Positions 1 to 64,000 of a DNA stretch of 64,000 bases are shown piece by piece. The stretch is taken from the NCBI GenBank assembly GCA_040285745.1, contig JAUFOR010000006.1:620001-684000 (forward strand). The letters are read 5' to 3'. The position numbers and the translations under genes are program-made. The DNA is from Barthelona sp. PCE. Its lineage: Eukaryota. The notes beneath the pieces were generated by a model. The model did not search any database, was not told the DNA's origin, and saw only the letters and a list, made by a program, of their open reading frames with translations. Numbering within the stretch: position 1 is the first letter of the stretch; each line of letters starts with the position of its first letter.

Positions 1-239
1 CCTGGAACAGTTAAACGCCTCCTAGGACAACAACTTCTATTCCAAGCATACTCAGAATTGCATGATTTCAGCATATTTAAGAATCCTGTTGTTAGGTTCT
101 TGATCTTGTGCCCGTCTGTACCAAAAGAATCAACGGATTTAGGATCGAACGATGAAGTTTCTAGAAAAGAAAACGCTGACTCATATTCGTTGTAGCTCAG
201 CTGTCCTGGCTCACAAAACGTGGACGAAACAGACTGCAT
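1..239 (-). CDS. 5' part of a hypothetical protein running off the left edge
   Basis: Manual translation from the ATG at 239 (minus strand) gives MQSVSSTFCEPGQLSYNEYESAFSFLETSSFDPKSVDSFGTDGHKIKNLTTGFLNMLKSC..., open for 79 codons to position 1. Absent from the ORF track because it has no stop in the window. Confidence 0.55.
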   Translation of the reverse strand, partial: MQSVSSTFCEPGQLSYNEYESAFSFLETSSFDPKSVDSFGTDGHKIKNLTTGFLNMLKSCNSEYAWNRSCCPRRRLTVP

Positions 240-656
240 CGGACCTAATTACAAATGTACAGGTCGGAAACGGAGAGAAAAAAGAAAAACGATGCTTTAG
301 CAGTTAAAAGTGTACTATAATTAATATTCAGGGCTTTTTTGGGCACGTGCACCATGCTACATCAGCAATTTTTATCGTATGATATGGAGTGGCCTCTTTT
401 AGCATTTCTTTTTTGTGTACAATTTTTCACAAAGTATATACCCTTGGCAGGTGTTTACAGGTACAACATTCCACAATCACTGGATATAATGTGCTCAATA
501 TGTGAATACACAATGTATCCTCTATTCTTATGTGTAGTGAGTATTATTATAACATTATGTACCACACAGGGCTTTTTATGAATATATCACATCAGTTGAC
601 CGAATAAAATTCCTAAAAGAAGTGTTTTCGATTATTTTTTTCCTTCCATTAGAAGA

Positions 657-1928
657 ATGGATGACTTCATAAATTCATACCTGACGTCGGAACCGAGAAA
701 CGAGTCAGCATTTGCTGAAGAATCGGATCTAGAACGAGCAGCGCACTACATCAATGGGAGTTTGAAAATTTATCACATCAGTCCTTTGAATTTTTGTAAT
801 CCTGATGGAAAGGACTGCACAAAGATAGTGAACGCGTTCTATTCGATATTGGAACGCATGGGAAATAGTGAAGAACGAGTTAAAGATCTTGAATCTAAGT
901 TGGCTCGAAGCAAATCGAATTTTGATACCGTTAAACAGAAGCATGACGTCATTGCTGGGAAGCTGCAAACATCACGATCACAGATTAGTGAGAAAGATCA
1001 TGCCATCAGAAATCTGGAGCGAGATATGAAGAGCACTAATTCTTCTGTACATCGTGAAAATAAGAATCTACAAAAGTCCATCAATGAGCTGACATTCCAG
1101 TGTAAGAAATATAATAAGGAATTGAAAAGGAAAGAAATCGAAACGAACAGATTAAAGGAACGTATTCAAAGGATGAATGATAATTATTTAGACATTGATT
1201 TTGATTACAGACCAATCAGCAAGCGCCTCCCCGACCCGCAATCCAATCAACTGTATCAGACTTTGATTAGTAGTCACAAAAATAGATTCGACGACTTGGT
1301 TAACCAAACAGAGGTTCTAAGTACTTCATTAGGTATAGTTATTGAGCAAATGAACGGATTAGTCGCAGCATTTCCTCATGTTTTGTGTCAGTATGTTGAT
1401 ACATCACGTTTACCAGTTGAATTTATTGGTAATACATTTACTAATTTAATTAATGATTTAGAAAGAGTAGAAAAGGAGATAACAGAACTTCCAAGTCCTT
1501 CTTACCTTTTATCGCAGTTGAATGGTGAAGATGTACATAAACAATTTTTATATAGACATATTGAAATTTTAAGAGAACGTGTTGAAGAATCTGAAAAACT
1601 GTTAGATATGCAGAAACTTCAGTTTAGTAAGCAAATTGAAGTGTTTGGAGCCCAAAGACAACAAGATATTGTGACAGATGATATTGTTGCAGCTAAAATG
1701 GAAGAATTGCAAATTTTAAGAAATGAGTTAGAAGGACGTGAGAAATCTATGCAAGAACGTGAGAGGAGTTTTGAGATTGAAAGACAGATGTATATGTCCA
1801 CAATGGATTCGTTGACACCAAATAGAACTCCTGGTCGCCCTTTAAGGAGTGTTTTTGATGGGTTAAACTCGCCAACGGACTCCCCCATGAGGTTTGACTC
1901 ACCTTTAACAGCTAAAATAAAGAGATAA
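657..1928 (+). CDS. Afadin/alpha-actinin-binding (ADIP/SSX2IP/Msd1-like) coiled-coil centrosomal protein
   Basis: The N-terminal DLERAAHYINGSL...KIVNAFYSIL and the coiled-coil KKYNKELKRKEIETNRLKERIQRM resemble the SSX2IP/Msd1 signature (QYNHDMKRKEREYNKLKERL). The remainder is long coiled coil. Confidence 0.7.
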   Translation: MDDFINSYLTSEPRNESAFAEESDLERAAHYINGSLKIYHISPLNFCNPDGKDCTKIVNAFYSILERMGNSEERVKDLESKLARSKSNFDTVKQKHDVIAGKLQTSRSQISEKDHAIRNLERDMKSTNSSVHRENKNLQKSINELTFQCKKYNKELKRKEIETNRLKERIQRMNDNYLDIDFDYRPISKRLPDPQSNQLYQTLISSHKNRFDDLVNQTEVLSTSLGIVIEQMNGLVAAFPHVLCQYVDTSRLPVEFIGNTFTNLINDLERVEKEITELPSPSYLLSQLNGEDVHKQFLYRHIEILRERVEESEKLLDMQKLQFSKQIEVFGAQRQQDIVTDDIVAAKMEELQILRNELEGREKSMQERERSFEIERQMYMSTMDSLTPNRTPGRPLRSVFDGLNSPTDSPMRFDSPLTAKIKR

Positions 1929-1999
1929 TACTGTTTTCCAAAATTCCCATTTCCTTCGATTTGTTTTTTGTGATTGTGGTTATTTTTATTCCTTAGGAC

Positions 2000-3937
2000 A
2001 TGGACACAAGGGCAGAGAAACTTTCATCTGAAGATATTCCGTCAGGTCGCCTTGTACTCTTTCATCCACATAGAAATGGTCGTGTTTCGCTTGTTTTCAA
2101 TAATGGATCCGCTCTACAGATGACGCAGGTTCAGTCTGATGACATACCTTCGAGTTGGCCGGTTAGCTGTCCTGTATGCGGTCACACAACGTTTTATTCC
2201 AGCAGACCAGAGGAAGAAATTCCTAACTCTACCAACCGGTCGCGATCGACTTCTTTCTCACATCCATCACAATTTAGAGATGAGACAGGTTCTATGAATG
2301 TTCATACTTTTGCTCATCAAGCATCCGATTATTTCTTTCAGTTAGAGAGAAACCTTGACCGTGCACACGCAGAAGGACCCCGTTTGCTTCCTTCTGAACA
2401 CCACGTAATTAATTCTGCATTGAATACGGGGTACTACGAAAAATTCTTCCGTGAAATACGAATTTTAGGACAGGGTTCCTTTGGAATTGTATACCTTGTG
2501 GAACACATTCTCCCTGCGTTTCATAACCAGTCGTTGGGCACATATGCATTGAAGAAGACATGTTGCGGAGAGAGGATACCGTGGATTGTTCGAGAACTCC
2601 GTCAAGCAACGATGCTTCAGCAGCTCAGACACCCGAACGTGTTACAGTACAAGCATTGCTGGTTAGAGAGAGGGAAATTTGGCAGGTTCTGCGAGGAGGA
2701 GACGCTTCTTTTCATGTTGAGTGAATACGCTGATTGCGGGTCGTTGACTAGTGAGTTGGAGTCCACTGTTCGGCTTTCGGACAAGGAGGTATGGGCGTAT
2801 CTGACGGACTGTATCAACGGACTTGCACATTTACATTCTTTGAATATTGTTCATTGTGATGTTAAACTTGATAATTTTTTTTTGAAGAGAGTTTTTGACA
2901 CATTGAACCAAATGTACGTAAAGAGGGTGCTTATTGGCGACTTTGGACAGGCGAGGTTCAGTGACTACGAAGAACGAACGAATCAAACTGGGACACTACG
3001 TTATCGTCCACCAGAGGGTGTTGAACCAGTTTTTTCACTAGACATGTGGGGTCTTGGCTGCTGTCTCTACGCTCTGCTGCTGGGGGATCTCCCGTTCACA
3101 TCAGAGGAGTGTATGGATGAAGGTACACTGAAGAGTGCGCTCGATGATTTAGATTGGGACATGGTCGATCGGCATCCGATATTTGCAATCATCCTTCAAC
3201 GGTTGCTTTGTTGCGTGGATGAAAGGATTAGTAGCGATGACCTTTTGCGCTTGATGAATCGAAGCGGACTGACTGTAGCAAATTTCCCAGACAGACATAT
3301 GACTGAGTGTTTGTTGCTCCCAGACGCCCGTAACATAGAAGTGGACTCAGTGAGTGACATATCAGAGCTTGATCTCACCCACAACATCACTCCCAATCGT
3401 CAGAGTAACAGATCTATCCTTACGTTGAGCGACCCTTCACCGGTGATTCATTCACTCATAGAGGAAGAGTCAATCGAGTCTATGGATCTGGACATGCTCA
3501 ATGAGGAGCCGGAGAAGCATAAGCTTATCGTCCAGCCGGAGACTGTCACTGAAGACGAAGGTGAGTTTTTGAGGGTGTATGATAGTCAGTCGATAATACA
3601 ACAGACTCGAGATATCACGATAGCGCAGTCATATATGATGTGGGTGGAGTTATTTTTGTTGATATTCTTGGTAGATACCTCTTTTGTATCTCTATTTTTT
3701 GCATTGTTTTATCTAACTGTTAGTTTGATTGATACAATTGATTTTAATAATCAACGATTGTTAGTGCCCCTTGCACATATCATATTGTTGGTCGGGCGAC
3801 TGTTGAGCTTTGAAGAAATCAAACCTATTCGATACATTGTTTTTACTACACTACTTTTATATAATCTATTGATTCCTGTAATTCATTGGCAATCACTCAC
3901 TTTTAAGTTGGATGATGGAACATATGAAATACATTAG
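2000..3937 (+). CDS. Ser/Thr protein kinase, IKS1-like, with C-terminal transmembrane helices
   Basis: Kinase motifs LGQGSFGIV, YALKK, HCDVKLDN, DFG, GTLRYRPPE, DMWGLG. IKS1-type context: CPVC, GYYEKFFRE, W...HPNVLQYKHCWLE. Hydrophobic C-terminal tail. Confidence 0.85.
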   Translation: MDTRAEKLSSEDIPSGRLVLFHPHRNGRVSLVFNNGSALQMTQVQSDDIPSSWPVSCPVCGHTTFYSSRPEEEIPNSTNRSRSTSFSHPSQFRDETGSMNVHTFAHQASDYFFQLERNLDRAHAEGPRLLPSEHHVINSALNTGYYEKFFREIRILGQGSFGIVYLVEHILPAFHNQSLGTYALKKTCCGERIPWIVRELRQATMLQQLRHPNVLQYKHCWLERGKFGRFCEEETLLFMLSEYADCGSLTSELESTVRLSDKEVWAYLTDCINGLAHLHSLNIVHCDVKLDNFFLKRVFDTLNQMYVKRVLIGDFGQARFSDYEERTNQTGTLRYRPPEGVEPVFSLDMWGLGCCLYALLLGDLPFTSEECMDEGTLKSALDDLDWDMVDRHPIFAIILQRLLCCVDERISSDDLLRLMNRSGLTVANFPDRHMTECLLLPDARNIEVDSVSDISELDLTHNITPNRQSNRSILTLSDPSPVIHSLIEEESIESMDLDMLNEEPEKHKLIVQPETVTEDEGEFLRVYDSQSIIQQTRDITIAQSYMMWVELFLLIFLVDTSFVSLFFALFYLTVSLIDTIDFNNQRLLVPLAHIILLVGRLLSFEEIKPIRYIVFTTLLLYNLLIPVIHWQSLTFKLDDGTYEIH

Positions 3938-3961
3938 TAGTAACATTTAGCAGAATAAATA

Positions 3962-4798
3962 CTAGTTTTTATTATTGTTGTTGTAGTTATTATTGTTATG
4001 TCTTCTACGATTGTTTCTGCGATTGTTCCTGGATGGTTGATTCCTGGAAGGACCTCTAGTCCTCTTGGAATCAGCTACCAATGAACTAGCGTGATCAACG
4101 TCGAAATCAATGATCTCATCACTGATCAATTCCTCATCAATGAGGCTTTTGCAAAATTTAACAATAAGTCCTCGATACTGAACGTTTGTATTACGACGCC
4201 AGATCTTAAGCTCCATTTTAGTAATAGATTGAGGTTTAGGTTTGTTATTGCTCAATTGTTGATATTCCTGAACACGATTTTCAGAACGAGTACAAACAGT
4301 CATACCCAGGATTTCTCTTCTGTTTTCAATACCTACACATGAACCAATTCGCTCACCAATCAAGCTAAAAACGAAATTTCTCCAAATAGATTCAAAACCT
4401 TCAGCACTTTTGGGAGTAAAGCGGAATACAATAGTCTCACCTGACTTATTTTTGGGATCTTCGAATACAGGTCTAACGTTAGCGCGCATGATATGAACTC
4501 TGTTCTTCAACTCCAATTGATGAGGAGGACGGATACTGTCGAGGACACAGATAGCCTCTCCAAGAGTGGTGAAGCGAGAAACTTCCTCAATATTGGTCTT
4601 ACTCCAACTATTTCTTTCTAAAGTTGGGTGCTCAAAAAATAAAGACCAGGGACTGTGTAATTCCAAATCTTCGAAGTTCGATTCGGCGTTGTCGATTGGC
4701 TGAGCAATGTTGTTAGTGAGAGAAGGACTGATAGAATTGTTATTGCTGGATCTAGTGCTAGTGCCAGTGCTGTTACTTGCGGGGTTCGGGGAACTCAT
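3962..4798 (-). CDS. Divergent eIF4E-family cap-binding protein
   Basis: LHSPWSLFF, SW, RFTTLGE, RPVFEDPKNKSG, WRNFVFSLIGE, ILGMTV and KIW align to the eIF4E core. Start placed at ATG 4798; an in-frame ATG also lies at 4855, and the ORF-track start 4897 is not ATG. Confidence 0.85.
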   Translation of the reverse strand: MSSPNPASNSTGTSTRSSNNNSISPSLTNNIAQPIDNAESNFEDLELHSPWSLFFEHPTLERNSWSKTNIEEVSRFTTLGEAICVLDSIRPPHQLELKNRVHIMRANVRPVFEDPKNKSGETIVFRFTPKSAEGFESIWRNFVFSLIGERIGSCVGIENRREILGMTVCTRSENRVQEYQQLSNNKPKPQSITKMELKIWRRNTNVQYRGLIVKFCKSLIDEELISDEIIDFDVDHASSLVADSKRTRGPSRNQPSRNNRRNNRRRHNNNNYNNNNKN

Positions 4799-5224
4799 AG
4801 TTGTGCTTATAAATTTGTTGTAAATGGATTGTAAGGAGTAGAAAAGAATAAGCATAGATTTTGCTGAAAAATCGGATTTGAAGTGCTGCTCAACCAAGAA
4901 ACCTACTTTTTCATCACTTGAGCACTGTTTAAAATCTAATACGTTGATGAATCAAACACAAATTTTACTGCCTTAACTTGTTATTCATGTTAGCTTAATA
5001 TCTAACAGTCTGTTCCTGAAGACATGTGACGTTGCATCGTTTTATGTTGTTTTTTTAGAGCTTTCAAAGTTGGAGAATGGAATATTTCAAATAGTGTTTT
5101 CCTGACATTGTTAAAACTTTTAACTTGAAAAGAAATTTTGAATGTGGTGATGCGTTGTGATTATATTCATATTCATATTACACCAATATATACGAATAAT
5201 TTGAGATTAAAAAAAATTGAAGCT

Positions 5225-7102
5225 TCATAAAATTTCACCTGATGCACTTACTACAACAATTTCGCAGTTTGACAGGAACTTTTCAACGTCAATAGATACG
5301 GTCTCCATATCAAAATCCGAGAAATCATCATTGAATGATAAAATTGTCATTTTGTAACTAAATTCATTCAAATATCTTACATATTTCACAACAACATGAG
5401 GTTTGGGGCTGAAATACCTGTAATGTAGATGCACACTATGCCAATCAGGTACTTCTAATACAGGAAAAACAGAATCAGTCCCTGTGACATACAATGTATT
5501 TCCAACCATACATGCTTTCTTACCAACAAATACCACAGTCTTAACTGCAGCGGAAACCCATCCACAATGGTACAGATCATCATGCTCGTAATAAACAAAG
5601 TGAAATTTGGAACATTGTTGATTTTGTTGAGTAATAACCACCAAATTGTCGTACTCGCTACAAAACATATCGGTAAACGTTCCATTACCTCTCAAAATTA
5701 GTACTTTTCTTTGAAATTCAGAATTCTCAGAATTCTGCACATAAACTGATAACTGCCCCAATAATAAAGCCCAAACACAACATCCACTGATTCCAAACAA
5801 CTTCTCACTCTGACAATTCCCTATTAACTTAGTGTTAATCCACAAATCAAATAAATCAAAATCAGGGTTAACAGATGCAAGTACTTGAATTCTCTCATTG
5901 AACTTCATGTACAAGAATGCAACGCCGTCCACGTAGCGGGGGTGACTGAATACAAGGGTATCCTTTACGTAAAAGTGATAGAAATCTGAATCAATGGTTG
6001 TAAAGTGCAAAACTTTAGTATTACTATCTTTTTCATACAAGTAACCTGCACTAAACAATTTAGTACCACATTGAAAGCCACATGGCAACAAAATAGTGCA
6101 TTTTTCTTCAAAAAAATCAAAAAAAACTTGATTATCAATATTTTCTTCTTTTGTTATTGAAAAATAATCAACACCGCTTATCAAAATGCTAGTTGATTTT
6201 TATAGAACAATTAAACCACGTGTTTTATGCAACAGTATGGGATACAAGTGTCTGTAATCATAATTATATGGTACATTTTCTAAGAAGACTAACTGTTTAA
6301 TGTTATTAAAAATTTTTTTTCCTGATGGATTAGTTAAATATTTACCAAAAATATTCATTCCTTCTCGACTACGCATTGAATTGTTACCAATTCTGATGGT
6401 CATTGATCTTTCTATATGTTCTGTTATACCATTAGTATTAACAAATTTTTCACCATCGAAAGTCTGAAATTTTTCACTGCTGTTCTTGAATATAAACATA
6501 TATTTGCCATCGGACACATCAAGAGAGTGATACTTCATATTCATTAATGTATGATTGTTGGAAAAATAGGGTACTCCATTATTAAAGCAAAGTTTGTACA
6601 AAATTCTATGCTTGTTCTCATCAATTAAAAACAAATTGCTGTCTTGTACAAAACTGTTTAACTCCATTTCATACCCTGGAAATTCAAAAGTATACAGTTT
6701 TTCCATTTGTAAATCAAAAATTGTTACAAGCCAAATTATGTCATCAATATACGCATCTCTAAGTAAAAACCAATATCTTTCATTGAGCAGATCTCCAAAT
6801 CTTACGTCTCTTAACGATACATCGGAGATGCAATATGTTTGGAAGGAAGAAAACTGATTATTGGCAAACTTTAACAGTTCAATCTCAAAAGTTACGATAT
6901 TAGATATCTTATTGTGTCGGTACTGCCTGCAGTAGTGCCATAAAGATGGTTTAAATAGCGATTGACGAAGTTCAACGTTTTTGTCATACACAGCAAAAGA
7001 ATTTGGATGAATTGGGGGAAAACTATTCTTTGGGGGTATTATAGGGGAACCTGAAGCGTCAAATGTCATACAATTAACCTGTTTTACGTTCAGATGACTC
7101 AT
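5225..7102 (-). pseudogene. Orphan-family gene (~625 codons) interrupted by one in-frame TAA at 6202-6200 (pseudogene, read-through or sequence error)
   Basis: ORFs 6200..7102 and 5225..6184 share a frame: ...GTT CTA TAA AAA TCA ACT AGC ATT TTG ATA AGC.... The downstream part has no nearby ATG. The joined product matches 13049..15061 in length and motifs. Confidence 0.65.
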
Positions 7103-7261
7103 AACATGAGAAGCTATGAGATAATCACCAAATCTTTCAAGTTTAAGATGCTCCGCTTGTGTGATATTTGCTCTTGGAATGTTAAAGAAAGAAAAAAAGC
7201 CAAAAAATCAATGAAAAGGGGGGAATAAAATTTTCAAGATTTACTAGGAACCGATAATAAA

Positions 7262-8278
7262 TTATATTCTTGAGGGCAGGGGGATAAAGAAACTTAACAA
7301 GACCATAATAGGATAAGCAATCAGACCAAAAACGATAGTCAGAGCAGCTTCAGCTCTTTGATAATCATAATGTTGTGAAAGAATGAAATAAATAAGAGCA
7401 GCAGGTGATGCAAGAATAATTAACATAATTTGCATGAATTCAGCGGTTGCACCATCATAAAACAAAAAGATTGGTACCATGCACAAAACCGGCCAAACGA
7501 TACATTTAACCAATACGTTAATGAGTGGAACCTTTATGCTTTTCATTGAGAACTTCATAGATTGAAGGCAAAGACCAATAACAAACATTCCTACAGGAAT
7601 TACACAACGTGCAAAGTGATAGCTCAATAAATCAAGCCAATTGGGTAATTTGATACCAAAAATACTAAAGAAAACACCACAATAGATAGCGATTGAATTG
7701 GTAGAAAGATAAGAATTCTTTAATGATTTTTTAAGAACTTCCTTGGAAGAGACTGCGATTTCACCTTCAACAAGCATCTTATTCTCATTGTGTGATTTCT
7801 CACATAAAAAGTGTGCAAAAGGAAGAACAATAATAATGCCAGGGATAGTTAGGATAGAGGGGTACAGCTTGTAATACACTTCGTTACCAGGGAAGATGGA
7901 CTCCAAAACAGCTGGGGCAACCAGCAAGATCATGGGGAAGAGCATAGCCATCATAGTCATACCAGCTGCCATTTGATTTTTTTTACCAACCATAAAGTAA
8001 ATTAAAACCATTAAAATAACATCAATGGCAACAGCTGAAACGAAAAGCTTGACACTCACGCCCTCCAGAGTGTAAGGGGCAATAGAGTGGAAGAATAAGA
8101 ATGGGAAAAAGTATCTCATAACACTCCTGTTCAAACCATCAACTTGTTTTGGGGTAAGACCTGCATTTTGGTCTTTGCTATTCTTTCTAGCAACGAAGTA
8201 CCCTGCGACAATTTCTAAAAATAGCACTAGGATAACGTTCAGTACTCCTGATACAGCATCAAAATTAAATTCAGTCAT
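7262..8278 (-). CDS. Auxin-efflux-carrier (AEC/PIN-like, Mem_trans) membrane transporter
   Basis: About 10 hydrophobic helices in a 5+5 arrangement with a short central loop. [27 protein letters not shown] resembles PIN [44 protein letters not shown] and [16 protein letters not shown] match AEC motifs. Confidence 0.8.
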   Translation of the reverse strand: [338 protein letters not shown]

Positions 8279-8801
8279 TTTGTTGGAATTTGTTGTTTAT
8301 ATATGTGAAAAGTATGCGAAAATAGCTTTGTTAAAGTGTTATTGCCCAAAAATATAAGCAAAGAGAAAAGAAATGGGATAGAATTTGGTTTCCACTGTGT
8401 TCTATTTCACCTTTCCATTTCATTTCTTATTGATCGGGCCTGTGGTTAATTTAAGACTTTCTTTCTGGTATTATACCTTTGGTAAGTGTGATTGCAATGT
8501 TCTACGTTGTTTCACACATTAGACCACTTGTTTTTTTAATTAACAATGTGTGTTGTGGTGTTAAATTTTTTTTAGTGACTATTTCTTTGCTCTTGACGTG
8601 ATTTTTTGAATTTGGCAAGCTCATAATCCTTTATTGTCCAATGTGTGTTTGGGTGATGTAGTGCTAATTCTATGCTCAATTACTCCACAAAATGTGCGAA
8701 AATCATGTGATTTTGTAGAGTTAAAGGGAAAGATTGATGCTGTGTAGAAATCATAATGCTGAACAGTAAACTAGATTTTTATCACATAACAATCAGTGTA
8801 G

Positions 8802-8817
8802 TGGCTGTATACAGCCA
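8802..8817. repeat. Perfect 16-bp palindrome TGGCTGTATACAGCCA
   Basis: Read directly; it is its own reverse complement. Lies in the longest intergenic region of the window. Confidence 0.9.
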
Positions 8818-9122
8818 TTTAGTTCAGGACTTCAATATTTATGATAAAGAATTCATATGCTTATAATATTTCGTTGTTTAACGGGGTGTATCTGGAAGAA
8901 GTAACTTTTGCATGGTGATGGTTACATATCGTGTAGAATGTAGTGTTGTGTATTATTCCAATATGTATTGTTGAATTAGTTATCACAGTTTTTTCTTGTC
9001 TGCGAAGCATGTAAACATTAAATAAACAACTGTAACAGAGTTTGGGTGACAACAGAGCTCATTCATATCATAATGTTGCACAGTTGAGTGATTCAATTAC
9101 TAAAGTTTATTTTACCTTTATC

Positions 9123-11369
9123 ATGTCCAATGAATCCTCAAACAACCCACCTTTATTCGCTCCAAACATCGTTCTGAGCAAATCCCCATCAACATCAAGC
9201 ATTTCAAGTAACGTAGAGCAGTCTCCTCATAGAAACCGCAGTCCTCGTGAAGAGAGAAACTCCTCGAACTCGCCTATCATGCCAGTTGCATCCCTTGCGA
9301 GACCAGATAAGTCATCAATTCGTAGTAGATCTACCAACCCTTCTTTGGCACGAACCAAGTCAAGTTCTCTGATGTCAAGTGGTCCCACCAGTGATACTAT
9401 GAACGACTTCTTCAGTTCTAGAATGAACAAGAAGGTAGATATTACAAAGACCTCCTCCGGACGTTTTAAGAAACCCCAACGTTCTTCCACTCCTAACCCT
9501 CGTTACAGTGGCTCAGGCAACTCTGACCGTTTCAGAGAAGATCACCGTGACCGTGACCGTGACCGTGATGGTTTCCGTTCCAATTTCAAGTACGGTAATT
9601 CAGGTCCTCTTGGTTCAGCTTTTGATACCCGTAGCAGAGGTTACGACAACAGGAAGCGCCCCACAACCAAGCAGCATCAAGAATACTCTGAGAACGAGTT
9701 GTTTGCTGTCAAGGCTAAAACACAAGATATCAACGCTGATTTTTATGATCAATGTGATGTTGAAGTCAGTGGTGAAGCCATTGCTCCTCCATATGAGTCA
9801 ATCGAAGATTTCGTTGATGTCTCGTGTCAGATCTTGAAGGATAACATCAAGCGTTGCCGTTTCGGTACCTTGACTCCCGTCCAATCAAACGCTATGCCTA
9901 TCGTTACTTCTGGTCGGGATATCATGTGCTCAGCTCCCACTGGTTCAGGTAAGACATTTTCTTTCCTCGCACCCCTTATCAACAATATTGCAAGTGGTCG
10001 TTGGGAGAATATTCCTCCGAATTTCGATCCTGAGCGCAGAAAGTACCGTTCTGCCGCTAACCCCAGCGTCATTATTCTGAGCCCAACCAGAGAGCTCGCA
10101 AGTCAAATCTACTTAGAATCCCTTCGTTTGCTTTTCAGCAGACGTAGACGTCGTGAAGTTCGTTCTGTTGTTGCTTATGGTGGTGTTGCAATCAACTTCC
10201 AACAGAATGATTTGCAACGTGGTTGCGACATCCTTATATGTTGTCCTGGTCGTCTAATTGATTTACTCAACCGTGGCTTTGTCAATTTCTCTAAGCTCCG
10301 CGCAGTCGTCCTTGATGAGGCCGATCGTCAGCTTGATATGGGATTCCGCCCCCAGATCAATGAGATCTTTGGTTATATCCACGATCAGGCTGAGTTACCC
10401 ACGAAGTACAGTCGTGATAACAGTTATAATGATGACATTCAAGTTATCGAGTACGGTACTCAGGTTCTCATGTTCTCCGCCACATTCCCTCAAGTGGTAC
10501 AAGAACTCGCAGGTAAGTTATTATCCGATTACGTTTTCCTCACCGTTGGTCACGTTGGCCAATCATTGAACAACATCACACAGAAGTTGGTTAACATTTC
10601 CCCTCAGGAGAAGCACCAACACCTCTTGGATTTGTTGGATGTTTTCTTCCCTCAGAAAGACCAGCTTCAGGAATTGAACTGGAGATCTAACAAGGTTGAA
10701 GAAGGAGATCCCGTTGAAGTCAAAGTTCTCGTTTTCGTCGAGACTAAGAGAGATGCTGAGGCGCTCCATGATTCTGTCGAAGATGCTGGATACCATTGTC
10801 TTGTTATTCACGGTGACCGTGATCAGCAGCAACGTGAGCTTGCAATGGAAGAGTTCAGAAGACGTCCTCGTTGTGTTCTCATTGGTACAGATGTTCTTTC
10901 TCGTGGTCTTGATGTTCCTAACGTCAGTCACGTTATTAACTATGATATGCCCAATGACATTGACACTTACACCCATCGTATTGGACGTTCAGGTCGTATG
11001 GGTGCTCAAGGTCAAGCCACATCATTCATCACTTACGATGATTCTCGTATCTTTAACGATTTGTACAAACATCTTGAGACTTCTGGTAACAATATTCCTG
11101 ATTGGTTTACTAAGATGCTACCTCGTCGTGGTGGTCGTGGTGGTCGTAATTCACACCGTCGTGATGTTCGTCGTAACAATAACAAGGGTGGAAACAAGGG
11201 TAAGCGTCAAAACCAAGGTAGCAGCAGTGGAAGCACTTCTTTCAATTTCAGAGATCGTGAAAGCAGCAATAGCAAACGTAGCAATAACAATATCAGTTCT
11301 AAACCCAGCAACAAGGGACCTAGCAACTTCCAATCACTCAACAACAACCAAGAAGAATGGACATGGTAG
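9123..11369 (+). CDS. DED1: DEAD-box RNA helicase, DDX3/Ded1/Vasa subfamily
   Basis: Q motif TPVQ, APTGSGKT, PTRELASQI, YGG, PGRLIDL, LDEADRQLDMGF, MFSATFP, LVFVETKR, IHGDRDQQQRE, RGLDVPNV, YTHRIGRSGRMG. The DFYDQCDVEVSG upstream motif, RGG tail and acidic/Trp C-terminus (EEWTW) are typical of DDX3/Ded1. First ATG is at 9123. Confidence 0.9.
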   Translation: MSNESSNNPPLFAPNIVLSKSPSTSSISSNVEQSPHRNRSPREERNSSNSPIMPVASLARPDKSSIRSRSTNPSLARTKSSSLMSSGPTSDTMNDFFSSRMNKKVDITKTSSGRFKKPQRSSTPNPRYSGSGNSDRFREDHRDRDRDRDGFRSNFKYGNSGPLGSAFDTRSRGYDNRKRPTTKQHQEYSENELFAVKAKTQDINADFYDQCDVEVSGEAIAPPYESIEDFVDVSCQILKDNIKRCRFGTLTPVQSNAMPIVTSGRDIMCSAPTGSGKTFSFLAPLINNIASGRWENIPPNFDPERRKYRSAANPSVIILSPTRELASQIYLESLRLLFSRRRRREVRSVVAYGGVAINFQQNDLQRGCDILICCPGRLIDLLNRGFVNFSKLRAVVLDEADRQLDMGFRPQINEIFGYIHDQAELPTKYSRDNSYNDDIQVIEYGTQVLMFSATFPQVVQELAGKLLSDYVFLTVGHVGQSLNNITQKLVNISPQEKHQHLLDLLDVFFPQKDQLQELNWRSNKVEEGDPVEVKVLVFVETKRDAEALHDSVEDAGYHCLVIHGDRDQQQRELAMEEFRRRPRCVLIGTDVLSRGLDVPNVSHVINYDMPNDIDTYTHRIGRSGRMGAQGQATSFITYDDSRIFNDLYKHLETSGNNIPDWFTKMLPRRGGRGGRNSHRRDVRRNNNKGGNKGKRQNQGSSSGSTSFNFRDRESSNSKRSNNNISSKPSNKGPSNFQSLNNNQEEWTW
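9544..9567 (+). repeat. Coding hexanucleotide microsatellite (ACCGTG)4 encoding an RD dipeptide run
   Basis: accgtgaccgtgaccgtgaccgtg encodes HRDRDRDRD in the helicase N-terminal disordered region. Confidence 0.9.
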
Positions 11370-11371
11370 AT

Positions 11372-12922
11372 TTACAAGATTTTGAGATCAAAGTAATCGT
11401 TTAAGAACTTTTTAAACGAGAGTTCCAAAGTAAAACATTCAATTTCTTTTCTTTTAAAAATTCTGTTAAAAAATCCTCTCTTAGTAATTAACAATTCCTC
11501 TTTTTCATTATTAGGAGCTATCATGTGAATATATTCGTGACAGTTTTCTGAGTCTACCAATACTTCATCAACTAGAAGTGGTAACATTGAACAGGTAGGT
11601 AGTGAAATCTCTATAATCTCCTTTGGTTCTTCAGAATACTTAAGAACAGGAATAAAAATGATGGAAACGATTTCATGAACAGGTTTTTGAAGTAATAAGT
11701 GTCTTTCTTGCTTGCTCATATTCAGTAAAAAGCGTAAAGCACGATAGACATTGGTTAATTTAGTATAAAACGAACTAAATTCGGTTATTGTGAGCATTTT
11801 CCGACAATGTCTGATTATTTCATCAAATAAAACATCAAAATTTAACCAACAATCAATAAATAAGTTAAAATGTTTCAAAATAATTGCTGAGAACATTCTA
11901 TCGTCTAACGTCTCAATAAAGGACGCATCGTTTTCAACACATACCTCAAGGTTCGTCGCGCACAGATAGGTGACAGATCCAAATGCGTCTAGTAGTGTAA
12001 TGTTGAACTGATACTGAACTCTGTTGAGATGACCCAGGATCAGTTCAGATGGCGAATATTCTAAGAGAATTCTGCTATCAACCTCAGTGAACACACTCAT
12101 AGAAGAGCGGTGAACGACTGAATCGTCAATAAAAGTTGTGTTATTATCATGAATGGTAACAATCTCACTGATGATCACACGTGGCTCGGATAAAACTTTA
12201 TCAACCAATTGCGACACATCATCGAACGCATATGACGTGATATCATGGCGCTTTCCAGCTGTTGTATGTAGAAGACCGCTCAAATATTTGGGTAATACTG
12301 TCTGACTATCTGCGATTATTGATACAGATTGGAGACATGGGCTCTTCAAGAACTTCTCGACGCAGTATTTCGCCAGCTTCTCATCTGCTTGTGTGGGTTC
12401 TTTCATATCACTTAATACTAAAATGACATTAGCAATATGAGGTACTTCTAACAACGCAAACAGAACTCCCATCCATGATGTAGAGCCACGGTGTTCTTCC
12501 TTAATGATATGGTTTGGTGATATACTAAAAGAATGATCTTGAACAAAACTTCTTGAAAAAAGTACTCTGTTCTGGGATGCTATATATAAATCTGTTTGAC
12601 TTTCCAAGAAACCAACGGTTTCGCCAGCAGGTAGATCATACAGGATATTTTTTTGTTTCGTGCTTCGTGCCTTTAACGGTTTTGTATTGGCACCAGGGAG
12701 TAAAAGTTCATTGAAACAGAAACTTGGAATGCTGAGCTCTACTTGACCTGGTACTGCCGTTGAAGGTTGGGATAACTGTTTTATCCTAAAATTGGTTAAA
12801 AAATTTGAAGTAGGCCCTTTAGGGATCGGTAATTCTACAATTTCTTCATGTTCCACTGAATTTATGCTGTGTGCAGGCTGTTCCTCCTCCACTTGTACTT
12901 CTATACAGGTGGGTTCCTCCAT
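11372..12922 (-). CDS. Hypothetical protein (~516 aa)
   Basis: Long ORF. First ATG is at 12922 (the track start 12985 is GTG). No motif recognised. Confidence 0.75.
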   Translation of the reverse strand: MEEPTCIEVQVEEEQPAHSINSVEHEEIVELPIPKGPTSNFLTNFRIKQLSQPSTAVPGQVELSIPSFCFNELLLPGANTKPLKARSTKQKNILYDLPAGETVGFLESQTDLYIASQNRVLFSRSFVQDHSFSISPNHIIKEEHRGSTSWMGVLFALLEVPHIANVILVLSDMKEPTQADEKLAKYCVEKFLKSPCLQSVSIIADSQTVLPKYLSGLLHTTAGKRHDITSYAFDDVSQLVDKVLSEPRVIISEIVTIHDNNTTFIDDSVVHRSSMSVFTEVDSRILLEYSPSELILGHLNRVQYQFNITLLDAFGSVTYLCATNLEVCVENDASFIETLDDRMFSAIILKHFNLFIDCWLNFDVLFDEIIRHCRKMLTITEFSSFYTKLTNVYRALRFLLNMSKQERHLLLQKPVHEIVSIIFIPVLKYSEEPKEIIEISLPTCSMLPLLVDEVLVDSENCHEYIHMIAPNNEKEELLITKRGFFNRIFKRKEIECFTLELSFKKFLNDYFDLKIL

Positions 12923-13048
12923 CACAGAACCATAAGGGAACACAGAAAGGGGATAATGAGTATAACAGCTTTTTATTAATAGCACAATGCATTACAAGGT
13001 TTGCTAACGTTTATTTACAAACTTCAGTCCAAAAGCTGAGAAAATTCC

Positions 13049-15061
13049 TTAATATATTATTTGGTCAATATCAGCACTTGCAAGTAAAGTAGGAATGTGA
13101 TACTCCTTACTTGTTTCTGTTATGTTAATGGGATCAGTTAGATCTATGGTAGTACAAACAATTGCTCTTTTTTCAAAACAATGATCTGCATGTTTGATAA
13201 TTGAACATTCATCAGTATATCTAGTTTCTTGAATTCCTTTAAAATCAAACTCACAAACATCTCTGGCCGTAATGACATCATCTTTCACAGAAAAAGTCAA
13301 TAACATCCCTCCGGCGATGATGGAATCAAAGCTAACCCATCTGGTGAATGCTGTTGAATTAGTTCTTAAAACATAGTAAGATTCAAGTGGTTCTTCTTGG
13401 TCCCAATCCATACAGTAAACATGTTCGAAGAACCCTTCTCTAACACTTTGTTGTGTGATGATGAATAATTGAAGATTTGTATTGGGTATGAACCAAGGAC
13501 AAAGTTTCAATTTTGCATCAGTCATTTCATCAACACAATGAGTTGTAATCGGCCGACCGTCATCATCAACCATTGCTATAATTAAATCATCTTTCGTTGA
13601 TATGGCCAGCGTGTTGCGTTCACATTCATCTAGCCTTATACAGTAAGCTCCTTCAGGAGCCATACCTAAAACATAATTTCCAAGATAAAAGTTTGGTTCT
13701 ACTTGAAGCAAATGACCGTTGTTGTATACAAGAGCATGGTCGTGGACTATTCCAAACAGCATACCTTGACGTCTAGGCATTTCAACAACAATATCCTCTC
13801 CATTACACCATTGCCGTTTCTCAAATTCACCTCCTACATGCTTTAAATATGTGATTGTGCCATCTGCGTACACGTACCACGACTTTAATGACCCATATCG
13901 AGTTGTAGCTTCCTTATCATTAACACTAACAATTTTGTTGTTGCAAAAGTCAAGATAATGGATAGTGCCACCATATTCTAGAGAGAATACACCATCATTG
14001 AGGTATTGGACAGGTTTAGATCTTGGTAAACGATAAATTAACTCACTTCTATTAAAAAACTGAACTTTACCGGCTCTTCTGTCAATGTTTTGCCCAAACC
14101 ATGTTGGTCTATATATGAAATCACATTTTAAATCAATTGGTATAGCTTTTGTAAACATTTCACACAGCATAGTACCAGAAACTGTTGTCATCACACCTTT
14201 ATCTATACAAACATACAAAGACTCCTTTTCGCTAAAGAAAATTATTTCAAGTCGAATAGAAGATCTACTGATGATTGCAAACGATATATATTTATCCAGT
14301 TCTAATGAATGTAACTCAAAAAACATTTCCATTAAATTAACAATATTGCCAAATTCATCAACCAATATTAGATTTGTTCTATTAGAGTAATACTTCCTGA
14401 ATCCAACACAATAAGCATTTAAACAGGGGAGCAATCGGGAAAATGTAGGTATATTCAGCGGCACTAACTTTAATTCTACAGTTGGATCAATATCTTCATC
14501 AGAATATTTGTACAACAGGCGATTATTACTATTATCAGTAAGTATTAACATATTGTTAATTTGAAGTTCCGTATTCATCAGTTTTAAATCATTAATGATT
14601 CGATATTCACTAGTCTTGACATCAAATAACACAGTAAACAACGTATTATTCCTTACAAGCATAAACAGAGCACGTGATGGGGTACACATCATCACCAATG
14701 TTGGTGTACCCAGTGTCCCTTCAATTAATTCAGATGGATAATTAAAGTTAATGAGTTCAAAATCATCGGTGGTTAAATCCTTGAATAATCTTAACTCATC
14801 TCCATTCTGTTTGAATGTGATTGTGAAGTACATTGGCTCTTCAGCACCGTATTCTGGATAAACTGTTCGTTTTCGATTTGAAAACTGAACAGAGCCACAT
14901 TCAGAACATATTTGTGCGATGAATTCACCATCCCTCATTGAAGAATATTCATGACGTTCCAAGTTGCTCCAAACAGCGTATCCACGTGTGTCAACATTTA
15001 AACAACCGTTGGGTACGCTTTTAATAGATAATTGATCATGAAAATTTTTTTGGCGTGGCAT
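13049..15061 (-). CDS. Hypothetical beta-rich protein of an orphan family (paralog of 5225..7102)
   Basis: 670-aa ATG-started ORF made of short alternating hydrophobic strands. Shares motif blocks with the 5225..7102 product. Confidence 0.8.
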   Translation of the reverse strand: MPRQKNFHDQLSIKSVPNGCLNVDTRGYAVWSNLERHEYSSMRDGEFIAQICSECGSVQFSNRKRTVYPEYGAEEPMYFTITFKQNGDELRLFKDLTTDDFELINFNYPSELIEGTLGTPTLVMMCTPSRALFMLVRNNTLFTVLFDVKTSEYRIINDLKLMNTELQINNMLILTDNSNNRLLYKYSDEDIDPTVELKLVPLNIPTFSRLLPCLNAYCVGFRKYYSNRTNLILVDEFGNIVNLMEMFFELHSLELDKYISFAIISRSSIRLEIIFFSEKESLYVCIDKGVMTTVSGTMLCEMFTKAIPIDLKCDFIYRPTWFGQNIDRRAGKVQFFNRSELIYRLPRSKPVQYLNDGVFSLEYGGTIHYLDFCNNKIVSVNDKEATTRYGSLKSWYVYADGTITYLKHVGGEFEKRQWCNGEDIVVEMPRRQGMLFGIVHDHALVYNNGHLLQVEPNFYLGNYVLGMAPEGAYCIRLDECERNTLAISTKDDLIIAMVDDDGRPITTHCVDEMTDAKLKLCPWFIPNTNLQLFIITQQSVREGFFEHVYCMDWDQEEPLESYYVLRTNSTAFTRWVSFDSIIAGGMLLTFSVKDDVITARDVCEFDFKGIQETRYTDECSIIKHADHCFEKRAIVCTTIDLTDPINITETSKEYHIPTLLASADIDQIIY

Positions 15062-15162
15062 TCTTCAAAATTAGGTTGTTTAATTAAATAAAAAGGCCAA
15101 ATTAGATGGAAGTAAAGTTGAAAAACGAAATGAAAAGGAGTCACAAAAGTTTTACAAATAAA

Positions 15163-17781
15163 CTACAATAAACGTACGATTTCAGGATCAAGGGGTTGTA
15201 TATAATCATGTTCTGCCAATGTTGCATCTGTACTCACAAGATTGAACCGCAAAAGTGCAGTATTGCAACACAAAGAATAACGGTTCCTATCCTCCTCTGA
15301 TATAACACATCCAGGTGTATAATGAAGACTGTATTCTTTCAATTCGTCCTCCATCAACCGCATAAACCTGATAAATGTCTGTGTACACACTTCTTTTTTA
15401 TGTCCACGAGAAAAAGACCACAGCAAACCGTATGAAGGTTGCACCATAATACATCTTCTGAGCAACCGATCAATGTGAACGCTTGGATATGTCTTAATGA
15501 GGAAAATGGCCTTGATAGCTTCAAGGAAAGAATCTCCATATTGTGGAGTGAATGAAATGGACCACGTCAGCAATTCAAGTGCTCTATTGGGATCGTATAA
15601 CGGTGAGCTGGGATTCAGTAAGATACGTGCACCCTCACACCACACTTCACCACTCTTTGGGACCTGAGAAGACGCGTCAATAAACAACCTGAAGTTTAAG
15701 GGCAGATGTAAATCTTGGCTGTTAGTAGAAAGTGACAACTTTAATAGGACGTTTGCTGGTATAGGGGATTCTATCTCCTTCACATTAGTAATATCAAATG
15801 TTGAGAGGACGTGATGAATGAGATCTTGTGTGAAAGCAGGTTTTTTATCATTTAGCTTTGCAATAACTGTATTAAAATCCAGCTTGGTCTCAGTAAACTC
15901 ACGTAGATCATCTATAGTGAGTTCAGGACAATTGAATACCTGTACTAATATTGACCACAGACGACCGCTTGCAGGGTAGCCGAATAACACAGTGACCAAG
16001 AAGTGTGCACACTCTCTGTACAACTTGCGCCTCAATAAGAAAAGAGATAAACTCAATGCAGCCTTCCATTTCGACGATGATGTCAAAAACGAAGTATGTA
16101 GGATCAACGCTGTTTGTTGATGATTACCAATTTCCTCAAGATCACGAACAATTGCAGTGAGCACAACAGAACGACTTCTTCTTTGGGATGAGTCAAAGGC
16201 ATTACGTATACGTCTGCAATAATCCTGCAATGCTGAAACAGGTCCTCCTAAAAAGTATTTGAGGAAACACAGCTTGGCTTGTTGAAGGATGATACGGTAC
16301 TCAACCTTCCCCTCATAGCTATCAATGAGCTTTTCATTAAGGGACATAGCTTTTAACAAATGAAAATTCGAACTCTTGAGCGTATTACGACGTTCATAAT
16401 GGTTAAGGAATGATGATTTGATTATACTATCACTGATTTCAACGAGATACTTTGGGAGCTTATCAAACGGCATTAGTTGTGATACATGAGAGTAATACTG
16501 TAAAATTTCATCAACTCTTATAAATGGGTCTAAAAGCTGTTTTAAACGAAGTTCTTGATGAAAGAATATACTATATCTGTTGTTCTGAGCAATACCCTCC
16601 TGCACAACAGCAAGTCCTCGATCAAAATAACAGTTAACCTCATAAGCACCTGCAGAACCTTGATAACTAGGAGCAAACGAAATGTCATGTTTCGTTGCAT
16701 CATTAAAATCTTCTGTTGCAGCACCGTTTAAACCAAGATAACTCTCCGTTATCGCTGTAGAAAGAACAAGTTTCCAGTACTCATTAACGGTATGTAATCC
16801 TAAAGCTTTGGCATGAGCAAGTGCTGCGATCGAAATGCGCAATGACATACTAAAATTATTCTCGTTGTTATAAAACCCACTAAGAGCATAGACACTGTCA
16901 AAATCAAAAGTACTGTAAGATGCTTCATAATTCATCAGATAGATACGTTTGTAAAAATCATATGATACGAAGCTAAGACTCAATTCTAAGAGTCTTTTTG
17001 ATAGAATGCGTACACAATTATTTAATGCAGTAATGTGTAAATCATTTTCATGAGATAAATCATGATGATTAATGATAGCCAAAATGATCTCCTCAATCAC
17101 ACTGAATGAGAAAGAAAATGGAGACCATGATATCAAATTCATTAACATATCATTACGAAATACACATTTGAAAGATTCTACAATTTGCTTAATATTATGA
17201 CGGAATGCTTTTGTCTTAATTCTCGTCTGATTCTTTGGGACTTTTGTGACCGTGGGTATGGGACCGTGTATCGATACTGATGATGAAGAAGGAAAGCGTA
17301 CTGATGGATAGAATGAACTGGAAGTACTCATTATAGTTGAGGCACTTGACTTCCTTGAATAGACTGTTAATAGATCATCTGAGTGTTCGTACTGCCCGCT
17401 CTCCTTGAATGAGAAGGGATTGCTGGTTTCAGGAGAATTCTTCCAGAAATCTTGAAAAACAGTTTTGTTTAAGTCTCGAACAATTGGCTCGAAAATTTTA
17501 CCTGTTTCAGATGTCTCTGTGATGTTTCCACTACTGCTCAGCATATTTGTCAACACATCAGTGTCTTCTGGATCACTTTGATCCAGGATCATGCTTTGTT
17601 GTTCAATTGCATCATCACCATCCTTCAAAAGGGTGTTCATGACTTGCTCTATAGGCTGAAACTTGCGAACTTCTGGGGAAAATGCATTAGGTGTATTGAT
17701 AAAGTTGTTTATACTATTTTCGGGGCTCGGAAAGAACGGATTGCGAGATTCAGCCTTTGCTCCAGGCGTTTTCATAAACAT
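15163..17781 (-). CDS. TPR/HAT-like helical-repeat protein
   Basis: The C-terminal block PASGRLWSILVQ...VPKSGEVWCEGARI...ISFTPQYGDSFLE...RCIMVQPSYGLLW has the HAT/TPR pattern of an uncharacterised protist family, recalled rather than searched. Ser-rich disordered N-terminus. First ATG is at 17781. Confidence 0.65.
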   Translation of the reverse strand: MFMKTPGAKAESRNPFFPSPENSINNFINTPNAFSPEVRKFQPIEQVMNTLLKDGDDAIEQQSMILDQSDPEDTDVLTNMLSSSGNITETSETGKIFEPIVRDLNKTVFQDFWKNSPETSNPFSFKESGQYEHSDDLLTVYSRKSSASTIMSTSSSFYPSVRFPSSSSVSIHGPIPTVTKVPKNQTRIKTKAFRHNIKQIVESFKCVFRNDMLMNLISWSPFSFSFSVIEEIILAIINHHDLSHENDLHITALNNCVRILSKRLLELSLSFVSYDFYKRIYLMNYEASYSTFDFDSVYALSGFYNNENNFSMSLRISIAALAHAKALGLHTVNEYWKLVLSTAITESYLGLNGAATEDFNDATKHDISFAPSYQGSAGAYEVNCYFDRGLAVVQEGIAQNNRYSIFFHQELRLKQLLDPFIRVDEILQYYSHVSQLMPFDKLPKYLVEISDSIIKSSFLNHYERRNTLKSSNFHLLKAMSLNEKLIDSYEGKVEYRIILQQAKLCFLKYFLGGPVSALQDYCRRIRNAFDSSQRRSRSVVLTAIVRDLEEIGNHQQTALILHTSFLTSSSKWKAALSLSLFLLRRKLYRECAHFLVTVLFGYPASGRLWSILVQVFNCPELTIDDLREFTETKLDFNTVIAKLNDKKPAFTQDLIHHVLSTFDITNVKEIESPIPANVLLKLSLSTNSQDLHLPLNFRLFIDASSQVPKSGEVWCEGARILLNPSSPLYDPNRALELLTWSISFTPQYGDSFLEAIKAIFLIKTYPSVHIDRLLRRCIMVQPSYGLLWSFSRGHKKEVCTQTFIRFMRLMEDELKEYSLHYTPGCVISEEDRNRYSLCCNTALLRFNLVSTDATLAEHDYIQPLDPEIVRLL

Positions 17782-17923
17782 GGTGATCAAGAAGACTTAA
17801 CTACTTGATTCTAAATGAATGTAAAAGGGTAACAAAACGACTAACGTAAAGTGAGATTATTTTTTCTTGAGAAGGTGGTTGAGCTATGTCAAAAAGATAA
17901 ACATATTAAAAATGAAGAGATAT

Positions 17924-18388
17924 TTATTGTGATACAATTCCCAGTGCAGCTAATTCATCCTCGACTTGCTGCTTTTCTTCAGGGCTAAAATCATCCTCGA
18001 CACCAAAGAGATCCCTAATTTCTCCAATGCTTAATGTCTCAAGAATCTTTGAGAGAGCAGCTGTGCATACTTCAAGCATACTTTCGAACTCAATCTTTGA
18101 AGCGCTAAGAACCATGTCAAATAGCTGCTCGTTGGTTACTGCTATGAATTCAGCTTCAAAAACAGCTTTTTCAGCATAATACACGTATTCATCTGATGAT
18201 TCCTTGGTTGATATGCTATGATAAAATTTGAGTGCTTCGACACATTTTGACAAAGCAAAGGCGGAAATATCTGTAGTAATATGGTCTTCCAAAGAAGAAA
18301 TTGCAGTAAAGCTGCGGGCATGCAGTAACTCGCGATCTGTGAGTGTGAATGAGGTTCCGTCCTCAGCTACTAATGTTACAGTGGTCAT
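17924..18388 (-). CDS. Divergent Skp1-family protein
   Basis: VTLVAEDGTSF (BTB start) and LFDMVLSASKIEFESMLEVCTAALSKIL...EIRDLFGVEDDFSPEEKQQV (Skp1 dimerisation domain). Confidence 0.85.
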   Translation of the reverse strand: MTTVTLVAEDGTSFTLTDRELLHARSFTAISSLEDHITTDISAFALSKCVEALKFYHSISTKESSDEYVYYAEKAVFEAEFIAVTNEQLFDMVLSASKIEFESMLEVCTAALSKILETLSIGEIRDLFGVEDDFSPEEKQQVEDELAALGIVSQ

Positions 18389-18431
18389 AATATAAAGATA
18401 CTACTGAAAAGAGAGTGTATTTACGATAACA
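18389..18431. promoter_or_regulatory. Putative minimal bidirectional promoter (43 bp between divergent ATGs)
   Basis: The Skp1-like ATG (18388, minus) and phosducin-like ATG (18432, plus) are 43 nt apart. Promoter function is inferred. Confidence 0.5.
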
Positions 18432-19136
18432 ATGTCATTACAGTTTGATAGACCTACAGAATGGGCCATGACACTGGCTTCCAAGCTGGGCATCCCAGAT
18501 CCGGATGAGATTTGGAAATTAGCCAATGAAATTCAACAGTATCATGTGAAAGATAAAGATGAGCTTCAGTTAGAACGTTTTGAACACCTTGCTGCACTGT
18601 CATCAGACGATTCAGAGTTTGATTCATTGGATGATGAAGAAGATGAAGCATTCATGCAAGCACTTAAGGCTCAACGTTTTAGGAAGGCCAAAGAATTTGC
18701 TGAAAACTCACGATATGGTTCTCTCAGACAGATTTCAAAGGCTGATTACGTTCGTGAAGTTAGTAATGTTGATGGTTGGGTTGTTTTACTTTTGCATCAA
18801 GATCATTTGGAGATTAGTAATCTTGTAAGGAGCTGTCTCTGCGGTCTTGCTAAGAGATATCCCACTCATAAATTTGTACAAATTAAAGCCGATGATTGTG
18901 TTGAAGGTTATGCAGATCAATTGGTACCTACTGTTCTTGTTTATTTCGACAAGGTAAAGATGCACAACTTCGTGGGTCCCTCCGCTTTTGGTGGTGAAAG
19001 GTGCACTACAGATTATTTGGAATACCTATTTGGACAATTTGAAATTTTAGAAACTGATTTTGAAGAAGATCCACTGCCAAAGATCTCTGCTGGCTCCCGA
19101 TTCAACCTAACTATTCATGGAAGGAAACATGAGTAA
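18432..19136 (+). CDS. Phosducin-like protein (PhLP2/PDCL3/Plp2 group)
   Basis: TEW...KLGI N-terminal motif, acidic DDEEDEAFM helix, and the thioredoxin-like RYGSLRQISKADYVREVS...WVVLLL...LAKRYPTHKFVQI...CVEGYADQLVPTVLVY. Confidence 0.9.
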   Translation: MSLQFDRPTEWAMTLASKLGIPDPDEIWKLANEIQQYHVKDKDELQLERFEHLAALSSDDSEFDSLDDEEDEAFMQALKAQRFRKAKEFAENSRYGSLRQISKADYVREVSNVDGWVVLLLHQDHLEISNLVRSCLCGLAKRYPTHKFVQIKADDCVEGYADQLVPTVLVYFDKVKMHNFVGPSAFGGERCTTDYLEYLFGQFEILETDFEEDPLPKISAGSRFNLTIHGRKHE

Positions 19137-19220
19137 ATTTATCGTTTGTAAAAACTTTTATTTTGTTGATAGTTTTTCAATCCTTTTCAGCATACTTTAA
19201 TAGAAGGAGCTGCACACACG

Positions 19221-20837
19221 ATGACTCAGCAGAACTTCGAAGAATTACAGAGATTATACAAGCTTTTTGTGGAATACATTAGCAAGATCAAGTCAGTTTC
19301 TGAAGCGACACAATTCAATGGCAGGGCCCACACAGAGGCGCTCTGTTTTGTCGTATATGTTGATATTGTACTTCCACACACCAATCACGTTGAGAAAGGC
19401 GGGGTTGCTTATGATATTCCACTTATTAACGATTTCTTTGCATCTTTTGGGATATTCTTTGTCTCTCCTGTGTTATTGACAGCATTGAAGCGTCATAAAA
19501 CGTTTGAGAGCTTAATATCTGATTTTCCAATATTACGATCTGTTTTTTCAGAAAAAGCAACTAAACTAAAGATCCCTTCAACACAGGAGACCAGAAAAAT
19601 CCTGGACAAACGTAAAACTTATAATAATAATTATTTTACACCCTTGTTCAATTTTTTGGAAATTTATTGTCAATTTGTTATTACAGAAGGTCAACCCGAA
19701 TTCTTCATCTATGATTTCATGCCCGATTCGTTATGGAAACGTTATGCTATTAAATGGGGAGTTGTTCATCCTGAAGATCGACAGAAGGTAGTTCATCCAG
19801 CAAATTTAGATATTGGAATAATGTTTTCTGACATGGCATTGTTGTGCCCACCACAGACTACACCAAACCCTAGTGCATTACCTGTCAGTGATATGTCTTC
19901 TTTCGATATCGAATCGTTTGATCCAAAGAAATTAAGTATTTTTGAAGTATTTGTGAAAGAGACCAACATTAGTTGTGTTAAATTAAGCAAGTCAGTTAGA
20001 TCAGTGTTTTGTGCCCTCAGCAATGGTGTTGTTTGGATGCTTGATTTAAGCGAAACAGATCAAGTTTTTAGCAGAATTATTGGTCATTCAGATACAATTC
20101 TAAGTTGCAGTTGGTCAGATTATCATAATTATTTTTTGACAACAGGTATGGATTCGAGAATACTCTTATGGCGCAATGAAGGTGGTCAATATGTTCCAAA
20201 AGTTGAATATAAAGGTTCTTTACAACCAAATATGTGTATTAGTTGTTATGAAAGAGGTCTTTATTTTGCTACTGGTGGAATTGATCATGTTATTCGAGTA
20301 TATCAGTTTAATACTCCCAATCCACTCTTTACAATTCTTGCACATATCTCAATAATCACAAAGATTGTTTGGCATCCTAATGGATGTTACCTCGCATCAT
20401 TGGGTGCTTGTGGTACAGTTAAGGTATGGTGTTTACTCGCTGAGGACCCGTGCGCTGGACAATGTGTTTTTGCTTATGCTTTTGATCCGAAAACTTCGGA
20501 TGTTCAGTTCAGTAGCTCAGGTAGATACATGATGGTTGTGTCTTCAACTGGTATGTTATCAATCGTTGATCTCCATAAACGCACTGTGATATCTTTGACT
20601 GTTGAACATGAGGAGTCATGGAACTGTATGACACTCTGTGCTCTTCCTGATGAACATTTTGTGACTTCATCAAGAGATTTTATAAGAGTTTGGAGTTTAC
20701 ACGGAATTTCTGAAGATATGAGCGAATATACGCCCGTTTTGTCAATCCCCGTGAGGAGAAACCCGGTGCATATGGTATACACAGGCTCACAATTGGCAGT
20801 AGCAACCACACCAAAGTTGAGCATCGATATTAAATAA
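19221..20837 (+). CDS. WD40 protein, TAF5/TAF5L-like (TFIID/SAGA subunit)
   Basis: The N-terminal helical segment (LYKLFVEYI...ALCFVVYVDIVL) resembles TAF5 NTD2. WD repeats IIGHSDTILSCSWS..., YFATGGIDHVIRVY...PLFTILAHISIITKIVWHPNGCYLAS follow the order of TAF5 repeats. Confidence 0.65.
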   Translation: MTQQNFEELQRLYKLFVEYISKIKSVSEATQFNGRAHTEALCFVVYVDIVLPHTNHVEKGGVAYDIPLINDFFASFGIFFVSPVLLTALKRHKTFESLISDFPILRSVFSEKATKLKIPSTQETRKILDKRKTYNNNYFTPLFNFLEIYCQFVITEGQPEFFIYDFMPDSLWKRYAIKWGVVHPEDRQKVVHPANLDIGIMFSDMALLCPPQTTPNPSALPVSDMSSFDIESFDPKKLSIFEVFVKETNISCVKLSKSVRSVFCALSNGVVWMLDLSETDQVFSRIIGHSDTILSCSWSDYHNYFLTTGMDSRILLWRNEGGQYVPKVEYKGSLQPNMCISCYERGLYFATGGIDHVIRVYQFNTPNPLFTILAHISIITKIVWHPNGCYLASLGACGTVKVWCLLAEDPCAGQCVFAYAFDPKTSDVQFSSSGRYMMVVSSTGMLSIVDLHKRTVISLTVEHEESWNCMTLCALPDEHFVTSSRDFIRVWSLHGISEDMSEYTPVLSIPVRRNPVHMVYTGSQLAVATTPKLSIDIK

Positions 20838-20983
20838 AAAACAGGATTTTAACCTTCGTTTTTGGAGAATCCTTATGCTTCTCAAGGGTTGGTCCAAGAA
20901 TAAAAAGGAAATTGAGTGATGACTACGTTTTTACGTTTTCTCTTTTTACAAAACCATCACACATTAATTTTTTGACTTTTACG

Positions 20984-23900
20984 ATGGTTCCTTGGAGACA
21001 AAAACTAGTTCTTATCTTGTTGTTCGTCCATGTAGCTTTCAGTGCAAATTGTGGTTTCATTGGAGACAACGAAGGTTCTTGGGAGCAAAACGCAAATTGG
21101 GATTGTTTTAAAATACCCTCAGCGGGCGACAGCGTCGTTATCACAGATAAAACCGTTTTAGTTGGCGCAAATCATGACGTAGCATCAATCACACTTGCCA
21201 CAGCTGCATCCGCGCTTCAGTTTGATGTAGAGGTGACAGTTACAGCATCAACATTCACATGGTCAGGGGGTTCAATCCTCGGTCAAGGTAGATTAGAAGT
21301 TAATGCTGGTATGTCATTTGGTTCAGGTGGTACTCGTGTGTTAGGCATCGCCTCGTATCTTATTGTGAACGCAGGCGTTGTCGACGTGAACAACGATGTA
21401 CAGATTAATCTTTCAGATTATTCGCTTCTTTCTTATGCTTCAAGCACTCTTTTTACAATCAAACCCAACGTTAAACTGGCGGTAAACGACCTCTCTACAG
21501 ATGAAAGCCTTATTGGTGAGGTGGAGTTCCATGGTCTTTTTAATATCTCAACAGATGCAATCTTTGAGAATAACGTTAAGTTCACTGGGTATGGATATGC
21601 AATGATCGATGCTGGAACATGGGATATTCGCCACACTGTTAATTTTTTTGGGGAACTATACATTATTAACCATGGTGAAATCAATAATTATGTTGATTCA
21701 TTCCTTGAATCTTCATCAAAACTTCTTGGTGAAGGTGCCATTAACGCCATTGGAGGCACCTTGTACGTGTCATCTTCTCTATTTAAGTTACTAGGTGACA
21801 GTTTTGTTCTTAACGGTGGTAGAGTGCAATTTGCTGAAGAAGGTCACATTGAGTATTATGCTGTTAAATGTTACGATGGTTCTTTAATCTTTGGTTCAGA
21901 ATGTGCTTTCGAACCCTTTCTACACAAACTTGAGATGCACTCAGAGTCGTGTATCATTGAGTTCCAGAGCTCACCTAACTTCTTATTGGATACTGATGTC
22001 ACAGAAAAGACACATTTTGAATTATGGACAACGGGTGGTCAGCTGATCTTACCTTCAGGTGGTATCAGGTCACTGCTCTTTGATTGGCTTAATGTTACAC
22101 GTAATGTATTTACACTGTCTCGCACTGTGCAATGTACGAATGTTGTATTGGGTGATGATTCCAATGTTGTAGCGTCCATTGAGACTAGTTATAACGGAGC
22201 AATGGAGACAGAAAACTTTTTTTGGTATTCTGGTAATGTAACTGGAAAGTCATTGGTAAAAACGACTGGAAAGTTATATATTTACAATGCGTTTGATCGT
22301 GTCATCGGCTACTCGACAGAGCTTCGCGTTGTATCGGGTGAGATGCGTGTTTTTATTGAACCAGAAGAAAAATTGAACGTTTTTATGGATTCTTATTCGA
22401 AGTTTAAGACAGAAAAAGAGGGTATATTGAATTTAGACAGATCAATATCATTCATTGAAATGGATGATGTTCTCAATCGTCCAGATTTTGTTCATCTTGG
22501 TCAGTTGAATATTACTACTTCAACAGTTCAGCTTAAGGTGTTTTCAAATATTGACGGTAATGTTGGTATTGATGTCAACGGTACTCTAAGGTTTGATTCT
22601 GATTCCGTATCAACAGGTTCTGTATGGTTCCAAGACGAAACTGCCACAATGCTATCGGCGAATGTTTCAGAAGTTCAATGGAAGAAGTCTTCTTCGTTCT
22701 ATGGTGAAACAGGTGTAATCACGGCATATCATGAGAGTGAGATGATAATCCAATCAAAGCACTATGATTGTCTGGCGTTGCTAACATCGAAATCTACTCT
22801 ATGCGTTGTACGATTTGAATCACCAGCGTACGTTATGCGATATAATGTCGGAAACTGTACCGATGGCTATGTTGCATTTGACGAGGGTATCACATTCGCT
22901 TATTCAAAACACAATATCGTTGTTGATGGTTGTCTTCTGGAATACGGTGATAGTATCTTGTTTGAATCTGAAAATCCTTACACAGACCCTACAGTACATA
23001 TGAATATGACTGTGCGGTCCGGTAGGGTGGAAATGAAAGAGACAGCAAGCAATCTCATTTTTGATGAACTCATTGTAGACTCAATTTTTGAGACTGGTTC
23101 ATATGTCACAGTAATGCATTGCGTTTTTGGTGAGTCACCACCTGCTGGTGTTACACCGAAGTTTATTGCTGCATGGGGTGCCATGGTAAACTATTATACA
23201 CTCGATTGGCACGCTGGTTCAATTGAGGGTTATGGTCGATTTTTCTCTCTTTTAGCTTTGAATATTAGATCAGAAGCACCCAAGAGCATTGGTTTTGCAA
23301 CTGGGTTTGAGGCTCAGAGTGGATATATTGATGTATTTAACAGTACGAAGGTTGAATGCGCTGATCTTGGTTTTTGGATGTTCTCATCCCTATCTATTTT
23401 CAGGATAAAAACTAATGTTACATTTGAAATCGCTCTTAATCATTCCATTGAGGCTGTTTTCGAGACCAAATTCCATGGTTTCATTAATATCTCAGAAGGC
23501 GGTGAGCTTGTCATGAGCACTCGTGTCGAACAGTATGGTACTCTCTTATCATACGGTGGGATGACATTCAATGGTCCTCTGAACATTACTGAATACATTG
23601 GCTGGGGTGATGTCTACCTCGTTTCCAATGATTCGTTCATTAATATCGCTGGAACAGCAACATTTTCAAGATCAATGCAGTTCATCGGTATGGGTGGATT
23701 GCGTACAAGCGGAGACGGTCTTTGTTACGTTGATTCACAGTTATTCAAACTATTTGGACCAACGTACGCAATTGATGATTCAAACCTTTATTTCACTGGT
23801 GTTACATACATTGAGTACATTGAGATTAATGGTTGCGCTGATAACTCACTCATTGTGTTTGAGTCAGGTGCGCTTATTGCTCCTTTTGTGCTAAATATTA

Positions 23901-26900
23901 CTGTTACAGGTGGTCATGTTGTTTTTGAAGATTCAGTTCAGCTGTCAAGGGAAGATACGTTGTATTTCCACTTTAACCTCTTCCTTGATGGTCCTGGTTT
24001 TCTTAAAATGAATAAGGTAAGCTCTCCAGTATACTTTGATAAGGTTGTTGGTATCGATGGTGGTATCGAGCTTGAGACTGGAGGTATTGTGCCAATTGAG
24101 TTATGTATTTGGAACGGTACTGCCTCCCTTTTGGGTTCAGACCTGGTTGAAATATATGATCTTGAGTGGTACATGGGTGTTTTCGGTTCGATTACGACAC
24201 TCCTTCACAGGGGTTATGTATCGCCACACGCAGGCACAAGCTTCCTCACAGGTTGTATGGTGTATCCACACAGTCAGTTTGTTGTTAAATCAAGTGCAAT
24301 CTTGGAGATTGAGAGTGAAGGAATGTTCCAACTTGGTATCAATGCTACTTTAACAATTGAAGGTGAGATTAAATTCCTTGGTAACGCTTCATTGTTAGCT
24401 GTACCTGAATCAACCTTTGAAATTATCGATGATGGAAAAATGACTGTCGAAAACGGTAACTTCTCTTACGGTTGGTTACTGGAGGATTCCTTCTGTTGTG
24501 TCAAATACAATCAGGACAGAAGTACTCTCTACTCTTATTATGACGAGTCGTTTTTAGCGTTGGTCTTTGATGTTCCATCAATTTGGAATATGTGTCCTAG
24601 TGGAACTTGGGATACGTGTTGTATGCCTTATACTTCACGCGCTTCAACTTGGGAAGATAACATTCCTTACAACGGTCGTGCGTATTACACGTTAGCAAAC
24701 GATACACACATGGGAGATGATGTTGTTAACGCTTCATCATGTTGCATGAAATTGGCTGATAATGACGTAGTTGTTTATCCAGCATGGGACAGTTTTGCAC
24801 CCGAACTGATTGGATGTCGCGATTACACAAGTACACCTGTATATAACCAACGTACAGGTTGTAACAAGAAGTACTGGTATCAGTATTGGGACAATGATAA
24901 TGATGTATGGGTTTGGGCGACCAAGACTCTCTACAACTTTGGTTTCTGCCCAGCGCAAGAGACAATGATGTCATCGAATGCCAATCTTGTGATTGGTCCC
25001 GATGCTCGTGTTGAAGCGCTGAATCATTCTGCGTTCCATCTCTTATCATTTGTCAATGTATTCCATGAGGGTGTTATTCACTGTGACAACACATCAGTGA
25101 TTGCATCTGCAATGGCTGACTTAATCTGGAATGGTAAGTTCCACATTGATGGTGTGTTTGAGATCACATCACCGGTAACCTTCAACACTACCGTACATGC
25201 GTACGGTACAGGAGAGTTCATCAACTTATCCCCCGGTTCAGATGTTCTGTTCAAGGGTAACTATGAGTTGACAGACACCATGAAGTTGGACAGGGGCAAG
25301 TGGGTCTTCTCAGAAGAGTCACTGGTTCGTGATCTTACTTTACTATTGTTGAACAACACCGAGTTTGAGCTAATCAGTAACGCAACTGGTACCCACGTCA
25401 TTGACACGATTGAAGCATTCTCATCATCTATGATATTTGCCAATCTTGATGTTATGTTGCACAAGAAGTTTGTAACAATGGATGATGTTACCCTCAGATA
25501 TGAAAACATCGGTGATTTTGCTGCTAACACATTCCATGTTTCTAGTTGTGATATTGTATTTTCACAACTGCGGACATCTCTTGTTTTTGATAATCTTGTT
25601 TTGTATACCAATTCTAGCATACACTTCAGTGGTTCGAACACATTCCTGTTCGACCAGGAGGAGCCTCAGTATATCACAATCAGTGTATTTGATATGTACG
25701 ATAATGCTGTATTGCAGGGAGATGATGATGTTTACATTTTGGAGTCACGTTTGTATGGTGGTGAGTTCTCAGGCGAAAGCACTGTTTATTTCACATCAAA
25801 AGCGCAATTGTCGCTTAATAGCTCCATATTCTTAACAGGAAGGAGAATTGCTCGTTTTGAGAAGAACATTTCAGTTGACGCATGTTCTGAAAGTTTTATT
25901 TTCGATCAACACTCCAAGATCGTCTTTACTGACAAAATTAACATCAACAGTAACACATCTTTCATCCGTACCAGTTCATATTGCGATGAAGACACATACG
26001 TGAGATTCCAGGGAAACACATATTTGAATGAAGGTGGTTGTATCCACAGTGATGTATCCATTTTCTTTGACAAAGATCAGAAGACTTATCTTCGTGATAA
26101 CAGTATTGGTATGGAAATCCACTGTAGCGGTACATTCATTGATGACTTTTTGTTTGATGAACTGGCAGGTGATATAGTTTTGGGAACGGGTGTCTTTCTG
26201 TTTACAGATAGCAGCCGTCTCATGCTAGATGATGATGCCACATCCACAATTGCGACAGTGAGATCCATCTCGAGTGATTCCGTAGCTACGTTCCTTGGAG
26301 AATTCAACGTTCTCCCCACTTTTACACATCGTGGTGGTAAGTTCTACTTCAATCAGACACTTGTCAACTGGAATTCTATTCTTATTGAGTCGGATGTTGC
26401 AAACACCGAACTGATTCTGAATGGTATTCGGAATATTAGCAATCCCTCATCAAATGATTTGACTTTGGACAGTCTTATTGCCAGATCATCTTTGTTAAGA
26501 ATGTCTGGTTTTGAAGATATTAACATTACATTTGTTGAACTCTCAGAATCTTGGGAACCTGCTTATTTCATTATAGATGATGCTGATACAATCTTTGTTG
26601 AAGACTTTGTATTTACTGGTGGATTCTATGGTGGAGCAACATTATTGAGGACATTTAATTCTACTCTTTGGGAAAAAGGTGGTCTTTTTAATGGTGCTAA
26701 AATTCGTACCTCTACACCATATGTTTCGGTACAAGGTACTGGTTTCAAGCAATTGTTCGACTTTGCATCTTTCGAAGGTGATTATAATATCACACTGAGC
26801 ACTTCAAATCAAACATTTGAGGGATCTCGAGGTGCTGAATTTATCATTTCGGAGGGAAAGGCTGTTTACATCGAAGAATCAACGTATTTCACAACAATTC

Positions 26901-29900
26901 CAGGTATGATATTACCCACATTTGGTGTTAATGCTCGCAATAACAAGGATGTATCCATTCCTCTTGAATACTCAGTTGCTTCCAGTGACCCATATCCCAT
27001 GCTTCGTGTCTTGGGTACTCTCAACATATCAAATACTTTTGTTTCTGATTGGTTCGTGGAAGTTGCTCAACCGTTGTATATCCTACCTGGTATTGAAGTA
27101 CGTATTGCTGGTGGTATCTTTTCTGGATATATTAGTTTGCCAAATGTTGATAACGGTGAAGAACCATCTTCTTTAGCTTTTATCGGTCCCACTATTATTG
27201 AAAGCGGTGCCCAACTTAATGGTACTGGTTCTGTCATTACAGCAGATGCAGACGCTTATGTTCGATTTGGTGGTGCATGGAATTTGGGCGATAAGATCGA
27301 GATCTTCAAGGGCGTGTTCCATTTCTTGCCTGGATCAAAGTTTTACTTTAAAAATGTTACTTCACATGAAGGTGACATAATTTTCCATGAAGATCCTCAC
27401 ATTGATAGTACTCAGTGGATGATGGATGAGGTTAAGGTTCTTGGTGGTAATGTAATTTTCGATGGTATGACGAAGCAACTGAACATTGAAATGTTGCTCA
27501 TCGAAGAAGGTTCAGTCCAATTCCTTAATCTTGATCATCCAATTATCTTGGGTGGTATGAAGATTACTGGTGGTAGAGTTGACTTTGGTAAGTTAAATCA
27601 ACCACTTATTTTGAAATTGCTTGAAGTAGAAAATGCTACAGTAAGTTTTAACACATCATTCCCTGTTACAATTCACAAATTTTATACTAGGGGAAGTGCC
27701 AACATCATTTCATATGATGAACTTGTTATGACTAATGACACCTTAATTGCAGGTGGTAAATTGAACGGTCATAATATTACGTTCACTGAATCATGTGTTA
27801 CAGCCTTTACAAACGGTTCAACACTTCATTCAATGTTGGCAGATAGTACCAATGTTTATGTTCATGGCCCATTGTACTTTGATCACAAGACAATGTTGCA
27901 TGCCGCACCAACAGCACGTTTGTTTGCATACAACAACGTGACTATGTTTGGTGAACTCGATCTACGAACGTTGAGCAGCAATAGTGCATCAGGAAACTCT
28001 GTATTTGAGATGGGCTCCCTTGTGGTAATGGAGCACTTTGATAGTTTCGTGAGTTCGAATCCGGGTGACGTCATTGTTGGTTTCGCAGACTGGTTTAGAT
28101 CAGGTTATTCGGGTGAAACAGTCATCACGACGACTATTGATCTTGTCTTTGATTCAATTTGGCAGATTAACTCACATTTCCGCACTGATTTTAAGAGCAT
28201 TGGTAATATTACTGATACCGCTTCAGTAATAATATCAGATGAAGAAGCAGTGTTGGGATTTTCGGATTCAGCTCAATTTGATTTCTTTGAAGGGTCATCT
28301 CTTGTAGTGGATGGAACTTTCTACTGTGTAGATAATGCCAAAGTTACTTTTGCCGGTTATCAGCGTTTTACATCCAATTTTATTGAGTTGAATGGTTGTC
28401 ATGTATCGTTTGTTGGTAACGTTGATTTTAATATTGATGATCTTCGTGTGACAAATGGTATCCTTGAGTTTAATTCTGTGAGAGCTGCACAATCATTTAA
28501 CTTCTCTACTATTGCTATCAACGGTAATATGTCTGTTCCACAGGCAGCCGAGATTAGATATGTTAGTATCCCAACCGATATCATTGTTCAGGCATTCACT
28601 TGTGCAAACGGTACTTTCACAGTTGATGACGCATCCAGTTTCACATTTGAAGAGGATAGCGTCACTTTGGTTGACAGCACCTTTGAATTGCTCAACATTG
28701 CAACAGAATTCGTTCAAAAAACTTTGATTTTTAACAATTCTCTAACCCGTATGGATAAGATATATGTTAACATTACACATCTGATTGCAAACAGTGCTTT
28801 TATTCGTCTGTATGATTTCCATACTGCTTCGATAATTGAGGGTATTGAATTATTTGGTGAAATTATTCCTCCCCATACCAGCTACATAATGTTTAATTCG
28901 ACTGATGAATTACTCACAGTCAATCACATTGAACATCATGGTTCAGAGTTATACACGTATAACCCTACAGGAACACACATCTTGGATTATAACTGGATGG
29001 GTGGTTCAGTAGCGTATTCTTCAGAGTTCCACGTTGATGTATTACATATAACAACAGATGCTTCTCGTTATCTCATTGATGTCAATACATTTGTGGTAGT
29101 TGATGAATATATGGAGTGGACAAACGGTGATTTCATTTCTGATGATGGTTGCGGTATAAAAATTGCTTCCTCAGCTGAAGTTAATATCACAACCAGTGTA
29201 AGACATTCTTACTTCAACGATCCCTATCATCGTTTGCCGTATCAGGAAAAGATACACTCTATTGTGCGCCCTTTTTTCCAAGTTGATGGTGTTATGAACC
29301 TTGATATTGGTATCGGTAACGTATTCTATACGCGAATGTCATCCATTATTAATGGTAATTTGCAACTGATCTCAGGTGATCTTAGAATCTTTGCTAACAT
29401 GCATATTACTGGTAACGTTACATTTATGTGTGAAAACAAGGAGGATGCTAAAATAATTATTGAGTATGGTCGAATCACCATTAGCGAAACAGGTTTGTTA
29501 TATGGTCCTGATATCGGTTACATTGAGATTGGTAATCAAGGTGAGCTAACTTCAGATGGTAATGTCATGGTTGATCATTTTGAAATCATAAGTGGTATCC
29601 TTATGTTGAATGCTGGTAATATTACGATCATGAACTTGGTGCAAAATGGAGGTATTGTTGGTTTTGGCAGTGCTTCTTATGGTTATGTTGAGGTAGCTGA
29701 TCTTTCATGTGGTGAGTTTGTTTTGAATGGAACAAACGTATACCTGAATGAGACTCATGCTGACTCTATGGGCTTTTTCAGTTATGATCAGCCTGTTAAT
29801 CGTACTCATGGTAGACTGTATTCATTGTCATCCATATTCTACGGTAACCTCTTACGTTATGATTATGTTCAGGTTGGAGTTGCGCGGTTTGCTATTGAAC

Positions 29901-32900
29901 GTTTAGAAATCATGTTGAACATGACTTTTATGGATATGGTTGATGGAAACGCGTACTTCGTCATGGATAAGGATAGTGTGCTGTTCTTACAAGGCGATTC
30001 GCATTGGTATGTATCAGATCCTGATGTAGAGACGACAGCATTTATGATATCCGGTAATCAAATCATCAACAATGGATCGATGTTCTTCCATGGATCTCAT
30101 CGTTTTGTGCAAAAGCAAAGATATGATGCTAACTATTGGAAGAATGAGGCAAGTAACTTCACAAACTTAGTGGATGGTATTGTTTTAGTAGATTCTGATT
30201 CCAGTTTCAACTATGGTTTTTATTTCGATGGAAATTTCCATAATTATGGTTATGTTGAGGTTGTTAATTCAAAACTTGTTCTTAATGGAACAGTCGAAGC
30301 TTTTGCATACCCCAACTCTGTTGTTCGTCTTTCACCGAAGGATGATTCATGCATAGCTCATCTATTACTGGCCAACAGTGAATTTACATTCCTCGTAAAC
30401 AGTTCTTATGAAGGTTGGGGTGGTCTTTTGGCATCTACTGTTAAGACAGATATTTTCCACTTCAAAGGTCGTTATAATGCCCAACCTCATCTTGTTTGGA
30501 ATTCCATTGGTCAACTCTACTTCTATGATGAAAGTACATTTGATTTCGAAAATATTACTCTCACAGCTGGTATACTGAAGTTCTTTGATACATGTGAAAA
30601 TAGTACATTCTTCCATATTGAGGAGCTCCATGTTGATGGTGGTTCACTCATTTTTGAGAACGGTACGTGTGATATACTCGTTGATTTGTATGAACACACT
30701 GATGGTTTATGGTCATTGTCAGGTTTTGATCATTCCATGAACATTACTCATTGGATTGACAGAGGTGGTGAAACTGTTTTGCACGATATAATCGAACTGA
30801 ACTTGTTTTTATTCGAATCCCCTTCGTCTAGACCAGAAACAACCATTGAAAACGTTGACCGTTTGATATTACATAATTTCAAACCGAAATTTGGCGATGT
30901 ATTCTTCAATGATATTAATGATGTTATGATTTGGAATAATTCTTATGACGGATCGTCCAAGACAATCTTTGACAATATTGGAACTGTTAATATAAGCAAT
31001 AATAACCCTACAGGAGGTGTTATGGAGTTCCATAACATACATGTTAGCTTTAGTGCATCAGAAATGTTTGAACAGTCAGCAGGATCATTGTATTTGTACG
31101 ATTTCGATTTTTCAATGGTATTTGATTCAATTTATATTCGTGATACTGGATCCCTGTTCTTCTTCACAGGACATACTGTGACAGTTGATAACATTTATGT
31201 TGATGATGGTCGTATTGGAGGAAGTGATGATCTAGTCATCGAATGGAATCTTTATTGGTATGGTGGTACATTGGGTATTGAAAGCGGTGATATTGGTCAT
31301 TGGACTGTCACTAACCATACGTACATTGAACACGATAAGAGTCATACGCTTGAGCGAATCGTTATTACTACTGGTACAGGTATCACATCACGTGATAACT
31401 ACCATATGTCAGGTTATCACAGTGAACTTGTTGTTAACAGTGATAAGCTGTTCCATATCCATGACAGTCCATTGTATGTGGCCAACGCCAGTTCATCAGA
31501 TGTGCCAAAATTGACAGTCAACGGTGATGTCGTGGCTGATAATGGTGGATACTTTGGTTTCCAACTGATGTTAAAGCCTGGATCAACATGGACAACGACG
31601 AATGGCAACCAGATCTTTGGTTGTGGTGGTGGTGTTATTGAAGGAACAATTAGTTTACCTGAAAATTCCGTCTTTAAGTTAACACAGTATCAGGATCAAA
31701 TTAGTCCTCGTGTGTGTTATAATCACTTTACTTTCACTGGATCTTCTATTGTTGAACCTTCAACATTGATTGAAACATTAGTTGATAATCAATGCGAGGT
31801 TGATTTTTATGGATTATTATTGGGTGACACAATTCGTTCTGTTTCCAATTCTAAAGTGAAATTCTTCCCTAACGCTAGACATGAAATCATGTATTCATAC
31901 ATGGACTATGGTCAGATTACATTCGATCGAACCATTTACAATATTACAGGAACAGAAGCCCCACTTAACTGGACAATCCATTCATATTGTACAGGTCGTG
32001 GAACAAATGTTTTGCATTTCAATGATATGATTAGTAACGTTTCTATTCCTCAAGATTTCGAATATACTTGCGGTTGTCGCTATCGCTTTGAGGATTTTGA
32101 TGAAGCAGATTTGATAATGCCTGATATGGCAATAATTTCAGGAGCACACTTTGAATTCTTTGAGCCTTGGCGTCAACCATTAGTCTTTGATGAATTGTTA
32201 TTGGGACACTCATGTTCAATTGTTGATTTTTCAACCGGGCATGATATTGTAGTCAATAATTATGAAATGAGGTATGGTAATCACTACGGTTGGGATCAGC
32301 TTATCGTTAACACAGTCGAGTGGACAGGTGTCAGTCTCCGTGAAGGACATATTGATGTTCTTGACAGCCTTGAGTTTGTGGGTACATCTAATAAGTACAT
32401 CGGTGCTAATGCCGGTATTGAGTCCTTCAATTACACGCTTGTGGATGCGCCATCAACGATGACATTCGGACATGATGGTTACATCAAAACTCATAACAAA
32501 ACTGATGTCACAGAGAACATGAAGCTCAGCGGTTCAGGAACTTTCTTCCTTAAAGATGATGTCGATATTGATACAACATGGGAAATGCACAGTTATGTTG
32601 ATGTAGCTGAGGACACCCTTGTTACTGTTCAGCCGCCTAATGATCTATATCTTGGTGTGTGCGATGTTCGTGGCAATATATCGATGCCAGGAGATCAGTT
32701 CCTATTCTTAGTACGATCTCCATCAACAAACGAACAACATAGTTTTGGTCCAACGAGTGTTCTTGAAGGTCAGCATTCTAACATCTATGTTAACTACGGC
32801 TTGAATGTTGTATTTAATGGAATGTGGCTATTCGAACCAAAGATATCACTGACACAATACGCTACACTAAAGTTCCAATATCCTGCTGTAATGAACATTA

Positions 32901-35900
32901 CTGAATTGTACGCATCAATAGGATCGATCATATTGGAAGATGTCCAGTCTCTGAACGGTACACTTGATTTAGAAAGTGCGCTCACAAAGGGTACCGGTCA
33001 TATTTTCTTTGATAAATTTAACGATACATTAAAACTTCAGACGCTCACTATTGATGGTGGTATCACAGAATTTAAGGATATTGAAGATCTGAGTTATTTT
33101 GATGAGCTGGTTATCAAAGGAGGTTATCTCATCTTTGCAACAGGTCAAGATGTAACCTTCCGTTCGCTTCGTATTGAAGGTGGTTTCCGTTCAGGTGGTG
33201 ATCGTGTTATTGTAGATGAATTCTACTGGAGTAGCGGAGGTTTCGTTGGTGTTAAAGATTCATCGAACCCTGTTGAAACGGTTGTTAATGGTAGAGCCAT
33301 CATTGAGTCTAATTCTGGAAAGTATATGGCATGGGAATCGCGTTTAGATATTTATGGAGATCTTGAGATGAGCGGTTCCGATTACATTCATTCATGTCAG
33401 AAGACGAATTATATTCGTTACTATGGTAATAACGCAACCATTACTGGCGGTCACAAGTTCCGTAACTATAAGGGATATTGTAGTCTGTACGGTAGTGCAC
33501 CTACATATTATATTGATCGATTTAATAAGCAACCTATCCGATGTGGTTACAGTGGTGGTGTTTGTACATGGTATGCAAAGGCATATTGTTATAATTATGG
33601 CAGTGCAGGAGCTTCGTACGTTAACTTCCTCAACTATGGTAATGCAACATATGAGAATGGTTATTTCACTCATGAAGAATCAGGATTTGCTTTTGTTGGT
33701 AATAACACAGCAAAGAATTTTGCATTTACAACAAGAACAGGGTACAACTTTGCTAATGATTCATATCTAGAACTTCATAATGGTTCTGTCTTGACGAGTT
33801 ATTATGGAAACACAGTTGTCCATCATACTGCTTCGATTGTTGAAGTATTAGACGATTCAGTTGAAGGATTGATATTACCACCCCCAAGAATTACGTTTGC
33901 ACAGAGTTATTCACACCCATCTTGTTCACAATGTAGATGTTTCCAACTGCCAACTTGGGATGTTTACGGTAAACTTGTTCTTTCAGAGGGATTGTATATC
34001 CCGTTTGGTTCCATCCGATTCCATGCAAATTCAACACTCTTAGCTGACATTATTACAGTTAATGGTCTTTCAAGAATAGCATGCACAGGTCGATGTGGAA
34101 CTCAGTCAACATCTCACTACAACGGTCGAATATACATTGATCCAGTTGAACCACAGCTTACTGTTCGTAAACTCACTTTGCACGGTAACGATAATAGTCA
34201 AGGTATTGTGTACTTTAACCAAGATCGTGAAGGCATATTTGAGGAAATTCATATGGACGGTGGTGCTATTGGTGGAAAAGATAATGTCACAGTTACTGAG
34301 AAGCTGACATGGGAATCTGGATCGTTCTTTGATGGAGTTACTGTTCGTTCTGAGAATGTTCTTCAGTTTGTTGGTCCTTCTAAGAAATATATCAATGGTC
34401 AGACAACTGTCATCACTGAGAAGGAGACGGTCTTCTCCGGTACTGGTACTCTGATGCTTATTGATGGAGCAACCTTCCAAAACAATGGTGATCTATCTAT
34501 TGAATCATCCACTGTCATTGAATCAGGCGGTTCTGTACGTTCTTCATTCCTCAACAATGGTACTTTCACTGTACGTGAACCCACTGAGGAATTCTTCGTA
34601 AAGGCAATGTTTGATTCCATCGAGAATTCAACTGTTCAGTTGTTGGCAGGAGATACATATGTTCTTGAAGGTGGTTCTTTCCGTGGTAATATCTCTATTC
34701 CTAACAATCAAACACGACTCTTTATTGGTAAGTCAGATTACCATTCACCATTTGCTAGTGAACCAGTATGGTTATTCACTGAAGAATCAACATATGAAAT
34801 GTACGGTCAGATGATCGTACAAGAACGTGGTCATGTACAGTTCAAGGGTTCTGTTTATTCAAACACTACAATGATTTCAGAGAATGGTATCCTTACATTC
34901 CATGATAACTGTACAGTCTTGAAGTTGGACGATCTTATTGTTCGTGGTTCCTCTGGTGAGATTAATTACTTTGATGTTAATGGTACTGTCTGGCTGGATT
35001 CAGTCTATCAATACGATGGTTCTGTTAATTTCTTGACAGGTGATATTTGTCACATCAATACACTTTGGATTGAAGACGGTCTCAGAGGTGGCTCAGATAC
35101 TGTGTACATTCATGATCTCTTGCACTGGGAGGGTGGTGGTTTCAACTACAATTCTACCACAGTTGTTAAGACGCACGCTAATGTACTCAAGTCTGCATCA
35201 TCCCGTTTGTTTGATAACGCTACTCTCATCAATGAGGGTGTTCTTTACTTCCCTGTCGCAAGTGCTAGCAAGGAAACAGTGAAGGAAGCAAATCTTCGTG
35301 CCGGTAATGGCGCTCGTCTTATCAATACATTCAATGCAACGATGAAGGTCCACCACGATATTCGTATGGATCTTATCGATTTTACTGACGAGGCAGAGTT
35401 CATTAATAATGGTGTTCTTGAGGCAAAGACCAGACACTTTTATTCAAAGTTAGCATGTAAGAATCATCAAGAGATCTATATTGATGGTGATTTCCGTTGT
35501 CTAAGAGGTGGTTATTCAAATCACACAATCTTTATTGAACCTGAAGGTAAGTTCGGTGTTGCTAATGAGTTCTTCATTGAACATGGTTCATCTCTGTTGG
35601 GTAGTAAGGGTCTTATTCATCTTAATGATGATTCTGCCGCAGCTAAGCTCGATCCTGAGCCACCAGGTATTCTACATGTCCATGGTATGTTCAATATGAC
35701 TGATATTAGTGTCTATGATGTTGGTCAGATTCTTATTTATAGTGATGCTGATATATCCAACTCAACAACTATTTTGCTTAGTGGATCCAATATTACCATT
35801 GACACACGTGAATTCCCTGTAGCTTTTAATAAGATTACGCTAAAGGACGGTTATTTCTTTGCTTGTACATCGCATTTGGTCTATATCAAGGAGATGACCA

Positions 35901-38900
35901 TCTCAGGAGGTTTCCGTGGATGTTCTGATGAAATCATTATCGAGGACGCGTTCTATTGGGAACGTGGTGGTCTTATGGATAACGGAACAACGTCTTCACA
36001 GACATTGACAAAGATCCTTAACACTTCACCATTTATTATGTTGCTTCCTCCATTTATTAGACCTTCTCTCAATCTTCAACTGCTCGATAACTCTACCTTT
36101 ATTAACAGAGGTTTGTGCGAGACCATATTTAAGGCTAATCTACGTGGTGATCCCAACACAACAATCGTTAACGAGGGTGATTGGGTAACTATTAAACCTA
36201 TGAAGTTCGCAATGCCTTGGGATACGACATTAGTCGATGTCACCAATGAAGCTGAAGATTATGCATACTTTGTTGATCATTACGAATTGGGTATTTATGA
36301 TGACAAAGCAACTTTTATTAACCGTGGACAATTATATGGTCAGGAAGACGATCCATCTGCAGACGATTACTTGGTTGGACTGGATTTCCAGGCCGACTGG
36401 CGCTTTGTGTTAGAGGATGGTAACTTCACACTTAACTTCCCTAAGTTCGTTACAGAACTGAACTACGGTTATCGTGGAAGTGAAGGTGGTATTCACATGA
36501 CTGAGGATACCGAGCTTGTTATTAGCTCTGACTTTGTGTTTGAGCAAAATTCAACCTTTACTGGTTATAACACAGTCATCAGGGTCAACAATGGTTCAAC
36601 ATTGGTTCTAGGTGGCTATTACTGTGTCACTGGACCCAAATCTATCTTTATTGGTTCGGGACGCCTTATCTTTACATCTACAACACAGTTCTGTGAAGGA
36701 GCAATTCTACCCTTGTGTGGAATCAACATCACAATTGACTCTGTTCTGCCAGTCAACATTTATGGATTGTCATTGGATTGTGGATCATGCAGACTTGGCC
36801 CTGGCCTGTTGCATTTGAAACAATTCAAGTTCATGAACGGTTGTCTTGCAGAAAATGGTACAACAAAGATTGAGGAGAACATGGACGTTATGACCGAGGC
36901 AGATCATTTGTTACTTGATGACCACATGCTCATAAACGATGGAAAGTCCAAGATCCATCCTGGATCAGTACTCTCTGGTGTTAACGCAACACTGCATAAC
37001 ACCGAAGATTCAACCGTTTCTGTTTGTGGTGGCGCAATGATCACAGACATCCCCGATAGTAATCACACATTATTAATACATAATGATGGTTGGGTGGCTA
37101 AGGACTGCGGTAGTAAGGATGACCTTGCCTCTGTTGCTACTGATTTTTATCAGACTTCAACAGGTACATTCTACATTGATTTGGGTTATTTCACACTTGA
37201 TGGTAAGAACGTTACTCTTTTTGGTGATCTTTATATTGCCCAGGAGGGTATCTACCCCGTTGACGTAGATCGTACTGTTGATGGTACAGGAACGTTCACA
37301 ATCGAGTGCGGTGGTCTTGTGCCAATTGCCGCCAATGCCACTCTTACAGTGTCACGCATGTTGTTTAACTACAGCTCATCTTGCTCATATGATATTGATT
37401 CAGGAGCTATGCTCTTCTCAGATGACGCACGTGTCATGTACTTTGATAACGTTATCGATGGTGCTGCGATGATTTATGAAGATATCCACTGCGATTATGT
37501 TACATTAGGTGAAGTAACACTGAAGAATGGTGGTGTGCTTAACGTATCCACTGACTGCGATGTTGTAGTTGATGACTTAATTATTGATGACGGTATCAGA
37601 TATGGTACCTCAACCGTAACTACCAATGAAGTCAATTGGAAAGAGGGCGGCTTTTCAGGCGCCGGAAAGACAGTTTTCAATGATGGTATTATTTACTCTA
37701 ACAATGATCATATTGCTGATAACGGAACCAATCTTTGGATTGGAAACTCTCTCACGTATATGAGCGGAGATCTTGACTTTAGTGGAGGTTCGATTCTTAA
37801 CGTTACGCATGGTGCAACATTCATATTCCCGCCTCTTGCTGCTGAGCGCACAATTAAGGGAGATGCTGCATCATACATGTATAACTATGGTTCTATTGAG
37901 AAGAACGGTACTGGAGATGTTTCAGTTGCTGCAGCATTCTCAAATTACCAGAGTATTCACGTAATGGAAGGAAGATTTATCATAGATTCTGACACAGTTT
38001 CACTTAACTTTGGTAATATTACTATTGAAGAAGACTGTGAAGTGCACTTAAGTTCATGTCGCTTAAAGGATCAGTCTGTCTTTGATGGCGCTGGTGATCT
38101 TTATGTGACTGGTGAAGTTGTCGTCGAGCAGGGCGCTAACTTTGAGTTGACTGGTTGTATTTATATTATGGAAGGTGGCACTCTCATTTTCCAATCTCTT
38201 ACTCGTGAAGAGATCAACATATGTGGCATCTATGAGGACGGTGAATTGGTTATGGAGAGCAGTGAAATCACACAAGTTACTGTTGATTTCGTTGATAAGG
38301 GTGCAATCACAGGTACAATGTCTGATTACAGCTTGTATGTCGGCACTTTTAACAATGCTACATTCACAAATGACAATGGTGTTTTAGCTAATTTGACCAT
38401 TGATGAAATCTTTGCTGATTCTGAAATCGAAATCTCTGTTAGTACGTTAAATGCAATTTTCTTCCCTGATGTCAGGAATTCAACTCTCAGTTTCTTAGGT
38501 TGTACCTCTGTATTCAACGAGTTGAACTTGAATGATGTTGACTTTTCTATTGTTACAGGCCCACGTGCTGAGTTTGTTGATACAGTATATGTATTCGAGA
38601 ATAACTCTAACATTGAGATTGTGTCACAGGTTTACTTAAATGAGACTGAGTTTATCATTAGTGAGAACACTAATGTTTCAGTATCATCTCGCATGGAGGG
38701 CGTTTTTAGTCGCATTGAACTATTGTCTAACAGTGGTCTTTTCTTACCTGACTATACTGTGAAGGAGTTTGTGTTCAATACAGGACGACTTGACGATAAC
38801 ACGAAACTGTATGTTGAGCATATAATGTTTGTCAATGACTCACTGAAGGATTTTGGTGAGAATGTCAACGTTACTGTTTATGATAGTATTGAGTGGTTTG

Positions 38901-41900
38901 ACGGCGAGATCTTTGGTGAAAACGAGAATACCTTTATGTACTGCACTGATACATGTGTGTTAGATATTACAGCAGTTGATGATGTTATGTCAGTGCCTTT
39001 CAATATGTCAAACTATGATCGTCCTCTATTGATTACTGATAACGTCACAAATGTCAAGGGTGCAGGTAACGTCACTATCCAATGGCGTTGGAATATCAAT
39101 GGAGATGTACATGTTGACACTGGTAAGTATCTTATTCTAGATGGACCTACCGTTGTTGATAACTCAGATATTTATATTGGAGCTGATGGCCTTCTTGATC
39201 TGAAATCCAATTTCACACTTCAACAAAATTGTTCCATTGATGCTGATGGTAACGTTGCGGTAACTGATCCAGATTCATGGGTCAGTCTTAACGGTACGTT
39301 CAGCGTTCGTCAAACTTTCTGGGTTGACGATGGTCTTACAGATTTACGTTACTGTCAAATCCCTGAGATGCATCTTGATTGGACTGATGGTATTATTCTA
39401 TTCAGAGAAGCTTGGGGTCGTGATATTTATATTCCACTCATTTATGATGATTTTGTTGAGTTTGTTGAAGAAAATGAGTTTAACTCCATCACTGTTGGTG
39501 AAATGGTTCATTACAACCTTGATTTAGGACCGTGTTTCTTCAACTGGTCCGTTATTCATAAAATATCAGGTGGTGACACTAATCTTTATCCTAACGGTAC
39601 CATTCTTTCAATGAAATTCCTTGATATTGAAGGTGGTAACGTTACATTCCACCCTGATTTCACTGCTGATATTCCTGTCATGGAAGTTAATGGTGGAGAG
39701 GTCACTTTCATGGAGGGAACAAATGTAACAATAGATTCATTCAATGCAACTTCAAATGGAACCATTCGTATTGAGCAGTATTCTGTTAATGATGATTTCT
39801 TGGAACGAGTACATGCTATTGATGAGAGTGTGATTGATATTACTGCTGATATTAATCGTTTCATCATTGAGCTTATTACTGAAGATAATGCAACGGTTGT
39901 CAATCCTAACACGTATAACACTTTCAGTGAGTGGGATTGGATCGGTGGTGGTCTTGGTGATGGCACAAATGCAATTGTTGAGGGAGATATGACTATAAGC
40001 TCATGTGATCCCCACAGTATTCATACAGGTGCTGTTTTGAACATAACTAAACTCACTAACGCTGTTGTACTTGGTTGCGATGGATGTGGTTCATGTGGTG
40101 GAATCATCATGCACCCAGATTCTGCAATTTATGTTAACAGTGAAGGTTTAATCACTTTTGAGGACAGCCCTCAAGGAATTGGTGTTTGGAAGTTGGAAGA
40201 GGGTTCATCAAACCTCCCTATTTTCCAGATAGAAGAGAATGCTGCGCTCATTGTTAAAGATACAGCACCAGGTGTTGAATTTGATGTTCCTCTTGTTATT
40301 GATAATGGAGGTGAATTTAATATAACTGGCGGTGGTTGGGTTACTATTAGTGATCCGGCTGACATTGCTGGTGATCTTTACATATGTGACACTTGTACTC
40401 TAGAAATTAATAGCACAATGACTGTTACAGGTAAGATTTACGGTAACGGTACTGTTCTCATTCGTGACGATGGATATTTAGATATTGTTAATGTTTGTGA
40501 GGCTGGACTTGAATATATTGTTGATGAAGGTCTTATGAGAGTTAACCGTGATGCAATGTGTAGTGGTATTGATGCAGAGATGGCACACAATGGTACACTT
40601 ATATTCGATGGTACTGTTGATGGTGTTACCGACCTTCACATCCATGATGAAGGTAAGGTTCAGGTGACCAACACTGCTGTTCTTACTCAGCTAAAGAACG
40701 TTCTTGTTGAAAGTGGAGAGCGCAATACCACATATCTGCACTTACAGGGTGGTATTGATGTCACTCTCCACCCTGATAGTGTCATGACAGTCGATACTGG
40801 TCTAATTCATCTCGACACAGACGCCAACGTCAAGGGTAACTGCCCATCATTTGTTATTGATGACGGTGAGGTCTTGCTCGAAGAAAATGCGTTTGCTAAT
40901 TCACCTGAGCACAGAATAATTTGTGATGTAACTGTCAATGGTGGTCTTCTGAACGTTTCCACTGGATCAATTGAGGAGATCAAGAGGTTAACCATCAACG
41001 ACGGTGTTGTTGGTAAAGGTACTTCGATCATTCATGTTTCAACCGCTTTGGATTGGACTAACGGTCTAGTTGATATTGATACCGTTGCACTTGCAGGTTC
41101 TGTTAATTCATTCACGACAAGCGGCATCAAAGCGATCGGTTCTGATGTGAACGTTCAGCTTTCTGGTGTCACCACAGTGAGTGCCGGTACTGTGTTCTTC
41201 AACAACAGGAGTACAATCTTGGTTGATGGAGATATGGTTGTTGATGGACAATCTGTCTTTGAACCCGAGACTTTTGGCGATGAAGGTGAAACTCTTATTA
41301 CTGTCACAGGAGCGCTTACAACAATGTGTGCAGGTCAACAAGTTGACTTCCACGTCAACATAACTGCTGAGGATAATGGTGATGTCACAATCAACAATTG
41401 TATTGCTGTTTCTGATGCTAATGTTCTTTTTGATGATCTTTCAACACTTTCAATCGTTAATAGCGGTCGCTTGTACATTGAGAATACTTTTAAACAAGAA
41501 ATAGATGCAAGAATCAGTGGTTCAGACAATCTTATTGTCAACCATACTGATGCAATTGCATATATACATGGTGAGGTTGATATGACCGGTAGTGTGATTG
41601 TTCAAGGTGGTATGGCCCGTTTCTACGGAGGATACGATGCAGTAGACGTAAGTGTTGTTGCTGATGGTGTTGATTCTCATATCGAATTTTTGGATGCTGT
41701 TACTCACAATATTGATATTACCGTTGACAATATGGGTACAGTTGATTTCATTTCAAATTTGGTTGATTCTATCAACTCCATTCAAGTTGTCAATGGATCT
41801 GTGACGTTTAGAAATAACGTGGATGTAACTCTCAACGGTAACGTTGTAGTCAACCACGGTACACTCGCAATATCCGAAGTATCAAAACTTACAATGAGCA

Positions 41901-44900
41901 CACCCACATTTGTTCAGAACAATGGTACTGTACACATGGATAATATTGAGGCATCATCCTCAATTGATTCCTATGTATTGGCGCTGGGAGATCTCATCAT
42001 CGACTCTGAAGTTTCAGTTGTTGATTTCCATCTGGATTGCACATCAGGTGTAGGTGGTACACGAAACGGAACAGGTGATTTGATTGTGACGAATGACTTC
42101 CTATGGGAATGTGGTGTGCTCGAGGGTGCTTCCGTTATCACAATCATGGATAATGGTACCATTATGGGTGAGGGTTTGAAGGTTCTTCACAATGAAATGC
42201 AGCTTGTTAACAATAAGACTCTTTACTTTGCTGAGGATACTCTTATTCAAGGTGACGAAGCCGATCTTATTAATAATGATTACATGATTATTGATGATGG
42301 AAGTCACCTGTTACACACTAATGTTACAATTGATCGTAACGTAATCACAAACAATGGTTATGTTGATGTTAACACATCGCGTGCTGTTATTATTCAGTGG
42401 GTATTTGAAGACTTTAATTCTTCAGATTTTTGTAATGTAATATTTGGTACAGATGTCACATTCAGTTCAGATATGGAAATTCCTGCTGGATGTCGTGTTG
42501 AATCCACAGCTAACATGGTAAGTTTGAGCAACACTACAATCATTGGTGCAGGTTCTCTTGTTTCAAGTGGAGAGTCTGCAACCGCTATAATATCAGGTTC
42601 AATTAATATGACTGGTACGATTGAAGCAGTTGGTGGAGCGGAAATGACGTTTGATGATACGAGTATTGTTGGTCTTAACATTGTTTCTGATGCATCAACG
42701 ATTCTCATTGATAAGGATGTTGATTTGGTTGAGATGACTCTGGATATTTCGACTGGATCTAATGTAACTGTGTCAACTGGCAACGGTGGTCATATTACAT
42801 CAGTGGGTGTTTCAAATTCAAAGGTTGAGTTCACATCTGACAGTGAGATCTCTCTGAGGTCTTCATCCATTAATGTTGTTGATTCATCTGTTGTGTTTGA
42901 CGGTGATCTCAACGATGAGGGAAGCGTTATTGAACTTCAGAGTGGTAACGTCACGTTTACATCAACTGTTGACGTTAACGATCTTATAATTGGCGAATTC
43001 AAATGTTTGGGAGGAGAAATTTTCATTGAAGTTGATGGTCTCAACGTTGAATCATTTGTACTCGACGGTTGTGATCGCCGTGGTCTTGGTTTACTGCAAG
43101 CTAGCAACATGACCTTGATTTCAGGACGAATGCTCGATGCAGGTATCTCACATGCCAATGATACCCTTTGGTTACCTAATCCTACTGTCACCTTAACAGA
43201 TAGTCATACATTGGAGAACCGTCAGAGCGCAGCATTTTGTGATGGTGATCTTACGCTATCTAATGATGCTAAGATTATCAATAAGGTTTCTGGTACCTTT
43301 GAGCTAATGAATGGTGTAATTTCAACTCCACACACTACAGCTGGAACTAAGCCATATTTTGTTAACGAAGGTACATTGCTCAAGAACGATTCACTCACAT
43401 TCACGCTTGATATTCACCTCGATAACAACGGTGTTATTGATGTTGCTGAAGGTGCAGTCATGATTGGTGATAACGTCACTCTGTCGAATGAAGGAACCCT
43501 CAACGTCGCTGACAGAGTAGGTGTTGTACCCACAGGTACCCTTGAACAAAGACAGAATCTTAATATCACAGAAGGAGGACATGTTGATGTTCAAGGTTCA
43601 TTCTTGAGCAAACCTGCCTCTTTATCAGTTGGTGCTGGTCAGCTCACGTTCGATCACCCTGAAGCTTACGGTTTCATCGAAGGACGTATTGAGAACATGA
43701 CTTGTATTGAACACAATGATGGAGAGCTCATTTTCGACTCACCTACATGTTCTGTTCCTGATTTGTGTGTAATTTCATATGCACTTCTGAACATTTCGGA
43801 ATGTGCTGTTACATACAGTAATATTACAGTACATGAAGGTAACACTAATCTTTTGGCTGATGCAGTTATTCCTGAGTTCCACACACTGTTTGTGGATGAT
43901 GGTCTCTTCACTGCATTCAAAGACACTGACATCACTTTGACAGGAACGGTCGATGTTGAGGGACAGGGAACAGTATTATTTGATAGTGATTCTGATGTTA
44001 AGGGAACAACTAAAACAAATGTATCAATGAGTAGCAGCGATGCAGCTCTTATTGTTGAACCATTGAAGTCTGCTCCATTGATGATTCATTCATTATTATT
44101 GAATAACGGTAATTTAACATTGAGATCTAATGTTAAGTCTTATAATGCCAACCTCACATCTGGTATTGTTGATGGAACTTCTGTTCTTGAGACCGACAAG
44201 ATGATTCTTGATGAGACAAAACTAACCGAATCTGTCACAACACGTGTATTAGATGATGGTCATATTAGAGGTAACGCTGTTGTTGATGAGAATCACGAGA
44301 TTGTATTTGTCAATGCAGGTCTTGGTGATCATGACTTTGATTTGTTGGATTCTGCTAAGCTTACTATTTTAGATGGTGGTAGTGTAACATTTGGTAACAC
44401 TACTATTAGTAGTGTACCCACAGCAAAAATTGATGTACATGGTCAAGTCCGTTTAGATGGATCATTCTTGACTGATGCAAACTTCACAATGTATCCTGAT
44501 GCCGTCATGCGTGTTAGTAATTCTGGTAATAATATTACTGGTGAATTTAACGCATTATGTCGATCATACATCACTGTTGAAGCAGATGCTCAGTTGCACT
44601 TATTCAACCAGTCTGTTGTTTGTGGTGATGTTGATATATCAGGTATCTTGTCATCCGAGGCAGGTGTTCATGAGTTCAAAGATTCACTTGATACATCAGG
44701 CGACGGAATATTCCTAATTAACAACGGTTCTGTAACTAACAAGGCTGATTCTATTGCTCTCAACACCGTCTCTGAAGGTGGTGAGTTCCTTCAAACTCCT
44801 AATGCAAATACCATCAACTGGCTGGTCGATGGTTCCACTGGTTTTATTATCGCTAATGGTTCGACAACAGCTATGGCAACCAACACAACAGGTGCTCATC

Positions 44901-47900
44901 TTACATTTGAAAAGAACGCTGTCGTGCAGAGCGTCATTGGTTCTATTGGTGGTGACTGTGATGTTCTTCCTGATTCCGACGTTAATGCTGTTGACGTTAC
45001 TTTTGTTGAGGATGGAAAGACTGTTGTTGCTGATGGTGCTAAGTTTAAGTGTGATGGTTGTTCGCTTACCTTAAACGACCAAGGAAACGTGAAGATTAAC
45101 AATGCTGGAGGTTCATCGACCTTGACCAATATTGTGTATGTTGGTAACAACGGATCTTCACTCATTGAATCTGATCAAGTATCCTTTGATTCAATCATAA
45201 TGAATGAAGGTATGCTCGGATTGAGTATGATAGATACCTCTCCTGCAGAGATTAACGCTGTTACAATGAATGATGGCGCCCTAGTTGGTACCGATGCAGT
45301 GTTTACAACTGCTACATTCTACGGTGGTAACTTTGGTTTCGATAACGCAACAATTGTTGATGATATCAACATGTTGTCAGAAGGAAACTTTACGTTCATG
45401 GAAGATTCCGTTACCAACATTGCATTCCCACTTATCGTTGACAGCACAGCTGACTTCCGCATGGATGCAAACTCGATCATCAACATTGATGGTAACATCA
45501 CTGGTGAAGGCGATTGGTCATGTACTGATGTCTCTGCTGATCAGTCTGCAGCTTGGACTGCTGACAGCCTTCTGGTAAAAAGCGGTGATTCACAATTGTG
45601 TGGAACTCTGACTCTTTCAGTGTGTAACGTTTCTGCCCTGGGTGGAGCAATGGTATTTGATGAACTCATTACTGATTGTGACATTCATCTTGATGGTGGT
45701 GCTGTCGGTTCAAAACGCCCGTTCCAACTCAATAAGAATGCTGTTATTGGTCCCTCTGGTACATTCATTGGTCAGATTGATGCGCATGGTGTTATTTTGC
45801 CACGTGATAAGATTACCTTCATTGGTAACCTGACAATGCAGCCAACAACACTGTTTGATGTTCGTTTATCCAATATCACAGAGTTTGATGCTCTTAATGT
45901 TACTGAGCATGCACACTTTGATGGACGCTTCCATCTGCGCTTCAGTTTAGAGTCTGAATTCGATAGAAGTGCAGAATTTGTTTTTGTACCTTACGGAAAT
46001 CACTCTGGTGCCTTCAATAACTTTACAGGTAACTGTATTTACAATTTCGGAATGAAGTTTACAGAAGAGCACTTTAAGTTGGTTGTTGGTCGTTCGATTG
46101 TTGACGATCTTCCAACAAATGTATTCCTTTGGCAGCACGGTCACGATACTATCTGTTGTGGAACGTTAGATGCTCCATGCCGAACTTACAATTACGCGTT
46201 AAGTCGTTCTATTCCATATGATACTCTTGTCTTTGCTAATGGTACTTACTCTGGTGAAGATCATCTTCCTATGAGAGTGACTCTTGAACATCCCGTGAAC
46301 CTTGTTCATGAAGATGATGGTGAGGCAATTATTGATTGTGAGTATGGTCCGCATCACGCAATCAGTCATCACGGTATTTACGAGTCGAGTGTTGTAGTTC
46401 GTGATATTTCAATTAAAAACTGTTATGAGCCACTCCATGTATCTCACAGTATGGTTGATCTTCAAGATATTGCGATTGAAAATTCGTGGGGTGATGAGTT
46501 CGGAGCTATTCTTATTAAGGGATCATTAGTTACTGCCAAGGGACTTCGCATTGATAACTCCACTGCCAATGACTTTGGTTCAATCCTTGTTCAGGCAGGT
46601 TCTAATGTTACATTGGATGACATTGTTATCAGCAACGTTTCATCTGTAGCTGGCCACGGTTCTGCACTTGCGGTCTATAACTCCTTATTATCTGCTAATT
46701 CTATGAATGTAACAGATAACGAGTGCGCTTCTAAATACGATCGTCTCATTGAGATGTTCGCTTCCAATATTAACTTCACACAAACTCATGTTTCTGAAGT
46801 TTGTGGTGGTGTGATGCTGGCTGAAGATTCAACAGTCGGTCTTGACAAAACACGTGTATCATCAGTCAGCAATTCACACATTGGTGGTGTCCTTGACGCT
46901 TCTAACTCTGTAATCTTCGTTAATGACATGACTGCCTCTGACATAACTGGTTATTCAAACTGTTTCGTTCATATTGAAGAGTCAGAAGCGTCATTCGAGA
47001 ACGTAAATGTTTCCGAATTACACTGTTCTGAACAGGCTGTTGCTTACGTACGTGATTCTGATGTTGATCTAAATTCCATGACTATCAATCCATTTGATAG
47101 AATTCTGGATTCTGCGCCCATTGTTGCTAACATGAGTCAGATTGCAGTTAACAGTTTGAATGTAAGTGATATTGTCGTTCAAGATGGTGCTGGTGTTCTT
47201 GAACTTTATAGCAGTGAAATTACTGTTGATGGTTCACGAATTAATAATATTACTTCAACGCTTGGTGCGATCTATGCACACAAATCTCCAGTTGAAATAA
47301 CAGATTCCAACATCTCTGGATCAAGTACAAACGGTGTCGGTGCTGCTGTTCACACAGTTGATACTCCTAGTGTTGTTATTTCGAACTCAACCTTTGAGGA
47401 CAACGAGGCGCTGGTCGGTGGTGCTATTGCTGTACAAGGCAACGCTTCCATCCATGATAACGCGTTCCGCCGCAACCGTGCAGAAATTGCAGGTGGTGCA
47501 GTCGCGTTTGTTGATCCCAACACTCCCTTCAACGAGTCCAACCCAAGCGTCGACGACTTGTTCATGTCTCATGAGGACGACATCAGTGATAACTCTATTG
47601 CTGACAACCAGTTCTCGAGCAACACCGCTGGAGACATTGGAGGTGCCTGGTTCTCGAATCTTAAACAGGTTCCGACCAATGCAGACGCAGACAGTAACTC
47701 GTATTACGCCAATGAGGCGGATTCTTACGGTGCTGATGCTGCAACCGATCCGCGTAAGCTACGCGTGTCTGTTGACGAACCCTTCGATGAGCAATCAGAG
47801 ACCGAGCCTAAGAAACATGTGCATGTTGTTGTTGTTGATGGATTTAATACTTCCGTTGTAGACAGCACACTGCGTCGTCTCTCTTTGGCTCCGTCCTCAG

Positions 47901-49855
47901 CTCTCTTTAGTATTCGCGGTGTCTTGTCTCAGTCTTCTGCCAGCGGACAGCAGTCGTTCAACGATCTTGTTGTTTCTGGCTCACCGAACGAATACCGAAT
48001 CGATGTATCGACACCTGGACTGATCAGTGGCTCTGGCCTCGTCAACGTTAACCGTTGTCCGATCGGTGAAGGTCTTTATAGTGGAGAGTGTCGATTATGT
48101 CCAGAGGGTACCTATTCCGATGAACCCAGAGCCACGAGCTGCACCCAGTGCGCTCCTGGTTTCTGGACTGACGGAACAGGATCCCTCGACTGTCAGCCAT
48201 GTGTTGCCGGTAGCTACCGCAATGAAACCATGTTCGGTTGCCAACGCTGTGATGAGTCGTCGTTCAACTTTGTTCCCGCCTCTACCACTTGCGATGTGTG
48301 CCCTCTGAATCAGGTTTCTGACGAGTCACGTACTGCATGTCAGTGTTTCGGTGACACATTCCCCCTCACTGATACAGAGTGTATCCCGTGTCCAGATGGA
48401 ATGATGTGCTTCGGTGGCAACCAAACGTGCGTCCAACGTGGTTATTTCAAGGATTCCGACGGCACTGTCAAGCGCTGTCAGTCCGCTGGTTGTCCCGGCA
48501 CTTGCTCCAGTTTGCAGGCAAGTAGCAATGCAACCGAGCCTGAAGCGTTCTGCGACGACGGCTATTTGGGTGCAGATTGCTCGCTTTGCGAAGAGGATAG
48601 CATGAAGCTCGCACCATTGTGCGTGAAGTGTCTTCCTCCGTGGTTGACCATCGCACTGTACGCCCTGCTTCAACTACTTACTATCTCTACAATCGTCATG
48701 ATTGTTGCTGACGTCAAGATGAAGTTCCCATCCATCTCATCGTACATGCCGCTCATGATTTTCATGCAGATACTGGGTTCATTCCATCGAACCTCCCCAC
48801 AGCAACTGCCTGGCAGCTTGCACTGGGTCTTCATTGTATGCGATCTTATGTTCCTCGACCTGTCTCGAGGACATCTTCTGGGATGCGTGTGGCCGCCTGC
48901 CAAGACATTCGCCTTCAGGTATTACTACCACGCTGCACTTCCTATTATCGCTCTGATTGGCACACTTTTCAAGTTCAAGCGCCATGCTTCGAAGCTAGAA
49001 AAGGCCGATTTCCGCTCCTACCGCTGGGTCCAGACGTTTGTTGTGCTCGGCATGGCAATGTTTGCGCCCGTCTACCACGTGATCTTGGAGATCGGTGGCT
49101 GTAAGGAGCTAAGCGGGGAATGGGTGCTCGCAACTGACGTCACAGTCAGGTGTTTCACTTCAGAGTGGAAGTCGTTCCTCATCCCCAGTATTATCTTTGG
49201 TGTTGCTCTGCTTGTGATGGGTGTTATGATGGGTAGAGGACAGAAAGTTTCGACGCTTAACTCAGACGATATCACAAAAGCAGATAATTTGAAGCAAGCT
49301 GTTGCTTCAGCTCTCAATGCACCTTATAAGGCCACTGGCTTCGGAAACCAGATCATCATCTTCTTGTATGAGCTTTTCCTGGTCGGTGCTCTCTTCTTGT
49401 TGGTGAACCATCCTCTTACACAATCGTTAACTGCATTGTTTATTGCAGTTGTTGGTTTCATCATTCATCAAACGCGCATGCCATATAGCCCGCAAGACAG
49501 TAATCGTCTCGTTTCCATTTACCACATGTGTACAGTTGTTATCCTTTCATTCTGGGTGATCTGTGCCTTGGATCCTGAGTCGACATTGCAAGACGAGTCT
49601 TCGGGTCTCATTTCTTTAATCTTGCTCCTATTTGTAGCCGTTAACCTCATAATGGCTATAATTACCATTGTTCTATCTCTTTTGCATCGTAAAGTGTACA
49701 AGGTGGACAATAATAACAACATGTTCCGACCCAACCGTCTAATGAATCCTCTTGTAGCTGTTGCTAATACCACTCCTAGATCGTCAATTTCGAGTGTTAT
49801 GAACAATTTTGAAGATTTAAATGTTGACGATGACATGTTTTCCGATTTTGCGTAG
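20984..49855 (+). CDS. Giant (~9,623 aa) cell-surface protein: signal peptide, beta-solenoid repeats, Pmp-type beta-helix, Cys-rich repeats, ~9-TM C-terminal domain
   Basis: Uninterrupted 28.9-kb ORF. ATG 20984 gives the signal peptide MVPWRQKLVLILLFVHVAFSA. Other motifs: W..NANW....P...D.V.I cap, recurring W.GG motifs, CGTLDAPCRT, FxxNxA..GGA[I/V/W] x3, CPEGTYS/CAPGFWT/CVAGSY repeats, and multiple TM helices from ~48641. Confidence 0.95.
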   Translation: MVPWRQKLVLILLFVHVAFSANCGFIGDNEGSWEQNANWDCFKIPSAGDSVVITDKTVLVGANHDVASITLATAASALQFDVEVTVTASTFTWSGGSILGQGRLEVNAGMSFGSGGTRVLGIASYLIVNAGVVDVNNDVQINLSDYSLLSYASSTLFTIKPNVKLAVNDLSTDESLIGEVEFHGLFNISTDAIFENNVKFTGYGYAMIDAGTWDIRHTVNFFGELYIINHGEINNYVDSFLESSSKLLGEGAINAIGGTLYVSSSLFKLLGDSFVLNGGRVQFAEEGHIEYYAVKCYDGSLIFGSECAFEPFLHKLEMHSESCIIEFQSSPNFLLDTDVTEKTHFELWTTGGQLILPSGGIRSLLFDWLNVTRNVFTLSRTVQCTNVVLGDDSNVVASIETSYNGAMETENFFWYSGNVTGKSLVKTTGKLYIYNAFDRVIGYSTELRVVSGEMRVFIEPEEKLNVFMDSYSKFKTEKEGILNLDRSISFIEMDDVLNRPDFVHLGQLNITTSTVQLKVFSNIDGNVGIDVNGTLRFDSDSVSTGSVWFQDETATMLSANVSEVQWKKSSSFYGETGVITAYHESEMIIQSKHYDCLALLTSKSTLCVVRFESPAYVMRYNVGNCTDGYVAFDEGITFAYSKHNIVVDGCLLEYGDSILFESENPYTDPTVHMNMTVRSGRVEMKETASNLIFDELIVDSIFETGSYVTVMHCVFGESPPAGVTPKFIAAWGAMVNYYTLDWHAGSIEGYGRFFSLLALNIRSEAPKSIGFATGFEAQSGYIDVFNSTKVECADLGFWMFSSLSIFRIKTNVTFEIALNHSIEAVFETKFHGFINISEGGELVMSTRVEQYGTLLSYGGMTFNGPLNITEYIGWGDVYLVSNDSFINIAGTATFSRSMQFIGMGGLRTSGDGLCYVDSQLFKLFGPTYAIDDSNLYFTGVTYIEYIEINGCADNSLIVFESGALIAPFVLNITVTGGHVVFEDSVQLSREDTLYFHFNLFLDGPGFLKMNKVSSPVYFDKVVGIDGGIELETGGIVPIELCIWNGTASLLGSDLVEIYDLEWYMGVFGSITTLLHRGYVSPHAGTSFLTGCMVYPHSQFVVKSSAILEIESEGMFQLGINATLTIEGEIKFLGNASLLAVPESTFEIIDDGKMTVENGNFSYGWLLEDSFCCVKYNQDRSTLYSYYDESFLALVFDVPSIWNMCPSGTWDTCCMPYTSRASTWEDNIPYNGRAYYTLANDTHMGDDVVNASSCCMKLADNDVVVYPAWDSFAPELIGCRDYTSTPVYNQRTGCNKKYWYQYWDNDNDVWVWATKTLYNFGFCPAQETMMSSNANLVIGPDARVEALNHSAFHLLSFVNVFHEGVIHCDNTSVIASAMADLIWNGKFHIDGVFEITSPVTFNTTVHAYGTGEFINLSPGSDVLFKGNYELTDTMKLDRGKWVFSEESLVRDLTLLLLNNTEFELISNATGTHVIDTIEAFSSSMIFANLDVMLHKKFVTMDDVTLRYENIGDFAANTFHVSSCDIVFSQLRTSLVFDNLVLYTNSSIHFSGSNTFLFDQEEPQYITISVFDMYDNAVLQGDDDVYILESRLYGGEFSGESTVYFTSKAQLSLNSSIFLTGRRIARFEKNISVDACSESFIFDQHSKIVFTDKININSNTSFIRTSSYCDEDTYVRFQGNTYLNEGGCIHSDVSIFFDKDQKTYLRDNSIGMEIHCSGTFIDDFLFDELAGDIVLGTGVFLFTDSSRLMLDDDATSTIATVRSISSDSVATFLGEFNVLPTFTHRGGKFYFNQTLVNWNSILIESDVANTELILNGIRNISNPSSNDLTLDSLIARSSLLRMSGFEDINITFVELSESWEPAYFIIDDADTIFVEDFVFTGGFYGGATLLRTFNSTLWEKGGLFNGAKIRTSTPYVSVQGTGFKQLFDFASFEGDYNITLSTSNQTFEGSRGAEFIISEGKAVYIEESTYFTTIPGMILPTFGVNARNNKDVSIPLEYSVASSDPYPMLRVLGTLNISNTFVSDWFVEVAQPLYILPGIEVRIAGGIFSGYISLPNVDNGEEPSSLAFIGPTIIESGAQLNGTGSVITADADAYVRFGGAWNLGDKIEIFKGVFHFLPGSKFYFKNVTSHEGDIIFHEDPHIDSTQWMMDEVKVLGGNVIFDGMTKQLNIEMLLIEEGSVQFLNLDHPIILGGMKITGGRVDFGKLNQPLILKLLEVENATVSFNTSFPVTIHKFYTRGSANIISYDELVMTNDTLIAGGKLNGHNITFTESCVTAFTNGSTLHSMLADSTNVYVHGPLYFDHKTMLHAAPTARLFAYNNVTMFGELDLRTLSSNSASGNSVFEMGSLVVMEHFDSFVSSNPGDVIVGFADWFRSGYSGETVITTTIDLVFDSIWQINSHFRTDFKSIGNITDTASVIISDEEAVLGFSDSAQFDFFEGSSLVVDGTFYCVDNAKVTFAGYQRFTSNFIELNGCHVSFVGNVDFNIDDLRVTNGILEFNSVRAAQSFNFSTIAINGNMSVPQAAEIRYVSIPTDIIVQAFTCANGTFTVDDASSFTFEEDSVTLVDSTFELLNIATEFVQKTLIFNNSLTRMDKIYVNITHLIANSAFIRLYDFHTASIIEGIELFGEIIPPHTSYIMFNSTDELLTVNHIEHHGSELYTYNPTGTHILDYNWMGGSVAYSSEFHVDVLHITTDASRYLIDVNTFVVVDEYMEWTNGDFISDDGCGIKIASSAEVNITTSVRHSYFNDPYHRLPYQEKIHSIVRPFFQVDGVMNLDIGIGNVFYTRMSSIINGNLQLISGDLRIFANMHITGNVTFMCENKEDAKIIIEYGRITISETGLLYGPDIGYIEIGNQGELTSDGNVMVDHFEIISGILMLNAGNITIMNLVQNGGIVGFGSASYGYVEVADLSCGEFVLNGTNVYLNETHADSMGFFSYDQPVNRTHGRLYSLSSIFYGNLLRYDYVQVGVARFAIERLEIMLNMTFMDMVDGNAYFVMDKDSVLFLQGDSHWYVSDPDVETTAFMISGNQIINNGSMFFHGSHRFVQKQRYDANYWKNEASNFTNLVDGIVLVDSDSSFNYGFYFDGNFHNYGYVEVVNSKLVLNGTVEAFAYPNSVVRLSPKDDSCIAHLLLANSEFTFLVNSSYEGWGGLLASTVKTDIFHFKGRYNAQPHLVWNSIGQLYFYDESTFDFENITLTAGILKFFDTCENSTFFHIEELHVDGGSLIFENGTCDILVDLYEHTDGLWSLSGFDHSMNITHWIDRGGETVLHDIIELNLFLFESPSSRPETTIENVDRLILHNFKPKFGDVFFNDINDVMIWNNSYDGSSKTIFDNIGTVNISNNNPTGGVMEFHNIHVSFSASEMFEQSAGSLYLYDFDFSMVFDSIYIRDTGSLFFFTGHTVTVDNIYVDDGRIGGSDDLVIEWNLYWYGGTLGIESGDIGHWTVTNHTYIEHDKSHTLERIVITTGTGITSRDNYHMSGYHSELVVNSDKLFHIHDSPLYVANASSSDVPKLTVNGDVVADNGGYFGFQLMLKPGSTWTTTNGNQIFGCGGGVIEGTISLPENSVFKLTQYQDQISPRVCYNHFTFTGSSIVEPSTLIETLVDNQCEVDFYGLLLGDTIRSVSNSKVKFFPNARHEIMYSYMDYGQITFDRTIYNITGTEAPLNWTIHSYCTGRGTNVLHFNDMISNVSIPQDFEYTCGCRYRFEDFDEADLIMPDMAIISGAHFEFFEPWRQPLVFDELLLGHSCSIVDFSTGHDIVVNNYEMRYGNHYGWDQLIVNTVEWTGVSLREGHIDVLDSLEFVGTSNKYIGANAGIESFNYTLVDAPSTMTFGHDGYIKTHNKTDVTENMKLSGSGTFFLKDDVDIDTTWEMHSYVDVAEDTLVTVQPPNDLYLGVCDVRGNISMPGDQFLFLVRSPSTNEQHSFGPTSVLEGQHSNIYVNYGLNVVFNGMWLFEPKISLTQYATLKFQYPAVMNITELYASIGSIILEDVQSLNGTLDLESALTKGTGHIFFDKFNDTLKLQTLTIDGGITEFKDIEDLSYFDELVIKGGYLIFATGQDVTFRSLRIEGGFRSGGDRVIVDEFYWSSGGFVGVKDSSNPVETVVNGRAIIESNSGKYMAWESRLDIYGDLEMSGSDYIHSCQKTNYIRYYGNNATITGGHKFRNYKGYCSLYGSAPTYYIDRFNKQPIRCGYSGGVCTWYAKAYCYNYGSAGASYVNFLNYGNATYENGYFTHEESGFAFVGNNTAKNFAFTTRTGYNFANDSYLELHNGSVLTSYYGNTVVHHTASIVEVLDDSVEGLILPPPRITFAQSYSHPSCSQCRCFQLPTWDVYGKLVLSEGLYIPFGSIRFHANSTLLADIITVNGLSRIACTGRCGTQSTSHYNGRIYIDPVEPQLTVRKLTLHGNDNSQGIVYFNQDREGIFEEIHMDGGAIGGKDNVTVTEKLTWESGSFFDGVTVRSENVLQFVGPSKKYINGQTTVITEKETVFSGTGTLMLIDGATFQNNGDLSIESSTVIESGGSVRSSFLNNGTFTVREPTEEFFVKAMFDSIENSTVQLLAGDTYVLEGGSFRGNISIPNNQTRLFIGKSDYHSPFASEPVWLFTEESTYEMYGQMIVQERGHVQFKGSVYSNTTMISENGILTFHDNCTVLKLDDLIVRGSSGEINYFDVNGTVWLDSVYQYDGSVNFLTGDICHINTLWIEDGLRGGSDTVYIHDLLHWEGGGFNYNSTTVVKTHANVLKSASSRLFDNATLINEGVLYFPVASASKETVKEANLRAGNGARLINTFNATMKVHHDIRMDLIDFTDEAEFINNGVLEAKTRHFYSKLACKNHQEIYIDGDFRCLRGGYSNHTIFIEPEGKFGVANEFFIEHGSSLLGSKGLIHLNDDSAAAKLDPEPPGILHVHGMFNMTDISVYDVGQILIYSDADISNSTTILLSGSNITIDTREFPVAFNKITLKDGYFFACTSHLVYIKEMTISGGFRGCSDEIIIEDAFYWERGGLMDNGTTSSQTLTKILNTSPFIMLLPPFIRPSLNLQLLDNSTFINRGLCETIFKANLRGDPNTTIVNEGDWVTIKPMKFAMPWDTTLVDVTNEAEDYAYFVDHYELGIYDDKATFINRGQLYGQEDDPSADDYLVGLDFQADWRFVLEDGNFTLNFPKFVTELNYGYRGSEGGIHMTEDTELVISSDFVFEQNSTFTGYNTVIRVNNGSTLVLGGYYCVTGPKSIFIGSGRLIFTSTTQFCEGAILPLCGINITIDSVLPVNIYGLSLDCGSCRLGPGLLHLKQFKFMNGCLAENGTTKIEENMDVMTEADHLLLDDHMLINDGKSKIHPGSVLSGVNATLHNTEDSTVSVCGGAMITDIPDSNHTLLIHNDGWVAKDCGSKDDLASVATDFYQTSTGTFYIDLGYFTLDGKNVTLFGDLYIAQEGIYPVDVDRTVDGTGTFTIECGGLVPIAANATLTVSRMLFNYSSSCSYDIDSGAMLFSDDARVMYFDNVIDGAAMIYEDIHCDYVTLGEVTLKNGGVLNVSTDCDVVVDDLIIDDGIRYGTSTVTTNEVNWKEGGFSGAGKTVFNDGIIYSNNDHIADNGTNLWIGNSLTYMSGDLDFSGGSILNVTHGATFIFPPLAAERTIKGDAASYMYNYGSIEKNGTGDVSVAAAFSNYQSIHVMEGRFIIDSDTVSLNFGNITIEEDCEVHLSSCRLKDQSVFDGAGDLYVTGEVVVEQGANFELTGCIYIMEGGTLIFQSLTREEINICGIYEDGELVMESSEITQVTVDFVDKGAITGTMSDYSLYVGTFNNATFTNDNGVLANLTIDEIFADSEIEISVSTLNAIFFPDVRNSTLSFLGCTSVFNELNLNDVDFSIVTGPRAEFVDTVYVFENNSNIEIVSQVYLNETEFIISENTNVSVSSRMEGVFSRIELLSNSGLFLPDYTVKEFVFNTGRLDDNTKLYVEHIMFVNDSLKDFGENVNVTVYDSIEWFDGEIFGENENTFMYCTDTCVLDITAVDDVMSVPFNMSNYDRPLLITDNVTNVKGAGNVTIQWRWNINGDVHVDTGKYLILDGPTVVDNSDIYIGADGLLDLKSNFTLQQNCSIDADGNVAVTDPDSWVSLNGTFSVRQTFWVDDGLTDLRYCQIPEMHLDWTDGIILFREAWGRDIYIPLIYDDFVEFVEENEFNSITVGEMVHYNLDLGPCFFNWSVIHKISGGDTNLYPNGTILSMKFLDIEGGNVTFHPDFTADIPVMEVNGGEVTFMEGTNVTIDSFNATSNGTIRIEQYSVNDDFLERVHAIDESVIDITADINRFIIELITEDNATVVNPNTYNTFSEWDWIGGGLGDGTNAIVEGDMTISSCDPHSIHTGAVLNITKLTNAVVLGCDGCGSCGGIIMHPDSAIYVNSEGLITFEDSPQGIGVWKLEEGSSNLPIFQIEENAALIVKDTAPGVEFDVPLVIDNGGEFNITGGGWVTISDPADIAGDLYICDTCTLEINSTMTVTGKIYGNGTVLIRDDGYLDIVNVCEAGLEYIVDEGLMRVNRDAMCSGIDAEMAHNGTLIFDGTVDGVTDLHIHDEGKVQVTNTAVLTQLKNVLVESGERNTTYLHLQGGIDVTLHPDSVMTVDTGLIHLDTDANVKGNCPSFVIDDGEVLLEENAFANSPEHRIICDVTVNGGLLNVSTGSIEEIKRLTINDGVVGKGTSIIHVSTALDWTNGLVDIDTVALAGSVNSFTTSGIKAIGSDVNVQLSGVTTVSAGTVFFNNRSTILVDGDMVVDGQSVFEPETFGDEGETLITVTGALTTMCAGQQVDFHVNITAEDNGDVTINNCIAVSDANVLFDDLSTLSIVNSGRLYIENTFKQEIDARISGSDNLIVNHTDAIAYIHGEVDMTGSVIVQGGMARFYGGYDAVDVSVVADGVDSHIEFLDAVTHNIDITVDNMGTVDFISNLVDSINSIQVVNGSVTFRNNVDVTLNGNVVVNHGTLAISEVSKLTMSTPTFVQNNGTVHMDNIEASSSIDSYVLALGDLIIDSEVSVVDFHLDCTSGVGGTRNGTGDLIVTNDFLWECGVLEGASVITIMDNGTIMGEGLKVLHNEMQLVNNKTLYFAEDTLIQGDEADLINNDYMIIDDGSHLLHTNVTIDRNVITNNGYVDVNTSRAVIIQWVFEDFNSSDFCNVIFGTDVTFSSDMEIPAGCRVESTANMVSLSNTTIIGAGSLVSSGESATAIISGSINMTGTIEAVGGAEMTFDDTSIVGLNIVSDASTILIDKDVDLVEMTLDISTGSNVTVSTGNGGHITSVGVSNSKVEFTSDSEISLRSSSINVVDSSVVFDGDLNDEGSVIELQSGNVTFTSTVDVNDLIIGEFKCLGGEIFIEVDGLNVESFVLDGCDRRGLGLLQASNMTLISGRMLDAGISHANDTLWLPNPTVTLTDSHTLENRQSAAFCDGDLTLSNDAKIINKVSGTFELMNGVISTPHTTAGTKPYFVNEGTLLKNDSLTFTLDIHLDNNGVIDVAEGAVMIGDNVTLSNEGTLNVADRVGVVPTGTLEQRQNLNITEGGHVDVQGSFLSKPASLSVGAGQLTFDHPEAYGFIEGRIENMTCIEHNDGELIFDSPTCSVPDLCVISYALLNISECAVTYSNITVHEGNTNLLADAVIPEFHTLFVDDGLFTAFKDTDITLTGTVDVEGQGTVLFDSDSDVKGTTKTNVSMSSSDAALIVEPLKSAPLMIHSLLLNNGNLTLRSNVKSYNANLTSGIVDGTSVLETDKMILDETKLTESVTTRVLDDGHIRGNAVVDENHEIVFVNAGLGDHDFDLLDSAKLTILDGGSVTFGNTTISSVPTAKIDVHGQVRLDGSFLTDANFTMYPDAVMRVSNSGNNITGEFNALCRSYITVEADAQLHLFNQSVVCGDVDISGILSSEAGVHEFKDSLDTSGDGIFLINNGSVTNKADSIALNTVSEGGEFLQTPNANTINWLVDGSTGFIIANGSTTAMATNTTGAHLTFEKNAVVQSVIGSIGGDCDVLPDSDVNAVDVTFVEDGKTVVADGAKFKCDGCSLTLNDQGNVKINNAGGSSTLTNIVYVGNNGSSLIESDQVSFDSIIMNEGMLGLSMIDTSPAEINAVTMNDGALVGTDAVFTTATFYGGNFGFDNATIVDDINMLSEGNFTFMEDSVTNIAFPLIVDSTADFRMDANSIINIDGNITGEGDWSCTDVSADQSAAWTADSLLVKSGDSQLCGTLTLSVCNVSALGGAMVFDELITDCDIHLDGGAVGSKRPFQLNKNAVIGPSGTFIGQIDAHGVILPRDKITFIGNLTMQPTTLFDVRLSNITEFDALNVTEHAHFDGRFHLRFSLESEFDRSAEFVFVPYGNHSGAFNNFTGNCIYNFGMKFTEEHFKLVVGRSIVDDLPTNVFLWQHGHDTICCGTLDAPCRTYNYALSRSIPYDTLVFANGTYSGEDHLPMRVTLEHPVNLVHEDDGEAIIDCEYGPHHAISHHGIYESSVVVRDISIKNCYEPLHVSHSMVDLQDIAIENSWGDEFGAILIKGSLVTAKGLRIDNSTANDFGSILVQAGSNVTLDDIVISNVSSVAGHGSALAVYNSLLSANSMNVTDNECASKYDRLIEMFASNINFTQTHVSEVCGGVMLAEDSTVGLDKTRVSSVSNSHIGGVLDASNSVIFVNDMTASDITGYSNCFVHIEESEASFENVNVSELHCSEQAVAYVRDSDVDLNSMTINPFDRILDSAPIVANMSQIAVNSLNVSDIVVQDGAGVLELYSSEITVDGSRINNITSTLGAIYAHKSPVEITDSNISGSSTNGVGAAVHTVDTPSVVISNSTFEDNEALVGGAIAVQGNASIHDNAFRRNRAEIAGGAVAFVDPNTPFNESNPSVDDLFMSHEDDISDNSIADNQFSSNTAGDIGGAWFSNLKQVPTNADADSNSYYANEADSYGADAATDPRKLRVSVDEPFDEQSETEPKKHVHVVVVDGFNTSVVDSTLRRLSLAPSSALFSIRGVLSQSSASGQQSFNDLVVSGSPNEYRIDVSTPGLISGSGLVNVNRCPIGEGLYSGECRLCPEGTYSDEPRATSCTQCAPGFWTDGTGSLDCQPCVAGSYRNETMFGCQRCDESSFNFVPASTTCDVCPLNQVSDESRTACQCFGDTFPLTDTECIPCPDGMMCFGGNQTCVQRGYFKDSDGTVKRCQSAGCPGTCSSLQASSNATEPEAFCDDGYLGADCSLCEEDSMKLAPLCVKCLPPWLTIALYALLQLLTISTIVMIVADVKMKFPSISSYMPLMIFMQILGSFHRTSPQQLPGSLHWVFIVCDLMFLDLSRGHLLGCVWPPAKTFAFRYYYHAALPIIALIGTLFKFKRHASKLEKADFRSYRWVQTFVVLGMAMFAPVYHVILEIGGCKELSGEWVLATDVTVRCFTSEWKSFLIPSIIFGVALLVMGVMMGRGQKVSTLNSDDITKADNLKQAVASALNAPYKATGFGNQIIIFLYELFLVGALFLLVNHPLTQSLTALFIAVVGFIIHQTRMPYSPQDSNRLVSIYHMCTVVILSFWVICALDPESTLQDESSGLISLILLLFVAVNLIMAIITIVLSLLHRKVYKVDNNNNMFRPNRLMNPLVAVANTTPRSSISSVMNNFEDLNVDDDMFSDFA

Positions 49856-50091
49856 GTTTAGAAGCTTTGTTTTTCATTTATTTTTGTGATTCCAAAACCT
49901 ACTATGTTGTGTTATTCTTATTCAATCATCTTATTAATAAAATTATTGTGAAAATTCGTGTTTGAAACTTTCATCTAAGGCAACTAAAGTTATTGAATGG
50001 TCAAGAAAAACGTTTCAAAAATTTCGAAACTTTGATCTACGTTTTCACTTTCTCATCCTTTTCATCTTTATTTCGTTTTTATATTGCCTCA

Positions 50092-53034
50092 ATGCCTTCA
50101 AAAAAGCAAAGAGTGGATGATTATGACAGTGATTTGAGTGATTCAGATACTATAGCTGTAGATATTGCTAACGATCCAATTGGGCGTCGCCGCAAAACTT
50201 TAACCCCCAAAAAGGCAAAAACAAAGGGTAAGGGCATGGAAGATGAGACAATTTACCTTTTGAACGAGAGTTTGGTTACTTTTTCCAAAAACAAACGTAA
50301 AACAAAGAAATTCATTCAGCTTATGATTGCTCTGAAGCAAAAGGACTCGAATACTGCAACAGTGGTTATGTTGAAGCACATTTTCTTAACGTGTGGATAC
50401 AAAGCAGATTTTTTTACCGACGAAATTGAGTCTTTGTTGTTGAATGAGGAGGTTCATGGGGTTATTAATGCTGCTTTGCCGGAACCAGATGAGATTCTCA
50501 AGCATCGCGTGGATAAGACCACTGGTTTCAGTCAAAACTCAAAGAAAGGTGGTAAACTTCGTAGTGATATTTTTAACCTATTTAGTGAGCTTTTCGCAGC
50601 GTTTTCCGTTGAAGAGTGGCTGGAAATTAAGGAAAACATCTTTTTTGTTAAGATTATTGAAACCTTGCTTGTGTTAACTTCGGATGTCGTTGTTGAATCA
50701 CGTGTTGTCGCTTCATCGATGGCGTACGGTTTCATGTACGGCTTTGTAGAGTTTATTGTAGGGTTTTCAGACGCCGCTGAAGCGATGGGTGAGGATTATG
50801 AAGATAAATATTTTTTCTTTATAAATCAACTTCATCAACTCGTTGTTTCTGTTTTTGAGAACAGATACATGGATAAGAATTATATAATCAGGGCAATGTC
50901 CGTTGAATGGTTGGAGCAATGTATCATTCAGTTGCCCAGCTCGTTTTTTGAGAATCAGTATCTCAGACACATAGGATGGTTGTCACACGATCAAAACGAA
51001 AACGTGCGTCAGTCATGCGTTGAGGCGCTTATTGCCATCTTTGAGTTGGAAGAGTATCGTGATCAACTCAAACCATTCTTTTCTCATTTTAAGTCTCGTT
51101 TTCTTGAGATTCTTAATGACACGTCTGTTTCAGTTTCTGTGTTGTCATGTGATCTCTTCAAGACTGCATGGTTGCTGGGTACAGTTGAAGAAACTGATAT
51201 CCCATACCAATATTTGTGCTCAAACATCAAAAAGCAGAGGCTTCGGTTCTTTGAAATTTTACAGGATCTTTTGGACATGAATGAGTTCGAACTCATTCTT
51301 CACGCCTTTCCACACATTGGGTCTAATGCTGTTAGTTTAGTTCAGGATCGATTAGGGTTCGACTTTGATATATCTTTGTGTGAAGGAGTTAGCACTGATA
51401 TTGTTTTGGTTATTATTCGCGGATTGTTATTATCTGTATTGGGAGTATCAGAGGAGATCATTCCGACTGATCCAGAAGATTTTGAGGACTTTTATGCTGC
51501 AATTGGTGTTAAGCTGACAGATGTAGTAGATGACGAGAAGCAAGTGGCTATTATCAAAAAGAATAGTAGCAAGACGGCAGATTTTGTGCTTTCATTGTTA
51601 GGTGCTGTTCAATTTGATCAAACTAAGCAGCATGAGGTTTATCTCGCAGCGGATAATTTTTATTTTGCTTTGCGATATTTCCACATCGTGGAGCAGGATT
51701 TTCAACTGGATAACAGTGTTTTTGAGAGTTTTTCTATAGTTTTTCGACACTCAACCGATATTGTTACACTTACTAGTCTTGTACGTCTGTTTTCTATCGT
51801 AAACGCATATTATTCATCCGGTGCTGTGAAAGGAACAATCACACGATTGGCATCTGATTTGAACGATAACTTTAATAGCGCAGTGGAAGACGGTGAAATG
51901 GCTGATTTTTTGATTTGGCTAACCAGGATCAAATTCCTACTCAACACTAATTTAGTTCCTACTTTCTTGCAGGATTCTATCTTGGAGCTCTTCAAGCCGG
52001 AGTGCAATATTTCCATCGTTCCTACTGATGCTTCATTCGCGGTTGTACTGGGGGCTCTTTTCCTAGTAACGTTGCGTTCACAGAATCTCAATAATGCCAA
52101 CAGTTTTCTTGCTTTATGCATTGAGCTTTTACATTTGCAAAATATTGACAGTGATTTACTGAGCGCAGTCATTTTCTTATTACCAGAGATAGTTCTTCGT
52201 TACAGTTTGAAGATTAGCGCTGATGTTGTTGATGATTACTATGAGGCTTTTGTCTTGTTATTTGGAACACTTGATGACAGCGTCGCATATTTGCTCAGTT
52301 GTAAGACATTGCAGCTGTTTTATATTTTGCGAACGATGGACAATGATGATGTTTCCAAAATGGGTTATTTGTTCAGCGTTTTAAACGTTAACACATCGTT
52401 GACCATGACGAATAAGTATATCCTTGGCGAATTGAAGCTCTTTCGCAAGAATGAGCCCAATGCATTCGTTGCAGAGTTACAAGCACTCGTCAGAGATGAT
52501 TCCAGAGCATCGTCTTTTATTACATCATTTCCTATTCCCAAAAAGACGTCAACAAATGAGTATTTAACCACGCTCATTGTTAAAATCCTTGAATTGGCAA
52601 TTGCTGGAGCTAAAGAAGAGTTATTTCGAGCTTGTTCGATTTATCTTTCAAAGGCAAGTATCAGGGATTGTCAGAATATAAAGCAACGAGTGCATGTATC
52701 TGGATTGGGTGCTTCAGAAGACATTTCGCTGGAGATTAAGGAACTTTTTGATGAATTTATGGAAAAAGTACAACTTAAATCAAAGGGAAAGAAAATTGCA
52801 GCTCCAAGGAAACAGAAAACTACTTCTAAAAAGGTTACAAAACAAAAAAAGAAGGAGAAAGAGGTTGATATGGAAATTGCAGATAGCGCTTCCAAGAGAG
52901 TTGCAAGAGTCAGGCAGCGTAAGAAGAAGAAGGTTACACATTATGAAGTATCACTTGAGGATCTTGATGATTTGGAAGAGTCTTTAATGTATTCAACAGA
53001 TGACGAGTATGATACCGATGATGAGTCGGAATAA
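50092..53034 (+). CDS. SCC3: Cohesin subunit SCC3/STAG (stromalin)
   Basis: The stromalin conserved domain VFENRYMDKNYIIRAMSVEWLEQCIIQLPSSFFENQYLRHIGWLSHDQNENVRQSCVEAL...FFSHFKSRFLEILND matches STAG FVHRYRD..EIRAICIEEIG.W...Y...FL.DSYLKYVGWTLHD. First ATG is at 50092. Confidence 0.9.
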   Translation: MPSKKQRVDDYDSDLSDSDTIAVDIANDPIGRRRKTLTPKKAKTKGKGMEDETIYLLNESLVTFSKNKRKTKKFIQLMIALKQKDSNTATVVMLKHIFLTCGYKADFFTDEIESLLLNEEVHGVINAALPEPDEILKHRVDKTTGFSQNSKKGGKLRSDIFNLFSELFAAFSVEEWLEIKENIFFVKIIETLLVLTSDVVVESRVVASSMAYGFMYGFVEFIVGFSDAAEAMGEDYEDKYFFFINQLHQLVVSVFENRYMDKNYIIRAMSVEWLEQCIIQLPSSFFENQYLRHIGWLSHDQNENVRQSCVEALIAIFELEEYRDQLKPFFSHFKSRFLEILNDTSVSVSVLSCDLFKTAWLLGTVEETDIPYQYLCSNIKKQRLRFFEILQDLLDMNEFELILHAFPHIGSNAVSLVQDRLGFDFDISLCEGVSTDIVLVIIRGLLLSVLGVSEEIIPTDPEDFEDFYAAIGVKLTDVVDDEKQVAIIKKNSSKTADFVLSLLGAVQFDQTKQHEVYLAADNFYFALRYFHIVEQDFQLDNSVFESFSIVFRHSTDIVTLTSLVRLFSIVNAYYSSGAVKGTITRLASDLNDNFNSAVEDGEMADFLIWLTRIKFLLNTNLVPTFLQDSILELFKPECNISIVPTDASFAVVLGALFLVTLRSQNLNNANSFLALCIELLHLQNIDSDLLSAVIFLLPEIVLRYSLKISADVVDDYYEAFVLLFGTLDDSVAYLLSCKTLQLFYILRTMDNDDVSKMGYLFSVLNVNTSLTMTNKYILGELKLFRKNEPNAFVAELQALVRDDSRASSFITSFPIPKKTSTNEYLTTLIVKILELAIAGAKEELFRACSIYLSKASIRDCQNIKQRVHVSGLGASEDISLEIKELFDEFMEKVQLKSKGKKIAAPRKQKTTSKKVTKQKKKEKEVDMEIADSASKRVARVRQRKKKKVTHYEVSLEDLDDLEESLMYSTDDEYDTDDESE

Positions 53035-53266
53035 AACACAAAAATTTTTTAAAAGGTTTCATTTTTTTTCTTGACGTATAAGCAGTTATTTCGTATTTTA
53101 CTTTTGAATCTGAGCATAATATAGCCACGTATATGCATGTAATAATAAAAACCCATTTGTTGATCTATTTTTCTTTTTGCTTGTAAACCGTAAAGTGAAG
53201 CTAATATCAGAATTTTATCTTGATTTCCGATATAAAACCCTATTTTTAAAGATATTAACATTATCT

Positions 53267-54034
53267 ATGTCAACCTCAGACGAAACAACACCTTTTTTAT
53301 ATGACTTTCAAAAAAAAGAACTTTTTGATTTTTCAACCTCTTTAGCTGATCATAAAGAAGAAGCAAAGCAGCTAAAACATGTTAAAAATGAGAATATCTT
53401 GCAAACAGGTCACCCTGCAAGATTGTGCTCACATTTCTCACCTTCTATAAATCGTTTCCATCAGCGAAGTGAGGATAAGATCATTGCTAAACAGTCATTA
53501 TTCAAGTCAGAGTTCTGTCGTCGTTCTTTACACTATGGTTTTTGTCAATTTGATGGATGCTGTAGTTTTGCACACAGTTTTGAAAGTATCAATATCGATG
53601 TTAAGAAACCTAGACGTTACAAGTCAAAGAAGTGCAAGAGTTATCATGAAAATGGATTCTGTGCTTATGGAACTCGTTGTCGATTTTCTCATGGTGATGA
53701 TGATGCTAACATTTTTAGCACTTTTGGTACAAAATATGAGAATTTAGTTAGATTTACCAACAAACAAGACTTTAGAACTGTTCTAATCTGTATTGGTAGT
53801 TGTATTTATGAACTTCCAAGATTATGGACAATTGATGATGTTGCAGTTTTTCTTGAAGCAAATGTTTCACCAGAGAATTGCAAATATACTCTGGTCCCAC
53901 CTAAGTATATATCTCAGAATCATACTGTTATTCAAGAAAATCCTGTTTTTGAAAGCTCTACTCCCAAACAACAAGAAAGTATTCGTGCTCGAAAAAACTT
54001 TTTCAACGTTCCAATTATTACACGTGCCATGTAA
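53267..54034 (+). CDS. Tandem CCCH zinc-finger RNA-binding protein (TIS11/tristetraprolin-like)
   Basis: Two C-x8-C-x5-C-x3-H fingers with lead-ins LFKSEFC and RYKSKKC. First ATG is at 53267. Confidence 0.9.
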   Translation: MSTSDETTPFLYDFQKKELFDFSTSLADHKEEAKQLKHVKNENILQTGHPARLCSHFSPSINRFHQRSEDKIIAKQSLFKSEFCRRSLHYGFCQFDGCCSFAHSFESINIDVKKPRRYKSKKCKSYHENGFCAYGTRCRFSHGDDDANIFSTFGTKYENLVRFTNKQDFRTVLICIGSCIYELPRLWTIDDVAVFLEANVSPENCKYTLVPPKYISQNHTVIQENPVFESSTPKQQESIRARKNFFNVPIITRAM

Positions 54035-54058
54035 TGAAAAAATAAAAAATATGTGATT

Positions 54059-55168
54059 TTACTGAGCCTCCTCCTTATTAGCGGCGTTTTCTTTTGCTTC
54101 TCTAGCAGCTGTAACAAATTCTGGTTCAAAAGGCTCAAGACCCTTTTGAATAGCTCTCACAAACTGCTGATCAATGTGAAAGATACGAAGATAACCATCA
54201 TGACCACCTACAAGGAAAGATGTACCATTGGGACTAACAGCAAAATCGATAACGTTACCGAAAGAACCAGGAACCATACCAATCATGATGCCAGTAGGAG
54301 CATGGAAAAGACGTGTAGCAAACTGTTCAGCACCTTCAGCACTAGACTGGGTAACCTTTGAAGCTTCTTCACCACCAGCACAAGCAACAACTTGCAATTC
54401 AGGGAAATAACCAATACCATTTACGATGATACCAGCATCCCATTCTTTAATAACTGTGTGATCGTTATTACTGGTGAAGATCTTCATCTTCTTTTCCGTT
54501 GAAGCAGATATAAAGAAATTACCATTTGGTTCTAATACCAAAGAAGTGATAGCAGAATGATGAGGTGAGCATTCAGCTCTATGAGTACCTTCAATATCAA
54601 AGAAGATGACGGATCCACGGGTAGTGCCGAAGGCGAACCTATCTTCGTTCATGTCTAAGGATAGAGCAGTACATTCGGGAACTCTAAATTCATGATCACA
54701 ATCTTCACGAACAATACACTCTCCCTCATGTTCCCTAATACCATCAGGAACATTGAAAACATACACAGAAGCCATAAGGCTGTTATTATAGTTGGTCTTC
54801 TCTGCAAGACTTGTATCGCCACGCTTAGCCTTTGTGACGAGAATAAATTTAGTATTATCATGATTGAAGGCACAGAACTTGAAGAAGTCCTTGGAATTGA
54901 ACTTCAGCAATTGCTTGCCAGTTTCAACATTCCATAAAATGGCTGAACCATCGAAAGAACATGTTAAGAATAATTTGGAATCAATAGAAACATCACAGTA
55001 AGTAATGGAACCCGTGTGTCCCGCGAAAAATCCTAAATGCTTACCGTCAAAGCTATTCCAAACAGTAGCAACCTTATCTGTACTGACAGCGAACACCAGA
55101 TCGCCATCATGGTTGTATGTAACCCTGTTGATGGGACGATCAGCACCCTTGCATGCAATGTGTCTCAT
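54059..55168 (-). CDS. EIF3I: Translation initiation factor eIF3 subunit I (TIF34-like, WD40)
   Basis: MRHIACKGADRPINRVTYNHDGDLVF...VWNSFDGKHLG...GHTG, GGEEASKVT, FATRLFH, GSFGNV and GGHDGYLRIF match eIF3i hallmarks. Confidence 0.9.
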   Translation of the reverse strand: MRHIACKGADRPINRVTYNHDGDLVFAVSTDKVATVWNSFDGKHLGFFAGHTGSITYCDVSIDSKLFLTCSFDGSAILWNVETGKQLLKFNSKDFFKFCAFNHDNTKFILVTKAKRGDTSLAEKTNYNNSLMASVYVFNVPDGIREHEGECIVREDCDHEFRVPECTALSLDMNEDRFAFGTTRGSVIFFDIEGTHRAECSPHHSAITSLVLEPNGNFFISASTEKKMKIFTSNNDHTVIKEWDAGIIVNGIGYFPELQVVACAGGEEASKVTQSSAEGAEQFATRLFHAPTGIMIGMVPGSFGNVIDFAVSPNGTSFLVGGHDGYLRIFHIDQQFVRAIQKGLEPFEPEFVTAAREAKENAANKEEAQ

Positions 55169-55335
55169 ATTGTTGTGAAAAAGTGAAAATATGCTGAAGT
55201 AAGATGAGCCGCATTTGTAAGATGCAAATCATCCTGAGCTCACCAGTTCCGTGCGTTAGAGTTCAGGAATAGTTGTACTTTATTGGTTGTACTGTTATCT
55301 TTTGAACAACCCTTTCTTGTCATTTTTTGGGCAAC

Positions 55336-57357
55336 ATGAGTGATGTAGAGCTTCGGTTACCTTCAGAAATCGAAGAGTCAGACATCGAAAGCGATGTTGA
55401 GACAAAGAGATTAGTTAAAAAACCTTCTCGTCAAAAATCAACGTGGAGATGGAAAATTCTACTTGTTCTGGTTCTATTTATGGGCGTGAGCATGTATTAC
55501 CTACTACCACGATTCAATAATGTGTATTTGCCAGGTGTTGATATTAAATTCTATAATCCAGCTGAAAAAATGGATGTATACATGACAAAACTTGAAGGCA
55601 AGGGGCTTGCTCTGCCCCTACCATACTATGATTTGCCTATTTGTTCACCTACACATCCTAAAGTACTTGATCAAGGTATTAGTGATGTTTTAATGGGAGA
55701 AAAACGTGTATCCTCATTGTTTAATCTCGATTTCAATATTTCCTCGAAGTGTAACCTGTTATGTAACGGTGAATATAACATGACCAAATCAAAAATTTCC
55801 AAACTCATTGAGTGGATCGATGCGGATATGCGCGGAAACTGGATTTTAGACAACATGAACGTGTTTACAAAGCTTGGAGCAACAGGAAACCGATATTTAT
55901 TAGGTTATGCATTGGGTTATAGTGCACTTTTAAATAATAATAATATCGTACATGTTCTCAACAATCATTTTGAGATTGATGTTTTCTATCACGTTAACAA
56001 CGGTACGCGTGGATCAGTAGTTGGCTTTGAGGTGCGTCCTAAGAGTATAGATTGGGAAAGTATGAGTCTTAGTGTTGATCAAGGGCAATTTGTTTCGTGT
56101 GATCCATTTATTTCAGATGAAGCACGTGTGACTCCATTCGTTTTGCATCCTGATCAAGACATACAGAAGGTATACTGGACCTATTCGGTGAATTATATTG
56201 AGAGTGATCGTTCTTGGTTGAACAGATGGGATCCTTACATTCGTGTTCAAAATGAGCAAGATTATTGGTTGAGTATCATCTATTCTTCATTACTAGTAGT
56301 GTCCCTTGCTGCACTTCTCGGTTATCTTATTTATCACAGTCTACGACGTGATATCAAGCAGTTCTCAACAGTTGATCTTGAACGATCATTTACAATGCAA
56401 GGTTGGAAAGATTTAAGCAGAGATATTTTTAGACCACCAAAGTATGCGACGTTTTTATCGAGCGTTGTTGGTGCTGGGACTCAGTTGTTATGTACTTTGT
56501 TGGTGTTTTTAGCAGGAGCTATTTTGGGTATGTTCTCACCAGGTTTTAGACTTAGTGCTCCAGTTACATTTACAGTTTTATATTTACCTCTTGCTATCTT
56601 AGGAGGATATGTTGGTGCACGTGTTCATAAGTCCTTTGGTAAAAAGGATTGGTTACGTTCTACAATGTTGAATGCACTATTTATTCCAGTATTGTTTTTT
56701 GTTATTATTCTCTTTTTTTATGTTGCATTAAAGACAACAAAAACAGCTATTCAGATTGATATTTCTTTAATTATAATGGTTTTATTACTTTTTATTTGTG
56801 TTCATATGCCCTTATGTTTTATAGGAGCATTATTTGGTTATCGTTCCAAAACAAAAGATATTAAACGTACTGTTTCAAAAATACCAAGAGAAATTCCAGA
56901 ACAAACTAAATTTATGGAAAAGAATGAAACTTTATTATGTTTAGGAGGATTTTTTCCTTATTCTGTTATTTTTATGGAAATTGTATTATTATTAAAATCT
57001 TCAGCAGAGTTTCATATATTATACGCTTGGGGATTCATTTCTCTTACAACAATACTTGTTCTTATATTAAGTATTGAAGTATCTGTTGCAATTACTTATG
57101 CTCAATTAACAAAGATGGATTATCGTTGGCATTGGTTAAGTTTCTTAAGCCCAGCATTTTCTGGTATTTACATATTCATTCATAGTTTATTTATAGTAAT
57201 CTATTCTTTATCAAATGTTAATCTTGTTGCAAAAATTATTTTTATTGGATGGATGATTGTTTTTTCTGTAATTTTTTCTTTAATTGTTGGTGTAGTAGGT
57301 TTCTTTAGTTCTACAAAGTTTATTAAAATATTATTCAAGAACGTTAAAATGGAATAA
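55336..57357 (+). CDS. Transmembrane 9 superfamily (TM9SF/EMP70 nonaspanin) protein
   Basis: YLPGV, LPLPYYDLPIC, WILDN, LNNH, WTYSV, RWDPY, GWKDLSRDIFRPP, VGAGTQ, PREIP, DYRWHWLSF, nine C-terminal TMs and a terminal KxE motif (VKME). Confidence 0.95.
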   Translation: MSDVELRLPSEIEESDIESDVETKRLVKKPSRQKSTWRWKILLVLVLFMGVSMYYLLPRFNNVYLPGVDIKFYNPAEKMDVYMTKLEGKGLALPLPYYDLPICSPTHPKVLDQGISDVLMGEKRVSSLFNLDFNISSKCNLLCNGEYNMTKSKISKLIEWIDADMRGNWILDNMNVFTKLGATGNRYLLGYALGYSALLNNNNIVHVLNNHFEIDVFYHVNNGTRGSVVGFEVRPKSIDWESMSLSVDQGQFVSCDPFISDEARVTPFVLHPDQDIQKVYWTYSVNYIESDRSWLNRWDPYIRVQNEQDYWLSIIYSSLLVVSLAALLGYLIYHSLRRDIKQFSTVDLERSFTMQGWKDLSRDIFRPPKYATFLSSVVGAGTQLLCTLLVFLAGAILGMFSPGFRLSAPVTFTVLYLPLAILGGYVGARVHKSFGKKDWLRSTMLNALFIPVLFFVIILFFYVALKTTKTAIQIDISLIIMVLLLFICVHMPLCFIGALFGYRSKTKDIKRTVSKIPREIPEQTKFMEKNETLLCLGGFFPYSVIFMEIVLLLKSSAEFHILYAWGFISLTTILVLILSIEVSVAITYAQLTKMDYRWHWLSFLSPAFSGIYIFIHSLFIVIYSLSNVNLVAKIIFIGWMIVFSVIFSLIVGVVGFFSSTKFIKILFKNVKME

Positions 57358-57375
57358 ACATGGTTTTATTAACTA

Positions 57376-57723
57376 CTATTTAGTGCGTTTTCTTGCTTTT
57401 CTATCACCTTTATGAACGCTATTAGTACTCGATCGCTCCAAATTATCGATATTGGCTCTAATAACAGTGGAAAATTCACGGAAGAATTGAATATCTTCAC
57501 CTTTGTCAATAATTGTTCTAATTTTCCTCTTCTTATACTTTGCACGAACTAAGCATACCTTTGGTACACCATCCCGCTTCCTAGGATGAGCAATAGCAGT
57601 CTGTTTCATTGTAACATATACACTACCGCCTTCGGTCTCAGCAAGATGATATAAATGACTTAAATTGTGCAAAAAATCCCTATGTCTCAAAAATTGGACG
57701 TTTTGATGTGCAATATCTGACAT
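57376..57723 (-). CDS. SRP14: Signal recognition particle 14 kDa protein
   Basis: FLHNLSHLY...GSVYVTMKQ...CLVRAKYKKRKIRTII...FFREFSTVIRANIDNL plus a basic tail. First ATG is at 57723. Confidence 0.9.
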   Translation of the reverse strand: MSDIAHQNVQFLRHRDFLHNLSHLYHLAETEGGSVYVTMKQTAIAHPRKRDGVPKVCLVRAKYKKRKIRTIIDKGEDIQFFREFSTVIRANIDNLERSSTNSVHKGDRKARKRTK

Positions 57724-57779
57724 TAAAAAAATAAAATGTGGACAAAACAAAAACCATGTTTCTATTTACATAATCATTT

Positions 57780-58541
57780 CTATTGCCCTTTCTTAGGGTC
57801 ACTTTCTTGTCTACCATTTTCTTCTTCAAGTATTGCTTTATCATTAACAACATTACGTTGACTATAATGTTCTCTATCTCTGGAATTCTTCACAAAAAAT
57901 ACATATGTCATGTGTAAACATTTAAGAATATCGATGAATGACCGTGCTCCAACAAAAATAATAGCTCCAGAAGCATATATAACCATGGTAACTTTTGGCT
58001 TTTTCATTTTCCAATAAAGAGCTGCATTAATATCTGGATTATAAACCATATCCTTACTGATGGTCTTATCTGAAGCTATTTCCGATAAATCTATGGGAAA
58101 TCCTAACCTTACTTTGGCAGAAATATTCACAAATTGTAGTTGTGTTTCTGGTACTATATCTGGATATCCTAATCTTCGTAGCAGGCGCAATGTACGCCTA
58201 CTAATACTGTATGCATCTTCTGCAGTCTTACAACCAGTGATTAGAAGTACTTTTGTACGAAATAGTAGAATAGTACCTTTTGGTTTATCGAATCGCACAA
58301 AACACCCATTGAAACGCGTTGGCTGATAATCAGCGTTACGCAAATGTGTAGAAATGTATGGGAGGTCTAACTCCTTATGAGATGTTTTTAGCTTCATTTT
58401 ACCCACCATATTTGTTATTACTGGTACAACAGAAGTCTTTGATGCACATTTTTCTTTCCATTCTCTGTACAAAACCGACTGTTCAGAAATTTTATCTTCT
58501 TCTGAATTATTTAAAGGTTTGTTCTCGGATTCCTCTGACAT
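57780..58541 (-). CDS. TBP: TATA-box-binding protein (divergent)
   Basis: Two TBP repeats: PVITNMV...LDL...NADYQPTRF...KPKGTILLF...ITGCKT and NISAKVRLGFPIDL...YNPD...MKKPKVTMVIYASG..IFVGAR. First ATG is at 58541. Confidence 0.9.
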   Translation of the reverse strand: MSEESENKPLNNSEEDKISEQSVLYREWKEKCASKTSVVPVITNMVGKMKLKTSHKELDLPYISTHLRNADYQPTRFNGCFVRFDKPKGTILLFRTKVLLITGCKTAEDAYSISRRTLRLLRRLGYPDIVPETQLQFVNISAKVRLGFPIDLSEIASDKTISKDMVYNPDINAALYWKMKKPKVTMVIYASGAIIFVGARSFIDILKCLHMTYVFFVKNSRDREHYSQRNVVNDKAILEEENGRQESDPKKGQ

Positions 58542-58622
58542 TTTAGGCAACAATGCTTAGCTTTCTTAAAAAAAATTGGATCAAAGCCAACTGTGAAAGG
58601 TTAAGAATTCAATTACACAAAT

Positions 58623-59552
58623 TTATTCATTAAACTGTAGATCAAAGTGTTCACAGAACTCTAAGTGTTGTATGGCGCCAAAGTTATTGAGAACAACTTC
58701 CTTATACATTCTAATAAGTCCTTTATGGATTTCTCCCCATGTGTCATGTTGAACAACGCTGTGTAACATTGGTGCTGTGGCTTGGATGCCACCTGTCTTA
58801 GAGCTCATTGCAAAATAGAATGCCATTGGAAACATTAACTTTTCATCAACATAATCTCTTAAAATTCTTTGATTTAAACAATCTGATGGTGTAAAGTCAA
58901 CGAAATCGTCTGAATCCAATTGTGCTGCACCAAAATAAAAAGGCAAAAAGTTAAAATCATCTATATTCCATGCACCCATACTACCAGCCGGTTCAAGAGT
59001 AAAGTACACCTGTATATGTCTAACAATATTAAAATATTCCATGATTATCCATCCAACATCCTTGAAATTTTTTTGATTTAAGAAAGATATTTCAAATAGA
59101 CATTTTAAAAATACGAAAAAATGTAATTCATGTCCTGTACCAAAATCTAATCTTGCATGGTGTCCAAACATAGTCAAGATGTATGGGCAGAGGTCATTCA
59201 TTTGATTATCGGTTAATATATCACAAAAGTCAATTCGAAATGTTTGAATTGCTTTCTGAATTATTTTTCGGAAAGCAGGATTACCAAACCGTACGTTGTT
59301 GACAGATCTCTCCAATAGAGGTATGTGTTCAATGTGTGAATTGAGCTTCTTAATCCAGTTGCCCAACAACAAAATGTTGCCATCATATAAATCCTTACTT
59401 TCTGAAAAAAAGCTGCGGCCCTTACACATTTCTGCAAGATTTTTAAGGAATTGAACATAATCCAAGCATAAATCACTTTCCCTCCAAAATTTCAACATTT
59501 CAAGCGTTGATATGGGAGATCTGGGGGATTTGCCTGCTCCACCGATGTTCAT
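58623..59552 (-). CDS. PTPA: PP2A phosphatase activator (PTPA/Rrd1/Rrd2)
   Basis: RFGNPAFR, FGHHARLDFGTGHELHF, YFTLEPAGSMGAWNIDDFNFLPFYFGAAQL, KTG and GLIRMYKEVVL...IQH. Confidence 0.95.
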   Translation of the reverse strand: MNIGGAGKSPRSPISTLEMLKFWRESDLCLDYVQFLKNLAEMCKGRSFFSESKDLYDGNILLLGNWIKKLNSHIEHIPLLERSVNNVRFGNPAFRKIIQKAIQTFRIDFCDILTDNQMNDLCPYILTMFGHHARLDFGTGHELHFFVFLKCLFEISFLNQKNFKDVGWIIMEYFNIVRHIQVYFTLEPAGSMGAWNIDDFNFLPFYFGAAQLDSDDFVDFTPSDCLNQRILRDYVDEKLMFPMAFYFAMSSKTGGIQATAPMLHSVVQHDTWGEIHKGLIRMYKEVVLNNFGAIQHLEFCEHFDLQFNE

Positions 59553-59676
59553 TTGTTGATTCAGTTGACAGAAAGTGTGTTAAGAGATGAAAATATTTTA
59601 CCAACTACATTAAAGATAGATGCTTTACTGTATTTGTGATCGAATTTTAGCCATATTTTATACAATTCAATGTTGA

Positions 59677-59768
59677 TTGGTGATAAAGGAACCCACATAA
59701 ATCGATTACTTACCTCAAATATTGCTTTCTCGAATATTCAGTGTTTAACGAAAGAATTTTATCACCAA
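59677..59768. repeat. 11-bp perfect inverted repeat (TTGGTGATAAA ... TTTATCACCAA) with a 70-nt spacer
   Basis: Arms at 59677-59687 and 59758-59768. The stem can be extended with G-U pairs on the + strand. Confidence 0.85.
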
Positions 59769-60064
59769 ATGATGTTTGACTTATATTTTATACCCCCTGC
59801 GCAAATATAAAGTAAAAAAATTGTAAGAACAAGGTTTTCAAGATTGGTTTTTGCGCTCTTCATATTATTGCGTTTTTATTTGTGCTTAAATGATGTTAGG
59901 TGGAGAATAAATCAATATTTGAAGGTAAATAAACAGTGTATAGTCGATTTACATATAGAAACTTGTTTAAGTATTTTGCTGCCTTTTCTGCAGATAGCAT
60001 TCGTACCAAAACATACTATTTGTCATCAATATCCGAAAAACTTTATATTTTTACTATTTAGACA

Positions 60065-63000
60065 ATGCGTATTGCTAAATCATTTTTATTCTTGCTTTTA
60101 TTGGTGCTTAGCGTTTTTGCAGTGTCTGCAAAAGGTAAAACATGCTGGGGCTATTGGTATAATGATAATAACTGTTACTTTAGTCAATGGAGGGATTGGA
60201 TGTGTGATGGTGGAACCCAAACCGCTCCAGATTCCAATATTGATGTTACAGCTCAATCGGGCTATGATTTCTATGTGAACGTTAATCGTATCATCAAGAC
60301 ATTATGGGTCAAACCAGGCTCTGGTGAAGTTAGAGCGCTTAGTCCCTATACTTTGACAGTTAATGGACTGACAAAGCTTGAACGTCAGATATATCCCGAT
60401 GTGGGAGGAAAGTTCAAGTTTTCTGACGTTGAACTTTATGGTACTACTTTGGGTTACCCTGGTGTATCATCATGTTCATCTCGTGACATTGAAGTAACAG
60501 GAACAATGACTGTCAAAAGTGACAGTGCAGTTTTATATTGCGTAGATCTCGTTGTCGAGAATCTTGAGATTGAGTCAACAAAATGGCGTTTAGGAGTCGG
60601 TGGTCGGCTTACCGTCAATGGTGAACTCAAGCTCCCCCCTTCGGGTGCTGTATTCGAAAATTATGATACTAACTATGCCAATGTGTATCTTTATGGTTTG
60701 GTTACCAAGGTTGGTATCACAACACATTTGGAATTTCAGACTCATGTAACTACTTCTGCTCAGTGGAGTTTGGAAGGAGGTACGGTCCACTTCGACCTGT
60801 GCTTCTATTCCGTTACTCCCGATGGTAGTTACAACACCGATCCAGGAGTATTTGGTCCTGGTGATTGGGTTCTTAAGAACTCAGGTTTCAGTCCTTCAGT
60901 TTCTTTTCAAGATCGCACTGACATGAACTGTTACAACAACTTTGAGAAACAGTTTTTCTTCAAATATGAGGGCATGTCTGTTAAGTTCAACCTTTATTTT
61001 GGAGGTTATTCATACAACCTGCGTCCTCTCACTGATTGGGACTACATCAACATCGATAATCTAGGCTTAAGTGCTACTGAGGTTACAATCGATTGTACTT
61101 CCGCCATGGATGTCCTCATTCCAGTTAAGGAATTACACTATCACACTAATCTGAAGGAAACATCATTCCCTCGTCGCTGTAATTTCTTTGTAGATGAACT
61201 AATTGTAGATTCATCAATCAATAATATCCGTTCGTCTATTATTGACAGCTCACGAGCAAATTTCACGTTGCTGGACCTTACTGTTGATAATGGGCTCACT
61301 GCTCAGATTGTTGGAGAACTAGACCTTAATGGTGATTGTACAATCACCTCAGGTGCACTTCGTGTCACAGCTCCCGTCACATTCGCAGGAGACATTTATC
61401 TTCACAACGCATATGTGTACGGTGGTTCTGTGATTCACGGTAATAACACTCACTTCCTTGATGCTATGGGAAAACGTATTTCCAATACAAAGATGAACAT
61501 GGAGTATAAGTTTGACTGGCAGAACGGAAACATTACATGTGGTAACTCAATTCTTGATGGTGGTATCTTTATTAAAAAGGATTATTCCCATTTCTTCCAG
61601 GAAGATCTCTCAGTTAACCCATGTACCCTCAACATTACAAACGAATTCGAAGTCCCTGCGGATCATTCAGTCATTGAAGCGTTACTAGATGTTTACGCTG
61701 AGATGTACTGTACTGGTGACTCAATTCGTTTCAGAGGTGGTGGTTATTGGCGTAACTATCTTAATATCGATCATATTCTTATCTTTTCGAAGTCTGATAA
61801 GATAAGCGATTTCCAACAGACATGGCAAATTATGGTCAATCAGGCTTTCCGCATTGGCGATGCATTTGAAATTGATGGTGCAGAGCTTAATGTTAATGAA
61901 GGTCTTTGGAATACTTCTTATGATCCTACTCTTTTATTGAGATCAGGTTATATCTTCTTCAATACTAATGATTCCATTGGTACTATTGAACTTCGAGGTG
62001 GTGAAGCATATTTTTTCGATGTCGGTCGTGTTAACGTTATGCGCGTTTATAGTGGACTTCATAGAAGTGAAGCATTCTTTAACGCCTCCCAAGTTTCTTT
62101 CTTAGCTGGTAATTCAAAGTTTATCTTTAATGCAGAAGCAGACATTGATAAATTGGTTGTTGAAAATTCTCATTTTGTCAGTTCAAAAGATAAATTTACT
62201 TGTGCTGATGTATCACTTATCGGTGGTACACTTGAGCTTAACGGTCCTGGTGTCATTGAGAAAATTATCGTTAGTGGAGGTAACTTTTCAGGTATTGCTG
62301 AAACAAATGTAACTAGATTATATCACACAGGTGGTTATATTTCTGGAAATCATATATCTTGGTATTCAGATCGTTCAGTTCTTAATGTTGATTATTTTAA
62401 TAGTACTTCTAATGTTGTCAAGTATCTTAATACTCGTAATATTAAAATTCATAAACGTATGTGGTATCGTGCCTCAGGAGGTTATACTTATTGTTATTAC
62501 GGGACTCACATCGAAATCATGCCTGGTGCTGATCTCGTTTGGGATCCACAAGATGGAAGCGTAGCACGTTTCTACAAGTATGATGTTGCTGGTGAAATAT
62601 GTTCTATTACTGTACACGACAATGCTGCGATGTACTCTGTTGATTCTGCAACCGTCTACATGTACGTGCAGTACAACATCGAGGGTCTCTTCTACCTAAA
62701 CGATAGTTCTACATTCTTTATGGGTGGAGGAAACTCGATTATTACAGGTGAAGTCCGTATCCCTGCCAGCTCCACATTGAATCTTGCAGGTTTATATTAC
62801 ACCAATCAACGTTATTCATACGTTGATATCTTTGAACCTGCTTATATCCTCAACTCTGGTACTCTAAAGTTGACAGGCCGAAATATCGTCTACCTACATG
62901 ATAACGCAACAATCAACATTGGTGATAATCTTAACGTTGCGGGTGATCGATATTCGTGGTTGGATTACCACCCTGACCTTAACGTCACAGATCTGGTTGT

Positions 63001-64000
63001 TACTACTGGTAGTCTGCATGTGTTTGAAAATACTCTCTTTGAAGTCGATACAATCACATGCGTTAGCAATGGATCTTTAATCACCGATTCAAACACTGTA
63101 GTTAGTGATCATATTACTGTTAACAATGGTTACCACAGCTTTAACAAGAACGTTACAGTTGATACGCTCAATCATAACGGTGGTACAACTATCATAAACA
63201 ATACAGCTGTTATTACAACTTTGCATATCTGTGGCGGTCATCTTAAAATTAATGGTGATCTTCTAGTTGATGATATAGACTTCTGTGGTGGTACTCTTAC
63301 TGTTTACGGTGAGCTACGTACATCAACGATTGTATATGCGGCTGGTTCTCTCAACTCAAATGGTATAACATATCTCGACTACCTTGAGGTATCACATACT
63401 AATGCGCGATTCAAGCATCTTATCTGTAACCATACCAACATTATTGGTGGTTACCTTTACAGTTGGAAATTTGAGGGCAACTACACTGAGATGTCATCAG
63501 GTCGTTGGTACACGTACGATCAAACTAACATTACTGATATTCATTTCACTGATGGTCGTGCATATTTCGATGGTTTATTGCGTGCTGATTCGCTTCTCAT
63601 TGAGGGAGGACAGCACACAGCAACCAAGGCTGGTTACGTCAACAATATCACACATATTGATGGTGATTATACACCATACACAAACTCTGATTTTGATAAT
63701 TACTTGCTTTTGGGTGGAAGAATGCTGCTTTCGTATTCTTTCTCCATCTGCAACTTCAATTTCTCAGGAGGTTACTTCCAAGGTACATCTAGAGTGCTGA
63801 CTGTCAATTGTGACATGTATATTTACTCAGACGATGATAAAAGATGGAGTTCAGACCTAATCACTAACGGTAATGTCTATTACCTCAGCGGAAAAGTGAT
63901 TGTGTATCAAGGTGTTTGGTGGAAGAACTACGGAACGGTCAAGATTACAACTCTTGATCCTTCGTGGGATTTGATTAATTACCATCCAACACATAGCCCT
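60065..64000 (+). CDS. 5' part of a second very large secreted beta-solenoid protein, truncated by the window edge
   Basis: Manual translation gives the signal peptide MRIAKSFLFLLLLVLSVFAVSA, then KGKTCWGYWYNDNNCYFSQWRDWMCDGG.... The frame is open at all points checked and at the end (...SWDLINYHPTHSP), for 1,312 codons. It contains FDWQNGNI, VSGGNFSG...YHTGGYISG and FNFSGGYFQG motifs like the 20984 protein. Confidence 0.85.
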   Translation, partial: MRIAKSFLFLLLLVLSVFAVSAKGKTCWGYWYNDNNCYFSQWRDWMCDGGTQTAPDSNIDVTAQSGYDFYVNVNRIIKTLWVKPGSGEVRALSPYTLTVNGLTKLERQIYPDVGGKFKFSDVELYGTTLGYPGVSSCSSRDIEVTGTMTVKSDSAVLYCVDLVVENLEIESTKWRLGVGGRLTVNGELKLPPSGAVFENYDTNYANVYLYGLVTKVGITTHLEFQTHVTTSAQWSLEGGTVHFDLCFYSVTPDGSYNTDPGVFGPGDWVLKNSGFSPSVSFQDRTDMNCYNNFEKQFFFKYEGMSVKFNLYFGGYSYNLRPLTDWDYINIDNLGLSATEVTIDCTSAMDVLIPVKELHYHTNLKETSFPRRCNFFVDELIVDSSINNIRSSIIDSSRANFTLLDLTVDNGLTAQIVGELDLNGDCTITSGALRVTAPVTFAGDIYLHNAYVYGGSVIHGNNTHFLDAMGKRISNTKMNMEYKFDWQNGNITCGNSILDGGIFIKKDYSHFFQEDLSVNPCTLNITNEFEVPADHSVIEALLDVYAEMYCTGDSIRFRGGGYWRNYLNIDHILIFSKSDKISDFQQTWQIMVNQAFRIGDAFEIDGAELNVNEGLWNTSYDPTLLLRSGYIFFNTNDSIGTIELRGGEAYFFDVGRVNVMRVYSGLHRSEAFFNASQVSFLAGNSKFIFNAEADIDKLVVENSHFVSSKDKFTCADVSLIGGTLELNGPGVIEKIIVSGGNFSGIAETNVTRLYHTGGYISGNHISWYSDRSVLNVDYFNSTSNVVKYLNTRNIKIHKRMWYRASGGYTYCYYGTHIEIMPGADLVWDPQDGSVARFYKYDVAGEICSITVHDNAAMYSVDSATVYMYVQYNIEGLFYLNDSSTFFMGGGNSIITGEVRIPASSTLNLAGLYYTNQRYSYVDIFEPAYILNSGTLKLTGRNIVYLHDNATINIGDNLNVAGDRYSWLDYHPDLNVTDLVVTTGSLHVFENTLFEVDTITCVSNGSLITDSNTVVSDHITVNNGYHSFNKNVTVDTLNHNGGTTIINNTAVITTLHICGGHLKINGDLLVDDIDFCGGTLTVYGELRTSTIVYAAGSLNSNGITYLDYLEVSHTNARFKHLICNHTNIIGGYLYSWKFEGNYTEMSSGRWYTYDQTNITDIHFTDGRAYFDGLLRADSLLIEGGQHTATKAGYVNNITHIDGDYTPYTNSDFDNYLLLGGRMLLSYSFSICNFNFSGGYFQGTSRVLTVNCDMYIYSDDDKRWSSDLITNGNVYYLSGKVIVYQGVWWKNYGTVKITTLDPSWDLINYHPTHSP

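Follow-up and report, generated by a model that had tools for sequence, protein, structure and literature searches.

A reading frame of 9,647 codons stands on the forward strand of a 64,000-nucleotide stretch of the Barthelona sp. PCE genome (the window), and it raises the question of whether a protein of this size is real, to which family it belongs and what it might do. An earlier note, made from the letters of this DNA, had described a surface protein that joins a beta-solenoid ectodomain to a multi-pass membrane domain.

A single, uninterrupted gene

The gene is single and uninterrupted, and no other open reading frame (ORF) of at least 300 aa in the ORF list of the window overlaps 20912..49855. 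Stop codons would make up ~6.5% of random codons at the window's base composition (calculated), and a 9,647-codon open frame therefore cannot be random. Counted from the ATG at 20984, the product has 9,623 aa, a mass of 1,055 kDa and a pI of 4.4; the earlier note had placed the forward-strand start at this ATG, which we retain, and its length of ~9,600 aa is corrected to this exact value. The protein opens with basic residues and then a hydrophobic stretch, LVLILLFVHVAF (KD 2.28), resembling a signal peptide that signal peptidase would cut after AFS by the -3/-1 rule.

The ORF might instead be an artefact or a dead gene, that is, an assembly chimera or a frame no longer expressed as one protein. 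The exact protein was not found in a collection of 15 billion proteins, though the product of one neighbouring gene is present there, and a search of a 1.84-billion-protein library with the transmembrane (TM) block gave no self-match. Such an origin is hard to reconcile with a stop-free frame of this length in AT-rich DNA, with the signal peptide, stop codon and compact flanking genes that are all in place at the locus, and with a domain order colinear with that of transcript-derived relatives. Scans of the ORF for DNA repeats of at least 30 nt, tandem or dispersed, found none except one 31-nt pair (74% identity), and nothing in them points to the chimera that had been named as a risk. Identity between internal modules of the protein is only 20-30% by self-BLAST, so repeat collapse in assembly is not a concern. 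We regard an artefact as extremely improbable. Its apparent absence from public protein records makes the gene a concrete annotation gap.

Architecture of the protein

The protein consists, in order, of a signal peptide, ~8,200 aa of diverged modules and a conserved core of 1,240 aa, in which a capped Beta_helix region with Pmp-type motifs is followed by Ephrin_rec_like Cys repeats, ~9 TM helices and a short tail. We hold this architecture with high confidence. A motif scan located all the landmarks named in the earlier note, each where it had been placed. The features are as follows.

20912..49855 (+), ORF, 9,647 aa from TTG
20984..21043 (+), start codon (first ATG) and signal-peptide-like N-terminus, aa 1-20, MVPWRQKLVLILLFVHVAFS
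21044..45682 (+), N-terminal extension, aa 21-8233, acidic and sequon-rich, of diverged 270-720-aa modules (self-similarity, periodicity)
45683..46138 (+), junction region, aa 8234-8385 (kept in giant relatives, missing in minimal ones)
46139..47773 (+), predicted right-handed beta-helix domain, aa 8386-8930 (PF13229, TIGR01376, motifs)
46157-46186 (+), N-cap motif CGTLDAPCRT (motif scan)
47393 (+), Pmp-type motif FEDNEALVGGAI (motif scan)
47465 (+), Pmp-type motif FRRNRAEIAGGAV (motif scan)
47612-47650 (+), Pmp-type motif FSSNTAGDIGGAW (motif scan)
47774..48043 (+), linker, aa 8931-9020 (colinear with P0005 and P0007)
48044..48628 (+), Cys-rich neck, aa 9021-9215, Ephrin_rec_like / GCC2_GCC3-type repeats (PF07699, Cys repeats)
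48089, 48140 and 48191 (+), three CxxCxxGx[YFW] repeats (motif scan)
48629..49711 (+), membrane domain, aa 9216-9576 (AF2 model, hydropathy, homology)
49127 (+), TM-block motif LATDVTVRCF (motif scan)
49313 (+), TM-block motif LNAPYK (motif scan)
49478 (+), TM-block motif MPYS (motif scan)
49712..49852 (+), predicted cytosolic tail, aa 9577-9623 (conserved motif)
about 49724-49756 (+), tail motif N-x-[LI]-x-N-P-[LF]-[VA], here FRPNRLMNPLV (tail alignment)
49853..49855 (+), stop codon (ORF list)

The whole protein is acidic (D+E 12.8% against K+R 5.2%), with S, G, V, L, T, D, I and N as its most frequent amino acids. N-x-S/T sequons are enriched twofold, with 212 observed against ~107 expected from composition. 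The ectodomain accounts for more than 95% of the protein; in a hydropathy scan, strongly hydrophobic 19-mers are confined to the signal peptide, three spots in the ectodomain and aa 9216-9564.

The N-terminal extension is a likely beta-solenoid

The extension is built of at least 15 diverged modules. Self-BLAST of the protein yields 113 off-diagonal matches, against 0-4 in five shuffled controls, and in 17 places the sequence carries the module landmark W-x-x-G-x-hydrophobic, where 200 shuffled versions average 2 and never exceed 6. Autocorrelation peaks at lags of 7, 13-14, 20-21 and 41-42 residues (z up to 8.4), and this 7/14/20-21-residue periodicity most likely reflects the three-sided beta-solenoid of which it is typical. 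A self-match also links aa 7104-7328 to the Pfam-positive Beta_helix region at aa 8530-8782.

Profile searches point in the same direction, at low scores. The profile A3, made from 14 modules, matches the Awp14 A-region (7qpk_A) marginally (E 0.0084, 19.2 bits), and a module profile also matches a 'putative adhesin' (E 0.12). The Atlas gave weak leads to Hyphal_reg_CWP (0.89, low recognition), an autotransporter beta-solenoid and the rOmpB passenger. No Pfam family matched over the first 8,200 aa; cut into 28 overlapping pieces of 600 aa, the ectodomain gave only scattered sub-threshold matches at E<=1, the best being CsgH (E 0.0065), with Hyphal_reg_CWP at E 0.41, and a PDB sequence search with the first half of the protein returned no rows. 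Judged on its periodicity and these weak profile matches, the ectodomain is likely to be a beta-solenoid. Each coil would most likely take 20-21 residues; if the modules stack end to end, we estimate a rod of ~0.2 um (~430 coils x 0.48 nm).

The ectodomain of the conserved core

The boundary of the core is set by its relatives: colinear BLASTP alignments of P0005, P0014, P0032 and P0051 start at aa 8233-8263 of the giant, and those of the minimal P0009 and P0015 at aa 8376-8386. PF13229 (Beta_helix) scores above its gathering threshold at aa 8729-8832 (27.1 bits against a cut-off of 25.9) and reaches 22.1 bits over a second region, aa 8467-8579, with a weak match to DUF1565 at aa 8386-8476 (E 0.03). 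Three FxxN...GGA motifs are packed within 86 aa (47393-47650), and the NCBIfam model TIGR01376 (POMP_repeat) scores 20.5 bits (E 3e-4) on a 167-aa piece and 10.7 on a 787-aa piece, against a cut-off of 15. The Pmp-type repeats of the earlier note are thus present, as a likeness at the level of motifs, with Pfam Chlam_PMP (PF02415) unmatched at E<=10.

The linker at aa 8931-9020 matched no family in the Pfam scan. The neck that follows matches PF07699 in two stretches (24.7 bits against a cut-off of 23.1; 23.1 bits in a scan of 2,123 aa), and 29 Cys fall within aa 9001-9500. The neck gives many BLAST matches to Cys-repeat proteins; a comparison of aa 9000-9647 with shorter proteins found only three, through the Cys repeats and at 20-31% coverage, and the 16 rows from a PDB sequence search with the second half of the protein (E 0.28-0.59) all arise from these repeats as well. 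The beta-helix cap named in the earlier note and the Beta_helix and Ephrin_rec_like assignments are borne out by Pfam.

Both the Cys-rich Ephrin_rec_like repeats and the Pmp-type beta-helix belong to families whose typical members are extracellular, which speaks against a placement in an internal membrane (ER, food vacuole or cytopharynx), where the long part would be lumenal and the protein would serve Flc-like transport or organelle Ca2+ release. A rigid, heavily glycosylatable rod of ~1 MDa would also be ill suited to lumenal housekeeping. In favor of such a placement, fungal proteins of the PF06011 family, discussed below, have been reported on the ER too (PMC9600462, PMC11333956), and the organism is described as a phagotroph with prominent food vacuoles (PMC13087550); the accessible text of the latter, an ultrastructural study, contains no mention of a surface coat, hairs, glycocalyx or extrusomes. 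On balance we consider an internal location improbable.

The membrane domain and its kinship with PF06011

An AF2 model of the last 651 aa made without an alignment was discarded (pLDDT 40.7); with a 39-sequence alignment, the membrane domain was modelled at a pLDDT of 83.5 and a pTM of 0.83. The model predicts nine TM-length helices and a short helical hairpin, an extracellular beta-hairpin in which Cys 9373 and Cys 9390 are near-invariant, and LNAPYK placed on an amphipathic helix; the topology would be N-out/C-in. In the family, C181 and C198 of the TM block are at least 90% conserved, and the LATDVTVRCF, LNAPYK and MPYS motifs, already singled out in the earlier note, coincide with conserved columns. 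The tail is modelled at a pLDDT below 55. Nine of the 12 tails aligned carry its motif, namely those of every barthelonid and skoliomonad member but P0007, and the motif was not found in the Mantamonas and Anaeramoeba relatives among them.

phmmer retrieved 42 relatives of the TM block from the 1.84-billion-protein library. PF06011 is found in 14 of these at E<=1e-3, in nine cases above the Pfam gathering score. The block matches P0011, P0016, P0018, P0020, P0025 and P0027 at E 4.5e-9 to 4.9e-5, and each of these scores 35.8-46 bits on PF06011; the strongest link is P0011 (E 4.5e-9; PF06011 score 38.4 bits). An hhalign comparison of 10 family TM blocks with eight PF06011-positive proteins gave a probability of 99.3% (E 7.9e-21, 205 columns), a link that spans block residues 128-337 only and is transitive, via relatives. 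The giant itself has no PF06011 match at E<=10 in an hmmscan of its last 451 aa (threshold 28.5 bits), which returned only DUF7134 (E 0.0026) and L_HMGIC_fpl. It departs from the hhalign alignment in having Gln at a family-conserved Glu and Tyr-Glu at a conserved Arg-Lys. Atlas neighbours are 'TRP C-terminal' and Ephrin_rec_like+TRP clusters (scores 0.92-0.94). Taken together, these comparisons support homology of the TM block with PF06011, the 'TRP' family to which fungal Flc and Pkd2 belong, in agreement with the resemblance suggested in the earlier note.

Structural comparison gave no convincing fold match. Foldseek found no matches to the TM model at E<=1e-3 (TM at most 0.2), and the top score of VIA-align over 48,161 chains was a Z of 6.6, for Hrd1, a level that helical bundles reach as noise, with no TRP or polycystin among the best 50 matches. 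A profile of 39 TM blocks searched against PDB sequences returned 29 rows at E<=10, none of them a TRP or polycystin. To our knowledge no structure has been solved for any PF06011 member, and the lack of a match to a model does not indicate a new fold. The AF2 model matched no solved structure convincingly, canonical TRP and polycystin channels included; the predicted fold therefore lends no independent support to a channel reading.

These results bear on the possibility that the protein is a passive giant adhesin or coat fibre, in which the rod attaches or protects and the nine-helix domain is an anchor or sorting device with no ion flux or signalling. An ectodomain so dominant, acidic, rich in sequons and weakly like beta-helix adhesins would suit this role, as would a module number that varies greatly between members, as it does in adhesin families; the two charged family-conserved positions at which the TM domain of the giant differs, and the lack of a channel-like fold for its model, are also compatible with it. 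Against this, anchoring alone would need no more than one TM helix or a lipid anchor, the TM domain is elsewhere fused to other modules (it precedes TIR_2 in P0022 and EF-hands in P0046), and the tail motif is conserved. The domain has nine helices in 360 aa, and its disulfide hairpin and motifs are conserved between barthelonids and fungi; this speaks for an independent activity, and we consider a purely passive role rather doubtful.

An extreme member of a widespread family

The giant protein is an extreme variant of a widespread, uncharacterised family. Its nearest relatives are proteins of barthelonid and skoliomonad metamonads, either minimal (~1,250 aa) or giant. The paralogues and orthologues from these lineages (P0005, P0006, P0007, P0009, P0012, P0014, P0015, P0032 and P0051) share with it a colinear core of 1,240-1,390 aa at 22-26% identity (244-488 bits), the highest score being that of P0005 over aa 8234-9616. 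In the minimal P0009, P0012 and P0015 (1,233-1,275 aa), the signal peptide leads directly to the cap, and the extension is missing. The giant relatives on record (2,885-4,993 aa) carry solenoid modules that align to aa 4476-7698 of this protein; they begin within solenoid sequence and have no signal peptide, which makes a 5' truncation probable. In a comparison of N-termini that took in nine relatives, the protein described here was the only giant complete from signal peptide to stop. P0005 and P0007 are single assembled transcripts of a relative, and in both the solenoid modules are joined to the TM block in the same order.

A word search among proteins of 5,305-16,883 aa scored 481 candidates and found none at E<=1e-3. 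A signal-peptide ORF at 60065 in the window was considered as a paralogue and rejected, with no BLAST match to the giant at E<=1e-3. The TM domain lies beneath varied ectodomains, including DUF285, TIG, RCC1+Pmp and 11 Ephrin repeats. A functionally characterised full-length orthologue was sought and none was found, and no publication among the matches listed joins PF06011 with PF07699, Ephrin_rec_like, GCC2_GCC3, Chlam_PMP or PF02415. The 'undescribed system' of the earlier note calls for a qualification: its architecture is widespread in protist protein sets, and the system is uncharacterised rather than unknown.

A proposed function

We tentatively propose that the protein is a plasma-membrane glycoprotein of ~1.05 MDa that combines a minimal receptor with an enormous N-terminal extension. 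The minimal unit would be aa 8386-9623, comprising the capped beta-helix, the Cys-rich neck, the PF06011-superfamily membrane domain and the NxLxNPLV tail. The extension would form an acidic, glycosylated rod that projects from the cell to bind bacteria or substrate. Whatever loads or touches the tip of the rod would act on the membrane domain by way of the rigid beta-helix and the disulfide-rich neck; under stress this domain might pass Ca2+, as reconstituted Schizosaccharomyces pombe Pkd2 does, and the conserved tail motif would recruit a cytosolic partner. Stretch-activated Ca2+ permeation has been reconstituted for Pkd2, the only family member for which it is reported (PMC9727806). The gene, the order of its domains, its homologies and the make-up of the family are shown by the comparisons above; we infer that the protein lies at the surface, adheres, passes ions and couples force to them. 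A stalk for adhesion joined to a sensor permeable to Ca2+ is a plausible but unproven reading, and a mechanism that couples adhesion to ion flux is one we put forward with slightly greater reserve than the overall proposal.

A stricter form of this proposal, in which a pull on the rod by a bacterium or the substrate directly gates ion entry, so that one polypeptide is a tether-gated mechanosensor, is unlikely in our estimation. If it were true, the minimal 1,250-aa paralogues would do the same at short range, the PF06011 domain would be a 'contact-to-calcium' transducer of ancient, pan-eukaryotic standing on which ectodomains can be exchanged, and this protist would provide the cleanest natural case in which force on an extracellular filament reaches a channel that is part of the same chain.

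In fungi, PF06011 proteins have essential or important roles, and their activity is debated between channel, flavin carrier and Ca2+ regulator. The present family shows that, across eukaryotes, ectodomains of very different kinds are built on the same membrane domain as a modular base, and its minimal 1,250-aa and seven-fold extended forms in one lineage offer a natural series for the effect of an ectodomain on the membrane domain. The gene takes up ~0.28% of the 10.2-Mbp barthelonid genome, reported to be smaller than that of any other known free-living eukaryote (PMC11316075); such a share of a tiny genome spent on one gene argues that the protein matters to the cell.

Comparison with known systems

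The membrane domains of fungal Pkd2, Trp663 and Trp1322 (S. pombe), Flc1-3 (Saccharomyces cerevisiae) and Flc1 (Cryptococcus) are, by the comparisons above, homologous to that of the giant. The fungal proteins and the giant have in common a signal peptide, an extracellular N-terminal domain, ~9 TM helices and a disordered cytosolic tail, and S. pombe Pkd2 has been modelled with nine TM helices below its extracellular domain (10.1101/2022.08.11.503631). Fungal members have been placed on the ER and the plasma membrane and described as flavin carriers (PMC9600462) or Ca2+ regulators (PMC9600462, PMC11333956), and the flavin-carrier and ER descriptions leave the biochemical activity of the family itself unsettled. 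The fungal proteins are ~700-800 aa long, and their ectodomain, PF14558, is small, lipid-binding and ML-like or Ig-like; this ML-like TRP_N domain gave no match in Pfam scans of the giant, which has the Cys-rich neck, the beta-helix and 8,200 aa of solenoid modules in its place and, unlike the fungal members, lies below the PF06011 threshold.

Likeness to polycystin-1/polycystin-2 is confined to layout, in that a multi-pass domain, of a family that has long gone by the name 'Pkd2/TRP-like', carries a very long extracellular region, and the giant has nine predicted helices against 11 or 6 in the polycystins. REJ, GPS, PLAT and PKD_channel gave no match in Pfam scans of the giant, nor did Ion_trans or PKD_channel at E<=10 in its TM region. 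Since the searches with the predicted fold also gave no convincing match to a TRP or polycystin structure, the 'polycystin-1-like design' of the earlier note is reduced to an analogy.

With chlamydial Pmp and autotransporter passengers the giant shares FxxN/GGA motifs and a predicted right-handed beta-helix; an autotransporter beta-barrel was not matched by Pfam at its C-terminus, which is helical and multi-pass. As to the A-regions of Candida glabrata Awp and Hyr-Iff proteins, the modules give a weak profile match to that of Awp14, and feature-level leads point to such adhesins; for Awp, a beta-helix fold and an adhesion role have been reported (PMC8746771, PMC8634165). Unlike beta-helix adhesins, the giant has neither a GPI signal nor a cell-wall signal and is anchored by its multi-pass domain.

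Among other protist proteins, P0033, P0024 (Telonema), P0021 (Anaeramoeba) and P0008 (Mantamonas) show the same succession of an adhesin-like beta-helix, a neck rich in Cys and a PF06011-type domain of nine helices. Such uncharacterised 'beta-helix/Pmp + Ephrin_rec_like + TRP_C' proteins are ~900-2,300 aa long, and the giant differs from them in its added 8,200-aa extension, in a junction region common only to the barthelonid and skoliomonad giants, and in a lineage-specific tail motif.

A single open reading frame encodes a protein of about one megadalton

The longest by far of the 17 ORFs of at least 300 aa in the window runs from 20912 to 49855 on the forward strand (9,647 aa counted from a TTG), and the ORF listing contains no second ORF of at least 300 aa overlapping it. 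Translation from its first ATG at 20984, the start proposed in the earlier note, gives a protein of 9,623 aa (1,054.8 kDa, pI 4.38; hereafter the giant), and a motif search recovered every motif quoted in that note at the coordinates assigned to it. The upstream gene stops at 20837 and the downstream ORF begins at 49993, so the giant sits in tightly packed DNA. Clear eukaryotic Pfam families are found in 10 of the 16 neighbouring ORFs (ADIP, protein kinase, eIF4E, Mem_trans, DEAD helicase, WD40, cohesin SCD, eIF3I, EMP70 and PTPA) and none in the other six; these ORFs are all uninterrupted, which indicates a compact, intron-poor protist genome. The Barthelona sp. PCE assembly is described as 10.2 Mbp in eight contigs from Nanopore-plus-Illumina data, with 5,064 predicted proteins and a GC content of 40.3%, and as the smallest known genome of any free-living eukaryote (PMC11316075). 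The GC of the window (0.33-0.47) fits the assembly value, and this one gene takes up about 0.28% of the genome.

Two further features of the neighbourhood were recorded. Five ORFs of 300-875 aa on the reverse strand (5225-6184, 6200-7102, 11372-12985, 13049-15061 and 15163-17790) lack a Pfam family at E<=1e-3. An ORF at 60065-64000 on the forward strand runs off the window with its 3' end open (at least 1,311 aa); it starts with a clear signal peptide, and the sequence after it is rich in Gly, Asn, Thr and Val, looks solenoid-like and matches no Pfam family. BLAST finds no match between this ORF and the giant at E<=1e-3; it may encode a further giant surface protein from another family.

Tandem Repeats Finder reported nothing over 20900-49900, a repeat finder returned a single 31-nt pair of 74% identity within the giant, and the internal repeats of the protein are just 20-30% identical. 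With no notable DNA repeats and such diverged protein repeats, repeat-driven misassembly is of no concern, and it is highly improbable that the giant is an artefact or a dead gene. The exact 9,623-aa sequence is absent from a 15-billion-protein collection in which the EMP70 product encoded nearby is found at 100% identity, and a membrane-block search of 1.84 billion representatives did not return the giant itself; the deposited protein set probably lacks it, the gene being either unannotated or modelled very differently.

Features of the giant (forward strand)
aa 1-20, signal-peptide-like N-terminus
aa 21-8233, extension
aa 8234-8385, junction region, at the start of the core (aa 8234-9623)
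after the junction, right-handed beta-helix with the cap motif CGTLDAPCRT
90 aa between beta-helix and neck, linker
after the linker, Cys-rich neck
aa 9216-9576, membrane block
last 47 aa, tail following the membrane block
about 49724-49756 (+), tail motif

The membrane block belongs to the Flc/Pkd2 superfamily

A Pfam scan of the membrane block alone gave no match to PF06011 ('TRP', the fungal Flc/Pkd2 family) even at E<=10. A phmmer search with a 431-aa block against the 1.84 billion representatives returned 42 relatives at E<=1e-3, five at E<=1e-10 and one at E<=1e-30, and PF06011 is present in 14 of the 42 (nine above the gathering score); other families among them are Ephrin_rec_like (10), Beta_helix (4) and Chlam_PMP (2), with none in 12. 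Profile-profile alignment by hhalign of ten family membrane blocks to eight PF06011-positive proteins gave a probability of 99.3% and an E-value of 7.9e-21 over 205 columns (block residues 128-337). These results bear out the resemblance to fungal FLC/Pkd2 proteins suggested in the earlier note, and indicate that the block is a divergent member of this superfamily. The membrane motifs picked out in that note coincide with conserved columns of the family alignment: a Cys-x16-Cys loop with Y-L-x-x-D, an L-Y-x-x-Y-K helix and a P-Y...N stretch. The query departs from the family at two sites, with Gln for a conserved Glu and Tyr-Glu for a conserved Arg-Lys. Its Atlas neighbours are 'TRP C-terminal domain' and Ephrin_rec_like+TRP clusters (scores 0.92-0.94) from green algae, haptophytes, sponges and cnidarians.

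An AF2 model of the block from a 39-sequence alignment (pLDDT 83.5, pTM 0.83) contains nine TM-length helices, the second of which is followed by a short helical hairpin; it also has an amphipathic helix and an extracellular beta-hairpin bearing both near-invariant cysteines. A nine-pass, N-out/C-in topology would fit this beta-hairpin and a cytosolic tail, and would agree with the published model of S. pombe Pkd2, which has nine helices (10.1101/2022.08.11.503631). Foldseek found no match to solved structures at E<=1e-3 (TM-scores at most 0.2), and the best VIA-align hit among 48,161 chains (Hrd1, Z 6.6) lies within the noise range of that tool for helical bundles. The 39-sequence profile retrieved no TRP or polycystin in 29 weak rows from the PDB, and thus these fold and profile searches of the block found no tie between the Flc/Pkd2 superfamily and the canonical 6-TM TRP/polycystin channels.

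About 20 residues past the last helix, the motif N-x-[LI]-x-N-P-[LF]-[VA] occurs in 9 of 12 aligned tails; it is missing from the barthelonid transcript P0007 and from two relatives outside the barthelonids and skoliomonads. Its conservation points to a conserved cytosolic partner. The motif reads NPF in one relative, a form that we take to be a classical EH-domain ligand.

The ectodomain is probably a beta-solenoid

Within the core, the beta-helix matches PF13229 at 27.1 bits (cut-off 25.9); another region scores 22.1 bits, and there is weak DUF1565-like similarity (E about 0.03). Its three FxxN...GGA motifs fall short of the Pfam Pmp model, Chlam_PMP; the NCBIfam Pmp repeat model scores 20.5 bits (cut-off 15) on a short piece and is below cut-off on a long piece. 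The Cys-rich neck matches Ephrin_rec_like at 24.7 bits against a cut-off of 23.1.

The extension has no Pfam family, whether searched as 4,000-aa pieces or as 28 overlapping 600-aa pieces, and no PDB relative by plain sequence search. Off-diagonal self-BLAST by chunks gave 113 matches (best 83 bits), compared with 0, 4, 0, 0 and 3 in five block-shuffled controls, and the landmark '...GG.R.GG.D.V.V...L.W..G.F.G' occurs 17 times, mostly 270-720 aa apart; in 200 shuffled versions it occurred on average 2 times and never more than 6. The autocorrelation of hydrophobic, Gly and Gly/Asn/Asp positions peaks at lags of 7, 13-14, 20-21 and 41-42 (z as high as 8.4 relative to block-shuffled sequence), as would be expected of a three-sided beta-solenoid whose coils are 20-21 residues long. 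Searched against the PDB, a 14-module profile returned four rows, among them a 'putative adhesin' (3ljy_A, E 0.12) and the A-region of the yeast adhesin Awp14, which is a beta-helix (7qpk_A, E 0.0084). The leads from an Atlas feature search were weak (recognition only 1,425) and pointed to Hyphal_reg_CWP, an autotransporter beta-solenoid and the rOmpB passenger, and self-matches join aa 7104-7328 to the Pfam-positive Beta_helix at aa 8530-8782. None of these three lines is strong by itself, and all point the same way; the ectodomain is probably a beta-solenoid. If fully stacked, about 430 coils at 0.48 nm would form a rod of about 0.2 um. The ectodomain is acidic (D+E 12.8%, K+R 5.2%), and the whole protein has 212 N-x-S/T sequons where composition predicts about 107. 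The extension (21000-46000, GC 0.37-0.41) is more AT-rich than the conserved core common to the giant and its minimal relatives (46000-50000, GC 0.43-0.47).

Minimal and extended forms occur in one family

The nearest relatives are found in a barthelonid transcriptome (P0005, P0006 and P0007) and in genomes recorded for three skoliomonad-type isolates and another barthelonid (P0009, P0012, P0014, P0015, P0032 and P0051); P0015, a minimal paralogue of 1,233 aa, is assigned by NCBI to Barthelona sp. PCE. Remoter relatives occur in Mantamonas, Anaeramoeba, Telonema, Ceratiomyxa and metagenomes. By BLASTP, P0005 is colinear with aa 8234-9616 of the giant (26% identity, 488 bits) and P0014, P0032 and P0051 align likewise; for P0009 and P0015 the match begins at aa 8376-8386. 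P0009, P0012 and P0015 (1,233-1,275 aa) pass directly from a signal peptide to a '...PC(R/Q)(T/S)' cap, so the family has a complete minimal form equal to aa 8386-9623.

Six longer relatives or fragments (P0005, P0006, P0007, P0014, P0032 and P0051; 1,226-4,993 aa) begin inside the solenoid without a signal peptide, and modules of the longer relatives align to aa 4476-7698 of the giant. These six models are probably 5'-truncated, and giant members may therefore be under-reported in those organisms. Set beside the nine relatives whose N-termini were inspected, this protein is the only giant form seen complete, a statement about completeness and not about being the largest in the family. P0005 and P0007 are each one assembled transcript in which modules are linked to the membrane block in the order seen in the giant; a relative thus expresses the fused architecture as a single mRNA.

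A possible coupled adhesion sensor

The sequence lays out, in order, an N-terminus of the secreted type, a repetitive ectodomain of great length, a disulfide-rich neck, a nine-helix domain of Flc/Pkd2 type and a conserved tail. Barthelona sp. PCE cells are reported to measure about 4.7 x 2.9 um, to eat bacteria via a ventral groove and to attach to substrates by the posterior flagellum (PMC13087550). We tentatively favor a coupled adhesion sensor, a reading whose likelihood falls somewhat short of even: a stiff, glycosylated rod would touch the substrate or prey, and ions would be let in by the membrane domain in response to contact or load.

A passive adhesin or surface coat held by a multi-pass anchor would need no such activity, and is somewhat less likely. 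Three points suggest that the membrane domain is more than an anchor: its conservation extends from metamonads to fungi; it is joined to many unrelated ectodomains and in single cases precedes TIR_2 or EF-hands; and reconstituted Pkd2 is reported to be permeable to Ca2+ on stretch (PMC9727806). Its ectodomain partners across eukaryotes include DUF285, TIG, RCC1+Pmp and 11 Ephrin repeats; it precedes TIR_2 (108 bits) in P0022 (661 aa) and EF-hands in P0046 (413 aa), both metagenome-type proteins, the latter matching the query weakly (E 9.9e-4) over its first 142 residues only. Counting against the coupled sensor are the divergence of the query at the two charged conserved sites and the unsettled biochemical role of the family, for which a flavin carrier, ER Ca2+ release and a plasma-membrane channel are described as having all been proposed (PMC9600462). 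An Flc-like role on an internal membrane appears improbable.

The layout of beta-helix, Cys-rich neck and PF06011 domain is not new, being already in databases; a literature search gave no paper joining PF06011 to the neck or Pmp families among the matches listed. What sets the giant apart is a gene apparently absent from public annotation, a junction region and tail motif that appear specific to barthelonids and skoliomonads, the clear pairing of minimal and extended forms inside one lineage, and its scale, with an extension of 8,200 aa in a protein of about 1 MDa.
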